Positions 1 to 64,000 of a stretch of DNA of 64,000 nt are shown here, piece after piece. Source of the stretch: Eledone cirrhosa. Lineage: Eukaryota. The notes beneath the pieces were generated by a model. That model was not told where the DNA came from, did no database searches, and saw nothing but the letters and a program-made list of their open reading frames with translations. Position 1 is the first letter of the stretch; every line of letters begins with the position of its first letter. The translations under genes were made by a program, and so were the position numbers. The stretch is from positions 95,790,001 to 95,854,000 of the forward strand of contig OZ024746.1 in the NCBI GenBank assembly GCA_964016885.1, in the 5' to 3' direction.

Positions 1-3000
1 GAAACATTAATTCTAGTTTCAACTATACCAATGAAAATGTACATAAGAAAATCTCTAGGTTTCGCTCACAACAGAAGTTTGTCTTTCTATGTTTCAGAAT
101 ATTTTACCTCAGAATCCAGCACAAAAGAATCCATATTAGAAAGTACAACTTTTGTATGGCATAAATCATTAATAACTACTTTGGGTTTAACTGATATATC
201 AGTAAAACCTGAAAAATCAATAATATACATCAACACCACCATTTCCCCAATTATACTGACCTCTGTAATAAAACCATTTAGTGGTTGGTATGCCTTAGAA
301 AGATCATTTGCTTCAAGATATAAATGGGAACAAACTTATAAGGCAGAGAAATCAACCCTTCATTTAAAGACCTTGAAATCCACTACAACTTCTTCATTAT
401 TAAAACTAACTCTTATGAGTGTACCTAAAATTGTGGATGATTTTAATAGACAACTAAATTTATCTGATTTTAAAATCCAGATTTCAACACTGCCTTTTAC
501 GTCAACACACACAAGACTCACTCTTAACACTGGTTATAGTACTGAACATTTTAATTTTACATTACTCCTGCACCCCTTAAAAACTAAAACTGGAGTAGAT
601 CTTAAACATCTTTTCTCAAATCTTACGTCTATGACAAATTTAGTTAGTTTAGTTTACTCAAAGGTTTCAACTTTAAACTCGTCAATAGATTTTTGGCAGA
701 AAAGCATTTCTATTGAGGTTACACCAAAACTACATGTTTCTTCATTAGTTTCATTGAAACATTATTTTGAGCAAGTAACACAAAGAGCAAAGATAATATC
801 AAACACATCAGTGGTAATTGTTACAAATGGAACTGAGTCTGAACAAATGGATTCTGTATTAGAAACACAGGGTCTAATGAAAATACAGACAGTAACAGGA
901 GTGACAAAACAACTAAAAAGAACAAGTTTCGCTGAAATGTCTAAATTAAAATTACATCTTTATACTACAAAATTAATGCACATTTCTCTTCATACATTTT
1001 CAGTTTCTCTTGCTCCTACTAAGTTATTTCTTATTGCTTCTTCTTCATCCAGTAGTCCTTCACTACCAACAAATATTTCTCTGTCTTCAACTGCTACTTC
1101 TACATATAAAGTTACATTTGAACAGAAATTTAATCAAACAGAGCCGACCATAAGATTACTAATAAATCAGTCAACTACTGACATCATATTTCATAATCAA
1201 AACACATCAACAACAGTGAAGCCATTAACAACTATGGAGCCAACTTACAGTGAATCCTATGATATAGTATCCTACTTCAGTAGAGTTAAATTAATCCCAT
1301 TCTTTTCTTTGTCATCAATAGGAGATATTATGTCAACAAATATGGTGTCAATTCAACAAAGTAATAAAACCGAAAGTAAATATTCAAAATCACATTTTAA
1401 ATTACATAATAAAACAACTACAGCTGTGGGATTTATTGAAACTATTACCAACTTTAGTGATAAAAAAAATGTTTCCGAAATTACTCCTATAACAACCATT
1501 CCAGTGAATATATCAACACAAACTTTGCTAACTAATGTAAGTGAATTTTCCATTCCATTCACAACTGATCTTAGTTTTCATTTCAGAACAATCTATCCTA
1601 CAACTATACTATCTTTTCATCAGATTACAAGTACAACTGGCCCACTGAATACAACAGTATCTATTCATTGGACAAAGGAATTAACACTCTTCCAAGAAAT
1701 ATCTATAGTCAGTCAGTCAGGTGTGATTTCTCCTCAAGAGGCGTCTCATCATTTTCTGTTTACTGTATCACCGTCACAAAATATATCAGAATTTACCATT
1801 CTAATGACTGGATCACCTTTTCTTAAAACATTTGACGATATTATGTTTACCCCAGCATCATTTTCGCAGATATCAGAAGGTACCAGCTTTCTAATGGGAC
1901 CATCTGTTGTTGAAACATCAAAAGATGTCCTATTTACTACAACCATACCACAGGTAGTTTCAGAAGGTACCAGCTATCTAATGGAACCATCTCTTGTTGC
2001 AATATCAAAAGATGTCCTATTTACTACAACTATACCCCAGATGGTATCAGAAGGTACCAGCTATCTAATGGGACCATCTGTTGTTGAAATATCAAAAGAT
2101 GTCCTATTTACTACAACTATACCACAGATAGTATCAGAAGGTACCAGCTATCTAATGGGACCATCTGTTGTTGAAATATCAAAAGATGTCCTATTTACTA
2201 CAACCATACCCCAAGCAGTATCAGAAGGTACCAGCTATCTAATGGGACCATCTGTTGTTGCAATATCAAAATATGTCCTATTTACTACAACCATACCCCA
2301 AGCAGTATCAGAAGGTACCAGCTATCTAATGGGACCATCTATTGTTGCAATATCAAAAGATGTCCTATTTACTACAACCATACCACGGGTAGTTTCAGAA
2401 GGTACCAGCTATCTAATGGGACCATCTGTTGTTAAAATATCAAAAGATGTTCTATTTACTACAACTATACCCCAAGCAGTATCAGAAGGTACCAGCTATC
2501 TAATGGAACCATCTGTTGTTGAAATATCAAAAGATGTCCTATTTACTACAACCATACCCCAAGCAGTATCAGAAGGTACCAGCTATCTAATGGAACCATC
2601 TGTTGTTGCAATATCAAAATATGTCCTATTTACTACAACCATACCCCAAGCAGTATCAGAAGGTACCAGCTATCTAATGGGACCATCTATTGTTGCAATA
2701 TCAAAAGATGTCCTATTTACTACAACCATACCACTGGTAGTTTCAGAAGGTACCAGCTATCTAATGGGACCATCTGTTGTTGAAATATCAAAAGATGTCC
2801 TATTTACTACAACTATACCACAGGTAGTCTCAGAAGGTACCAGCTATCTAATTGAACCATCTCTTGTTGCAATATCAAAAGATGTGCTATTTACTACAAC
2901 CATACCACAGGTAGTTTCAGAAGGTACCAGCTATCTAATGGGACCATCTGTTGTTGCACCATCAAAAGATGTCCTATTTACTACAACTATACCACAGGTA

Positions 3001-6000
3001 GTCTCAGAAGGTACCAGCTATCTAATGGAACCATCTGTTGTTGAAATATCAAAAGATGTCCTATTTACTACAACTATACCCCAGATGGTATCAGAAGGTG
3101 CCAGCTATCTAATGGAACCATCTATTGTTGCAATATCAAAAGATGTCCTATTTACTACAACCATACCACAGGTAGTTTCAGAAGGTACCAGCTATCTAAT
3201 GGGACCATCTGTTGTTGCACCATCAAAAGATGTCCTATTTACTACAACCATACCACAGATAGTATCAGAAGATACCAGCTATCTAATGGAACCATCTCTT
3301 GTTGCAATATCAAAAGATGTCCTATTTACTACAACTATACCACAGGTAGTCTCAGAAGATACCAGCTATCTAATGGAACCATCTGTTGTTGCAATATCAA
3401 AAGATGTCCTATTTACTACAACCATACCGCAGATAGTATCAGAAGGTACCAGCTATCTAATGGGACCATCTGTTGTTGCAATATCAAAAGATGTCCTATT
3501 TACTACAACCATACCACAGATAGTATCAGAAGGTACCAGCTATCTAATGGAACCATCTCTTGTTGCAATATCAAAAGATGTCCTATTTACTACAACCATA
3601 CCACAGATAGTATCAGAAGGTACCAGTTATCTAATGAGACCATCTGTTGTTGCAATATCAAAAGATGTCCTATTTACTACAACCATACCACAGATAGTAT
3701 CAGAAGGTACCAGCTATCTAATGGGACCATCTGTTGTTGCAATATCAAAAGATGTCCTATTTACTACAACCATACCACAGATAGTATCAGAAGGTACCAG
3801 CCTATTAGTTGAACCACCTTTTCAAGGAACATATGAAGATATTTTATTAACTGCATTTTCTTTTCAAGAAACTTCTGAAGATAGAGTAATCTATTCTGAA
3901 ACTAGCCAGTTGCTCCAGAAGCACCAGTCTTTTCACCATGTCACAACCATGAAAGTAGTTGTAGAAAGTCCTGATTTGATTTCATCAGTGTCAGATATAT
4001 ATGAAACACATACAATACCAGCCTGGATGTATTTGAATGAAACATCAACATGGAAATTGCAGAAGGTTTTAAAATTCAAAGACCAAACTGACAAACCAGT
4101 CACCAATGAATTACTCACAGTAACCAGCAGAAGTTACTTTATCAAAGAAGAACAGTCTATGGCAACTGATACTGGAACTGGAACTAAATGGTATAAATAT
4201 TTAGAAACCTCTACACTAAAACTGAGTTATGAATTACCAAGAGATGAAAAAAAGATACAAATGTACCAGAAAACAAAAACTATATTTAATGAAACTGCTA
4301 TAACTTCTTTTTTAATTGGATATTCTAATCAAACTAATACTTCTATTTCATTTACCCAATTAATTAAAAGTACTGATGCAGATTTTATATTTCATCAAAC
4401 CTCTAAATTAAAAGCAATAGGTCGAACTACTGAAGCTAAAGTTTGTCAAACTAAAGGACTTCCTTTTAGTCCCTTAGTTTCATCAATAGCAATTGTTATT
4501 ACTACAGAAAGTACTAGTAAACATTTATCAACCAAACCAATGCTTAGTATAGATCCAACATATCTGAATTTAACAGTGGACTATGAAGCATTAAGTAAAA
4601 CTGTTGCGGACATTAGTAAAAGAAGTATTTTGGCAACAGACCAACAATTACAGACGTTTCCTGAAACTAAAGTAATAAAAGGAACAACTACTGATTATGT
4701 AATTTCATTTTCTTATGATGCTTCTGAGAAAGTCACACACCATACTTCCAAAGAAATACTTAGCTTCCAGAAAACATGGAAAATGTTTTATATTCTTGAC
4801 AAAATTTATTCACAATCATTACTTGAAACCTCTTCTGAAGTAACTGATTACATTTTGGTAACAAGCCAAACCTTTCTAGAATCTTCTATTGTTAGAGTAA
4901 GTTTCCAAAGAAAAGGAAAATCTTCTGAAGTAACTGATGTTATTAAACAGACAGAACTAAAAACAATTTCAGATACTGTGACTTTTAGCCATAAAGATTA
5001 TATTCACTTACTTCAATACAGTCCAACGACAAAAGCTGCTATTGAGGACATTTACACATATCGTCTTGCGTTGGAGGACACATCAATGTCAAAAAGACCC
5101 CAACGATTATTATCTACTAAAATTAAAACAATAAGTAATTTTACTATGAAATTAGATACTCATGAGGATAAAAGAGACAAAACAATTTCACCATATACAA
5201 ACCTAACAACAACAAGGAACATTACTTTTATGTTTGACTTACCGCTAATGGTCACCTTAAATTATAGCAAAGATGTGGTTTCCTCAAAGTTTAAAACACT
5301 TTTGAAAGTCCCAGGTTTATCAAATGTTACTAAATTCATTGGAACTATACCTTCTTCTTATTATTATTCTAAAGGAAGAAGAGAACATTTATCGGAAGTT
5401 GATAAAACAAGAATTAGCATAGGTTTAGTGACAAAGAAGTATGAACGTGAACAAACAACCATTGTAGTTTTGGCTACAATAGAAATGGAAGCTGTTTCTA
5501 ATATCTATGACAAAAATGCTACAATATACCACACAGATTCTGAAATATTCACATTCACTAGTAAAATAAAGACTAGAGTGGTCAATGGAAGCCAAATAAA
5601 GAGTAAGATTTTAAGTGAATCAACAACATCTAGCAGCCTCATAAAATATATTCCAGAACATAAACTAACTTTTGATGAAATGTTATTTTATACAACAACA
5701 ATTCAAAATTTAACTGCCATAAAAGTATCACAAGTTAAAGCCCCTGTTATTGAATTTGAAATATCAACATTAATAACTACTTTATACTGGCCAGTGGTAG
5801 CTTTTATACACGATAAGAAATCAACAGGTGAAATATTCTTTACTACATCAATAACTGATTTCACATCAACAGAAAGTATGTTATTAGATGGTCACACAAG
5901 TTCAAAAATATTCATCTATAAACAAAAGTCACTTTTATATGAAATTCTGCAAACGAAACACCATACTACATATCCAGAAACAGGATCTACAGATTACATA

Positions 6001-9000
6001 TCAACCCCAGAGAAGAGTCTTACACCACTACATATGGATTCATTAGCATTAGCTACCATTGGATTACACACAACAGTTATGGGAACATTAATATTTACTC
6101 CAAAAACTATTGAATATACTACCCCTGCCCAGCAAACAACTGTTGAAGAACAAATGGGCAGGAATGTAACATCTTTAGAAGAAAAAGATAAACATATATT
6201 GATATATTTGATTGAAGTAACAGAGCAGAAAACTACAATTGTTCCAGTAACATTTACACCAAAGTCTAAGAAAATATCTGAGCTAATTTCAGAAAAAGTA
6301 ACTCAAATGACACTCTTTACTTATTTTAGATACCCTGAATCAATAACTGACACACCATTAATAAATATATCTGATGTTACACATATTTTGAGAAAACTTA
6401 TAAGAGAAACTGTTTCACATGCATCAAAGAAATCACTTCATACAAAAATTGTTCCAGATGGCTCAATAGAGAGTTTGAATAAGTCTTTACTGCTAACAAA
6501 GGAAGAAAACACAACTTATTTTAAGATTGAAACTATAACCTTTTCTATGAAAGAATTCAATATATTTGTTCAGAGCCCTAATCTAATAGAAGATATAAGT
6601 ACTTATATGCCTAGTTCTCTTGTAGTGATATCTACTGAAGATATTTTGTTAAGAAGTAAACTAAGACCTTCAGAATATCTGGATAAGATAGATAGAGCAT
6701 ATTTTACAAGGGAGGAAATTAGTTTGGAATCTGGGGCAAGGGAAATTGGTACTCAACGTAGTTTTACAAAGATTATTGTAAACATAACTGATGATATAAC
6801 AATTATAAAAATAGCGACAAAGACAAGTGAGAAACCTATCGAGTTAGAACCAACTTTGATAACAATTATTCCAGCAGATAAGATAGAACCAACTTTGAGA
6901 AAAGTTATTTCAACAGATAAAATAAAACTGACTTCAATAACAGTAATTCAAACAGATAAAATAGAACCAGTTTTCATGACAGTTATTCCAACAGATGAAA
7001 TAGAACCAGTTTTCACAACAATTATTCCAACAGATAAAATAGAAATAGTTTCAAGAACAGTTATTCCAACAGATGAAATAGAACCAGTTTTCACAACAAT
7101 TATTCCAACAGATAAAATAGAACCAGTTTTCACAACCATTATTCCAACAGATAAAATAGAAATAGTTTCAAGAACAGTTATTCCAACAGATAAAATAGAA
7201 CCAGTTTTCACAACAATTATTCCAACAGATAAAATAGAACCAGTTTTCACAACAATTATTCCAACAGATAAAATAGAAATAGTTTCAAGAACAGTTATTC
7301 CAACAGATAAAATAGAACCAGTTTTTACAACAATTATTCCAACAGATAAAATAGAACCAGTTTCCACAACAGTTATTCCATCAGATAAAATATATACTAA
7401 TCACACAAATATATCTGTAATCCAGAATATTACAATGACAATTGGTATGAAGTTTTATTTGGAAACAGTTACAGTTTTTAAAGATACAATAAAATCAGCA
7501 GCCACAAAAGACATTGATATACTTGAAATAGGATCCACTCTGGCTTCTATCTATCAAATTCCAGAAGAATCTATCAGTAAGAAGCCAGCAATAAATGTAT
7601 CAAAAATAACTATCTTAAAAAGAACAATAAAGCCCAGGGATTTTGAAGACAGTGTCGCTGGCTTAAAATATATATGGCAGTCTGGAAGTGGGTATTTTAC
7701 TAGTTTAAATTATTCTAAAACCTACCTCTTTCATACGACATATACCCTGGAAAAAATATCTGGGTTACATTTGACAGTAACACCAGTATTTTATATTGAA
7801 ACTATTTCTATTCCGAAAGTAGATTATATTCAACAAAAAGAATTATCTTTGATGACTACAGTAAAATTACCTATATGGATGGAATCTCAAGATGAAGGAA
7901 GAAAAACGAGCAGTGAAAATGTTTCTGAAATTCAAACAACATTTTCTGAAAAGAGGACTCTTCTAGATGTACCTATTACAAATATCTCTGACTTAGTTAT
8001 CTATGTGTTTACTACTAAAGTAATTGGTAAGCCAGTCACTGCTAGTCACATGACTTACAAAAATATTTCAAGTGATATGTTAATAGATCTTGATGTTGTT
8101 ATATCCACCAATACTACAGTTAGTGATATAGTGACACCACATTTATACCAAACAGTAACTAAAACTTATGATGACATCCACCAACAATCTATTGAAAGTT
8201 ATAAAAATGTAACCAGCAAGAAAGAGTTTGAGGAAGAAGCAGCAAAAGATTTGCTAAAACAAACTTCAAGACACTCTAAATTTACAGATGACTTTATTCG
8301 TATGTCTAGAATAAATTACTCTATTTCTTTTACCAGCAAATCTTCTAAGACCTTTTCATCTCATCATTTTGATAGAAATACCACCACCAGCAGCAGGAGA
8401 ACATACTTTGTGGAACATACTGTAAGACCAGATAAATTATATAACAGAAAATCAAGTTTAAGAAGCAGTTCTTTCCTATCTTACAAAACTGTTCAACCAA
8501 CAGTCATGTTAGCTATATCAAACATTACTGTTCATACTAAAACAACTGCAAAACAAGTAATACATAAACTAACATCTGACACAATGTTTCCTATAACTGA
8601 AAAGCCTGTGTTCCTTACTAGTATCAAGAATGATTCTAAACCAAGACTAGTGGATATTGTACTAAAAGAAATAAGTTCTGAAATTATTACACCAAGTTCA
8701 AGTTTCGTTTTGAAGAAAATATCAAAGGAAACCTTATCATTTAAGAAAGAAGTTACTGAGAAACCTTCCTTACACATTTACAGTCGAGCTGTTGTGAGTT
8801 ACAATCAAAAAATGAGTACACAGGATCTAATCATTCATAAATTTCTAACTAAAATTGTTACTCCTAAAATTAAACCCCAACTTAGTCTTGCAGCTGTGAA
8901 CATTACAAGTTTTGATTTACAAGAATTTATATATCTTATGAGCCAAGGGGTAACAATACCAAATATATTCTCTAATATATCTTTTGTCACACTGTTTTTT

Positions 9001-12000
9001 AACCAAAGTATTTATATGATAGATAGTTCCACCAAATCTAGTGTTGATGAAGTGGCTACAATTCCTTACAGCAAATATATTGGTATAGAAACAACTGGAG
9101 ATACAAGAAGTGTAGTTCATATACATCACTTACCTTTAACTACTGAGATACTGTTTGATATTAGTATTAGTGTATCTAACATGAGCCTTGATGAAATCAG
9201 AGATACAACCCTATCAACATTGCAGGAAACAGCAAGTATTTATATAATTAACACAACTGATACTATACTTAGAGATACTATACATAGAGGTACTATACAA
9301 AGAGATACTATACATAGAGGTACTATACAAAGAGATACTATACATAGAGGTACTATACTTAGAGATCCCAGTGGAACAGAGATATCAAAAATAATCCAAG
9401 TTACACCCATTAAAAAACCTGATATAAAAATAAAAATTACAGCAACTGATGAAATGATTTCACTTACAGTCAGCAGTAAAACATCAGTGTTACATTTAAA
9501 AGCTAGAACCAAATTAATTTCTACTTCTCATACATCAAAACATTTATCTGTAGTATCATATAAAACAAGCAGTGGGTTAATTTCAAAGGAAAATGACACA
9601 GAAGCAGCAATTACAACAACATATTTTATTGTTCCTCATATGAAAGCTAAAAACTATACTGATCAGATTGTACTTCAAATGACACCTACATTAGAGAGTA
9701 GAAGCCATCTTGAAAACAGAACAGATATAATGCAAAGTTCTTTTCTTGAATTGCCAGATATCTTTTTTCTGTATACTGAATCACCAGAAATATCTACAAG
9801 ATTTGATGATATTCAATTGCTGCAAGAAAAACTTTTATATTCTAAAAAAAGAAAAGTGGCGAATGTTATCAACATAATTACAACAACAACAACAAGAATC
9901 AATATAACTATGTTACCATTAACAGAAACTATCTTTCCAACTTTACAAACAGTTAGTACCATAAACAATTATACTATTGCAATGCAATTGTTTACTACTG
10001 TGAGAAGTGTAAAGAAAACATCACAAAAGGAATATTATAAAAAATATAGCCACAGTTATAAATTAAGATCTAAATCAGTGACGTTTGAGACAATATATAC
10101 AAAAGTAACAGATAAAACAATGAAACCCAACCAAATCATGGAACAAATTGGCATAAAGGATATGCTGTATTTAAATACAGAACAAAACATGTTTGATTCC
10201 TTGTTATTGAACACTTTACTTATACCAACACTTGTTATTACAAAAGAAAGCAGTTCTTCCTATCAGAATCAGACCCAGAAGGATTCAGTGCTTCATAGTA
10301 GTAAGGTTCGTGATATTTTTATCCCATTCACTACGATAAAAACTTGTAAATATACAAAAGAAGACAGGACACCAACTTTAGATCAAACAATTGTGCTGAG
10401 AAGAACCTCTCCTGGCAGTTTCTCTCTGAGTAAATCTGGAGAGTACAGTTTGTCAACAGAATATACTTCCTCAGTTTCACAATTTATATTTGATAAAACA
10501 GAAGATGATAATTATTTTACAGATGAAATAATTTCTTATGATAAAAAAGGATTAATACTACCCATAACCAAAATAAAAAAGAAAGATTTACTCAAGGGGC
10601 TCACAGATTATACTACCCAAAGTAAGATCGATAAAGTAACATTGGGATATATTTATGGAATAGATACAGTAATAGTTAATAAAACCTATACTCCCCAACA
10701 AAGAGATACTGTTACAGTTACAAAATTTCCAAGCAGTGACAAGTCACAAGTTTTTTCTATAGATACATTCATAGTGACAACTTATTCAGGATTAGAAATG
10801 GTATTGGCAGTAACAACAATTTCAGACAAAACTAAAGCACCATTACATATATCAACTGAAGTTGGACATATCACCCCCATGATTCCACATAGTACTCCTC
10901 TAACTCCTAAGGCCACTATTACAGTACTACATACTACTTCACTAAATCCATATTCTGTCCTTACGATACCACACTCGACAGTTGTAACTTTACATATAGC
11001 TGTCACACAACTGAATATTACTACTATTACAGTACCAGACACTCTCTCAACAGAATCATATACAACCATTACATATTCTCATACTATTGAAATACCACAA
11101 ACAGCCACCACGTCTCGACATCCTCAAACTCTAATTCCATCCACATCTGCTACAATTCCTCATGGCACCTCTATATTACCACAACAAACAAGTGTATTAT
11201 CAAAGTCTACAACCAAATCAACAGATGCTGTTGTTACTGTAGCACAACATCACACAATACTTTCATACAGTGTCACTGAAGAAACATATACAACCTCTAT
11301 AAGTAGAAACAGCACAATAACATCACATATCAGAACTGTAACACAACATACCATAGTTGTAATACCACCTGACATACCAACAATAACATCATATAACACA
11401 ACAATAACACCATATAACACAACAATAACACCATATAACACAACAATAACACCATATAACACAACAATAACACCATATAACACAACAATAACACCATATA
11501 ACACAACAATAACACCATATAACACAACAATAATACCATATAATACAACAATAACACCATATAACACAACAATAACACCATATAACACAACAATAACACC
11601 ATATAATACAACAATAACACCATATAACACAACAATAACACCATATAACACAACAATAACACCATATAACACAACAATAACACCATATAACACAACAATA
11701 ACATCACATAACACAACAATAACACCATATAACACAACAATAACACCATATAACACAACAATAACACCATATAACACAACAATAACACCATATAATACAA
11801 CAATAACACCATATAATACAACAATAACACCATATAACACAACAACACCATACAACACAACAACACCATATACCACCACCACAACAACACCTTACAACAT
11901 AACAACAACACCCTACAACATAACAACAACACCATACAACACAACAACAACACCCTACAACACAACAACACCATACAACACAACAACAACACCATACGAC

Positions 12001-15000
12001 ATAACAACAACACCATACAACACAACAACAACACCTTACAACACAACAACAACACCATACAACATAACAACAACACCATACAACATAACAACACCATACA
12101 ACATAACAACAAAACCCTACAACACAACAACACCATACAACACAACAACAACACCATACAGCATAACAACAACACCATACAACATAACAACATATACCAG
12201 CACCACAACACCATACAACACAACAACACCATATACCACCACAACAACACCATACAACACAACAACACCATATACCACCACCACCACAACACCATACAAC
12301 ACAACAACAACACCATACAACATAACAACAACACCATATACCACCACCACAACAACATACAGCACAACAACAACAACATACAACATAACAACAACACCAT
12401 ACAACATAACAACAACACCATACAACACAACAACAACACCATACAACATAACAACAACACCATACACCACAACAACAACACCATACAACACAACAACACC
12501 ATACAACACAACAACACCATACAACATAACAACAACACCATATAACACAACAACACCATACAACACAACAACAACACCATACAACATAACAACAACACCA
12601 TACAACATAACAACAACACCATATAACACAACAACAACACCATACAACACAACAACACCATACAACACAACAACAACAACATACAACATAACAACAACAC
12701 CATACAACACAACAACAACTACATACAAAATAACAACAACACCATATAACACCACAACAATACCATACAACATAACAACACCATACAACATAACAACAAC
12801 ACCATATACCACCACCACAACACCATACAACACAACAACACCATACAACACAACAACAACAACATACAACATAACAACAACACCATACAACACAACAACA
12901 ACAACATACAACATAACAACAACACCATACAACACAACAACAACAACATACAACATAACAACACCATACAACATAACAACAACAACATACAACATAACAA
13001 CAACACCATACAACACAACAACAACTCCATACAAAATAACAACAACTCCATACAAAATAACAACAACACCATATAACACCACAACAATACCATACAACAT
13101 AACAACACCATACAACATAACAACAACACCATATACCACCACAACAACACCATACAACATAACAACAACACCATATACCAGCACAACAACAACACCATAT
13201 ACCACAACAACAACACCATACAACATAACAACAACACCATATACCACAACAACACCATACAACATAACAACAACACCATATACCAGCACAACAACAACAC
13301 CATATACCACAACAACAACACCATACAACATAACAACAACACCATATACCACAACAACACCATACAACATAACAACAACACCATATACCAGCACAACAAC
13401 AACACCATATACCACAACAACAACACCATACAACATAACAACAACACCATATACCACAACAACACCATACAACATAACAACAACACCATATACCAGCACA
13501 ACAACAACACCATATACCACAACAACAACACCATACAACACAACAACAACACCATACAACATAACAACAACACCATACAACATAACAACAACACCATATA
13601 CCAACACCACAACACCATACACCACCACAACACCATACAACACAACAACAACACCATACAACATAACAACGACACCATATACCAGCACCACAACAACATA
13701 CACCACCACAACACCATATACCAGCACCACAACACCATACACCACCACAACACCATACACCACCACAACACCATACAACACAACAACAACACCATACAAC
13801 ATAACAACGACACCATATACCAGCACCACAACACCATACACCACCACAACACCATATACCAGCACCACAACACCATACACCACCACAACACCATACACCA
13901 CAACTTTAACCTCACCTGACACAGGTATATCTCTATATAGTTTTATTGAAGCTCTCTATAACCTAACTGCCACACCACATAATATTACTATAACTCTGTA
14001 TAACACAACTACACCATTACATACCACAACTACTCCATTACATACCACAACTACTCCATTACATACCACAACTACACCATTACATATCACAACTACTCCA
14101 TTACATATCACAACTACTCCATTACATATCACAACTACAACATTACATATCACAACTACACCATTACATATCACAACTACTCCATTACATATCACAACTA
14201 CACCATTACATATCACAACTACTCCATTACATATCACAACTACACCATTACATATCACAACTACACCATTACATATCACAACTACTCCATTACATAATAC
14301 AACTACATCATTACATATCACAACTATATCATTACATATCACAACTACACCATTACATATCACAACTACTCCATTACATAATACAACTACATCATTACAT
14401 ATCACAACTATATCATTACATATCACAACTACAACATTACATATCACAACTACACCATTACATATCACAACTACTCCATTACATATCACAACTACACCAT
14501 TACATATCACAACTACTCCATTACATATCACAACTACACCATTACATATCACAACTACACCATTACATATCACAACTACTCCATTACATAATACAACTAC
14601 ATCATTACATATCACAACTATATCATTACATATCACAACTACTCCATTACATATCACAACTACACCATTACATATCACAACTATATCATTACATATCACA
14701 ACTACTCCATTACATAATACAACTACATCATTATGTCATACAACAGCATCATTACATATCACAACACTCACTGACGAAATATCATTACATAATACAACAT
14801 TAATATCATCTAACACGACTGTCACATCTGTAACTCCTCCTGACACAGATGTAACTCCACCCGACACAACTGTAACTCTATATAATGCAAGTGTAACTCC
14901 ACCTGACACATCTGTAACTACACCTGACACAGCTGTAACTACACCTGACATAGCTGTAACTCCACCTGACACAGCTGTAACTCCACCTGACATAGGCGTA

Positions 15001-18000
15001 ACTCCACCTGACACAGCTGTAACTACACCTGACACAGCTGTAACTACACCTGACATAGCTGTAACTCCACCTGACATAGCTGTAACTCCACCTGACATAG
15101 CTGTAACTCCACCTGACATAGGTGTAACTACACCTGACACAGCTGTAACTACACCTGACATAGCTGTAACTCCACCTGTCATAGCTGTAACTCCACCTGA
15201 CACAGCTGTAACTCCACCTGACATAGGTGTAACTCCACCTGACACAGCTGTAACTACAGCTGACACAGCTGTAACTACACCTGACATAGGTGTAACTCCA
15301 CCTGACATAGGTGTAACTCCACCTGACATAGGTGTAACTCCACCTGACACATCTGTAACTACACCTGACACAGCTGTAACTACACCTGACATAGGTGTAA
15401 CTCCACCTGACATAGGTGTAACTCCACCTGACATAGCTGTAACTCCACCTGACATAGGTGTAACTCCACCTGACATAGGTGTAACTCCACCTGACATAGC
15501 TGTAACTCCACCTGACATAGGTGTAACTCCACCTGACATAGGTGTAACTCCACCTGACATAGGTGTAACTCCACCTGACATAGGTGTAACTCCACCTGAC
15601 ATAGCTATAACTCCACCTGACATAGGTGTAACTCCACCTGACATAGGTGTAACTCCACCTGACATAGGTGTAACTCCACCTGACATAGGTGTAACTCCAC
15701 CTGACACAGCTGTAACTCCACCTGACATAGGTGTAACTCCACCTGACATAGGTGTAACTCCACCTGACATAGGTGTAACTCCACCTGACATAGGTGTAAC
15801 TACACCTGACATAGCTGTAACTCCACCTGACATAGGTGTAACTCCACCTGACATAGCTGTAACTCCACCTGACACAGCTGTAACTCCACCTGACATAGCT
15901 GTAACTCCACCTGACATAGCTGTAACTCCACCTGACACAGCTGTAACTCCACCTGACACAGGTGTAACTCCACCTGACATAGCTGTAACTCCACCTGACA
16001 TAGGTGTAACTCCACCTGACATAGGTGTAACTCTACCTGACACAGCTGTAACTCTACCTGACACAGCTGTAACTCTACCTGACACAGCTGTAACTCCACC
16101 TGACACAGCTGTAACTCCACCTGACATAGCTGTAACTCTACCTGACACAGCTGTAACTCCACCTGACACAGCTGTAACTCCACCTGACACAGCTGTAACT
16201 CCACCTGACACAGCTGTAACTCCACCTGACACAGGTGTAACTCCACCTGACACAGCTGTAACTCCACCTGACATAGGTGTAACTCCACCTGACATAGCTG
16301 CAACTCCACCTGACACATCTGTAACTCCACCTGACACAGCTGTAACTCCACCTGACACAGCTGTAACTCCACCTGACATAGCTGTAACTCCACCTGACAC
16401 AGCTCTAACTCCACCTGACACAGCTCTAACTCCACCTGACATAGGTGTAACTCCACCTGACATAGGTGTAACTCCACCTGACACAGCTGTAACCCTACAT
16501 GCTGCAAGTGTAACTCTGTATGACACAGCTGTAACTCCACCTGACACAGCTGTAACTCCACCTGACATAGGTGTAACTCCACCCGACATAGCTGTAACTC
16601 CACGTGACATAACTGTAACTCCACGTGACACAGGTGTAACTCCACCTGACATAGCTGCAACTCCACCTGACATAGCTGTAACTCCACCTGACACAGCTGT
16701 AACTCCACGTGACATAGCTGTAACTCCACCTGACATAGCTGTAACTCCACCTGACACAGCTGTAACTCCACGTGACATAGCTGTAACTCCACCTGACACA
16801 GGTGTAACTCCACCTGACATAGCTGCAACTCCACCTGACATAGCTGTAACTCCACCTGACACAGCTGTAACTCCACCTGACACAGCTGTAACTCCACGTG
16901 ACATAGCTGTAACTCCACGTGACATAGCTGTAACTCTACCTGACATAGCTATAACTCCACCTGACATAGCTGTAACTCCACCTGACACAGCTGTAACTCC
17001 ACCTGACACAGCTGTAACTCCACATGACATAGCTGTAACTCCACATGACATAGCTGTAACTCCATGTGACATAGCTGTAACTCCACCTGACACAGCTCTA
17101 ACTCCACCTGACACAGCTGTAACTCCACCTGACACAGCTGTAACTCCACGTGACATAGCTGTAACTCCACCTGACACAGCTGTAACTATACCTGGCACAG
17201 CTGTAACTCCACGTGACATAGGTGTAACTCCACCTGACATAGGTGTAACTCCACCTGACATAGCTGTAACTCCACCTGACACAGCTGTAACTCCACCTGA
17301 CATAGCTATAACTCCACGTGACATAGGTGTAACTCCACCTGACATAGGTGTAACTCCACCTGACACAGCTGTAACTCCACCTGACACAGCTGTAACTCCA
17401 TGTGACATAGCTGTAACTCCACCTGACATAGGTGTAACTCCACCTGACACAGCTGTAACTCCACCTGACATAGCTGTAACTCCACATGACATAGGTGTAA
17501 CTCCACCTGACACAGCTGTAACTCCACCTGACACAGCTGTAACTCCACCTGACACAGCTATAACTCCACGTGACATAGGTGTAACTCCACCTGACATAGG
17601 TGTAACTCCACCTGACACAGCTGTAACTCCACCTGACACAGCTGTAACTCCATGTGACATAGCTGTAACTCCACCTGACATAGCTGTAACTCCACATGAC
17701 ACAGCTGTAACTCCACATGACATAGCTGTAACTCCACATGACATAGGTGTAACTCCACCTGACACAGCTGTAACTCCACCTGACACAGCTGTAACTCCAC
17801 CTGACACAGGTGTAACTCCACCTGACACAGCTGTAACTCCACGTGACATAGCTGTAACTCCACGTGACATAGGTGTAACTCCACCTGACATAGCTGTAAC
17901 TCCACCTGACACAGGTGTAACTCCACCTGACATAGCTGTAACTCCACGTGACACAGCTGTAACTCCACCTGACACAGCTGTAACGCTACATGATGCAAGT

Positions 18001-21000
18001 GTAACTCTGTATGACATAGATAACACCACTATAATATCACCTCATGTCGGAACTGTAATATCAGATAATACCACCACCATAATATCCCACAATACAACTA
18101 TAGTATCTCATGTGATAAGTGTAACAGCATATGATATAACCATGATACTACATAACACAACTGTTGCTTCACGTAATAAATCACTGATTCAACATCCAAC
18201 AACAACATTAATAACACAATACACACCTCATGTAATGCTACATACAACATACTATATATCTAGTATAGATAATGTGACTGTAGAGTTATATACACCATAT
18301 ACAACATTGCAGAAAACTGTTAGACAATTGTATGTAACTAACTCCACAATCCATACTATGATTTCAAAAATTCAAGAAATAACTGCAACTGTGCACAGTA
18401 AAAATGCAACCAAGTATTCAGATACTACATCTCTCTATATGATGAGTAATATTTCAAAATACCTCAGTTCAACACACAGTATAACTAATGCAACACAAGA
18501 CACAAGTATTGTTACTTCACAAAACACAACTACAGTACTATATACTCTTTGGTTGACTTTAGATACAGACTCTTTGCTTCGTTCTACAGTTACTGTACCT
18601 GCATATACTATGCCTACATTTTCCACACTTTATTTACTGGGCATTACTCCTTCATATACTATGATTGAAAGTCTGAGTGTGTCTCTATACAAATCAGCTC
18701 CATTACTTAATACAACCACTGCACTACAACATTCAATCACTGCCTTATTATATGAAAGTAAAGCTACCTTATTTAGCAGAACAACATTACAAATGGCCAT
18801 TGCATATCCAGAGATGAAAGCTCCAAGCATCACAGCTGCAACTCCACATACAAACATTACAATGACAGACACAACCACTTCAGCATTGTATAGAATGAGT
18901 GTGACTCTACCTACAACAGATATCACATTATACATTCATACTAAAATACCACATTCAACAACTACACTTCTACGACACACACAAATAGAAACAGCAACTA
19001 TTTTAACATTAGACACAATAATTTCAACCAAAGACAGTGCCATTGAAACATTATATGAAACTACATCTGTCATATTAAATACAACAGATGTAATGATCCT
19101 TACAAAAGATGAAATATTTCATAAAATAACAGCTTACAGTTCGAAAACAATTACACAATTCCCGACAACTTCCATCCCACTTGGAACAATTTTCTTCTCG
19201 AGTATAGGACAATATATAGTTCCTGATGACTTTTCTGATTATCTAAATAAATCAACAAGTTCTTATATTGAATTCAGTTCTTATATTTCTATGCCACCTT
19301 ATGACTCTGATTCAGAGACAGTAAAAACAGTTATTAGAAAAGGGCTCTCAAGTATATCAATAGTTCGAATGGAGCATTTAGTTAAGTCATCAAGTGATAT
19401 AACATACACAGGAATAATAACTGACATACAAGAAATATTTCCTCAGAATAATATAACAGACAAGTTCATTATAAGTAGCCTGATGGAGACAAATACAACT
19501 TTCAAACTAGCCACAATTAAAATTTCAGATGTTTTTGATCCTAAACTACAAAAAGTCAGAAAATTTGGCTTCACATACCCAAAACAGAAGAAGAATCTGT
19601 CAGTGTTACATGAGCATGTGACTTCCACTCTAAGTTCTATTTCAAGAGATAACACCACTTTATTAACTTATTTTAAAGATATATCTTCTTCAAAGATTAA
19701 AAAGACACATGAAGTATCTAGACACCAAACAGCATTTTTTAATGTGACAATCCTGAAAAAAGAAACAGCATTTGATACAAAGAAATATATGGATGTAACT
19801 GAATTTTCTTCTACTCAAAGAGAAAAGGAAATTCTAGAAAAATCTGATAAATTTAGAATTAGAATCAAACCCAGAACTACATTTTATATATCTAAGGCTT
19901 TCTCAGAACCTTTCAAAAGAAAGAAAATTGAGTTGTTATCGGTGACCCCAACATTAAAATTACAGACACGGGAACGTTTTATAACATCGTATTTAAATGT
20001 TTCTAAATTAGAAGGTATCAAAGATATCCCTTCTTGCACTTCAGCAACAGAATTTCTTGCCTTATCTGTGACGAAATCATCAGGTTTTACAACTTTAACA
20101 TCAGATATTGTAAGACACCAAAACTTTACATTAACTGATTATATTTCCTTGAAAAAAATAACATTGCCTATTACACAGTTAACAAAAAGTGAAAAGCATC
20201 ATTTAGAAACAAGGTCGACATATTTCAGTAAAGAATTAGCAACATTTCAATTGAAGTCATATCCCTCAGTAGAAATTGAAGAAATAACTATGAAAACATC
20301 TACTGTATTAGAAACATCATATTTTTCTGTTTCTCCAGAAAAAGACTATGATATAACCATATTACAGTTCAAAGATTTAGATACTCCCACACGTGTTGAT
20401 AAGGGATATCCCATGGCAGTATATAATTATACTAATTGGGCAGGGTTCACGTGGTTATCCCAAATAATGAATGTGACATCCTATGAAGTAATGAATTATA
20501 CAGAAAAAGATAAATTAACTCAGCCATCTTTCAAAATTAAAGAAGTTACAGATTTTATTAAAATGTCAAAGATGGAATATAAATTAACAACAAACATTAT
20601 TCCTAGCCAGGAACAACTTGGTGCGCTTTCCTCTAGAATTTCAATCATGTCTTGCAGTAAAATGAAGATGTCTCACACAGTATTAAAGACAACTCCTCCT
20701 TTAGTTGTCTCGTCCAGAGCTAAAACCAGCCCAATATCCTTTGAGAATAAAACAAATTATGTTACCTGGAGTATTAATGGAACTTCATTATATTTAGACA
20801 AAAAATTTACTGTAAAGTCCACCAAATATAAAATTACATCTTTATCAAGTATTACAACTTATCCAGAGGATGATATGAAAGTGTATATAGATTCAATTCT
20901 GCCAGAATTTTCATCTTTATACGTTGAAACTTTTACAACTATATTGAAATATATATATATTTTTCCTAAACCTACTCCTAAAGATGAAAAAAATGAAACA

Positions 21001-24000
21001 ATATTACTGAGAAATAAAACACTTCATTGGACAAAAGATGATTTTGAATTCCTTACTGCCATATTTTATCTAACAACAGTCCATACACCCATTATTGAGA
21101 GTCATTATAAAATAAGTACACCTTTACCACAAAGCAGATTTCCTTACAGAACATTGGAAATTGAATCAATATCAAATAGAAGCCAGACAATTCCATTTAC
21201 ACAAAAAACTTTTAACATAAGTTTTACCATGATTGAACAAAAAAGACAAGACACATTTGTTCACTTACTTACAACATTTAGACCAGATTATTTCCATGAA
21301 AAGAAGATCAAAGTTTCAACAGACACAGATATAGCTTTACATTCTCATTCCAAGGAACCATTTCTCACAATGTTTGAGTTATCTACTTTTTCTGAGGTAT
21401 CACAAACTGAATTAATATTTGTTAAAATTAAACAAGAACATTCTACACAAGTGATGAAAAGACAAACACTATTTGTGGTTGATAAAACTTATAAAGATAT
21501 TATCTCTGAAAATGTAACAAGCAAGTGGCTAATGGCTGATTATAAAACCAAATTTACTACTACCTCTACTCAAGACAAAACATATCTGATCAAATTTCAG
21601 GGAAACACAAGTTTACAATTTGATCAAGTAACAGACTCGATAATTACTTTGAAAATAGAGCTTGGCTTTACACAAAGTATAGAAGTTCATTCCATAAAAA
21701 TACCAAAAATACTATTTGAATTAACCACGAAAGAACCATTTAAGTCAATCATAAAAATACCATTTGAGTCAACCACTAAAGAACCATTTAAGCCAACCAT
21801 GAAAATAGCATTTGAATCAACCACGAAAGAACCATTTGACTCAAATGGTATTTCCATGGAAATTCCATCTAAGTCAACCCTGGAAAGTATATTGCAGATA
21901 TGGTATACTAAGGAAAAAGCAAAATACCTTGATACCTTGACGCAGACAACTCTATTTCCTATATTTGTAAGAGAAACCAAAAGCATGATTTCAAAATACC
22001 CACTTAAAGACAGAATTAAAATGTTATCAGTTGTTGATACTTTTAATTCAGTTTTTAAAAATCTCACATTTGAAAGAGAAAATGTTACAAATATAACAGA
22101 ATCTCCTACATATAAATATCCTACAAAAATCACTGGAATAAGTAAAGAAATTACATCAGAAATAATGAGCATGTATTCAATGTCTCACCTAAAACAAATG
22201 ATTTCAGAAGAGATTTATTTGACTGACAAACGTTTAGTTTTACCTACAATTACCCCTAAACTGACATCAATACTGCAATCTCATGAATTATTTTCCACCA
22301 AAGAAATGCTATCTATAGGAAAACAGACACTTACCGAAAGCCCATTTACAATTCCAGAAATATTTACCTCTTTGAAACATAGGTCTGTTTCTGAAATGAC
22401 TTCTTTGGTTAGTCACAGTTTTAGTCCTATAACAAATATGTTAAGTCTCAGTATATTTCCTATAGTAACTATACCAGTTAACCAGAGTATTTATTCTATA
22501 ACACCAATACTATTTAATGATAGCATTTCTTCTATAACAAATATATCAGTTAACTATAGTAGTTTTCCACTAATAACTGTTCTCTTCAACTACAGCATTT
22601 TTCACCTTAAACTTATACCCTTCAACTATAGTACTTTTCCTACATCAAAAATACATACATATTTTAATCACAGTAGTTTTCCTATAGACACGCTAACATT
22701 TAACTATAGTATTATCCCAATAACAAGAAGCATATTATCAAGCCATATCATTTTCTCTACAACCACAACAGTATTCACTCTTAGCTTTTTTCCTAAATCA
22801 TTATTAAACCATAGTATTGTTGCTATAATAGATACAACCTTTAACTATAGTTCATTTCCAATCACTACTACATTATCTAACCACAGTAGTTATATGATAT
22901 CATATAACCAAAGTATTATTCCTATACCAACTCTCTCATCCAATCACAGCATTTTTATTATACAAACTCTATCATATTACCATCATATCGATTATTTAAT
23001 AACCTCACCATTTATTCATAGTATTGATACGATAACAACTACACCATATAACTACAGTATTGATACAATAACAACTACACCATATAACTACAGTATTGAT
23101 ACAATAACAACTACACCATATAACTATAGTATTGATACAATAACAACAACACCATATAACTACAGTATTGATACAATAACAACAACAGCATATAACTACA
23201 GTATTGATACAATAACAACAATATATAACTATAGTATTGATACAATAACAACAATATATAACTATAGCATTGATACAATAACAACCTCACCATATAACTA
23301 TAGTATTGATACAATAACAACTACACCATATAACTACAGTATTGATACAATAACAACTACACCACATAACTATAGTATTGATACAATAACAACTACACCA
23401 CATAACTACAGTATTGATACAATAACAACTACACCATATAACTACAGTATTGATACAATAACAACCTCACAATATAACTACAGTATTGATACAATAACAA
23501 CTACACCATATAACTATAGTATTGATACAATAACAACTACACCATATAACTACAGTATTGATACAATAACAACTAGACCATATAACTACAGTATTGATTC
23601 AATAACAACCTCACCATATAACTATAGTATTGATACAATAACAACCTCACCATATAACTATAGTATTGATACAATAACAACTACACCATATAACTACAGT
23701 ATTGATACAATAACAACTAGACCATATAACTACAGTATTGATACAATAACAACCTCACCATATAACTATAGTATTGATACAATAACAACCTCACCATATA
23801 ACTATAGTATTGATACAATAACAACTACACCACATAACTATAGTATTGATACAATAACAACTACACCACGTAACTACAGTATTGATACAATAACAACTAC
23901 ACCACATAACTACAGTATTGATACAATAACAACTACACCATATAACTATAGTATTGATACAATAACAACCTCACCATATAACTACAGTATTGATACAATA

Positions 24001-27000
24001 ACAACTACACCACATAACTATAGTATTGATACAATAACAACTACACCATATAACTACAGTATTGATACAATAACAACTATACCATATAACTACAGTATTG
24101 ATACAATAACAACTACACCATATAACTATAGTATTGATACAATAACAACTACACCATATAACTACAGTATTGATACAATAACAACTACACCATATAACTA
24201 CAGTATTGATACAATAACAACCTCACCATATAACTACAGTATTGATACAATAACAACTACACCATATAACTACAGTATTGATACAATAACAACTACACCA
24301 TATAACTACAGTATTGATACAATAACAACCTCACCATATAACTACAGTATTGATACAATAACAACTACACCATATAACTACAGTATTGATACAATAACAA
24401 CTACACCATATAACTACAGTATTGATACAATAACAACCTCACCATATAACTACAGTATTGATACAATAACAACTACACCATATAACTATAGTATTGATAC
24501 AATAACAACTACACCATATAACTATAGTATTGATACAATAACAACTACACTATATAACTATAGTATTGATACAATAACAACTACACCACATAACTACAGT
24601 ATTGATACAATAACAACTACACCATATAACTATAGTATTGATACAATAACAACCTCACCATATAACTACAGTATTGATACAATAACAACTACACCATATA
24701 ACTATAGTATTGATACAATAACAACTACACCACGTAACTACAGTATTGATACAATAACAACTGCACCACATAACTACAGTATTGATACAATAACAACTAC
24801 ACCATATAACTATAGTATTGATACAATAACAACCTCACCATATAACTACAGTATTGATACAATAACAACTACACCATATAACTACAGTATTGATACAATA
24901 ACAACTACACCATATAACTATAGTATTGAAACAATAACAACTACACCACGTAACTACAGTATTGATACAATAACAACTACACCATATAACTATAGTATTG
25001 ATACAATAACAACCTCACCATATAACTACAGTATTGATACAATAACAACCTCACCATATAACTACAGTATTGATACAATAACAACTACACCATATAACTA
25101 CAGTATTGATACAATAACAACTACACCATATAACTACAGTATTGATACAATAACAACTACACCATATAACTATAGTATTGATACAATAACAACTACACCA
25201 TATAACTACAGTATTGATACAATAACAACCTCACCATATAACTATAGTATTGATACAATAACAACTACACCATATAACTACAGTATTGATACAATAACAA
25301 CTACACCATATAACTATAGTATTGATACAATAACAACTACACCATATAACTATAGTATTGATACAATAACAACTACACCATATAACTATAGTATTGATAC
25401 AATAACAACCTCACAATATAACTATAGTATTGATACAATAACAACTACACCATATAACTACAGTATTGATACAATAACAACCTCACAATATAACTATAGT
25501 ATTGAAACAATAACAACTACACCATATAACTACAGTATTGATACAATAACAACTACACCACATAACTACAGTATTGATACAATAACAACCTCACAATATA
25601 ACTATAGTATTGAAACAATAACAACTACACCACGTAACTACAGTATTGATACAATAACAACTACACCATATAACTATAGTATTGATACAATAACAACTAC
25701 ACCATATAACTACAGTATTGATACAATAACAACTACACCATATAACTATAGTATTGTTACAATAACAACCTCACCATATAACTACAGTATTGATACAATA
25801 ACAACTACACCATATAACTACAGTATTGATACAATAACAACTACACCATATAACTATAGTATTGATACAATAACAACCTCACCATATAACTACAGTATTG
25901 ATACAATAACAACTACACCATATAACTACAGTATTGATACAATAACAACCTCACAATATAACTACAGTATTGATACAATAACAACTACACAATATAACTA
26001 TAGTATTGATACAATAACAACTACACCACATAACTACAGTATTGATACAATAACAACTACACCATATAACTACAGTATTGATACAATAACAACAATATAT
26101 AACTATAGTATTGATACAATAACAACTACACCATATAACTATAGTATTGATACAATAACAACTACACCAAATAACTATAGTATTGATACAATAACAACTA
26201 CACCATATAACTACAGTATTGATACAATAACAACAATATATAACTATAGTATTGATACAATAACAACTACACCATATAACTACAGTATTGATACAATAAC
26301 AACTACACCATATAACTACAGTATTGATACAATAACAACAATATATAACTATAGTATTGATACAATAACAACCTCACCATATAACTACAGTATTGTTCCA
26401 ATAATCACGACCACATATAACTACAGTATTGACTCCATAACAACTACACCATATAACCATAGTATTGTTCCAATAACAACTACAGTATTTAAACATAGTA
26501 TTCTTCTGACAACTTTATATTATAACTATACTATACTACCTGCGACAAACGTATCATATTATCACAGTATTGCTCCTATATCAACCTCACCATATAACTA
26601 TAGTATTTCCTCCATAACAATCATACCATTTAATCATAGTAGTTCCCCTATAAAAACCAGATTATTTCAGCTCAGTATTATTCCTACAATATCATTACCA
26701 GGTTACTATAGAATATCAACTAAAAGTAAATTTCCTCTCTTAGATATTCTATTTAACCAAAGCGTCTTCACTGAAAAACATGTATCATTTAAACATAGTA
26801 TGTACCTTTTAACTACTGTTGTATTTAATCATAGTCAAATTTCCCTAACAAGTTCATCATTTAGCTATAGTATTGGTCCTATAACAACTACATCCTTTAG
26901 CCCTAATATCACATCTGTATCCCTTGAGTCAATTCATAGTATTATTTCTACACCAAGTCTGATATCTAATCATTCTATTGTTATAACATCAATGAGCCCA

Positions 27001-30000
27001 GTATTCTTGATATCTAAACAACCATTGATCTACACAGACAGCAATAATATAACAACAGACGTTATACCCTTAGATGAGAAGGATTATACAATCTTTATTA
27101 ATAGAACTGATATAATAATAACTGACTGGAATAATTTGACAGTCATGGCTCAAATAGAAAGTAAGGCTCAAGTGGAAAATGTATCTGTCCCAGTTGTAAT
27201 TTTTCTAACTCAACATACATCACTTGAGATAGATATAACAACTGACCTTGACCTTTCTATACATGAAATACAAATAGATGAAAGTTTTCCAGTTGAGTAT
27301 TTTTCAATGTCACCATTTTCTCTCACCAAAACAAGTCCTACAATCTTAATAACTCAGACTAAAGGTATTATTGATGAGATCAGAGATTCTGGCAGTCCCT
27401 CAACAGAATATCCAACCATACAACCTACAATGACGTTTGAACACCTTAGGGAAGAAACAAGTACTATTATGTTAGTGACAATGAAAGAGCTTTTAGATAC
27501 TTCTTTAGTTTCCTCAAAATTATCAACAAGGGACAAGTTGAGAAAAGACTACAGTTATATTCAAACATCATTATTCACTGTAGAAACTGATAAGTCAAAA
27601 TTATTCTCCTTTAAGTCTAAGACTGAGCCCCATACTAAAACATATCTCCCTCAAAGGTCAGATTTTTATATTTCAAAGATACAGCTAAAATTGAACACCA
27701 CACCCTCTGAAACTTTCTCTGTAAATGTGATCTCCACAAAAAGTGTTTCATTCAAAGAACACAGCTCATTTACAATAGCTGACAAAATATCAACAGATAT
27801 CATAGCATTGGTAACTAAACTGAATTTACAAGAAATAACACCTAAATCTCTCACTGAATTTAAACAACTAGGTTTTCAACATTTTAATTTTTCAAAAGAG
27901 AGTTATTTACAAATTCAAACAAAAACATCCAGATTTCCAGATTTTCATTTGATGCTACACACTGTGACAGTATCGTCAAGTTTTTCAAATACATCTAAGT
28001 TAATGTTCAGTGAAGAAATTAAGGATTCTACCTACATTCCAGGCATTAAATATTTAAAGTATTTTATTTCTGCAAGAAATACTAGTCAGCTGATCCAAAC
28101 TTCATTATATTCAACCAATGAAACAAGGCAATTATTTCCTCAAATGACTTTCTCAAAATATCTTAGCAGACAGGAATTTTCGCATATTCATGTTCCATTT
28201 CAATCAGGAACAACTGTGGAGATGTATATTACAGATTCTGAATCACCAAATGATACAATCATAACCAGGCCTATATTGTTCTCACATTTCATATACACCA
28301 TTTCTAATAAGACATATAAAATACCAAAGTCAACTAGTTTAGAGGAGGACGAATACACTATGAGTTTTAAGATGACTCCTAAGTATATTTTGGGGGGTAC
28401 AATTACCAAAGATTTTAGTTTGATTTCAACAGTCTCCACAAAACCAAAGGAGTTTAAATTTCTAGATAAAACCATTTATTATCCTGATTTAGGTTTACAA
28501 CAAGAAAATGTATCAAGAGCCAGTGTTACAGAACTAGTTGAAAGTAAAACATCGGAAGTATGGACCAAATGGTTAGACAGTATTCCAGTGATCTTTTATC
28601 AAATAACAGATATAACAACAACACATTACCTTTTTAATTATACAAGTATTTCTACAGAGACTGATACATTTGAAGTTTCATCAATAGAATCAGCAGATAT
28701 TTATAAATTAACTGATACTACAATCATTCCAGTTATAGAGACATCAACATATATTACAATTATGAATTCCTCCTATTCTATCTTAACAAGCTATCTTAGA
28801 GAGCTGAAGTATTTTAAATATACAAATATAACCCAAATTACCTACAGTGATCTGGACTATATTACAGTGAAACCAATTTATAAACTCAGTACAGAAAAAA
28901 GTTCAAATGTTTCCTTGTTAAGCTTAAGAGATATTTTGATTGAATCAACTGAAACAATAAAACCAGATATTTCAGATGAAATTTCTACATCACAAGAGTC
29001 AGAAATGACCCTTTTCCAAACCCTTCCTACAAAGGAGATATATGGAACTTCAACAATTGATGTAGAAACTGATGTATATCCAAGAAAAAGTCCTGATTTA
29101 TTTTTAACACATATTACACACATTAAAATAAATCATACAGAAAATGTGTTAGATATTAAGACAAAAGTTGTTACACTGAAATCTCTTACTGATAACAAAA
29201 CTGTAATAAAGGGTAAAGATAGTTTCTTAGAAACTGATCCTAAAGAAGATGATTCTCTTGCTTATTCAACATTGTTTTCCCTTTTTAGCACAGCTTTAAC
29301 ATTAAATGTTGTAGGCATGAATATGTCTGTTAAAGAGAGTCCTTTGGACACTCTAGAAATTGGAAGACCAGATGATACTGAAGATTCTAAGCTAGATGTT
29401 TATATAACAAAAACAACAAACAAAACAACACCAACTACATTGATATACAGTTCTACTTTTCTGAAACAGCAGTTGGAGGCATACACAGTATTTGAAAAGA
29501 ATGGGTCACAATCAATTAGCCAACTTAGTAAAGACTATAAAGCAAGCATAAGTTCTTCTGAAATTAAATATAGTCCTACTTCTAAATTTCAGTTATTAGA
29601 TTCATGGAACACTACAGATTTGATAAGTACTACAACACTTTATAAAGCCAAACAGAAAAATGAAACAATTACAGTAGGAAGAAGTAGTTATGATTTCGTA
29701 TTTCAACGGACATTACTAACAGCAAATATATCAAAACTTCATTCTATTTACACCAGTGAATCTTATGAAGGGATAGAAATTGAGAAGACATTACCAGACT
29801 TTGATTCAGTTAAAACAATGGAAAGTATATATATTTCTACTATATATCAATTTGACATCCCATTAATTATAACAAAGGATTTTAGTACACAAACTTCAAC
29901 TATGTATCCTTACTTGATAAATACTTCTATAGAAGCATTCCAATGGCAGCTAAGTACCTACCCCAAGATGTTTGTAGTCTCTACAGATTTGACAGCTATG

Positions 30001-33000
30001 TTAACTAAACCAATAAGTAATATTACATTAGTTGAAGAAAAAGTTGATACAACTGAAATCAAAACATTCATAGTGAGATTAGTATCAAGAGAAACTAGTA
30101 AACCAAACCTTACATCCCCTACTATAACAACTGGTTATTCCAAACAAACTGATATTATTGATACTTATGTATCTCACATTTTTAGTACTGAAACTGTTTC
30201 TATGCCACTAATAACTACCTTGATGACTAAGGAAACATATTCCACCCCAGAGCAAGTTAGTATTTCTCAAACAAGAATGATATATCCAAGTGAGTTCAAA
30301 TTGGTTCAATTATCATCAAATAAGACGTTAAAAACCCCTGACATTATTTCCAGTATAGAAATTACAACTTTAGGGAAAGAAATCAGCATTTTGATGAGCA
30401 GAAGAAATTTTACATATTCCTCAAGGCATAGATCATTAAAATTAAAACCTACAACAATTCCATTTTCCTCAATGAAAAGGGTTTCAAAGAGTCAAATTAT
30501 TCCTTCTAAGAAACCCTCACTGAGAACAAAGCAGATACCTTTTATAACAACAGTAATTTATTTACCCAAACTAAAAAATGTTTCAAAGATATTTGAAATT
30601 ATTGTCACATCTACCATTAATAATGAAATACTTCAAGACAGAATAGATCAATATTTGTACACTTTCAATATTACAAAACTTCCAACTGTGGTTTTACAAA
30701 ACAATTTAACAACACCTACTATGGCATATAGTAAATCACATATTTCATCTAGTTTGCTTTCAACATTTTTTACCAGACAAGAAAAACAGACAAAGTTAAT
30801 AGACTTAAGAAGTGGGAAAACAATTGAAATGACTGAAACTGAATTATCGAAAGTTCTACATAAATCTCATTTATCAAGGAAATTTGTTGATGATTTTGTT
30901 TCTACTCAAAAATATTTTATTTATTTAGCAGAAAATACTACAATTGTTTCATATATCTTTAACGTAACTGATGAACACCCAACCAGTGTGAAACAAGACT
31001 CTTTATGGAAAATAAGAAGCAAGATAAAATTTCCATTAGAAACACACACAGATATTTCAACCAGCTATAAACAAGAGATTCATGAACAATCTTTTAAAAC
31101 TGAATCTATAAGATATCTTCCATCTAAAATACATAAAACAGAATTGGATTTTAGATATTTTGATAGTACAAAAATGTATCCCTCAACAAAATTATTTTTT
31201 CTCAGACCTCAGCCTACAACTAAAACAGAATTATTAGAAAGTCAACCTGATATCATTCAGATACAAGACATATATACAGATTCACCTCCTACTGTTCTAC
31301 CCATCCAAATAAGTAGTGAAACGGATAAACTAAAACAAATGTTTACTGTTTCATACATGTCCAGCATTAATATACATTTGTCTACATCAACAGCAGGTAT
31401 TAAACTAACTCCAGTTAAGACATATCAGACGTCAATCATCGAAATAGGATTTTTAACAAAACTTCTCAAATCAACTAGTGTTATGAGTACATCCCAGACA
31501 TTGCAATCAACAATTAGTGATATGATAGATAGCCACACTTCAGCTGCTATACCTATTATAATGGTCAGTCCAGCTACTAACACATATTCATCAATTACAT
31601 TACCACCACTGAGGGATAAGAAATACACAAGTAGACAACCATTCCAAAGCATAGCTTCATCTTTAATGCAAACAAAATTATTGAGCGATGGTTTGACAAT
31701 AAGCTTTATGGAATTTAAAACACCCAGAGATATATTGACCAAAGAGATAGCTATTACATCTATTGAAGACAGCAGTGGATTAACTAAACAAACATTTTCT
31801 AGTCATTTAATTGATGTACCTTCATTAAGTAGGTTTCAAATTTATGCCAGTGAGTTGCTAGCTCATACAACAATTAAAACAATTTATAAGTCTTTTGATG
31901 AGGAAGGTCCCACTAAAATGCTTACATATGAAACATTTTCAAAGCCAATTCACAGCCAATCTATGATTGATGACATACTTATGTGGAGCAAGGGTGTAGG
32001 TGTATTTCAAACTTCAGATATAACATTGACTGCTAAACTAAGATTAAAATCTACTCAAAAAATATACATTAAACCAATTCTAAAGAATACCACTGATAAA
32101 GAACTTCTATCTTCATTTATTGTTACGTCAGTTTTTTCAGAAGGACTTTTTGTATCATTTAATGATACTGTCCAATTTAATGATTCTAATTTAATGTATG
32201 TTATTACAACTATCAAAGTTCTCCCAGAAAGTTATGCTAGATCATCATTACCTTTTCATCACAGCATCAAAGGAAACACAACGATTGTAGAAATAGAGAC
32301 AGAGAGGGAAAAGACATTTTCGAAAATGTTGATTTTAAATGACTTTCCTTTAAGCACATCTACTAGAATCAAGAAAATAACACCAAGTGTAATGGTCACA
32401 GAAAAACTTGAACCTACGCAGTTTTTTAATGTATCACATGAAAAGTATTCCCAGGCCTTTGTTTTATCTCTAAGTAATATATCATTTGAGAATCAAACAA
32501 CATCTACTGTTGGGGAAAAAGGAACTCTGTACAAACACTATAAATTAAGTTATATCACACAAACAAATATATTAGCTGTTAAAAGAATGAATAGAAGTGA
32601 AATATACTTCAGTAAAGGAAGCACTGCAAAAACATACTCAACTACAAAGACATGGCCTGATATTTTATATGTTTCAACTAACGTTTCAAAGCCACTCACA
32701 ATATCATTTGTACATTTGAAATTCAAAAGTGTATTGAGTACTTCAACTGATACATCTGAACTACAGTCACTTCAGTCTATCACAGATTGGCCAGAGCTTT
32801 CATCATCAACTGTGATCTCTAGAGAAGCATTTACAATTATAACATCTATGGCATTCCAAACATCTCCAACTATAATCTTTAAATCACAGTTTACATCAAC
32901 AACTGTGGATTTTGTGATACAATATACATTACCAATGATAACATATAAAACTGTATCAACATCACTAGTTATGACTTCTACAAAACAAATTGACCTAGTG

Positions 33001-36000
33001 ACTATAACCTCTACAACACTGATTATATCAACTTTAACTCCAGCCAGATATATTACATCACCATTTAGGATCATTAAAGGACTATCCTCCATACCACTAA
33101 TTAGGACGTCTGTGGTACATACAACACCAAATATCACCTATAGCTATACAATACAGCCTACAACATCATGTGTGACTCCTAAAATAAAGACTACACCATC
33201 ATCGATGGCATCTATTACTCAAAGTATGATATTAACTAAACACTTGACAATATCATCAATGTTGAGCCTACACACAGAAATTATATCAGTAACTGTAACA
33301 TCTTTTATACAGTCCAGACATCCAACTATGACCCCGGTAACACAGTCTAAACCATTAGCTATGACCCTGGTAACACAGTCTAAACCATTAGCTATGACCC
33401 CTGCAACACAATCTATATCCCTAGCTATAACTCCTGTAACAGAATCTATATCACCAACTATGACCCTTGTAATACAGTCTAAATCACCAGCTATGGCCCC
33501 TGTAACACAGACTAAATCACTAACTATGACCCCAGTTACACAATCTAAAGCAGCTATGACCCTTGTAACACAGACTAAATCACCAACTATGACCCCTGTA
33601 ACACAGTCTAAATCAGCTATTACCTCTGTAACACAGACTAAATCACTACTTATGACCCCTGTAACACAGACTAAATCACTACTTATGACCCCTGTAACAC
33701 AATCTATATCAGTAACTATGACCCCTGTAACACAGTCAAAATCACTAATTATGGCTCCAGTAACAGAAACTGTATCACTAATTATGACCCCTGTAACAGA
33801 ATCTGTATCACTGATAGTGACCCCTGTAACAGAATCGGTATCACTATCTGTGACCCCTGTAACACAGTCTATATCACTAATTATGACCCCTGTAATAACA
33901 TCTGTATCACTGACAGTTACTCCTGTAACACAGACTAAATCATTAACTATAACCCCTGTAACAGAATTTGTATCACCAGCTATGACCCCTGTAACACAGT
34001 CTGTATCACTAATTATGACCCCTGTAACAGAATCTCTATCATTAAATATGACCCCTGTAACAGAATCTTTATCATTAACTATGACCCCTGTAACAGAATC
34101 TCTATCATTAATTATGACCTCTGTAACAGAATATCTATCACTAGCTATGACCCCTGTAACAGAATCTGTATCACTGACAGTCACCCCTGTAACAGAATCT
34201 GTATCACTAACTATGACCCCTGTAACAGAATCTGTAACACTGACTAAGTCTCCTATACTTTTGTCAAGATCACTAACTGTGACATTGAAAACACCACCAA
34301 CTAGGATTATTAAAGCACAATTGACATCACTAACTACTACTTTATTAATACAGACAAGATCAGAAATTGTGCCCTATACAAGACAGTTTGTTCAGTCGAC
34401 TCTGACAATTCCTCTTCTTCTATCAGGAACTACACCATTAACCACAAAGAAAATATCTGTTTATTCATCACCTCAGATATTACAACAGTTGATAACAAGT
34501 GATACTTTTAGTCAGATATACCATAGTGATGCTCAACATTTACTGACTTCATTACAAACAACACATCCCTACTCTGATGCAGCAATAACCACTAGAATAA
34601 TAACTAAAGTATTTGATGAAACATTGAAAACTCTGTCATCAGACAAAATGTCTAACTGGGTTACCTCAACAATTACAGGGAAAATAATTGATGATTATAG
34701 TACAATGACAAGTATTATAGATGTAAGTCTTATGAAAATCATTATCAGCAAAGAAGTTAATGAAACAACTACAAAAGACACTGTTAGTTTCCCATATTAT
34801 CTCTATACTAGACATATATTTAATATAACTGCTGCCAGCAAAAAATCCACAGAAATATATGTAGGCACCACAAAATCTATTAAAATACCCCAAATACTCA
34901 AAGCTACTGAAAAAATGGCTGGAGATTTTAATGAAATTCAAATCAATATGTTTGTGGCAACATTCACAATTGGTGTCTTATTTGATGGGCTAAAATTAAA
35001 AGAATTTACTGAATTACTTTCCAAGGAATCTTCAACATTTTTATCATTACCTAAAGGTTTAACTCACACAACTACCCCCTTTACAATACTTACATCTCTT
35101 GACAGAAATATAACTGTGGACATGACTGATGTTAGTTACCATAGGAAGCAGGTTTTAATTTCTGAAGATCTGGGGGTTACTAGTGTTGTGAATTTCACTG
35201 ATACAAGAGGTTCTTCTATGATTATAACACTGACTCCATTACGTGACTATTTTATAAGTACTTCTGGAATAATTGATGCTTCTTGGTTTTCACTGACTGA
35301 GACAACAAAAAATATAACAGATTACATTACAACAACATTTACAACAATTCAAACAACTTCTTCAGAATTGTATACAACAAGTTATATAACTAAAGATATT
35401 TCAATAGCAAAATGGCTGGATATGATAACAGATCATCTATTTATAACTTATTCAAACACAACTACTAAAGTTGAACATTTAATAGGACCAACAACTTCAT
35501 ACAGCAAAGGTATTAATGGAACAAAAACATTCATAGAATTAAAATCCTCAAAATATCCAGAAGCTTTATCATCTTTTCCTCATTTGACTGTGCATGTCAT
35601 AGATGAAGACATTGAATCAACTACTAATACTACTACATATAGTACTGAAAGATATACAATTATTGTGATACCATCAACTGCTGCCACTACACACAGTGTT
35701 GGGGGACATATAATTATTGAGATACCATCAGCTACTACCATTACACATAGTACTGAAAACTATACAGTTATTGGAATACCATCAGCAGCATCAACAATTC
35801 AAATTCAAAAATCCCCCAAAATGCTCACTCTTAAAAAGAAAACTTCATTTATCACAGATATAGATATTAAATCATTAACTACACATCTTTCAGTTCTTCC
35901 AAAATTTTTCACTGATAAATTTTCAGAAAAATACAATTATACTATGAAAGACGACGGTAAAATATTGACAAGTATTTCAACTGAAATATTTGATATTAAA

Positions 36001-39000
36001 AATATTTCTGAGAAGTCCCCAGAAAATACGACTGACTTCATATATATTATGGTTCAAGATTTCACGCAAAGAGTTCAATACAAAACAACTGGTGATGATA
36101 AAAAATTTCAAATAGAAATTTATGAAACTTCTACCAGAACCAGGAAAAGAGATATTTACATAAATAAAACAGATATAGAGGATGGATATATTTATATAGA
36201 TACTACTTCTATGCTTTTAAAAGAGATTGAAGAATCAACTATTGATTCTGTAACTACTGCTCTCATACAACATGATAGTGTATTATTTAATGTGTATACA
36301 ACATATATGGGTAATACTACTACTACCAGTGTTTACAGTAGACACACTTTTATTGATTATCCAAACATATATTATAGACCATTTAAAACCAGTACAATAG
36401 ATACAACAGTACTATATACATACTTTAAAGATATATCATCAAAAAGCAGGGATATATGTTTGGAGGGGAGTAAAGTATCTGGCTGTGTTGAAACTCAACT
36501 AGGGGATTTAAAAACTACAAGTCAAAAAGAAGACCAACGAATGATTAAAGAAATACTAATACCAAAAATTGATAGCTCAAGTAAAACATTAACAATAGCT
36601 TCCCCAACTGTATGGAAACATCAAAATGATTCTGTAAAATTGTATGAAACTGTGACTAGTCTTACAGCAGAGTTCAAAAGTTCACCTGATATACTTCCAG
36701 CCTTATCAAGTAGAGGTACAAGTTTAGACACATTTATTAATCTTACAAAACACTTTCATGTCAAAAGTACAACAGAAGGTTTTGTAAAAGAAATTATGCT
36801 GAGTGACAGACCTGATGACAGTCGACAATATTTTCTTGTTACTGAGATTCAGTTTATGGTTCCCAGTCAATCTAGCAAAATACCAATAAAAAGAACAGTT
36901 CCTGGCCAGACTATCAAAATATCAATAGAAACAGTGACTTCTGTTAAGATAATAAAAGTGCCAATGAAAACTGTAAGTCCTAGCCAATCTATGAAAGTAA
37001 TTAGAAAAACAATAACATCAGATCTATTTATCATAAAAACAGTGGCCCCTAGTCAGTCTATGGAGGTAGAAACACAAACAGTGGCCCCTAGTCAGTCTAT
37101 GGAGGAAGGGGCACAAACACTGGACCCCAGTCAATCTATGGAGAAAGGGACACAAACACTGGCCTCCAGTCATTCTATGGAGAAAGGGACACAAACAATG
37201 GCCTCTAGTCAATCTATGGAGGTAGAAACACAATCTGAGGCCTCCAGTCAATTTATGGAAGAAGGAACACAATCTGAGACCTCCAGTCATTTTATGGAGG
37301 TAGAAACACAAACAGTGACCTCCAGTCAATCTATGGAGGAAGGTACACAAACAATGGCGCCCAGTCAATCTATGGAGGTAGAAACAGTAGCCTCCAGTCA
37401 ATCGATGGAGGAGGAAGGGACACAAACAGTGGCCCCTCGTCAGTCTATGGAGGAAGGGGCACAAACACTGGACCCCAGTCAATCTATGGAGAAAGGGACA
37501 CAAACACTGGCCTCCAGTCATTCTATGGAGAAAGGGACACAAACAATGGCCTCCAGTCAATCTATGGAGGTAGAAACACAATCTGAGGCCTCCAGTCAAT
37601 TTATGGAAGAAGGAACACAATCTGAGACCTCCAGTCATTTTATGGAGGTAGAAACACAAACAGTGACCTCCAGTCAATCTATGGAGAAAGGGACACAAAC
37701 AATGGCGCCCAGTCAATCTATGGAGGTAGAAACAGTAGCCTCCAGTCAATCGATGGAGGAGGAAGGGACACAAACAGTGGCCCCTCGTCAGTCAATGGAG
37801 GAAGGGACACAGACAGTGGCCTCCAGTCATTCTATAGAGGAAGGAACACAAACAGTGGCCTCCAGTCAATCTATGGAGGAAGTAACACAAACACTGGCCT
37901 CCAGTCAATCTATGGAGGAAGGGACACAAACAGTGGCCTCCAGTCATTCTATGGAGGAAGGAACACAAACAGTGGCCTCCAGTCAATCTATGGAGGAAGG
38001 GACACAAACAGTGGCCTCCAGTCAATCTATGGAGGAAGGGACACAAACAGTGGCCTCCAGTCAATCTATGGAGGAAGGGACACAAACACTGGCCTCCAGT
38101 CATTCTATGGAGGAAGGAACACAAACAGTGGCCTCCAGTCAATCTATGGAGGAAGGGACACAAACAGTGGCCTCCAGTCAATTTATGGAGGAAGGGACAC
38201 AAACAGTGGCCTCCAGTCAATCTATGGAGGAAGGGACACAAGCAGTGGCCTCCAGTCATTCTATGGAGGAAGTAACACAAACACTGGCCTCCAGTCAATC
38301 TATGGAGGAAGGGACACAAACAGTGGCCTCCAGTCATTCTATGGAGGAAGTAACACAAAGGTCTGTTAAATCTAGGAAAGTATTTCCAGCCTTTGAAACA
38401 GAAACCCCTGCACTAACTTCTATCATAGAAATTATTCAGAGAGTAGATGTTCCCTCTCATGAGACAATACTTGATGAATTTGGTATTTCCTATTTCTCAA
38501 AGACCATTGTCTCTGATAATCCTCTGTTTAAAACAAGTTCCCAACAGACAGAAAATGTGACAGAGTTTGAAATAATGAAGATTCATTTGGATTATAAATC
38601 AACTGAAATGTTAACAAAGTCAGCAATACATACTGATATATTATATGACAAAATCTCTAGAATGGTATCCACATATGGCCTGACCACCCCAGATACAACT
38701 GGTGGTACCATACCAATAATAAGACTTAGCTATTTTGAAGAGATTTCAAATACTACTGTATATGCAATTGATGAAATATTATATAAAGATTTGAAGTCAG
38801 AAATAAAAGATTATCAGTCAAAAGCTTCTACTTCTGTAGCTGTTGATTATCCTGTGAGAAATATATCTCTGTATACCTTGCAAATAACGTTTGATAAGAA
38901 AGCAGTAACAGATACATTATCACCTTTCAGCCAACACCATAAACGATTTACAAGTGCTGTAGTGTTGGTAGTTGTCACTCCAGACTTTAAAAGATCTATG

Positions 39001-42000
39001 GAAACTATCAAACTTACTTCAAATATCAGCCTGATAACAATAGCACCAAGTGCTACTTTGTATAAGAACTTAACAAGTCACACTAGTGAAAGTATTAAAA
39101 CTTTGGAAAAAGATATTAGAACGGATTTCCTTGACATTGAATATATGTTGCCAATAAGTACTGAAAATATTGTTAGTAGAGTTATAACAATTGACATAAG
39201 TTCTGAATATTCAACAGTTATACCTAAAGGGTTAATAGAATCATCAACTAATACAATAGCATATGAAATAATATCCAAATATGTATTTGGATTAAAAACC
39301 TCTAATGATACAGATTACTATATAGCTTTTGGAGATGCTGTGAGTGTAATCTTTGAAAAGATGGAAATTACAACTTATCAAACTTTACCAGAAATAATAA
39401 AAACTGTTAGACAAGTAACCACATTGACATATGACAAATCTGATCCAGGGTTAATAAAGGATTTAATATTATTATCAACAAGCAAAGAATTCATTTCAAA
39501 GAGTAAAACAAAAGTATTATTAAGCTATTTTGGGGGGAGAGATGTAACTACAGAAAGCCAGCAATTCGTTGGAAAGACAGATAGTGTTTTACTATATGAC
39601 CAGGTTTCAAAATACGTGAAACCACATTCTATCTCTAAAGACATGTACTTTGACAGCAGATTTTATAAAATATTAAGTGTCTCTACAACAGTCACAGATT
39701 TACTGACAGATATCAAACATATAGTAGTGCCAACAGATTATAGATTAAGAAATAGAACAAGTTTTGATTCACTACTCATTAGTAAACTGGCAGATAAAGA
39801 TGTCGAAGAATACATAAGTACTGACAGAGATTTGATACTGTTGCACACTGTTGTAACAGAACACTCATTATTTTCCACTCAATATAAAAAGCTAACACAT
39901 GAAAGTCTATTTGACAGTATTCTCACATATAAATATCCAATCACAAAGAAAGAAATTATCAAAGAGATTATCAAAGATCTAACCATGTCCAGTCATTCTT
40001 CTGATTCAGTGATAACTGATATCATAACAGCAAAAGATGTAATTTATAGATCATATGAAACATCAACAAGAGATTTCAGTCATTTAGGAAAGAAATACCT
40101 TCACATTAATGACTCTTCTTTTTCCCTGGCAACCTCTCATTTCACAAAAGTGTTTAGCTATGGCAGAATACCAACGACCATAACTTTGTTAGTTATTCTA
40201 AAATCTACAACACCTACAAATATGACAATGATGCCATATATAACAACACGAAAAACAGCTAAACAATTTACTACTTTATTCACTGGAAATCTTACAAGGA
40301 TTAGATTATTATCAGATATGGTCACAACAAAGAATTATACAGAGGGAGTTATAGGCAAAATTTCAAGAGTAACTGTTGTTACTGAGACATTCCTGCAAGA
40401 TGATATTAAAGTTAGCATGAAATATCTGATACCAGCAAGTGTATCAACTAGTCATTCATATACAGTGTATCTAAGTATTACAGAATCAACAATAATTCCT
40501 GAAAGCCAATCAGTTAGTGATTCCTCTGAATTCTATCCAACATTAAGAACACCAGTGCTAATTTCTGCTATAGTCCCAGAACACCCAATATACCCTTCAC
40601 TATCTTTCCCTACCTCTCATATTAATGTAACAACAGCTAGTTTAAAGAGTGATATGTCTAAAGGTGATTCTTTATTTAAAGCATTACTGAAATCTGTCCA
40701 AACAACATTCGTACCTCTTAGACAACCCCAGCAACAATCTACTTCAGAAAGACCAGCAACAAAAATGATAAAATCCTTATATTCTGGGGTCAACATATCA
40801 ACTGATTCTTCTATGATATTTGATTACAAAACATTAAGTTTTAATAAAACATTAGAGACCAGTGATAAAGACCATCACAGAATATTAACCTATGACATTT
40901 TGCATAAATTTACTGGGTTTAGTACAGAGAAATATATTGATCAACAAACTCAGGAAGCTATACAAGTAAATATTACAAAAGAAGTGTCGGAAGTATCAGT
41001 TCTTTGGTATATAACATCTAGTACCTCATCAACAGAAAGTTCTATGGTTGATATAATTACACATTCCTCTATGATCAGAAAAATATTGAAAATGTCAAGC
41101 ACCATATATCCAGCTCAAAGTACACGGAGCTATACAATAATGCCTTCTGTAGCTTCAGTTGATGAAATGTCTGAAATAGATAATAAAACCCTGTTAGAAA
41201 AATTAGTTAAAGAAGTTAAACTGATGGTAGCAACAGCCTCTACAGAAATATTATCTAGTGTTGATACTTATGACTATACACTATTTGAAATCACTACTGA
41301 CCACTCAGTTAAACAGTTTGTAGTTAGTAAAACTAAAAGTAAGATTATTGATGACATCATCACAAAAGCTGAAGATGAAAGTGCTTATACTACCACAAGT
41401 GTCCCTAGGAAAGTATCATATATTGGTGTCTTGACAAAATATTTTAAACCTCATCAACAATCTCCAATACAAATCTTTCAAAAGGGTTTGTTTATAAATA
41501 CATCATCAGAAAATAAAACTTATAGTATATTTGTTGCCTTATCAACTATAAGTCAACATAAAGATACATTTAAAATAAGTGACACTATCCAAATTGATTT
41601 TCTACAAACTCAGACTGATACTTTATCAACAACATTTTTTCCAATCTTTGCTCAATACATAGAAACAGCAAGCCCTGAAATAACATTAATGATCATTCCA
41701 GAACTATTGTCAACCAAGGTTTACAAACAATTAAGCAGTGATATTGTAAAAAGTCTCCAACCAACAGATATTGTTATGACAACAATACTATCTCTGGCAA
41801 CTCTGGAAACCAAGAGTTTAATAAAAATTAACTTTACTGCTGACATAGTAGGTCATAAAAATGTATCATATGTAGATAAGTACTCGGTATCACAGACCAA
41901 ATATCTTTTTCTTAAATCAATGGAAGCTTTTATTGTAACAACATCATTGGTTATAGAAGGGAAAACATTTGGCATGACAACAGTTGAAATGATACCATAC

Positions 42001-45000
42001 CAATATTATAGAGATGAAGTAACATTAGTTGATATCACCACCACAATTCAAATGATATCATTGACATCTTATTCTGATATTTCTACAACCAAAATATCAT
42101 CACACTATTACACAGATAAAAAGGAAATATTTAATATTACTAGAATCCAAATGATACTACCTAAATATGAAGTGACATTTACTGAAAGCAACTATAGTAT
42201 AACTACTGTAGTGTCTACTATGAGAAGTATTAATATCTCACAAAGTGAAAAGACCCAGACAACAGATAGATCCCGCATCATTAAATCTTCTGTTTTACCA
42301 ACTTTCAGCAAAATTTTTAAAAGACTCAGACTCACTTCAACTAAATTTATGATAACCAGTAGTACAGAATCACCAAAACCATTTGTTCTAGGCAGTGTCA
42401 TAACGTTGATAATTAATACAGTGATACCACTGACATTTTCAACTGAGCCTAAGTTTGAGTCTGAGCCAGAAATGATATATAATGTAAGTAGAGTGTTTAT
42501 AGAAGTACCAGATGTTGCAACATTTCAACAAGAATCACTGAGTGCTGCTACCATAAGTGACAAAAAATTATTTCACGCAATAGAAAGGTCTACCTATAAA
42601 TCTACTGCAAAAATATTTACTACTCTTTTACAAAGATCTGTTTTACCAACAAGGGAGATCATAACACTCTTGAGAGAAAAATGTGTGACTAGTGTAACAA
42701 AAGAAAAAAGACTTGATTATATAACACATGATATACAAAGAGCAGTTAGTATCAATGTAACAACTGCATCAATGGCTACTGACTTATCAACAAAGCTAAC
42801 TAGTTCACTGACTACTGATGATATTTTAACTGGAATATTAGTCACTGACTTTGTAACAGGGTCAACTCAAATTGTGATACCTGGATCAATGTTAACTGAA
42901 GCTAGAAGAAAATCAGTAGCTACTGATATAACAGACAGATTATTTGCTAGTGACCTAATAAGTAAATCAATCATTACTGATTTAATAGTTAAATCACAGG
43001 TTACTGATATAATAACTGAATCAAAGGTTTCTGATTTCATAATCACTGGCTCAATGGCTGATGAAATAACAAGATCTGAAGTGTCTGATTTAATCCCAGT
43101 TTCAATGTCTACTCACATAATTACATTACAATATACTACTGATATAATCTCAGCTTCAATGCCAGTTAACATAACTACTATTAACTTAATACCTGAACTG
43201 AAAGCTACTGACATATCTAGTTCAATTTCTTCTGACACAACTGGATCAATGGATACTGGATTACCAGAAGTTACCATTTATCATATATTGAATATGTCTG
43301 ATATCCTTAATGTTACAGAAATGTATTTAATTTCTATTGATATTGTAGTTACAGAGTCAGTGTTTCCCAAGAAACAATCAGAATTCATTGGTGCTGAAGA
43401 TATTAAAGCTTTAGTGCTCTACGATGGCTCAAGTACTGGGTCAATTGCTAAAAGTGACAATATAAGTTTAAAGGTTATATCGTCTGTAAGATTCAAACCT
43501 ATAGTCTATGGTGATACAACAATAGGACCAACATGGAGTTATGCAATAATGAAATCCATAATGACTGGTTCTACTCCCTTTGCTCATGTTACAAGAGAAT
43601 CTTTTGAATATGATGACATGAAAATCCAAACTGATTCTAGTGACATGTCTAGAGACTTTTATGATTTAACAACAGAATCTGTAACTGTGGAATTTATAAT
43701 CTCTGATAAAGTAATGACAAGAGGAATCACTGCTGATGTCAAAATTATTGAATCTGAACTCCCAGGCGATATATCGATACAGGTTTTAGTCTCTGATGAT
43801 GTAAGAAAGGAATCTACAATATTTTATGAAACAAAAAAAGAAATGACTATTGTTAAGGATGGAACAAAGCCATCTGATGAGTTAACAACAAAATCTAGTC
43901 TTCCTGGTAATGTAACAATGGACCCCAGCATTTCCTATATACTCACAGAAACATCAACCTTTACTGATGGCATAAGAAAAGAATATACTCATACCATTTC
44001 TGAAGATGTAAGAAAAACATTTCTTAGCTTTGACAATTTAATGACATTTACTACCCCTGGGTATGTAACATTCAACTATATAGCTTCTGACAATACAACA
44101 ATATTTTATACAGGTTTTGACCTTATAACAATAGAATATAGAGTATTTGGTGATGGAACAATTCATCATTTAAAACTCAGGTCTGAACTTTATAATGTTA
44201 GTACAATTAAATATATTGATTCTGATGAAGTAAAAATGAAGCATATAGTTTCTGATAATTTAACAATTTCACCATTAGTTTCTGCTAAGGTATTAACAGA
44301 TTTTATCCCACCTGAATATTATATAACAATAGAATCTATTATCTCAGATTATGGGAAAATCAGATCTATATTCTTTGGTGATCTATCTATGAGACCTACA
44401 GATTCTGACAATACAACTCAAACATCTATACTATCTGATGAAGTGATAACTAGACTAATTATTCCAGATGAAAAGATCTTGGGATCTGATCACATATTAA
44501 TGGAATCTACTGTCCCTAGTGAAGTAAAACCCAGAACTACTGTCCCTAGTCATGTAAAACCCAGGACTATTGTCTCTGATGAGGTAAAACCCAGGTCTAC
44601 TGTCTCTGATGAGGTAAAACCCAGGACTACTGTCCCTGATGAGGTAAAACACAGGACTACTGTCTCTGATGAGGTAAAACCCAGGACTATTGTCTCTGAT
44701 GAGGTAAAACCCAGGACTATTGTCTCTGGTGAGGTAAAACCCAGGACTACTGTCTCTGATGAGGTAAAACCCAGGACTATTGTCTCTGATGAGGTAAAAC
44801 CCAGGACTACTGTCTCTGATGAGGTAAAACCCAGGACTACTGTCCCTGATGAGGTAAAACCCAGGACTACTGTCTTTGATGAGGTAAAACCCAGGACTAT
44901 TGTCTCTGATGAGGTAAAACCCAGGATTACTGTCTTTGATGAGGTAAAACCCAGGACTATTGTCTCTGATAAGGTAAAACCCAGGACTATTGTCTCTGAT

Positions 45001-48000
45001 GAGGTAAAACCCAGGACTATTGTCTTTGATGAGGTAAAACCCAGGACTATTGTCTCTGATGAGGTAAAACCCAGGACTATTGTCTTTGATGAGGTAAAAC
45101 CCAGGACTATTGTCTCTGATGAGGTAAAACCCAAGACTATTGTCTCTGATGAGGTAAAACCCAGGACTATTGTCTTTGATGAGGTAAAACCCAGGACTAT
45201 TGTCTCTGATGAGGTAAAACCCAGGACTACTGTCTCTGATGAGGTAAAACCCAGGTCTACTGTCTCTGATGAGGTAAAACCCAGGACTACTGTCCCTGAT
45301 GAGGTAAAACCCAGGACTACTGTCTCTGATGAGGTAAAACCCAGGTCTACTGTCTCTGATGAGGTAAAACCTAGGACTATTGTCCCTGCTGATGTAAAAC
45401 CCAGGACTACTGTCTCTGATGAGGTAAAACCTAGGACTATTGTCCCTGCTGATGTAAAACCCAGGACTACTGTCTCTGATGAGGTAAAACCCAGGACTAC
45501 TGTCTCTGATGAGGTAAAACCCAGGACTACTGTCTCTGATGAGGTAAAACCCAGGATTACTGTCTTTGATGAGGTAAAACCCAGGACTATTGTCTCTGAT
45601 GAGGTAAAACCCAGGACTATTGTCTCTGATGAGGTAAAACCCAGGACTACTGTCTCTGATGAGGTAAAACCTAGGACTATTGTCCCTGCTGATGTAAAAC
45701 CCAGGACTACTGTCTCTGATGAGGTAAAACCTAGGACTATTGTCCCTGCTGATGTAAAACCCAGGACTACTGTCTTTGATGAGGTAAAACCCAGGACTAT
45801 TGTCTCTGATGAGGTAAAACCCAGGACTACTGTCTCTGATGAGGTAAAACCTAGGACTATTGTCCCTGCTGATGTAAAACCCAGGACTACTGTCTCAGAT
45901 GAGGTAAAACCCAGGACTACTGTCTCTGATGAGGTAAAACCCAGGACTACTGTCTCTGATGATGTAAAACCCAGGACTACTGTCTCTGATGATGCAATAC
46001 CCAGGATTACTGTCTTTGATGAGGTAAAACCCAGGACTATTGTCTCTGATGAGGTAAAACCCAGGACTATTGTCTCTGATGAGGTAAAACCCAGGACTAC
46101 TGTCTCTGATGAGGTAAAACCTAGGACTATTGTCCCTGCTGATGTAAAACCCAGGACTACTGTCTCTGATGAGGTAAAACCTAGGACTATTGTCCCTGCT
46201 GATGTAAAACCCAGGACTACTGTCTTTGATGAGGTAAAACCCAGGACTATTGTCTCTGATGAGGTAAAACCCAGGACTACTGTCTCTGATGAGGTAAAAC
46301 CTAGGACTATTGTCCCTGCTGATCTAAAACCCAGGACTACTGTCTCTGATGAGGTAAAACCCAGGACTACTGTCTCTGATGAGGTAAAACCCAGGACTAC
46401 TGTCTCTGATGATGTAAAACCCAGGACTACTGTCTCTGATGATGCAATACCCAGGATTACTGTCTCTGATGATGTAAAACCCAGGACTACTGTCTCTGAT
46501 GATGCAATACCCAGGACTACTGTCTCTGATGATGCAATACCCAGGACTACTGTCTCTGATGAGGTAAAACCCAGGTCTACTGTCTCTGATGAGGTAAAAC
46601 CTAGGACTATTGTCCCTGCTGATGTAAAACCCAGGACTATTGTCTCTGATGATGTAAAACCCAGGACTATTGTCCCTGATGATGTAAAACCCAGGACTAC
46701 TGTCTCTGATGAGGTAAAACCCAGGACTATTGTCCCTGCTGATGTAAAACCCAGGACTATTGTCTCTGATGATGTAAAACCCAGGACTATTGTCCCTGAT
46801 GATGTAAAACCCAGGACTAAAACTCAAGTGATAAGTAGATCCATATATTTCTATGATGTATCAAAACAATTTGTAACCACTTACACTAAAATAACAAAAT
46901 CTTTAGTCAGTGATTATGGAAAAACTAAATATCTACACAGAGACGTAGCAACAACACCATTTCTATTGAGTAGGGGTTTAATAATGAGATCTTTAGAAAA
47001 ATTTCAAATCATAGATGACTTAACAACAAGACTTCTAGTTGAAGATGGTGTAACGTTGAAGCAACCCTTTGATGATGTCACAGTGAGTTCTCTAGCCTTT
47101 GATGATGATGTCACAGTGAGTTCACTAGTTACTGATGATGTCACCACTTCTATAGCCCGTGATGATGTCACATGGTCTGTAGTTAGTGATGATGTCACAG
47201 TGACTTCTCTAGTTACTGATGATGTCACAACTTCTATAGCCCGTGATGATGTCACATGGTCTGTAGTTAGTGATGATGTCACAACTTCTATAGCCCGTGA
47301 TGATGTCACATGGTCTGTAGTTAGTGATGATGTCACAACTTCTATAGCCCGTGATGATGTCACATGGTCTGTAGTTAGTGATGATGTCACAACTTCTATA
47401 GCCCGTGATGATGTCACATGGTCTGTAGTTAGTGATGATGTCACAACTTCTATAGCCCGTGATGATGTCACATGGTCTGTAGTTAGTGATGATGTCACAA
47501 CTTCTATAGCCCGTGATGATGTCACATGGTCTGTAGTTAGTGATGATGTCACAGTGACTTCTCTAGTTACTGATGATGTCACAACTTCTATAGCCCGTGA
47601 TGATGTCACATGGTCTGTAGTTAGTGATGATGTCACAGTGACTTCTCTAGTTACTGATGATGTCACAACTTCTATAGCCCGTGATGGTGTCACATGGTCT
47701 GTAGTTAGTGATGATGTCACAACTTCTATAGCCCATGATGGTGTCACATGGTCTGTAGTTAGTGATGATGTCACAACTTCTATAGCCCGTGATGGTGTCA
47801 CATGGTTTCCACTTGATGATGCAATGTCGCCTCTATTTGGTGATGATGTAACAATGACATCTGGAGTGGATGATGCAAGAATGAGATCTGGAGTGACAAT
47901 GAGATCCAAAACAAGTTGTGATGTAACAAAGATACCTGGAGCCAGTGAGGAAGCAACAATAAGATCTGGAGCCAGTGATGAAGCAACAACAAGATCTGGA

Positions 48001-51000
48001 ACCAGTGATGAAGCAGCAACAAGATCTGGAGCCAGTGATGAAGCGGCAACAAGATCTGGAGTCAGTGATGAAGCAACAACGAGATCTAGTGTTGGTGATG
48101 ATGCTGTAACAAGGATATCTCAGGTTGATGATGTTACAACAAGATCTGGAGTTGATGGTGTAACAAGATCTGGAGTTGATGATATAACAACAAGATCTGG
48201 AGCCAGTGATGAAGCAACAACAAGATCTGCAGTTGATGATGCAACAACAAGTTCTGGAGTTGATGGTGTAACAACAAGATCTGGAGCTAGTGATGAACCA
48301 ACAACAAGATCTGGAGTTGATGATGCAGCAATGAGATCTATGGTCAAATATGATATAACAATAGGGCCCCTTTTAGTCAGTGATGATGAACATATGAGCT
48401 CTACCATCTCAGACATAACTACAATGACATTTGCAATCTCTGATGATGTAACAACAAGAGGTACAGCTTCTAAAGGAATAATTCTTTATGATGTAATGAT
48501 TAAAGGCAAAACAATGATATCCAAAGTAGCCGATGAGGGAGTAGCAAAAGATACCTCATCAACTCATGATGTAACAATAATATCTATACTCACTGATGAT
48601 GTAGCAATGAAGGGTACTCTGTATGATGACATAACAAGGAAATCTATAATATCTGACATAACAAAGGAAGCTGTGGTCTATAAGGAACTAACTACAAAAT
48701 ACACAGTTATTGATGATGTAACAATGAGCTCCACACCTTCTGAAGAGGTAACAATCAGCTTCACAGCTTTTGATGATGTAACAAGAATGTCAACAGCCTA
48801 TGATGATGTAACAATGGGCTACACAGTTTTTGATGATGTAACAATGGACTTCACAGCTTATGGTGATGTAAGAACGAGCTACATAGTTTTTGATGATGTA
48901 ACACTGGGCTACACAGCTTCTGATGATGTAACAATGGGCTTCACAGCTTCTGATAAGATAATGGACTACACTGTGGCTTCTGATTATGTAACAACAATAT
49001 CTGCAGCTTCTGACGATGTAAAAGAAGACTCTACAATCTTTGGTGACATAGCTGTCCAATACAAATCTGATGTCACATCAAGGTATAGAGTCACTGATGG
49101 TGTAGTAATGAAGTCTATAATTTCTGGTGATGTACCAATGAGAATTACAGACCATTATGATGATGATGTTACAACAGACTTTACAATCTCTTCCCGTGTG
49201 ACAAGATCAATATTCTCCTCAAAGGTCACAAAGAAATTCACATTCATTGATATTGTAACAAAAAGATCTACAGTCCCTTTCAAAATTACAAGGCAATCTC
49301 CATTATCTCAAGATGTAACCATGAGACCCACTATCTCCATGATAATAAGGTTCAAGGTTTTTAGTAACGTAACATCTTACACAGACTCTGATAATGTAAC
49401 AGTTAGACACACAATATCAGGCCAGGTAAAAATAGGATCAGTATTACCTGGTAATGTAACGAAGTTTACAGCCACTAGTGATAGAGTATTGGGATTTGTT
49501 GATTATGGAAATGTAACCACTCAAACTATTGTTGCTGATGATATAGTAGCTAGAACTATAGGCACTGATGAACCTATTGTCTCTGATGATATAGTAGCTA
49601 GAGCTATAGTAACTGATAAACCTATTGTCTCTGATGTTATAGTAGCTAGGACTATAATAGCTAGGACAATAGGCACTGAAGAACCTATTGTCCCTGATGA
49701 TATAGTAACTAAGACTATAGTAGTTAGGACTATAGACATTGATAAACCTATTGTCTCTGAAGATATATTAACTGGAACTATAGTAGCTAAGACTATAGTA
49801 GCTAGGGCTATAGTAACTGATAAACCTATTGTCTCTGATGATATAGTAACTTGGACTATAGGCACTGATGAACCTATTGTCTCTGATGATAAAGTACCTA
49901 GGGCTATAGTAACTTGGACTATAGGCACTGATGAACCTATTGTCTCTGATGATAAAGTAACTAGGGCTATAGTAACTAGGACTATAGGCACTGATGAACC
50001 TATTGTCTCTGATGATAAAGTAACTAGGGCTATAGTAGCTAGAACTATAGGCACTGATGAACCTATTGTCTCTGATGATAAAGTAACTAGGGCTATAGTA
50101 ACTTGGACTATAGGCACTGATGAACCTATTGTCTCTGATGATAAAGTAACTAGGGCTATAGTAACTAGGACTATAGGCACTGATGAACCTATTGTCTCTG
50201 ATGATAAAGTAACTAGGGCTATAGTAGCTAGAACTATAGGCACTGATGAACCTATTGTCTCTGATGATAAAGTAACTAGGGCTATAGTAACTAGGACTAT
50301 AGGCACTGATGAACCTACTGTCCATGATGATATAGTAACTAGGACTATAGTAGCTAGAACTATAGGCACTGATGAACCTACTGTCTCTGATGGTATAGTA
50401 ACTAGGACTATAGTAGCTAGAACTATAGGCACTGATGAATCTATTGTTTCTGATGATATAGTAACTAGGACTATAGGCACTGATGAACCTACTGTCTCTG
50501 ATGGTATAGTAACTAGGACTATAGTAGCTAGAACTATAGGCACTGATGAATCTATTGTTTCTGATGATATTGTAACTAGGACTATAGTAGCTAGAACTAT
50601 AGGCACTGATGAACCTACTGTCCATGATGATAATGTAACTAGGACTATAGGCACTGATAAATCTATTTTCTCTGATGATTTAAAATTTGTGTCCATTTCC
50701 TCTGATGAGACTATGAGTGACTCTATTATTTCTGATCATGTGACAACAGGATATATTTTACCAGAAGATGAAATATTAGAAGAAATTGACTTGGATTCTG
50801 AAACAAGTGAATCAATTACAAAGGAAAGAGATGTAATGAAACCAATGTTCCTTGATGTCACCCCAGCTATGACTATGAATGATTCAAACATATCTATTGT
50901 TATGGATGGTTCAGTCACTGCACTAGTTTCTCTACAGGATTCTGTTGCTACAGCCATTGCTACAGATGATTATGTTACAATAGATGTTGCTATGAAGGAT

Positions 51001-54000
51001 TCATTTACTTCCATAACTATTACTACAGATGATTTAATCCCAATATCTGTTTTAATAAATGGTTCTACCATTGTACCTATTGCTATGGCTAACATGTCTG
51101 CTGCTATAGAGGACTCAGTCCCCACACTTGTTGTTAAAGATGGCTCAATAAATGGATCAATGTTTACTAGAAATGATTCTAGAACGATAACAGTTCCCAC
51201 TAATGATACAACCAGACCAGACATTATTGAGTTTTCAAAGATAGAAAACTACAGTATTATATCTACAACAGTTCTGACTGATATTAAAATAACTGTGTTA
51301 ACTACTTATAGTATTGTAATAAGAGACTCAGTTGTTGAAGATCATACGATACTAAGCTCATCTACAACTGATCACTGGATGACAGGAGTATCAGCTACAG
51401 ATTATATAAAACCTTTAATGATTATAGATCAATTAATCACTGGTTTAATTACTGATGCTGACACAGTATATGAACCAGATGCTACTGAAGAGGTTGTGTA
51501 CAAACCAGTAGTTATCAGTGTAATGATATCTAAACCAATTGCTACAGATGTAGTGACATACAAAACAGTTGATACTGACATTATAACAGCTCAGTCATTT
51601 ACTATGGAGAGAACAAGGTATCAGCCATTAACTATTGATGTGACAGTATCTAAATCAATTATTCTTGATGCTGTGACAAATAAAACAGTTGACACTAAGG
51701 ATAAGGTAGACAGATCTATTGCTACAGATGTAGCAATATACAGACCAATGGTGACAGATACAACAATAGACAAAGCTATTGCTACAGATGTAGCAATATA
51801 TAGATCAGTAGTGACTGATATTATAGAAAGATCTATTGCTACAGATGTAGAAATATACAGACCAGTGGTGACTGATACAATAGAAAGATATATTGCTACA
51901 GATGTAGAAATGTACAGACCAGTAGTGACTGGTACAACAATAGACAGATCAGGGGCTACAGATGTAGAAATATACAGACCAGTGGTGACCGATATTATAG
52001 AAAGATCTACTGCTACAGATGTAGAAATATACAGAACAGTGGTGATTGATACAACAATAGACAAATCTATTGCTACAGATGTAGAAATGTACAGACCAGT
52101 AGTGACTGGTACAACAATAGACAGATCAGTGGCTACAGATGTAGAAATATACAAACCAGTGGTGACTGATACAATAGAAAGATATATTGCTACAGATGTA
52201 GAAATGTACAGACCAGTAGTGACTGATACAACAATAGACAGATCAGGGGCTACAGATGTAGAAATATATAGATCAGTGGTGACTGATAAAATAGAAAGAT
52301 CTATTGCTACAGATATAGAAATATACAGACCAGTAGTGACTGCTACAATAGAAAGATCTATTGCTACAGATGTAGAAATGTACAGACCAGTAGTAACTGA
52401 TAAAATAGACAGATCTATTGCAACAGATGTAGAAATGTACAGACCAGTAGTGTCTGATACAACAATAGACAGATCAGGGGCTACAGATGTAGAAATGTAC
52501 ACAACAGTGGTGACTGATACCACAACATATGGATCAGTTCTTACTGATGTGTTTATACATAAGCAGACTGCTACAGTTGCTATAACGTATAAACCACTAG
52601 CTTCTGATCTTGTGACATACAGACCAGTTACTACAGATTATAAAGTAGATGAACCATTTGCTACCCATGTTGTGATAATGAAACTTATTGTTTCTGATAT
52701 CATAACATATAGACCATTACCTTCTGATATCATATCATATAGACCACAACCTTCTGATATCATAACATATAGACCATTACCTTCTGATATCATATATAGA
52801 CCATTACCTTCTGATATCATAACATATAGACCACTACCTTCTGATATCATATCATATAGACCATTACCTTCTTATATCATAACATATAGACCATTACCTT
52901 CTGATATCATATCATATAGACCACAACCTTCTGATATCATAACATATAGACCATTACCTTCTGATATCATAACATATAGACCATTACCTTCTGATATCAT
53001 AACATATAGACCACAACCTTCTGATATCATATCATATAGACCATTACCTTCTTATATCATAACATATAGACCATTACCTTCTGATATCATATCATATAGA
53101 CCATTACCTTCTGATATCATAACATATAGACCATTACCTTCTGATATCATAACATATAGACCATTACCTTCTTATATCATAACATATAGACCACAACCTT
53201 CTGATATCATATCATATAGACCATTACCTTCTGATATCATATCATATAGACCACAACCTTCTGATATCATAACATATAGACCACAACCTTCTGATATCAT
53301 AACATATAGACCATTACCTTCTGATATCATAACATATAGACCATTACCTTCTGATATCATAACATATAGACCATTACCTTCTGATATCATAACATATAGA
53401 CCATTACCTTCTTATATCATAACATATAGACCACAACCTTCTGATATCATATCATATAGACCATTACCTTCTTATATCATAACATATAGACCATTACCTT
53501 CTGATATCATATCATATAGACCATTACCTTCTGATATCATAACATATAGACCATTACCTTCTGATATCATAACATATAGACCATTACCTTCTTATATCAT
53601 AACATATAGACCACAACCTTCTGATATCATATCATATAGACCATTATCTTCTGATATCATATCATATAGACCACAACCTTCTGATATCATAACATATAGA
53701 CCATTACCTTCTGATATCATAACATATAGACCATTACCTTCTTATATCATAACATATAGACCACTACCTTCTGATATCATATCATATAGACCATTACCTT
53801 CTTATATCATAACATATAGACCATTACCTTCTGATATCATATCATATAGACTACAATCTACTGATATCATAACATATAGACCATTACCTTCTGATATCAT
53901 AACATATAGACCATTACCTTCTGATATCATAACATATAGACCATTACCTTCTGATATCATAACATATAGACCATTACCTTCTGATATCATAACATATAGA

Positions 54001-57000
54001 CCATTACCTTCTGATATCATAACATATAGACCATTACCTTCTTATATCATAACATATAGACCACAACCTTCTGATATCATATCATATAGACCATTACCTT
54101 CTGATATCATATCATATAGACCACAACCTTCTGATATCATAACATATAGACCATTACCTTCTGATATCATAACATATAGACCACAACCTTCTTATATCAT
54201 AACATATAGACCACTACCTTCTGATATCATAACATATAGACCATTACCTTCTGATATCATATCATATAGACCACAACCTTCTGATATCATAACATATAGA
54301 CCATTACCTTCTGATATCATAACATATAGACCACAACCTTCTGATATCATATCATATAGACCACAACCTTCTGATATCATAACATATAGATCAGTTATAT
54401 CTGATATCATAACATATAGACCACAACCTTCTGATATCATATCATATAGACCACTACCTTCTGATATCATAACATATAGACCACTACCTTCTGATATCAT
54501 ATCATATAGACCACAACCTTCTGATATCATAACATATAGACCACAACCTTCTGATATCATATCATATAGACCACAACATTCTGATATCATATCATATAGA
54601 CCACTACCTTCTGATATCAAAACATATAGATCAGTTATATCTGATATCATAACATATAGACCACTAACTTCTGATATCATAACATATAGACCACAACCTA
54701 CTGATATCATAACATATAGACCAGTCATATCAGATATCATATCATATAAACCAGTTATATCTGATATCATAACATATAGACTACAATCTACTGATATCAT
54801 AACATATAGACCACAAGCTACTGTTATATATGATATCATAACATATACTCCTGTTATATCTGATATCATAACATATAGACCAGTTATATCTGATATCATA
54901 ACATATAGACCACTAACTTCTGATATCATAGCATATAGACCTTTTATATCTGATATTATAATATATAGACCCGGTACTACTCGTGATGCTGTGGTTAGAC
55001 ATGTTTCTACTGATGATATAAGGTTTAGACCAACTATTGGTGGTGATATATTTGTTAGATCAACAGCTACTGATGTAGTTTTACATAGACTGGTTGCTAC
55101 TGCTCCAGTAACAAATACAACTATGGCTTCTGGTATTGTAATATTACAAATACATGTGTATACAGATGTGATGACATATATATCACTTACTACAAATAAG
55201 ACCACATACGAACATATTGTTATTGATGAAACTGATGAGACTGTAAATATGTCAGTTACTACAGACGGAATCAAGTCTAAGTCAGTTACAACACATAAAG
55301 TCATACCAAGTTCAACAGCTAGTAATGAAACAATATCTAGATCATTTAACACATACAAAAGTGTATCTGAATCAATTGCTAGTGATGAAATACAATCAAA
55401 AATGATTACAACTATTGATGTAACAATATTGACATCTTTTATAGAATCTGAAACTGTACGAGTTTCAGGGATCAAAGTTACAGCAACATCAGAACCAGTT
55501 GATACAGATAAAGTAATAACTGGATTAATTGACACTAGATCAGTTGTCACACATAGAACAATGACTGGATCAATTGTTACAGACAAATCAATACCTGGAT
55601 CAGTTGTTACAGACAAATCAATACCTGGATCAATTGTTACAGATAAAACAACTCCGGTATCAGTTGTTACAGACAAATCAATACCTGGATCAGTTGTTAC
55701 AGACATAACAATACCTGGATCAGTTGTTACAGACAAAACAACTCCTGGATCAGTTGTTACACACAAAATAACTCCTGGAGTAGTTTTTACAGACAAAACA
55801 ACTCCTGAATCAATTGTTACAGACGAAAAAATACCTGGATCAATTGTTACAGACATAACAATACCTGGATCAGTTGTTACAGACAAAACAGCTACTGGAT
55901 CAGTTGTTACATACATAACAATTGCTAGATCAGTTGTTACAGACAAAATAACTCCTGGGTCAGTTGTTACAGATAAAACAACTCCTGGATCAATTGTTAC
56001 AGAAAAAACAACTCCTGGATCAATTGCTACAGATAAAACAACTCCTGGATCAGTTGTTACAGAAAAAAAAACAATACCTGGATCAATTGTTACAAACAAA
56101 ACAATACCTGGATCAATTGTTACAGATAAAACAACTCCGAGATCAATTGTTACAGATAAAACAACTCCGAGATCAATTGTTACAGACAAAACAATACTTG
56201 GATCAGTTGTTACAGGCAAAACAATAATTGGATCAGTTGTTATAGACAAAACAATACCTGGATCTGTTGATACAGACAAAAGAACTCCTGGATCAGTTGT
56301 TACAGACAAAACAAGTCCTGGATCAGTTGTTACAGACAAAACAATACCTGGATCAGTGGTCACACATACAAAAATACCTGGATCAGTTACAACTGGTGAA
56401 ACAATAACTGGTTCAATTGATATTGATAAAACATTATCTAGATTATCCACCTCCAATGAAACAACATCAATCACCAGTGAAGGATCAATATATGGATTAG
56501 TTACTTTTGATGATTTAACATCTGAATCCACTGGTGGCATAGAGACTGTATTACCTACTGTTACTGGTGAAGATATATATAGACCATTTAGTGGTGTAGT
56601 GACTATCTTAACAACTGCAACAGATGTAAAAGTATATAGGCCAGATGATGGTGTTGAATCTGTATCAACAACTGTCACTGATGTAGAAATATATAGAACA
56701 GTTAGTGGTGTAGAGACTACCTCTGCAGCTGTTACTGATGTAGATATATATAGAAAAGTTAGTGGTGTAGAATATGTCTCAACAACTACCACTGATGTAG
56801 ATATATATAGACCAGATGATGGCGTAAAATCTGTATTAACAACTGTCACTGATGTAGAAATATATAGACCAGATGATGGTGTAGAAGCTGTCTCAACAAC
56901 TGTTACAGATGTAGAAATATATAGACCAGTTAGTGGTGTAGAGACTACCTCAACAACTGTCACTGATGTAGAAAAATATAGACCAGATGATGGTGTAGAA

Positions 57001-60000
57001 GCTGTCTCAACAACTGTTACAGATGTAGAAATATATAGACCAGTTAGTGGTGTAGAGACTATGTCAACAGCTGTTACAGATGTGGATATATATAGACCAG
57101 ATGATGGCGTAAAATCTGTATTAACAACTATCACTGATGTAGAAATATATAGACCAGATGATGGTGTAGAAGCTGTCTCAACAACTGTTACAGATGTGGA
57201 TATATATAGACCAGTTAGTGGTGTAGAATATGTCTCGACAACTAATTTTGTTGCTTCCAGTAAAACAATAATTGGAAACATTACCACTGATGAAATAATA
57301 TCTAAATCAACTTTCACTGAAACAATATCTGGATCAACTGAGATAATGTTTCATGCAATTGTTGCCAAAAAGACAATATTAAAATCAGTTGTAACTATTA
57401 CAACAATACTGGGGCAAACTACTACTGATGATGAAATAGTTTCCATTGATGAAGCAATATATGAACCAGTTTCTACTAGCTTGATAATATATAGTCCAGT
57501 TGCCACAGATGTAGTCCATAAACCAGCTGCTAGTGTGGTTACAAACAAGACAGTAGTTAGCATAGATGAGGCAGTACTTGCCACAGATGAAATAATACAT
57601 GGCACAGTTACTACAAATGATACAATACCTGGAGTAGTTGATACAGATGAGATAATACCAGACACAGTTGCCATAGATGAGACAATATCTGATTCATTTT
57701 CTATGGATGAAACAATATCTGGTGCTGTTGCTACAAATGAGATAAGATCTTGTACTGTTGCTACTGATAAGATAATAATTAGTACACTAGTTACAGATGA
57801 TACATTACTTGGTTCAGTTGCTACAGATGAGATACGACCTGATACAGTTGATATAGATGAGATAAGACCTGGTACAGTTCCTACAGATGAGATAACATCT
57901 GGTACAGTTTCTACAGATAAGATAATAACTAGTACAGTTGTTACCAATGATACATTACTAGGTTCAGTTTCTACACATGGGATAATATCTGCCACAGTTG
58001 CTACAGATGAGATAGCACCTGGTACAGTTACTACAGATGAGATATCTATTACAGTTGTTACAGATGGAATAATATCTAGTACAGTTGTTACAGATGCAAC
58101 CTTACCTGATTCAGTTTCTTCAGATGAAATATCTGGTACAGGTGATGCAGATGAGATAAAACCTGAAACAGTTGCTACAGCTGCGATAGCATCCGGTACA
58201 GTTACTACAGATGAGATAATATCTAGTACAGTTGTTACAGTTGCAACATTATCTGATACAGTTTTTACAGATGGCATATCAGGTGCAGTTGGTATGGACG
58301 AGATAATATCTAGTACAGTTGTTGCAGTTGAGATGATATCTGCTACAGTTGCTACAGATGAGATAGTAACTGACTCAATTGCTACAGATGAGATAGTAAC
58401 TGACACAGTTGTTATAGATGAGATGATGCTTGGTACAGTTGCAATAGATGAAATGATATTTGACACAGTTGCTACAGATGAGATGATATCTGGTGCAGCT
58501 GCTACAGATGAGACAATACCTGGTACAGATGAGACAGATATAACAATGTCTGGTGCAGTTACTAAAGATGAGATATCTGACACAGTTGCTATAGGTGATA
58601 TCATATTAGGGGCAGCTGCACCAACTGAGACAATATCTGAAAGAAATATTACTAATGAGACAATATCATCCACTGTTGCTACAGATAAAATAATACGTAG
58701 CATAGTTGCTACAGACAATAAAGCACCTGGGACATTTGCTACAAATGAAACAATTTTTGGCTCAGTTGCCAATGATATGATAATGATTATTAGACTAATA
58801 ACTGCTGAAAAAAGTTCTGCACAGATTGATATTGATGTTAGTGGAGATGTTACTGATCACAGAATAACTAAAGCAGTTGTAACTGATGATATGATGTCTA
58901 GTGCAGTTACTACTATTGAACCAGTGCTTTCCACAGTTGCTACAGATGAAGATGAAACAATACTTGGTAAAGTTTCAACAGATGAAATAATACCTAGTAG
59001 AGTAGATGCAGTGGAAATAATACCTCGCACAGTTGCTACAGATGACAAAACACCTGGTACAGTTGCTACAGATGAAATAATACCTGGTAGAGGTATTACA
59101 ATTGAGATATCTGGTATAGTTGATACAGATGAGATAACATCTGTTACAGATGAGACAATGTCTGGTACAATTGCTACAGATGAGATAATACCTGATATAG
59201 TTGTTACAGATGAAATGATACCTGGTAGAGTCACTAGAGATGAGATAATAGCTGACACAACTGCTACAGAGGAAATGATACCCGACACAGTTCTTACAGA
59301 TGAGGCAATACCTGACATAGTTGCTACAGATGAAATAATAACTGATACAATTGCTACAGATGAGATGATACCTGACACAGTTCTTACAGACGAGGCAATA
59401 TCTGACATGGTTGCTATAGATTATACAATACCAGTTGTTGCTTATGATATAATACATGGCCCTCTTGCTACAACTGAAGTACTTTCTAAATCAGTTTCTA
59501 CTGATGACACACGACATGGATCAGTTTCCACTAATCAGACAATACATGAGTCAGTTTCAACCAATGTGATGATACAAGGATCAGTTTTCACTGACGTAAC
59601 AATACACGGACTGGTTTTAACAGATGTGATGATAGAAGGATCAGTTTCATCAGATGTGATGATAAATGGATCAGTTTCATCAGATGTGACGTTAAATGGA
59701 TCAGTTTCAACAGATGAGACACTAATTGAATCAGTTTCAACAGATAAGACAATCCATGGATTAGCTTCGACAAACATGACAATACTTGGATCAGTTTCTG
59801 TTGATATAGAAATAAAAGGATCAGCTACCACTGATGATTCCTCAGTTGGGTTAGTATCTACTAACTGGACAGTAATTAGAGTAGCCTTCACTGATATAAC
59901 AAGAGGTAGATATATTCTTTCTGAAGATACAATAGGTAGACCAGTTACAATTAATGAGACAATAGCTAGACAGATTGCTCCTAATGAGACAATAGCTAAA

Positions 60001-63000
60001 CAAGATCTAACTAATAAGACAATAATAGTTAGACCAGTCATCACAGATGAGACAATTATCAAAACAATTGTTACTGATAGAGTTATAACCATGTATGATT
60101 TAGTATTAATATCAGTTGCAATCACTGACACAACACCAGAATCAATTGTTAGTTATGATGTAATAACTATGTATGATACAACACCTATTACTGAGTCTGT
60201 TTATGATATAATGTCTCTACCAATAGATACTTCTGGTATAATGTTTGCTCAGTCAACTGTAACTGAAAAAGAAACAACTGAATCACATAAGGATGAATAT
60301 ACAATAGCTACATTTAGTACTTCTGATTATGTTAAGAGAAAACTAATTGCCACTGATAAAGGTTTAACAACTATGTCACAAATAACTATTGTTGTTAGGA
60401 AATCTGTTAAATATAAATCTGATGAAACTACTTCTTATAAACCAAGGACTGAAACTGTAAAAGAATTTAGTGTCACTGATATTCAAACAGCCCAGCCACA
60501 AATCATCTATATTGAAGTTTTTACTGATGATCATATAACTGTTATTCAAGATAAGGAATTAGAAATAACTACTTATTCAAGTCTTCTAATATCAGATAGA
60601 TCAGTGCAGTTTATTGATATAAAAAGCCTCTATCAAAGTGATATCATAAAACAATATTCAATTACAATTGATGTAGTTGTTAAAGATGAGATAATGTCTG
60701 CCACAGATGAGATGATACCTGGAATTAAAATAACTGTTACTACTGATAGCAGCCAACAAAACTATTCCTTTCCAGTCACCCATATTACTAGACTCTTCAT
60801 TGATTCTAATGTAAGTATGCCATTTATTGGTTATATTTCCTTCAAGAAGATTAGTGAAAAGGTTGTGAGAAAAGAATTTGAATATGGTTTATTTACTGAT
60901 GTACTGGATATAACTAATATTACTAAACCACAGCCATCATTCCTTGATAAAAGTGAACTAGAAATTAGAGAAAGGCTGTCTTCTATAACTCCCCAAATTG
61001 AAATGACACCAACATCAAGTCAAGAAATAACAGATATATTATTTGTAAGTGATACAATAAAAGTTGTCACAGATATGATAGAAATGTCAACCAATATATA
61101 TAGAAATATATCACATGAAGATTATACTCCAGAGACTGTATATTTCGACAGCAGCAAAACTTCTTTCAGTGGAGCATTTGATGTTCAGACTGTAACAGTC
61201 TCAGTCTTTATAATACCAACAAGAAAATCTAAAATTTATGACATTTGGATATCTGGTAGTTTTTCAACCATATCACTAGATGAAAAAAAAAGTATATCAC
61301 TAAAAACAACAACTGAAATTGCAATGAAAATTGCAGATAATGAAACAGAAATGTATACAACAACAAAAGAGCCCTTAATTAGTAAAACTTCAAAATATTC
61401 ATTTGTCCAGAATGTTACTGCATATGGCATCAACACAACAATCACAAGATCAACTTCTGTTATGGCAACAACACAATTTGATTGTAAGTTAATAGAGCAG
61501 AACATTAGTTTAGCTGATAAAAATGACACAGCAACACCATATCTACTCCTTATACATGAGACAACAACCCAAAGCTTAGTAATAACTGTTACCACAGCAA
61601 AGTATTCTTTTACTAAAATTAAACTTCCAGCTACCTTCCAAATGCATACAACTACTTTAGTTGTGGGAGATAAAAATTTAACTTCATTTCTTGGGAAAGA
61701 ACCTTTTATTAAGTCAATACCTGACACATTTGTGACAATAGATTATAAACTACTTCAATTCCAAACAGATATTTTGACTATTGATAATAAGACAATAGAC
61801 GAAATGACCGTGGGTGTAACTGAGATTTTAACTCAGCTTATGTTTGTAACAGTTACACCAGAGTCTTTAATTCCAACAGATGTTGAACAAAGCCAAAGGT
61901 TTATCATTTATAGTACAAAAATGCTTGATTCATCTCACAAAACATTTTATTATTTTACAAACGAATCCACCAGAGCACTAAGTCAAACAAAGGCTGTAAA
62001 GCCTATTGTTAGAACAACTAAATTAGAAGATAGTACTGAGAAAGCAATAACAATGAAATATGATTATTTAAAAGAAAAAAGCTTAACAAGTAGTAAAGAA
62101 ACAATGATCCTGTTTAATACAATGAAAACCCAATGGACAAAAACATACGAAACAGCTATAGCAACCAACACAACATACAAAGGTTTTACAATTCTATATA
62201 TTGTTACATCACCTAAAGAACAACTAATTTCTAAGCCATCTGATACTGATATCATATTAAAACCCCCAGTAAGTTTGATACGAGAGACAATAATATATGA
62301 TCGAATTGGAAGAGTGGTGACTGAAGGATTCCTACATGTGAAAGACATCTCAGAAGACAAAGAAATTGTGACATTCAGTTCAAAACATGTGGTATCTGAA
62401 GACCAAATAATTCAAGAAACAGATACATATAAATTAATCTATTTAAAAACCAAAGATCAAGACATGATTACATCAATAATACCCCATATAATATCTAAGG
62501 CAGTATTGTTTACACATAAATATGGAACTTTTAATGATACCTTCCCTATTGTCTCTATAACAGAAAATATAACATCTGTAGATGTAACATATGTAATATT
62601 TACAGTAGAACATGTATCTCCTCAATATATAACAGATGTTACTTTAATATCAGAACATGTAATAATACCTGATACTTATATATCAAAACATATATCATCT
62701 AGAGATACACTAACAGACATTTCTACACAAAAACCTGACACATTTAAAGATGAAGTAACATTCACTGATATATCAAACAAAACAACATTTGTACATGTAA
62801 TAGGTATTTCTATGATATCAGTTATTATTACATCTAGAGATATAACAGTGGTTAGTACTATACCAGACCATGTGACATCTGCAGATATAACAGCAGTTAC
62901 TTCTATACCAGACCATATAACAGCTGCAGATATAACAACAGTTAGTACTATACCAGATCATATGACATCTGCAGATATAGCAACAGTTAGTACTATACCA

Positions 63001-63999
63001 GACCACATGACATCTGGAGATATAGTAGCAGTTAGTACAATACCAGACCATGTGACATCTGAAGATATAACAGCAGTTAGTACTATACCAGATCATATGA
63101 CATCTGGAGATATAACAGCAGTTAGTACTATACCAGACTATGTGACATATGGAGATATAACAGCAGTTACTTCTATACCAGATCATGTGACATCTGAAGA
63201 TATAATAGCAGTTAGTACTATACCAGACCATGTGATAGCTGGAGATATAACAGCAGTTACTTCTATACCAGCCCATGTGACATCTGGAGATATAACAGCA
63301 GTTAGTACTATACCAGACCATGTGACATCTGGAGATATAACAGCAGTTAGTACTATACCAGACCATATGACATCTGGAGATATAGCAGCAGTTAGTACTA
63401 TACCAGACCATGTGACATCTGGAGATATAACAGCAGTTACTTCTATACCAGACCATATTACTGCTGGAGATATAACAACAGTTAGTACTATACCAGATCA
63501 TATGACGTCTGGAGATATAACAGCAGTTAGTACTATACCAGATCATGTGACATCTGGAGATATAACAGCAGTTACTTCTATTCCAGATCATGTGACATCT
63601 GGAGATATAACAGCAGTTAGTACTATACCAGACCATGTGATATCTGGAGATATAACAGCTGTTAGTACTATACCAGACCATGTTACATCTGGAGATACAG
63701 ATACTGTTAGTTCTGTACCAGACCATGTGACATCTGGAGATATAACAGCAGTTAGTACTATACCAGACCATGTGACATCTGGAGATATAACAACAGTTAG
63801 TACTATACCAGATCATATGACATCTGGAGACATAACAGCAGTTAGTACTATACCAGACCATGTGACATCTGGAGATATAACAGCAGTTACTTCTATACCA
63901 GACCATATTACTGCTGGAGATATAACAACAGTTAGTACTATACCAGATCATATGACGTCTGGAGATATAACAGCAGTTAGTACTATACCAGATCATATG
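1..63999 (+). CDS. Giant mucin-like Thr/Ser-rich glycoprotein, internal fragment of at least 21,333 aa, open at both window edges
   Basis: Frame +1 begins ETLILVSTIPMKMYIRKSLGFAHNRSLSF and ends ...DITAVSTIPDHM. I found no stop in the segments I translated by hand (first 1.6 kb, the arrays, several spacers). The ORF track lists no frame +1 ORF although there is an in-frame ATG at 31, which implies no in-frame stop downstream. All repeat units and the indels I examined are multiples of 3. Confidence 0.93.
1867..3801 (+). repeat. 87-nt coding tandem repeat, 22 units, 29 aa SEGTSYLMGPSVVAISKDVLFTTTIPQIV
   Basis: TCAGAAGGTACC recurs from 1873 to 3787, a span of 22 x 87 nt. Confidence 0.95.
6844..7389 (+). 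repeat. 39-nt coding tandem repeat, 14 units, IEPVFTTIIPTDK with IEIVSRTVIPTD variant
   Basis: ATTCCAACAGATAAAATAGAA recurs every 39 nt; the first three units are diverged. Confidence 0.92.
9259..9363 (+). repeat. 15-nt coding repeat, 7 units, alternating DTIHR/GTIQR
   Basis: GATACTATACATAGA / GGTACTATACAAAGA alternate. Confidence 0.9.
11380..11841 (+). repeat. 21-nt coding repeat, 22 units, TITPYNT
   Basis: Near-perfect tandem ACAATAACACCATATAACACA. Confidence 0.95.
11842..13902 (+). repeat. Variable 18-24-nt coding repeat, about 100 units, PY(N/T)(T/I)TT(T); almost G-free on the + strand
   Basis: CCATACAACA(T/C)AACAACA(ACA) with a variable number of ACA codons. Confidence 0.92.
14005..14763 (+). 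repeat. 21-nt coding repeat, about 36 units, TTTPLHI
   Basis: Tandem ACAACTAC(A/T)CCATTACATATC. Confidence 0.94.
14830..18018 (+). repeat. 21-nt coding repeat, about 150 units, VTPPD(T/I)(A/G)
   Basis: Tandem GTAACTCCACCTGACA(C/T)AG(C/G)T, a PTS-mucin-like unit. Confidence 0.96.
21715..21843 (+). repeat. Short diverged 48-nt (2 x 24) coding repeat, FESTTKEPFKxxxKIx, about 2.7 units
   Basis: ACCAC(G/T)AAAGAACCATTT occurs three times at 48-nt spacing. Confidence 0.75.
23041..26470 (+). repeat. 36-nt coding repeat, about 95 units, TPYNYSIDTITT, with degenerate copies extending to about 22410 and 26990
   Basis: Tandem ACACCATATAACTA(C/T)AGTATTGATACAATAACAACT, with a few 30-nt in-frame deletion units. 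Confidence 0.96.
33328..34245 (+). repeat. 33-nt coding repeat, about 28 units, MTPVT(Q/E)S(K/V)SL(T/I/A)
   Basis: ATGACCCCTGTAACA recurs at 33-nt (occasionally 30-nt) spacing. Confidence 0.92.
35638..35790 (+). repeat. Old diverged 54-nt repeat, 3 units, (H/Y)STExYTxIxIPSxxxxT
   Basis: Translates YSTERYTIIVIPSTAATT / HSVGGHIIIEIPSATTIT / HSTENYTVIGIPSAA. Confidence 0.65.
37039..38358 (+). repeat. 39-nt coding repeat, about 34 units, TVASSQSMEEGTQ
   Basis: Tandem ACAGTGGCCTCCAGTCAATCTATGGAGGAAGGGACACAA, with degenerate copies from about 36850. Confidence 0.95.
44521..46818 (+). repeat. 30-nt coding repeat, about 76 units, EVKPRT(T/I)VSD
   Basis: Tandem GAGGTAAAACCCAGGACTA(C/T)TGTCTCTGAT. 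Confidence 0.96.
47071..47820 (+). repeat. 27/30-nt subunit repeat with a 54-nt dimer, DDVTWSVVS / DDVTTSIAR / DDVTVTSLVT
   Basis: GATGATGTCACA starts nearly every subunit. Confidence 0.92.
47930..48336 (+). repeat. Diverged 30-nt repeat, RSG(A/V)(S/D)D(E/A)ATT, about 13 units
   Basis: ACAAGATCTGGAG recurs. Confidence 0.8.
48712..49020 (+). repeat. Diverged 30-nt repeat, DDVTMG(Y/F)T(A/V)(S/F), about 10 units
   Basis: GATGATGTAACA recurs at 30-nt spacing. Confidence 0.75.
49525..50680 (+). repeat. 63-nt composite coding repeat GTDEPIVSDDKVTRAIVTRTI (48/63/78-nt variants built from 15-nt IVxRT modules), about 18 units
   Basis: GGCACTGATGAACCTATTGTCTCTGATGAT recurs. Confidence 0.92.
51718..52520 (+). 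repeat. 57/60-nt coding repeat ATDVE(I/M)YRPVVTD(T)TI(E/D)RSI, about 14 units
   Basis: GCTACAGATGTAGAAAT(A/G)TACAGACCAGT recurs. Confidence 0.9.
52693..54970 (+). repeat. 30-nt coding repeat, about 75 units, SDII(T/S)YRP(L/Q)P
   Basis: Tandem TCTGATATCATAACATATAGACCATTACCT. Confidence 0.96.
55537..56390 (+). repeat. 30-nt coding repeat, about 28 units, (I/T)PGS(V/I)VTDKT
   Basis: Tandem CCTGGATCA(G/A)TTGTTACAGA(C/T)AAAACA. Confidence 0.92.
56566..57240 (+). repeat. 57-nt coding repeat, about 12 units, TDVEIYRP(DD/VS)GVExxSTTV
   Basis: GATGTAGAAATATATAGACCAG recurs; DDG and VSG units largely alternate. Confidence 0.9.
57580..60100 (+). repeat. Degenerate ~30-nt coding repeat region, consensus near VATDEIIPGT, grading into GSVSTDVTIx
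   Basis: GTTGCTACAGATGAGATA-like motif recurs with ~30-nt period and low identity. Confidence 0.8.
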
Positions 64000-64000
64000 A
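62830..64000 (+). repeat. 45-nt coding repeat, about 26 units and truncated by the window end, VSTIPDHVTSGDITA
   Basis: Tandem GTTAGTACTATACCAGACCATGTGACATCTGGAGATATAACAGCA. Confidence 0.95.

Follow-up and report, generated by a model that had tools for sequence, protein, structure and literature searches.

Human MUC4 is the closest described system. According to PMC8660890 and PMC4902942, it combines a large PTS exon with NIDO, AMOP, a VWD containing a GDPH motif, EGF-like repeats, a transmembrane segment and a short tail; the MUC4-like NIDO-AMOP-VWD mucins of invertebrates belong to the same kind. The octopod gene described here, from Eledone cirrhosa, has the same order, with an AMOP-like segment that corresponds to AMOP in position. 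It differs from human MUC4 in the size of its exon (128.75 kb versus 27,843 bp for the longest human MUC4 allele, PMC13345508), in having 35 separate arrays of at least 300 bp and 54% unique sequence where human MUC4 has mainly one VNTR, in a signal core that apparently lies inside the giant exon, and in an AMOP below Pfam detection. Human MUC12 and MUC3B are likewise membrane mucins with one coding exon of very large size that was overlooked before long reads, but they are SEA-type mucins, unlike the octopod gene. MUC3B exon 2 measures 39,267 bp (PMC9578598), and the longest human MUC12 allele encodes 23,080 aa (PMC13345508), a protein length from which an exon of at most about 69 kb can be derived, i.e. 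about half of the octopod exon. Both supersede the MUC16 exon, which the preliminary description of this DNA had used as its size benchmark. The predicted octopod chain falls in the same size class as titin, PKZILLA-1 (45,212 aa and 4.7 MDa, some 25% larger than titin) and the Omnitrophota giant proteins, bacterial predictions of up to 85,804 aa; at about 43,900 aa it would exceed titin in length. Titin and PKZILLA-1 consist of multiple folded domains and are encoded on 363 and 17 exons, whereas 98% of the predicted octopod chain is encoded by one exon and the chain is probably extended and glycosylated.

The window, i.e. the whole stretch of 64,000 nucleotides that was analysed, is genomic DNA and not an mRNA or CDS. 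It lies on contig C6 (102.6 Mb, in a 3.0 Gb assembly). Positions beyond it are given in extended window coordinates (genome position = 95,790,000 + coordinate), and all features are on the + strand. As first described, frame +1 is open from 1 to 63999: full translation gave 0 stops in 21,333 codons, the remaining five frames contain 643–2,457 stops each, and the ATG at position 31 is in this frame. To judge from its definition, the ORF track missed frame +1 because the frame overruns both window ends. The genomic frame in fact runs from -17513 to 111330 (128,844 nt, 42,948 codons) with 0 stops and no N. Within it, a phase-1 acceptor (9.7 bits) and a phase-1 donor (12.0 bits), both inside the range of the gene's remaining sites, delimit a predicted exon of 128,751 nt (C6:95,772,572-95,901,322; extended window -17,428..111,322). 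The window is the middle half of this exon (1..64000, frame +1, ORF codons 5,839-27,171). The upstream part reaches the acceptor 17.4 kb before the window (marked at 1..3), and the remainder extends 47.3 kb beyond its end to the donor (marked at 63998..64000). Extension beyond the window thus gave splice sites at both ends of the frame and a downstream stop, together with a candidate start exon only. The idea of an intronless exon at least about three times that of MUC16 was right as to a single genomic frame with canonical in-phase splice boundaries and understated the size, the exon being twice the window.

It could be argued that this is a non-coding satellite, compositionally biased DNA or a mobile element that is open by chance. 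The strand is indeed A-rich and G-poor, and Pfam detected no family in three large pieces of the giant exon. However, the 23,136 non-repeat codons contain 0 stops, where the other + frames have 2,155 and 2,359 and where even the base composition by codon position predicts 1,045 (log10 P about -464). Sequon bias, collinearity with an ortholog, the in-phase splice to NIDO and single-copy depth in most of the bins examined also speak against this reading, which is already refuted and to which we assign a negligible probability. The earlier statement that the openness is not accidental is therefore upheld.

The signs of selection are those of a secreted protein. Asn is followed by Ser/Thr at +2 in 249 of 305 cases in the window's non-repeat part and in 505 of 651 in that of the exon. 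After the 13 other residues tested, Ser/Thr occurs at +2 in 22–33% of cases, and near Asn at other offsets in 17% (+1) and 25% (+3). Asn-Pro is found 4 times in 653 versus 25.8 expected. With all Asn included, sequons account for 68–100% of Asn in 20 of the 22 bins (2,000 codons each); the exceptions are the first two, with 38/100 and 6/14. All 45 arrays of at least 100 bp in the exon have a triplet period, versus 20 of 49 in the flanks. Non-triplet microsatellites number 4 in the 129 kb exon versus 163 in 135 kb of flanks, and dispersed repeats make up 30–32% of the flanks versus 0% and 1% of the exon, the 1% being one match that is 66% low-complexity. A tally of variants within arrays (389 nonsynonymous and 135 synonymous types) was set aside, as it has no null model.

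About half of the window had been called non-repetitive, and TRF indeed masks 44% of it. Its interior consists of about 20 different Thr/Ser/Pro-rich arrays separated by unique Thr/Ser/Ile-rich linkers. An 87-nt (29 aa) array with 22 copies lies at 1871..3816, followed by three adjoining 21-nt (7 aa) Thr/Pro arrays of about 123, 36 and 150 copies (11378..17984) and a 36-nt (12 aa) array of 97 copies, most with an N-glycosylation sequon (23020..26484). Further on are a 33-nt (11 aa) array of 28 copies (33324..34246), a 39-nt (13 aa) array of 34 copies (37037..38359) and two 30-nt (10 aa) arrays, of 77 copies (44507..46819, in which the tryptic peptide TTVSDEVKPR occurs 21 times) and 76 copies (52692..54971). 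A 45-nt (15 aa) array has 26 copies in the window (62830..64000) and 91 in total, continuing to 66,924.

With 46% of the exon in tandem array, its length could have been inflated by assembly error. Short-read contigs break up in the arrays, most arrays are missing from Octopus vulgaris, and a related locus of the same genome has an assembly gap within its array. Against this, the 69.4 kb of unique sequence contain one self-match of at least 100 nt, copies inside arrays diverge (65–97% matches), no N is present, and random errors would break frames rather than open them. Stripped of all arrays, the exon would still equal the largest MUC12 allele in size. Short-read DNA contigs of 5.86 kb cover the acceptor and the exon's first 5.6 kb without gaps, differing at 0, 0 and 4 positions; the runs are of one sample, possibly the source of the assembly. 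Four exon variants that were translated comprise 1 silent, 3 missense and 0 stop, and depth is single-copy in most bins of the exon part examined. We regard inflation of a real exon as quite unlikely.

Downstream of the giant exon, 16 GT-AG exons lead to the C-terminal domains. The resulting 17-exon model has in-phase GT-AG boundaries and no internal stop. Three NIDO exons (118,262-122,850) include two above the Pfam PF06119 cut-off (1.4e-12 and 1.1e-6). The 426-nt AMOP-like exon (123,952-124,377), between NIDO and VWD, is AMOP-like in position and in Cys motifs resembling those of Pfam-positive AMOP pieces of the same genome; it gave no Pfam AMOP match and no PDB match at E 10, and a profile of our own did not score true AMOP pieces above shuffled decoys. 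Six exons (126,691-141,413) encode GDPH, VWD and the following region. GDPH occurs once in the chain, at residue 43,272, and VWD is weak by Pfam on single exons; ortholog proteins give 3e-7 and 4e-9. After three EGF-like exons (142,333-144,695; Pfam EGF 2.7e-4 on one) come a transmembrane exon, a pair of exons for the tail and then the stop (147,090-150,256), the transmembrane segment being the only one with a Kyte-Doolittle mean above 3. The predicted chain is 43,875 aa (4.83 MDa before glycans), with 877 N-glycosylation sequons and 12,752 Ser/Thr; its PTS region, read as one exon from the genomic sequence, is 29% S+T and 5.8% P and holds the 35 arrays. By its architecture the gene is filed here as a MUC4-like membrane mucin; SUSD2/mesh-type proteins likewise belong to the NIDO-AMOP-VWD proteins.

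At the other end, the exon opens with a signal-like hydrophobic stretch (Kyte-Doolittle 2.05), followed within the first ~1,000 codons by a basic, Cys-bearing, Ser/Thr-poor region. This stretch would be the hydrophobic core of a signal peptide whose start codon is probably supplied by a short upstream exon. The best-scoring candidate is a 48-nt exon at -24,958..-24,911 (C6:95,765,042-95,765,089); another near -40,390 was dropped, being outside the 12 best donor scores. No Pfam family and no usable ESM Atlas match were found for the N-terminal region, and a single-sequence AlphaFold prediction of its Cys-spaced 204 aa gave pLDDT 35 and no usable fold. A phmmer search of 1.84 billion proteins with exon codons 30-1,200 yielded no true homolog; its one match, a nematode repeat protein, was rejected as low-complexity. 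The sharply different composition of these first 1,000 codons would suit a polyprotein, in which proprotein convertases cut the whole chain at dibasic sites into several secreted glycoproteins and the basic Cys-bearing region serves as a cross-linking or pro-domain. The unique linkers contain three Lys-Arg-Asp-Ile sites and one Arg-Arg-Asp-Ile site, and the one of these sites that lies in the window keeps Arg-Lys-Arg in O. vulgaris. However, strict R-X-K/R-R sites outside arrays number only 2, and neither family nor fold was found for the N-terminal part. Such processing is conceivable and, in our opinion, unlikely.

Orthologs are found as fragments. The stretch 31609..52836 is collinear with the O. 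vulgaris protein CAI9724495.1 (4,617 aa) over about 7,100 residues at 55% identity. In this alignment 3,756 of 4,298 non-repeat residues are aligned (54.8% identity) versus only 535 of 2,862 repeat residues, with 126 gap runs; the protein is itself a prediction, within which introns may be hidden. It is annotated apart as a 'hypothetical protein', and public models hold only the frame's last ~900–1,080 aa in O. bimaculoides and ~670–720 aa in Argonauta. Together the orthologs cover only about 7,100 + 2,200 of the 42,900 codons. Models from O. bimaculoides and from Argonauta have the same donor-to-NIDO splice join as the giant exon, those of Argonauta with GDSH in place of GDPH. The 'mucin-4-like' proteins XP_014785347.1, XP_052824421.1, GAB1598474.1 and GAB1609470.1, with CAI9724495.1, share orthologous C-terminal exons (67–95% identity), the same splice join and a collinear interior; unlike the E. 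cirrhosa frame, these five predictions (1,586–4,617 aa) contain only pieces of a giant exon. A word search for an ortholog of window residues 1-3,800 among proteins of 2,090–6,650 residues retained none of 2,121 candidates. The suspicion of a giant, probably mis-annotated gene holds, because the input is genomic, the splice boundaries are canonical and in phase, and the octopod models are fragmentary. In a literature search, with most subscription journals outside its reach, we found no paper naming the five accessions, and neither a gene of this kind at such a size nor a longer coding exon was described among the matches listed. PMC11431876 reports a 'mucin-4-like' protein in O. vulgaris skin mucus; several NIDO loci exist in the E. 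cirrhosa genome. Among seven others checked upstream (20–110 kb each), one has a giant frame: a second NIDO-GDPH mucin gene (the C8 paralog), with a frame of ~82 kb and the assembly gap mentioned above, of 200 N.

The frame could also be coding without being one exon, if in-frame internal splicing, recursive splicing or internal polyadenylation gave shorter mucins, the 43,875-aa chain being made rarely or never. Cryptic donors and acceptors are plentiful in the exon, and the counts do not support an overall shortage of such sites or of poly(A) signals. Matrix-scored donors number 150 (sense) vs 142 (antisense) at 7 bits and 4 vs 5 at 11 bits, AATAAA occurs 77 times vs 71, and one of ten splice and poly(A) motifs is clearly low (AG|GTA, 24 vs 44.9, z -3.5). 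The best donor heptamer is absent from the exon, as it is from 26 of 200 shuffles. Full skipping of the exon would preserve the frame, since both its ends are phase 1, and a human MUC4 isoform without exon 2 exists according to PMC4902942. On the other hand, the open frame and the sequon bias require translation of every part, the 129 kb include no intron-like stretch with microsatellites or dispersed repeats, and full skipping would lose the signal peptide core, given the predicted start exon. We consider this explanation improbable. RNA runs were sought with window 27,000-33,000 and none was among the matches listed; the three matching runs look like DNA reads from one sample, as they cover an intron and are very deep in genomic repeats, and for that reason they are uninformative on expression.

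We are fairly confident that the window lies inside a single PTS ('mucin domain') exon of an octopod MUC4-like type I membrane mucin made as one chain. The short upstream exon would supply the start codon and the giant exon the signal peptide core, and an mRNA of ~132 kb would be translated into the ER as one chain, N-glycosylated at its sequons and O-glycosylated at Ser/Thr. By analogy with MUC4, a cut at the single GDPH would give an outer subunit of ~43,270 aa and a membrane subunit of 602 aa. The product, on or shed from an epithelium, may lubricate and act as a barrier in the form of a very long brush of glycans. The exon may owe its growth to short units that expanded locally in tandem, again and again, in an older unique scaffold common to Octopus. 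We further incline to the view that this is the longest coding exon known in any organism and that the single chain it encodes is the largest animal protein, exceeding titin and, by mass, PKZILLA-1. More than half of it would be unique sequence that octopod genera have in common and on which selection acts mainly to keep the frame open and the N-glycan sites in place. On this view octopods have no fewer than two exons of this kind (129 kb and ~82 kb), and their spliceosome and ER would cope with exons and chains that are not known to be feasible at such sizes.

If true, this would raise the known coding-exon limit of about 69 kb to 129 kb and place an animal protein above titin. It would become possible to test how the spliceosome defines an exon far past cross-exon range and passes over some 150 donor-like sites, what prevents premature polyadenylation, and how a chain whose translation takes hours gets through the ER. 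The gene models found in cephalopods contain only small pieces of this gene, which bears on octopus mucus proteomics, and the gene would be a case of mucin growth via many separate arrays in a conserved unique scaffold.

Full computed translation bore out the claim of the preliminary description that frame +1 is stop-free across the window (C6:95,790,001-95,854,000, in a genome of 3.0 Gb): it contains 0 stops in 21,333 codons, and the remaining five frames contain 643 to 2,457 stops each. With 100 kb added on either side to trace the frame (numbering continues from the window, with negative positions upstream), it is open in the genome from -17,513 to 111,330, i.e. 128,844 nt or 42,948 codons, with no N. 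The splice sites expected in the neighbouring sequence were found near both ends. The acceptor, a T-rich tract followed by CAG, lies 85 nt inside the open frame, and the donor (AG/GTAAG) is located 8 nt ahead of the frame's stop, where a microsatellite-rich intron begins. As both are phase 1, they delimit an exon of 128,751 nt. The translated window is rich in Thr/Ile/Ser/Val/Asp/Pro, with only 15 Cys, and comprises about 20 unrelated tandem arrays, with the copy numbers of the assembly, interspersed with unique linkers. The unique part of the giant exon amounts to 69.4 kb, with one self-match.

The open frame is real, and its coding status is backed by several separate sequence tests. Its 23,136 non-repeat codons include 0 stops, versus 1,045 expected from codon-position composition. 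All arrays of at least 100 bp in the exon have a triplet period (45/45, versus 20/49 in the flanks), and non-triplet microsatellites number 4, versus 163 in 135 kb of flank. Dispersed repeats, which account for about 30% of the flanking sequence, are virtually absent from the exon. N-glycosylation follows the N-X-S/T rule in proteins entering the ER. In the window's unique sequence, Ser/Thr is found at +2 for 249 of 305 Asn, versus 22-33% for 13 other residues; at Asn+1 and Asn+3 its share is 17% and 25%, and Asn-Pro is avoided. When every Asn is counted, sequons account for 68-100% in 20 of the exon's 22 bins and for a low share in the first two. This is the pattern expected of selection for N-glycosylation of an ER-entering protein, and the bias appears to be the strongest sign of translation among these lines of evidence. 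That the region has been selected as protein is, in our judgement, nearly certain. CpG is also scarce in the non-repeat exon, with 285 occurrences where synonymous shuffles give 704 (z -24.8), which is consistent with gene-body methylation.

Downstream, 16 more exons with GT-AG ends give a stop-free translation up to a terminal TGA at 150,256. They encode NIDO (Pfam 1.4e-12 and 1.1e-6), a Cys-rich segment where AMOP would be expected, GDPH with VWD, EGF-like repeats and, at the C-terminal end of the predicted protein, one transmembrane helix followed by a tail. Judged by this predicted architecture, the gene is MUC4-like. The Cys-rich exon, present in one copy in the genome, has Cys motifs resembling those of Pfam-positive AMOP pieces elsewhere in this genome, but gave no Pfam or PDB match itself, and a profile built from it scored true AMOP pieces no higher than shuffled decoys. 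Its matches are an Octopus bimaculoides 'mucin-4-like' protein (87%) and, in Argonauta hians, a mucin-like protein (72%), which places the source among the octopods. In the models of both species the same donor is spliced to the first NIDO exon, and the giant exon is represented by its final 670-1,080 residues (identity at its 3' end 61% and 43%, respectively); both models begin at internal Met codons. Limits on exon length in gene finders, together with the failure of short reads within arrays, are probably why public models lose the giant exon. The newer O. bimaculoides model terminates after the counterpart of exon 134,900-135,023; in E. cirrhosa, the intron directly 3' of this exon contains a long Cys/Val/Ala-rich tandem array (134,876-137,180). 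Two near-identical Argonauta models on different contigs have GDSH in place of GDPH; autocleavage may have been lost in them.

At the 5' side, a candidate 48-nt start exon (-24,958..-24,911) combines a good acceptor with an in-frame stop and a start codon, and its donor ranks best of 121 candidates in 142.6 kb. It would place Met-Thr-Gly ahead of the hydrophobic stretch opening the giant exon, for a predicted full chain of 43,875 aa (4.83 MDa) with GDPH at residue 43,272. The first ~1,000 codons of the giant frame are basic and Cys-bearing, with little sequon enrichment. No ortholog was found for exon codons 30-1,200 by phmmer against 1.84 billion proteins, nor for window residues 1-3,800 by word search among proteins of 2,090-6,650 aa. 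At ORF codons ~705-880 (about -15,400 to -14,880), some 8 Cys are spaced by ~19 residues, each preceded by alternating hydrophobic residues; this stretch, which gave no family and no confident fold, is possibly a small beta-repeat or cross-linking domain. Unique linkers contain dibasic-Asp-Ile motifs at ORF codons 552, 4,504, 17,887 (window nt ~36,150) and 35,942, which may be convertase sites. Arg-Lys-Arg of the motif inside the window is kept in O. vulgaris.

LINE-like reverse-transcriptase remnants, named by eye from translation, sit in introns and flanks of the gene at 128,857-129,790, 133,400-134,100 (minus), -83,800 (minus) and 157,800-158,300. A GC-rich 67-nt tandem array upstream (about -72,900 to -69,600), related to sequence near 155,400, is probably a mobile-element satellite.

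The O. vulgaris 'hypothetical protein' CAI9724495.1 (4,617 aa), compared at protein level, follows window residues ~10,540-17,610 collinearly. It aligns with 3,756 of 4,298 unique residues (54.8% identity) and only 535 of 2,862 array residues, with 126 gap runs. The scaffold is therefore old, and the arrays have expanded in a lineage-specific manner. Short-read DNA, from one sample that may be the source of the assembly, gave contigs matching gap-free over 5.8 kb spanning the exon's acceptor, and of the words sampled from window 27,000-33,000, 97-99% occur in its runs. At least five differences fall in the exon; four of them were translated and give 0 stops, and a fifth lies within an array, close to where a contig ends. 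The sequencing-run index returned no RNA runs for window 27,000-33,000. The giant exon may be spliced internally, as cryptic splice sites in it are not generally depleted. We regard it as quite probable that the region serves as a single exon in a full-length mucin.

Among 7 other NIDO loci checked in the genome, one has a giant frame (C8, minus strand, about 46,339,500 to 46,257,389). This Thr/Pro frame is open for 13,792 codons, meets a gap of 200 N and continues for 40,590 nt up to its phase-1 donor (~82 kb in all, almost wholly simple VNTR), and exons 3' of it encode NIDO, an AMOP-like region and GDPH. From its predicted structure, this locus is another MUC4-like gene, with a PTS frame of ~82 kb.

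Exon 2 of human MUC3B is given as 39,267 bp (PMC9578598), and MUC4/Y is described as lacking exon 2 (PMC4902942). PKZILLA-1 is reported to have 45,212 aa (4.7 MDa, 17 exons), ~25% larger than titin (bioRxiv 10.1101/2024.01.29.577497), and the largest bacterial predictions are put at 85,804 aa (bioRxiv 10.1101/2023.11.21.568195). Our literature search returned no published report of this gene's size. The giant exon is a new, extreme variant of a known mucin architecture, and we rather expect the record-size reading to survive RNA, long-read and wider literature checks.

MUC4 is described as being made as one chain, in which a putative cut at GDPH separates the outer mucin subunit, comprising the repeat, NIDO and AMOP, from the membrane subunit with VWD, EGF and tail (PMC8660890). 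Going by architecture, the octopod mucin would work likewise. Its outer subunit after the GDPH cut would have ~43,270 aa and carry the majority of the 877 sequons and of the 12,752 Ser/Thr. A glycosylated mucin chain spans ~0.25 nm per residue, at which this subunit could extend to ~10 micrometres. Translation proceeds at a few residues per second, so the chain would take hours to translate. The giant mucin probably has a role in the mucus of skin, sucker or gut. A 'mucin-4-like' protein is reported from O. vulgaris skin mucus (PMC11431876).

Follow-up and report, generated by a model that had tools for sequence, protein, structure and literature searches.

The 64,000-nucleotide stretch of Eledone cirrhosa DNA analysed here (the window) lies wholly inside what is predicted to be one coding exon, 128,751 nt long, on the + strand (contig positions 95,772,572-95,901,322), flanked by AG and GT, which extends from 17,429 bases upstream of the window start to 47,322 bases past the window end. 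In linear window coordinates, with the base just ahead of window base 1 numbered 0, the exon runs from -17,428 to 111,322. It comprises 42,916 full codons with phase 1 at either end; base composition predicts stops at 4.5% of codons, and none is found. From stop to stop the frame measures 42,948 codons, as read in the window plus 100 kb fetched on each side (3.0-Gb genome); a polypyrimidine-AG acceptor lies close to where it opens, and a GT donor precedes its stop by three codons. The composition is that of a large S/T/P-rich stalk (Thr 17.5%, Ser 11.9%, Pro 5.8%), tandem arrays account for 46% of the length, and the unmodified product would have a mass of 4.72 MDa.

Mapping of orthologue models places 16 further exons downstream, over about 39 kb (L017-L020; linear coordinates are approximate): three NIDO exons (118,258-122,852), a Cys-rich exon (123,948-124,400), three VWD exons (126,687-130,650), six exons for a linker and EGF region (131,690-144,694), a membrane helix exon (147,098-147,178), and two tail exons that extend to 150,256. 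Pfam NIDO (PF06119) matches two exons at 48.5 and 29.2 bits (cut-off 25), and EGF (PF00008) matches at 22 bits against a cut-off of 21.5. VWD scores above the Pfam cut-off in both orthologues that were scanned whole, and the gene's own exon pieces match below it; a GDPH motif at the start of VWD is a candidate cleavage site, at which Argonauta differs in having GDSH. The hydrophobic exon and the tail match the Argonauta model, and the membrane helix was judged by eye. MUC4-type membrane mucins are characterized by the domains NIDO, AMOP, VWD, and EGF (PMC4890752). Here a Cys-rich exon of AMOP-like size occupies the interval between NIDO and VWD; since Pfam AMOP (PF03782) matches neither this exon nor the orthologues, the gene is named MUC4-like, not MUC4. 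A genome search matched AMOP at five other places, none of them at the gene; BLAST detected no similarity of the Cys-rich exon to one of these five loci, and neither ESM Atlas features nor a search of solved-structure sequences gave anything usable on AMOP. The genome carries several NIDO loci.

Human MUC4 has a comparable layout, with a small first exon, one large tandem-repeat stalk exon, many small exons for the EGF, membrane helix, and tail portions, and a GDPH motif (PMC2360313). The first exon of the present gene is a candidate of 48 nt, located 7.5 kb upstream (L009:5042-5089), with an acceptor and an ATG as well as a phase-1 donor that fits the consensus; it is one good candidate among many ATG-donor pairs within 60 kb. 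It would put the start just ahead of a hydrophobic stretch at exon residues 5-23 (hydropathy 2.05), the one signal-like run identified at the N-terminus. The first 1,000 or so residues of the exon also include two furin-like sites and a Cys-repeat segment (L010:4557-5186), whose single-sequence fold has a pLDDT of 35. Searches of protein sets turned up nothing that resembles this N-terminal region: the Cys-repeat segment had no homologue among proteins of 369-2,000 aa or in ESM Atlas, the N-terminal 999 residues had no match among proteins of 30-548 aa, and Pfam recognized no family above cut-off on eight stalk and N-terminal pieces. The only match to the Cys-repeat segment among 1.84 billion representatives (P0002) was a summed alignment to an unrelated tandem repeat and was dismissed. 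Adding the 956-aa tail of the fullest orthologue (P0007) to the exon gives a predicted protein of about 43,900 aa, which is an estimate and not a joined translation. The gene is unreported in the literature searched, which lay mostly outside subscription journals.

The window opens in a non-repetitive stalk spacer (1..1560, + strand; approximately codons 5,810-6,330 of the giant exon), in which 18 of 23 Asn occupy N-glycosylation sequons (N-x-S/T, where x is not Pro). A preliminary description of the window had arrived at the same count by hand, and the identical 18 triplets are recovered; it had judged the Ser and Thr content to be about a third or less, and the computed fraction is 0.294, which gives a binomial p of 1.8e-6 for 18/23. 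The excess is restricted to the +2 position, S/T being present at +1 of 5/23 Asn and at +3 of 8/23, and shuffling of codons 1-520 yields a mean of 6.5 sequon Asn (SD 2.1, maximum 17), with 18 or more in 0 of 100,000 shuffles. The pattern, which had appeared to continue into later spacers, does so: the window has 22 spacers of more than 90 nt between arrays, and in these S/T is found at +2 of 246/304 Asn (0.81), far from being no higher than the background of 0.269, and at +1 and +3 of 50/304 and 75/304, respectively. Other residues in these spacers lack a +2 excess (0.22-0.33; Cys 4/9). Frame +1 is open across all 21,333 codons of the window; when the same DNA is read unmasked in the five other frames, S/T follows Asn at +2 in 0.06-0.20 of cases, with backgrounds of 0.07-0.18, and the sequon bias is therefore not a DNA periodicity.

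Both unique sequence and repeats of the window (all + strand) carry the bias. Three mostly unique spacers (3817..11377) have 18/22, 19/22, and 9/18 of their Asn in sequons, the last being the weakest spacer in the window with at least 10 Asn; they are followed by a 21-bp array (11378..13904) in which the figure is 87/87. A unique spacer at 17985..21704 has 33/37, a 36-bp array at 23020..26484 has 96/97, and the longest unique spacer (26485..33323) has 52/66. Two unique spacers within 38360..44506 have 25/29 and 9/12, and the last one of the window (60025..62829) has 16/18. For the giant exon as a whole, 859/1,023 Asn are in sequons; when unmasked sequence is binned, sequons account for 0.38 of the Asn over the first 2,000 codons, and for 0.55-1.00 in every one of the 21 bins that follow.

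The frame-specific sequon signature is evidence, independent of expression, that the secretory coding exon is genuine. That the protein is translated and enters the secretory pathway, as the preliminary description had proposed independently of the absence of stops, draws support from this frame-specific bias, from its agreement with the rules of oligosaccharyltransferase, from the orthologue stalks, and from the downstream NIDO, VWD, EGF, and membrane exons; the region is very probably a translated secretory mucin stalk, and the giant exon is probably used whole. Among array rows longer than 200 bp the period is divisible by 3 in 85/88. There are 35 spacers of at least 150 aa (21,593 aa in total) that share no common duplicated block, apart from one short internal match, so the length of the exon is not due to a duplicated haplotype. 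Contigs of three runs each cover the stretch 26,485-33,323 of the window without a break; four substitutions, each of them missense, are seen, and neither an indel nor a stop. All three runs come from a single sample, which may be the one that was assembled, and the comparison concerns this stretch.

Orthologues of the gene are recognized in two other octopods, Octopus bimaculoides (XP_014785347.1, XP_052824421.1) and Argonauta hians (GAB1598474.1, GAB1609470.1), by high identity of C-terminal exons and a common junction between stalk and NIDO. One downstream exon, the Cys-rich one, is 88% identical to the O. bimaculoides mucin-4-like protein and 72% identical to the A. hians mucin-like protein, and the orthologue models splice the last codons of the giant exon straight onto the first NIDO exon. 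The last stalk spacers are collinear with the orthologues at 42-62% identity, and the stalks of the four models likewise have most Asn in sequons (24/27, 22/28, 15/19, and 14/19; two models per species, hence two independent species), in contrast to their folded C-terminal parts (14/48, 11/41, 16/66, and 17/70, or 24-29%). The models differ from the present gene in length: they have 1,586-1,739 aa, of which only 672-1,076 are stalk residues, as against 42,916 codons in the giant exon. They start at different internal Met codons in the stalk, with no obvious signal-like run (by eye), and look truncated by annotation. A "mucin-4-like" protein, a possible orthologue, is listed in the skin-mucus proteome of Octopus vulgaris (PMC11431876).

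Individual sequon sites turn over between these species. In the last approximately 2,200 residues of the exon, to which the orthologue comparison is limited, 9/15 sequon sites are common with O. bimaculoides (column identity 65%) and 5/18 with Argonauta (44%), and single sequon sites are kept no better than Lys or Asp. Where one side lacks the sequon, the missing part is the Asn in 13/15 cases for O. bimaculoides and 17/19 for Argonauta. Sites turn over but the bias stays, and selection appears to act on a bulk property of the stalk and not on single sites.

How the bias arises can be seen from the contexts in which Asn is found. Stalk statistics are taken over spacers after codon 1,000 with arrays excluded (S+T 0.27), where 484/573 Asn are in sequons, a density of 22 sequons per 1,000 residues. 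Asn is present at 484 of 5,998 positions with S/T at +2 (8.1%) and at 89 of 15,956 positions in other contexts (0.56%), compared with a neutral expectation of 6.5% modelled from codon-position base composition; sequon-context Asn is thus about 1.3-fold above expectation and free (non-sequon) Asn about 12-fold below it. At the neutral rate the spacers alone would have approximately 1,000 free Asn. The ratio of Asn to Lys is 1.56 in contexts with S/T at +2 versus 0.08 elsewhere, whereas Asp/Glu (1.15 versus 1.13) and His/Gln (0.86 versus 0.73) hardly change between the two contexts. Because Asn is near expectation in sequon context but about 12-fold low elsewhere, the bias is chiefly loss and not gain: it is mostly a purging of Asn that cannot be glycosylated, plus a modest excess of sequons. 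The earlier proposal that the protein is selected for N-glycans holds for that modest excess; the larger part of the pattern is the depletion of Asn elsewhere.

Controls from the same gene and its relatives behave differently. In the first 1,000 residues of the exon Asn occupies 57/839 positions lacking S/T at +2, and only 22/79 Asn are in sequons; the unique N-terminal 800 residues of a paralogue have 9/48. The folded C-terminal parts of the four orthologue models (24-29%) serve as a further control. Decay of recent sequons is by itself an insufficient source of the remaining free Asn, 64/88 of which are one-step neighbours of S/T codons against a background of 63%; C>T-type neighbours are raised among them (45/88 versus 29%), and N-x-N, the G>A product of AGY Ser, is found once.

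Pro at the +3 position of a sequon is disfavoured by the glycosylation machinery. In the stalk spacers Pro is at +3 of 1/484 sequons against a background of 4.0%, Asn-Pro makes up 3/573 Asn against 3.9% expected, and the 400 contexts blocked by Pro have 1 Asn. Thr is preferred to Ser (276 N-x-T versus 208 N-x-S, p 0.04). An excess of N-x-S/T, avoidance of Pro at +1 and +3, and preference for Thr together give the bias the shape of oligosaccharyltransferase specificity, for which the +1 Pro rule and the Thr preference of sequons are documented (PMC5562741).

The free Asn that persist are also selective in their neighbours. Only 2/88 are followed by Gly, His, Ser, Ala, or Asp, compared with 76/484 sequon Asn and a background of 25.7% (Fisher p 1.7e-4); with Ser removed from the set the figures are 1/88 and 68/484 (p 1.2e-4). 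In unstructured peptides the rate of deamidation is set by the N+1 residue and is fastest when that residue is small (PMC4682632), and the avoidance of small +1 residues by free Asn matches this rule. The ranking fits imperfectly: Lys is absent from +1 of free Asn (0/1,109 positions) and Thr is tolerated there (12/2,264), Asn-Ser is depleted within sequons too (8/685), and the +2 residue of free Asn, which is outside the N+1 rule, is mostly hydrophobic (69/88). The most depleted dipeptides of the spacers, among those with an expectation of at least 10, are Asn-Ser (9 against 74.7), Asn-Pro (3 against 22.5), and Asp-Pro (16 against 49.3); in the arrays Asp-Pro is found 4 times against 148 expected. 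Asp-Pro and Asn-Pro bonds break spontaneously, a lability for which the literature search found no source. Gly-Pro (0.40) and Pro-Pro (0.50) are low as well, so the depletion of Asp-Pro may be the end of a gradient.

On balance, we favour the reading that the exon encodes the stalk of a MUC4-like membrane mucin of octopods, a stalk that retains hardly any Asn outside positions open to N-glycosylation; the likely reason is that an unprotected Asn would be prone to deamidation or breakage in an unfolded chain of such length. The short upstream exon would supply the start and signal peptide, and the chain would be threaded into the ER, where oligosaccharyltransferase would cap most of the approximately 860 sequons and Ser and Thr would carry O-glycans; cleavage at GDPH, as hypothesized for MUC4, could then leave a giant outer subunit on a membrane anchor. 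Selection would act in bulk: where x-S/T follows, a new Asn would be neutral or have a slight advantage, and in any other place it would be lost, most rapidly ahead of a small residue. Other labile bonds (Asn-Pro, Asp-Pro) would be purged likewise, as per-site damage would accumulate with the length of a single chain. Of the possible causes of the free-Asn purge, chemical lability is ranked first, glycan density second, and an Asn-specific protease third; whether lability is the main cause is evenly poised. More tentative is the full picture of a single-chain surface mucin of about 43,900 residues, 4.8 MDa before glycans, that is stripped of labile chemistry (free Asn, Asn-Pro, Asn-Ser, Asp-Pro) apart from one programmed Asp-Pro cut at GDPH, and in which chain length sets a limit on amino-acid usage.

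Pure positive selection for the density of N-glycans, which could serve a bottlebrush form, hydration, or as handles for ER lectin chaperones, would explain the same bias if free Asn were low merely through the Asn poverty of mucin stalks. The arrays use sequons as units, with 350/367 of their Asn in sequons (among them the two window arrays in which at most one Asn is free), the Asn/Lys ratio in sequon contexts tops those of Asp/Glu and His/Gln, and Thr is favoured over Ser; positive selection of exposed sequons is also documented (PMC5562741). This explanation is nevertheless unlikely, as it predicts neither the avoidance of small +1 residues by free Asn nor the depletion of Asp-Pro, and it leaves the Asn poverty itself in need of a reason; the sequon density of the spacers, moreover, is under half that of HIV gp120 (5.02 per 100; PMC2920574).

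A separate question, compatible with any of these causes, is whether the coding stretch ever yields a single chain, or whether in-frame splicing within the exon, or promoters inside it, give rise to shorter isoforms instead. The public orthologue models start inside the stalk and are short, the N-terminus has one signal-like run behind a first exon that is a candidate, and the exon is known from genomic sequence, no RNA run being listed as holding it among the sequencing runs searched. We regard shorter isoforms as rather improbable: at the stop frequency expected from composition a kilobase-scale in-frame intron would not stay open, the secretory signature is present in every 2,000-codon bin, and differing internal Met starts such as those of the orthologue models are typical of truncated models.

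N-glycans block asparaginyl endopeptidases. If host, prey, or microbes supplied an Asn-specific protease of legumain type, free Asn would be the points at which an exposed stalk is cut, and the core contrast between 8.1% and 0.56% would be explained equally well by such cutting; the uneven +1 and +2 pattern could mirror protease subsites. Depletion of Asp-Pro is left unexplained, and the portion available of a review (PMC9788469) does not describe blocking by glycans, and a protease is a doubtful cause. That composition, DNA periodicity, decayed repeats, or errors of assembly produced the sequon bias is refuted, for although nearly half of the exon is tandem repeat whose array lengths could be over- or under-assembled, the statistics leave the arrays out, the five other frames show nothing, the long spacers are unique bar the one short match, the three-run contigs are free of indels and stops, and two other octopod species have the same bias.

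Enrichment of sequons in secretory proteins is itself already known. It is about 2-fold in human lysosomal proteins (PMC5562741) and 3.84-fold in HIV gp120 (PMC2920574), both described as selection for sequons, with above-chance sequons in lumenal or extracellular regions and a preference for Thr, as found here. What is new is the mode by which the bias arises: a bias towards sequons is commonly taken to mean that glycans were gained, but the approximately 3.1-fold enrichment in this stalk comes mainly from missing non-sequon Asn, and species differ by presence or absence of the Asn. Purging of free Asn in mucins is unreported in the literature searched, most subscription journals being outside the search. 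Loss of unprotected Asn offers a rule, open to test, for extracellular chains that are disordered and very long, and it may help in designing long recombinant mucins. Testing for sequons frame by frame is also a cheap way to rescue giant stalk exons truncated in annotation, as apparently has happened in the two other octopods.

If the protein is made whole, titin and MUC12 are left far behind in the records for the length of an animal protein and the size of one coding exon, and questions arise about the definition, export, and translocation of such an exon. Human MUC4 exons reach up to 22 kb, with one 48-bp repeat, and the N-glycan-rich parts of that mucin are C-terminal (PMC2360313), whereas the exon here has 128.75 kb, dozens of different arrays, approximately 22,000 residues of unique spacer, and sequons running through the stalk. 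In human MUC12, also a membrane mucin, a single coding exon of very great size makes up the stalk; the longest MUC12 allele, at 23,080 aa, is called the largest human coding exon (PMC13345508), and the exon here is almost twice as long. The predicted mucin is longer than titin and approaches PKZILLA-1, which has 45,212 aa and 4.7 MDa and is about 25% larger than titin (bioRxiv 10.1101/2024.01.29.577497); the giant exon alone would equal it in mass. PKZILLA-1, an algal enzyme, is encoded by 17 exons and backed by RNA and peptides, whereas the present protein is a predicted animal glycoprotein read from the genome alone.

Within the sequons (N-x-S/T) of the spacers, the non-repetitive stretches between the tandem arrays of the giant exon, Asn-Ser is still depleted (8 of 685 positions) and Asn-Gly is enriched (17 of 105). 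Spacer Cys is present at 0.14 of expectation, the whole giant exon holds 57 Cys, and many of its arrays are acidic, with an Asp-rich composition; the scarcity of Cys and the many acidic arrays distinguish the giant exon from a plain PTS mucin. One of four differences between contigs and the assembly, at window position 32339, replaces a free Asn (followed by Asp) with Ser; this is one anecdotal case, in contigs whose sample may be the very one used for the assembly.

The giant exon's N-terminal region, upstream of the window, includes a single-copy segment whose eight Cys follow a repeating pattern, hydrophobic-x-L/V-x-C (positions 4557-5186 of the fetched piece L010), preceded by two furin-like sites. 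Searches with this segment revealed no homologue and fold modeling gave no usable model; the segment may form a domain that is released or that oligomerises.

Among the downstream exons, a tandem array that is open in several frames (positions 876-3179 of the fetched piece L019) directly follows one small exon. The array translates as a Cys-rich pseudo-protein, is likely an intronic minisatellite, and as such could mislead annotation.

The whole E. cirrhosa genome has 12 NIDO and five AMOP matches, located on assembly sequences C2, C4, C6 (at 100.7 Mb), C7, C8, C21, and C28. Five of six other NIDO places checked lack a sense-strand open frame of more than 1,000 codons in the 30-40 kb upstream of them. 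On the minus strand of C8 (46,339,554-46,257,360; pieces L027-L029 and L043-L048) lies another NIDO-linked mucin, whose giant open frame is rich in Thr and Pro. This frame runs for 13,886 codons, until it meets a run of 200 N that marks a gap in the assembly (46,297,979-46,298,178); beyond the gap, another open frame of similar length ends 2.6 kb from the NIDO exon, and the total perhaps exceeds 27,000 residues.

Follow-up and report, generated by a model that had tools for sequence, protein, structure and literature searches.

A tandem N-Y-S sequon array in Eledone cirrhosa as one repeat block in the stalk of a predicted giant MUC4-like mucin

A 64,000-nucleotide stretch of the Eledone cirrhosa genome (hereafter, the window) carries a run of 12-residue repeats, each with an N-Y-S sequon, and the question raised by this locus is whether the run constitutes a domain of its own or belongs to a larger protein. 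Rather than a dedicated conserved domain, it is probably one among the repeat blocks of the extracellular stalk in a tethered, MUC4-like octopod mucin encoded by a single-copy gene. The run consists of a homogeneous core and two degenerate flanks:

23050..26427, + strand: homogeneous 36-bp/12-aa array with 95 N-Y-S sequons, consensus TPYNYSIDTITT (sequon count, TRF, and allele count)
22408..23040, + strand: left degenerate flank, 18 units of the 12-mer, 13/14 Asn in sequons, alignable to relative P0003 (unit alignment)
26446..26990, + strand: right degenerate flank, 15 units, 9/9 Asn in sequons, alignable to relative P0003 (unit alignment)

The sequence-only reading of this DNA had described about 95 tandem N-Y-S sequons in 12-aa units, and exactly 95 were counted within 23050-26427 (frame +1), spaced by 12 aa in 89 cases and by 11 aa in five. 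The sequon variants it had named (NQS, NDS, NYS, NHS, and NYT) are all present in 22410-26990, where 117 of 119 Asn residues are located inside N-X-S/T (NYS 101, NHS 8, NQS 3, and NDS, NIS, NYT, NVS, and NIT one each). All 95 core units, located by their own NYS, have an intact sequon; TRF reports 96.7 copies of a 36-bp period with 92% matches (23020-26484). The exact unit TPYNYSIDTITT occurs in 45 copies, while Asn is encoded by AAC in 95/95 units and Ser by AGT in 94/95 (AGC in 1/95). A 29-nt repeat pattern searched genome-wide gave 63 matches, 63/63 of them within the array, which rules out a dispersed satellite or mobile repeat. For the NYS region, no Pfam family was matched, and the ESM Atlas gave no match at 0.9 or more.

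The same reading held that the sequon persists in the flanks while other positions drift. Alignment of the 33 degenerate units, in which indels are frequent, bears this out in part: the best-kept column is indeed Ser6 (27/33 matching the core consensus), but Asn4 (19/33) falls between Ile7 (22/33) and Ile10 (18/33). Thr11 (15/33) and Thr12 (15/32) follow, and the remaining six columns match in 2-9 of 32-33 units. A sequon is retained in 19/33 units, and 22/23 flank Asn residues lie in sequons (S+T there amount to 31-33%). In keeping with the sequence-only reading, S/T is present at +2 in 19/19 units with Asn versus 10/14 without (Fisher p=0.024); Asn is absent from 14/33 units.

The reading frame that hosts the array, 128.75 kb long and part of a MUC4-like gene, had been missed in that earlier reading. 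The gene has the following features:

1..64000, + strand: window share of a giant coding exon, frame +1, 21,333 codons, 0 stops (six-frame stop count)
G000:C6:95772572-95901322, + strand: entire giant exon, 128,751 bp, 42,917 codons, AG/GT, phase 1-1 (splice sites and frame)
36136..36156, + strand: Arg-preceded KR-DI dibasic site, candidate convertase cut (motif picked after inspection)
C6:95908262-95940256, 3' of the giant exon: 16 exons with NIDO, a Cys-rich domain, VWD with GDPH, EGF-like modules, a membrane helix, and a tail (splice sites and alignment to relatives)

The exon reaches 17.4 kb before and 47.3 kb beyond the window. Over the 64 kb, frame +1 contains no stop versus 643-2,457 in each of the other five frames, which were dismissed as coding frames on these counts; long minus-strand ORFs were dismissed as shadows of repeats. 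From stop to stop the frame spans 42,948 codons, with no N in 264 kb; bacterial ORFs exceeding it exist. Its 23,117 non-repeat codons would be expected to include 1,043-1,774 stops and include none, and the period is divisible by 3 in 70 of the 72 high-scoring tandem-repeat rows. The exon is rich in Thr (17.5%), Ser (11.9%), and Pro (5.8%), with 12,599 Ser/Thr in total. A signal-like hydrophobic stretch occupies exon residues 3-16 (9-residue hydropathy up to 3.1). No ATG-bearing first exon was found in the 82 kb upstream, and a scan of these 82 kb for a self-contained signal-peptide exon returned 81 candidates, nearly all microsatellite translations and none convincing. Three Arg-preceded KR-DI sites occur in the exon, two of them before the window. 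No RNA run is listed as containing window positions 18200-22400, and the three sequencing runs retrieved are uninformative on expression because they behave as genomic DNA of one sample, which may be the one that was assembled, with contigs crossing from the exon into the intron.

At least 43,872 codons are in phase across the 128,751-bp stop-free exon and the 16 downstream exons, with 98% of the model codons in the giant exon. All splice sites are canonical (acceptors AG 17/17, donors GT 16/16), the joined frame has a single stop, at its end, and the predicted product has at least 43,872 aa, excluding the first exon with the start codon. NIDO (PF06119) scores 48.5 and 29.2 bits in two exons (cut-off 25); genome-wide, NIDO gives 12 matches on 6 contigs, other loci included. 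Between NIDO and VWD, a 426-bp Cys-rich exon is 88% identical to the Octopus bimaculoides model; neither this exon nor three full relatives match Pfam AMOP. The C-terminal part has the GDPH motif at residue 352, in place of which the two Argonauta models carry GDSH. The first VWD exon scanned alone reaches 18.3 bits, below the cut-off of 22.9, whereas the complete VWD of relatives scores 30.8-37.3 bits. EGF is recognized in relative P0006 (22.2 bits, cut-off 21.5) and in neither of two Eledone exons scanned singly; the EGF-like, membrane-helix, and tail exons align to relatives P0002/P0006. A PDB sequence search with P0002 gave no match. The Cys-rich exon and the N-terminal Cys part each have one genomic match, their own locus, with no close paralogue. 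By its predicted modules, the host gene is probably a MUC4-like tethered mucin, a predicted type I membrane protein, and therefore its sequons would face the ER lumen.

Throughout this stalk, Asn is almost confined to sequons, of which the exon contains 859. Outside repeats, in the spacers, 502/646 Asn residues lie in sequons versus 25.8% expected, while 13 other residues give 21-30% by the same measure; among the 22 bins of 2,000 aa, 20 reach a share of 67% or more. It is high mostly because non-sequon Asn is nearly absent: past residue 950, the Asn frequency is 8.3% at sequon-ready sites versus 0.56% elsewhere (base composition expects 6.5%), a 15-fold difference over ~22,000 non-repeat residues. 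Within repeats, six arrays of the exon are sequon-dense, the NYS block among them, and most other repeat blocks contain no or few Asn. Asn counts identified the other five:

11377..13905, + strand: second sequon-dense array, 7-aa PYNTTIT/PYNITTT type, 87/87 Asn in sequons, a density above that of the NYS array
C6:95889946-95900244, + strand: four further sequon-dense arrays near the exon 3' end, outside the window

Sequon-containing repeats are also borne by some viral and rodent mucin-like stalks. A search of the Creative Commons PMC and bioRxiv literature returned no mucin with one sequon per repeat and no giant octopus mucin exon, negatives that carry little weight.

Octopod 'mucin-4-like' models (O. 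bimaculoides XP_014785347.1 and XP_052824421.1; Argonauta hians GAB1598474.1 and GAB1609470.1) are, from their sequences, likely orthologues of the Eledone gene. The C-terminal exons are 81-90% identical (for the C-terminal 955 aa, P0006 matches at 81% over 954 aa, P0004 at 90% over 621 aa), the last stalk part is alignable, and the junction from the end of the stalk exon to the next exon is read through likewise in the O. bimaculoides and Argonauta models. The models differ in having only 1,586-1,739 aa, in beginning inside the stalk (670-1,076 aa of it, plus one 1,225-aa middle piece), and in lacking the giant exon. The distance between alignment anchors across the NYS region is 1,505 aa in Eledone versus 229 aa in P0003, and other anchor distances are 604 versus 33-34 aa and 305 versus 95 aa; the short blocks of the relatives could arise where a gene model or an assembly jumps a gap. 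The bias itself is retained in relatives (58/75 Asn in sequons), with individual sequons shared in 36/63 cases. Between species, sequon Asn is conserved at 40/63 sites and polar residues at 265/460 (p=0.42; for S/T, p=0.048). The first 871 aa of the exon matched none of 6,349 candidate proteins (479-1,525 aa long), and their Cys-spaced part had no usable match in the ESM Atlas. Among 1,400 longer candidates (3,045-5,000 aa), a search for cephalopod models yielded four distant proteins, none named cephalopod. Skin mucus of Octopus vulgaris reportedly contains a mucin-4-like protein, maybe not from this gene (PMC11431876).

Several alternatives to the single giant mucin may be considered. It is unlikely that the frame, though coding-selected, never forms one 128.75-kb exon and is divided by internal donors, acceptors, and polyA signals into shorter isoforms, each with part of the stalk. 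The full exon does contain 51 GTAAG and 84 AATAAA motifs, undepleted in the spacers (48 vs 54 expected and 77 vs 72 expected, respectively), and in its phase symmetry and high A content (37.7%) it resembles the regulated giant cassette exons described in PMC10901741. However, the cryptic donor AGGT[AG] is depleted in the spacers (33 vs 63.6 expected, z -4.6), skipping of the whole exon would delete the signal-like stretch, and human mucins are described as splicing exons of tens of kb (PMC13345508, PMC3467050). The absence of stops and frameshifts, with almost all 2,000-aa bins showing the sequon bias, indicates that all parts are read in one frame. An assembly artefact with over-expanded arrays or duplicated segments has the slightest likelihood: tandem repeat makes up 46% of the exon and the array lengths derive from a single assembly, but the 35 repeat blocks of at least 100 aa are free of frameshifts, 27 distinct unit sequences occur among 84 NYS units, and no non-tandem duplication was detected in the masked exon. 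Even minus all arrays, the non-repeat codons would leave an exon of more than 69 kb.

As for the array itself, it seems distinctly improbable that special selection has shaped it into a periodic N-glycan lattice functioning apart from the remaining mucin (in lectin/microbe binding or defined spacing). In its favor, N and S are kept in every core unit, and neither column is changed by any of 16 distinct amino-acid-changing core alleles (p=0.023). The degenerate block of P0003 holds 14 sequons in 254 aa, and Tyr directly precedes Asn in 81/95 core units, a context reported to favor occupancy (PMC12818257). The homogeneity of a young array accounts for this invariance, though, and Tyr5, Ile7, and Ile10 are equally invariant; the loss of Asn in the flanks also speaks against a lattice. 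The separate domain proposed in the sequence-only reading is not upheld, as the spacers and the five other arrays follow an equal sequon rule and the homogeneous array is missing in P0003, the sole relative found for the region. What stands of its periodic N-glycan array in a mucin is that the repeat is coding and mucin-type, within a predicted membrane protein; a special status or separate selection finds no support. Very little probability attaches to a beta-solenoid with Asn and Ser ladders, the sequons being a by-product. Beta-formers are abundant in the unit (Thr 30%, Ile 17%, Tyr 16%), and two Ile columns and one aromatic position are among those conserved; on the other side stand the five 11-residue units, the many flank indels, Pro in most units, and the missing Pfam match. 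A solenoid would also leave unexplained why Asn is tied to S/T at +2 over unrelated spacers.

Under the preferred reading of a MUC4-like stalk, the 128,751-bp exon would be spliced in whole and the chain threaded into the ER, where oligosaccharyltransferase would glycosylate most of the 859 sequons on emergence; N-X-S is described as the less efficiently used sequon type (PMC12818257). Golgi enzymes would O-glycosylate part of the Ser/Thr, the GDPH site might self-cleave by analogy with MUC4, and cleavage at the convertase-type KR-DI sites could shed fragments of the stalk into the mucus of skin or gut. The stalk would evolve by a general rule in which Asn is tolerated solely where glycosylatable. 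An old degenerate 12-mer block, with sequons already present, was presumably re-amplified recently by unequal exchange to ~95 near-identical copies, as dozens of other stalk blocks may have been. The NYS block would thus form a mixed N-/O-glycan brush, roughly 0.3-0.4 micrometre long with ~1 N-glycan per 12 residues, potentially serving hydration, spacing, and protease shielding. The complete proposal is viewed with somewhat better than even confidence: a single 128,751-nt exon in a >131-kb mRNA, encoding a ~43,900-aa membrane mucin (~4.8 MDa pre-glycan, at most ~860 stalk N-glycans) under near-absolute selection against unglycosylated stalk Asn and with several N-glycan brushes, the NYS block being the most regular.

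If expressed whole, the gene would test the limits of exon definition and the suppression of dozens of internal splice/polyA signals, as well as those of mRNA export and co-translational glycosylation over tens of thousands of residues. Skin-mucus proteomics is affected as well, since the public octopus mucin-4-like models may represent just a small fraction of the protein. The 15-fold Asn difference in one protein provides an unusually clean system for bare-Asn avoidance by disordered ectodomains. The NYS array could serve as a naturally occurring template for polymers with dense N-glycosylation; considered as a domain in its own right, it weighs less than the host gene.

The Eledone C-terminus contains NIDO-VWD, whereas the human tethered mucins MUC12 and MUC16 carry SEA at this end. 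These mucins are like the Eledone gene in having a single very large coding exon: MUC12, with up to 23,080 aa, is termed the human genome's largest coding exon (PMC13345508), and MUC16 exon 3 exceeds 21,000 nt (PMC3467050). Human MUC4 (PTS domain, NIDO, AMOP, GDPH, VWD, EGF, TM, and tail; PMC8616066) resembles the Eledone gene, with a huge Ser/Thr-rich exon first, an equal module order, and GDPH, except for the missing Pfam AMOP match in Eledone. Its VNTR, at most 27,843 bp in the longest allele (PMC13345508), compares with an exon of 128,751 bp, and its PST region is described as O-glycosylated, while the Eledone stalk is a 35-block mosaic with 23,117 non-repeat codons and 859 sequons. Coral mucin4-like skeletal proteins have NIDO-AMOP-VWD-EGF, which shows this module set to be old and widespread among invertebrates; they also bear N-terminal TSP1 domains, and the available text of PMC4890752 mentions no giant glycosylated stalk. 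In length, the predicted ~43,900-aa product, if made whole, would be about twice the longest MUC12 allele, the largest reported for a human mucin, and would pass titin and any coding exon or animal protein found in the literature searched. PKZILLA-1 (45,212 aa, 136,071-nt transcript, ~25% above titin; bioRxiv 10.1101/2024.01.29.577497) is an algal enzyme encoded by 17 exons and supported by both RNA and peptides; the Eledone model, a predicted repeat-rich animal mucin, falls between titin and PKZILLA-1.

Frame +1 contains no stop over the whole window (21,333 codons), and the other five frames hold 643-2,457 stops. With 100 kb added on each side of the window, which lies at G000:C6:95790001-95854000 (264 kb without any N, in a genome of 3.0 Gb), the stop-free frame reaches 42,948 codons. 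The giant exon within it comprises 128,751 bp or 42,917 codons, has phase 1 at both ends, and is bordered by a pyrimidine-rich AG at its opening, a 5' acceptor assigned from sequence only, and by a GTAAGA donor at its close. No stop occurs in 23,117 repeat-masked codons, against 1,043-1,774 in shuffles, the period is divisible by three in 70 of 72 high-scoring tandem-repeat rows, and no internal duplicate was found inside the repeat-masked exon; selection has thus kept the frame open. Long intergenic or intronic tandem arrays in other stretches of the same genome (L016:947-7236 and L026:876-3179) leave several frames free of stops simultaneously, over as many as 2,029 codons; in contrast to the giant exon, these frames are probably non-coding shadows.

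Use of the giant exon only in part is a real rival to its full inclusion, since the exon is A-rich and phase-symmetric, as are regulated giant cassette exons (PMC10901741). Among possible processing signals in the spacers (i.e., the non-repeat codons of the exon), clear depletion is seen for AGGT[AG] (33 vs 63.6 expected) and for T6 runs (23 vs 47), and most other splice and polyA motifs occur at about chance level. The spacers are also strongly depleted in CpG, with 287 where synonymous shuffles give an expectation of 713, and spacer Cys beyond residue 950 occurs at 0.14 of expectation. A hydrophobic stretch resembling a signal-peptide core opens the exon; an exon carrying an ATG was looked for and not found in 82 kb upstream. 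Near the N-terminus (exon residues ~660-870; L010:4551-5186, in the stretch covering this part), eight Cys residues belong to a repeated hydrophobic-x-hydrophobic-x-L/V-x-C motif and lie 19-20 residues apart, except for a single gap of 49. This segment has a genome copy number of 1 and no Pfam, homologue or ESM Atlas match; possibly it forms a small disulfide-linked or multimerising domain.

The identity of the gene is reflected by the modules on the same strand 3' of the giant exon, where two NIDO exons score above the Pfam threshold and a VWD domain begins. The Cys-rich exon between NIDO and VWD matches mucin-4-like of O. bimaculoides at 88% and mucin-like of Argonauta hians at 72%, the two matches among 69 candidates in the protein search. 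Sixteen further exons were mapped with the relatives' proteins, all with AG acceptors and, the final one apart, with GT donors; appended to the giant exon, they give 43,872 aa with the sole stop at the end. The relatives' models cross the identical junction at the giant exon's end. The C-terminal 955 aa, holding GDPH, EGF-like modules, a membrane helix and a tail, are 81% identical to the Argonauta model P0006 over 954 aa and 90% identical to the O. bimaculoides model P0004 over 621 aa; Pfam gave no confirmation of AMOP. Further NIDO loci lie on the same contig and strand, 4.8 Mb downstream of the gene (G000:C6:100711971-100712246), and on C7, C8, C21, C28 and C4. An intron of the mucin gene contains ORF pieces with a PHD-finger match (L025:4857-5789), which we take to be retroelement-like.

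Within the giant exon, 859 sequons (N-X-S/T) are present among 1,023 Asn. Its repeat blocks of at least 100 aa number 35, of which 17 contain no Asn and six contain at least 20 sequons:

Sequon-dense blocks of the giant exon
Window 11377-13905, + strand: 7-aa unit, 87 sequons, 87/87 Asn in sequons
Window 23020-26487, + strand: NYS block, 96 sequons
Beyond the window, + strand: four blocks with 42, 28, 23 and 20 sequons

The 7-aa array, with 10.3 sequons per 100 aa, is denser than the NYS array. Asn-free arrays at window 44506-46821, 47125-48363, 52690-54972 and 37036-38361 have, as listed, charged Lys/Arg/Asp/Glu, acidic Asp-Val, Tyr-Arg-Pro and Glu/Gln/Met chemistries, and such differing arrays make the stalk a block copolymer.

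The near-confinement of Asn to sequons (the Asn rule) extends to the spacers, where 502 of 646 Asn lie in sequons against 25.8% expected (252/361 with 250 aa around every array excluded); for 13 other residues the share in sequon context is 21-30%. Of 22 bins of 2,000 aa, 20 have a sequon share of at least 67%, and the first two reach 38% and 50%. Beyond residue 950, Asn occupies 8.3% of the sites preceding X-S/T and 0.56% elsewhere, against 6.5% expected from base composition under a crude neutral model; the signal is thus mainly a loss of Asn outside sequons and less so a gain of sequons. The bias is weaker in the folded ectodomain (17/57 Asn in sequons) than in the stalk.

The sequence-only reading had described about 95 tandem N-Y-S sequons, and at the place it gave exactly 95 were counted in frame +1 (window 23050-26427), spaced by 12 aa (89 times) or 11 aa (five times); TRF gives a 36-bp unit in 96.7 copies with 92% match (window 23020-26484). 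Asn is encoded by AAC in 95/95 units and Ser by AGT in 94 and AGC in one, Tyr directly precedes Asn in 81/95, and 117 of the 119 Asn at window 22410-26990 lie in N-X-S/T. A dispersed satellite is ruled out as the identity of the repeat, as all 63 genome matches of a 29-nt repeat pattern fall within the array. Among 89 core units, all 12 aa long (the first unit was excluded, as were the five of 11 aa), none of 16 distinct amino-acid-changing alleles affects Asn or Ser (p=0.023); Tyr5, Ile7 and Ile10 likewise have none.

Retention of the sequon in the decayed flanks, for which per-position conservation had been proposed as a check, is clearer for Ser than for Asn. With both flanks aligned to the periodic consensus (n=33 units), column identity is 27/33 for Ser6, 22/33 for Ile7, 19/33 for Asn4, 18/33 for Ile10, 15/33 for Thr11, 15/32 for Thr12 and 2-9 in the remaining six columns; with the tested column masked, it is 22 for Ser, 18 for Asn, 18 for Ile7 and 16 for Ile10 (of 33). 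Ser therefore stands out, while Asn is close to Ile7 and Ile10. S/T at +2 is present in 19/19 flank units having Asn vs 10/14 without (p=0.024), and 22 of 23 flank Asn lie inside sequons; both figures favour a coupling of Asn with S/T. Flank and core data give modest backing for sequon constraint rather than a clean pass. Overall, the earlier observation is confirmed, and its interpretation is supported in part.

The single match to the NYS region among 1.84 billion representative proteins is the protein P0003 (51% identity), alignable on both sides of the array at 55-57% identity. It contains a degenerate 254-aa block with 14 sequons and no homogeneous array, and its anchor-to-anchor distance is 229 aa vs 1,505 aa in E. 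cirrhosa, where array lengths are taken from one assembly only. Two blocks at the 3' end of the giant exon, one of 604 aa and one of 305 aa, have counterparts of 33-34 and 95 aa in relatives. Gene models can skip assembly gaps, but the presence of the same units in short, degenerate form fits a recent amplification in E. cirrhosa. Where P0003 and P0001, another relative, can be aligned, conservation is 40/63 for sequon Asn against 265/460 for polar residues (p=0.42), 52/62 against 344/479 for sequon S/T (p=0.048), and 36/63 for whole sequons, yet 58 of the relatives' own 75 Asn lie in sequons. Individual sites thus turn over while the Asn rule persists.

The proposed model builds on the demonstrated exon, frame, module order and Asn rule. 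By analogy with tethered mucins in general, the chain would enter the ER, be N-glycosylated co-translationally at its sequons, be O-glycosylated in the Golgi, and undergo GDPH self-cleavage. An extended chain measures 0.25-0.35 nm per residue, which would make the NYS block 0.3-0.4 micrometre long and the full chain 11-15 micrometres. Three Arg-preceded KR-DI sites (exon residues 523, 4,475 and 17,858; 0.1 expected in shuffles for this motif, picked post hoc) suggest candidate convertase cuts:

Window 36136-36156, + strand: Arg-preceded KR-DI site, candidate convertase cut
G000:C6 ~95774140 and ~95785996, + strand: Arg-preceded KR-DI sites, candidate convertase cuts

N-X-S is the weaker sequon type, and an aromatic residue at -1 or -2 raises sequon occupancy (PMC12818257). 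A mucin-4-like protein, which may be another gene's product, is reported from O. vulgaris skin mucus (PMC11431876).

No report of a giant octopod mucin exon was found in searches of Creative Commons PMC and bioRxiv papers. Apart from AMOP, unconfirmed by Pfam, the module order of the octopod gene is that of MUC4 (PMC8616066) and is known in corals too (PMC4890752). The exon of 128,751 bp compares with 27,843 bp for the longest VNTR allele of human MUC4 (PMC13345508) and >21,000 nt for exon 3 of human MUC16 (PMC3467050), and the predicted 43,872 aa with up to 23,080 aa for human MUC12 (PMC13345508). PKZILLA-1 has 45,212 aa in 17 exons, ~25% above titin (bioRxiv 10.1101/2024.01.29.577497). Judged from its sequence, the E. 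cirrhosa mucin appears to be a known kind of protein with an extreme predicted size and an unusually strict Asn rule.
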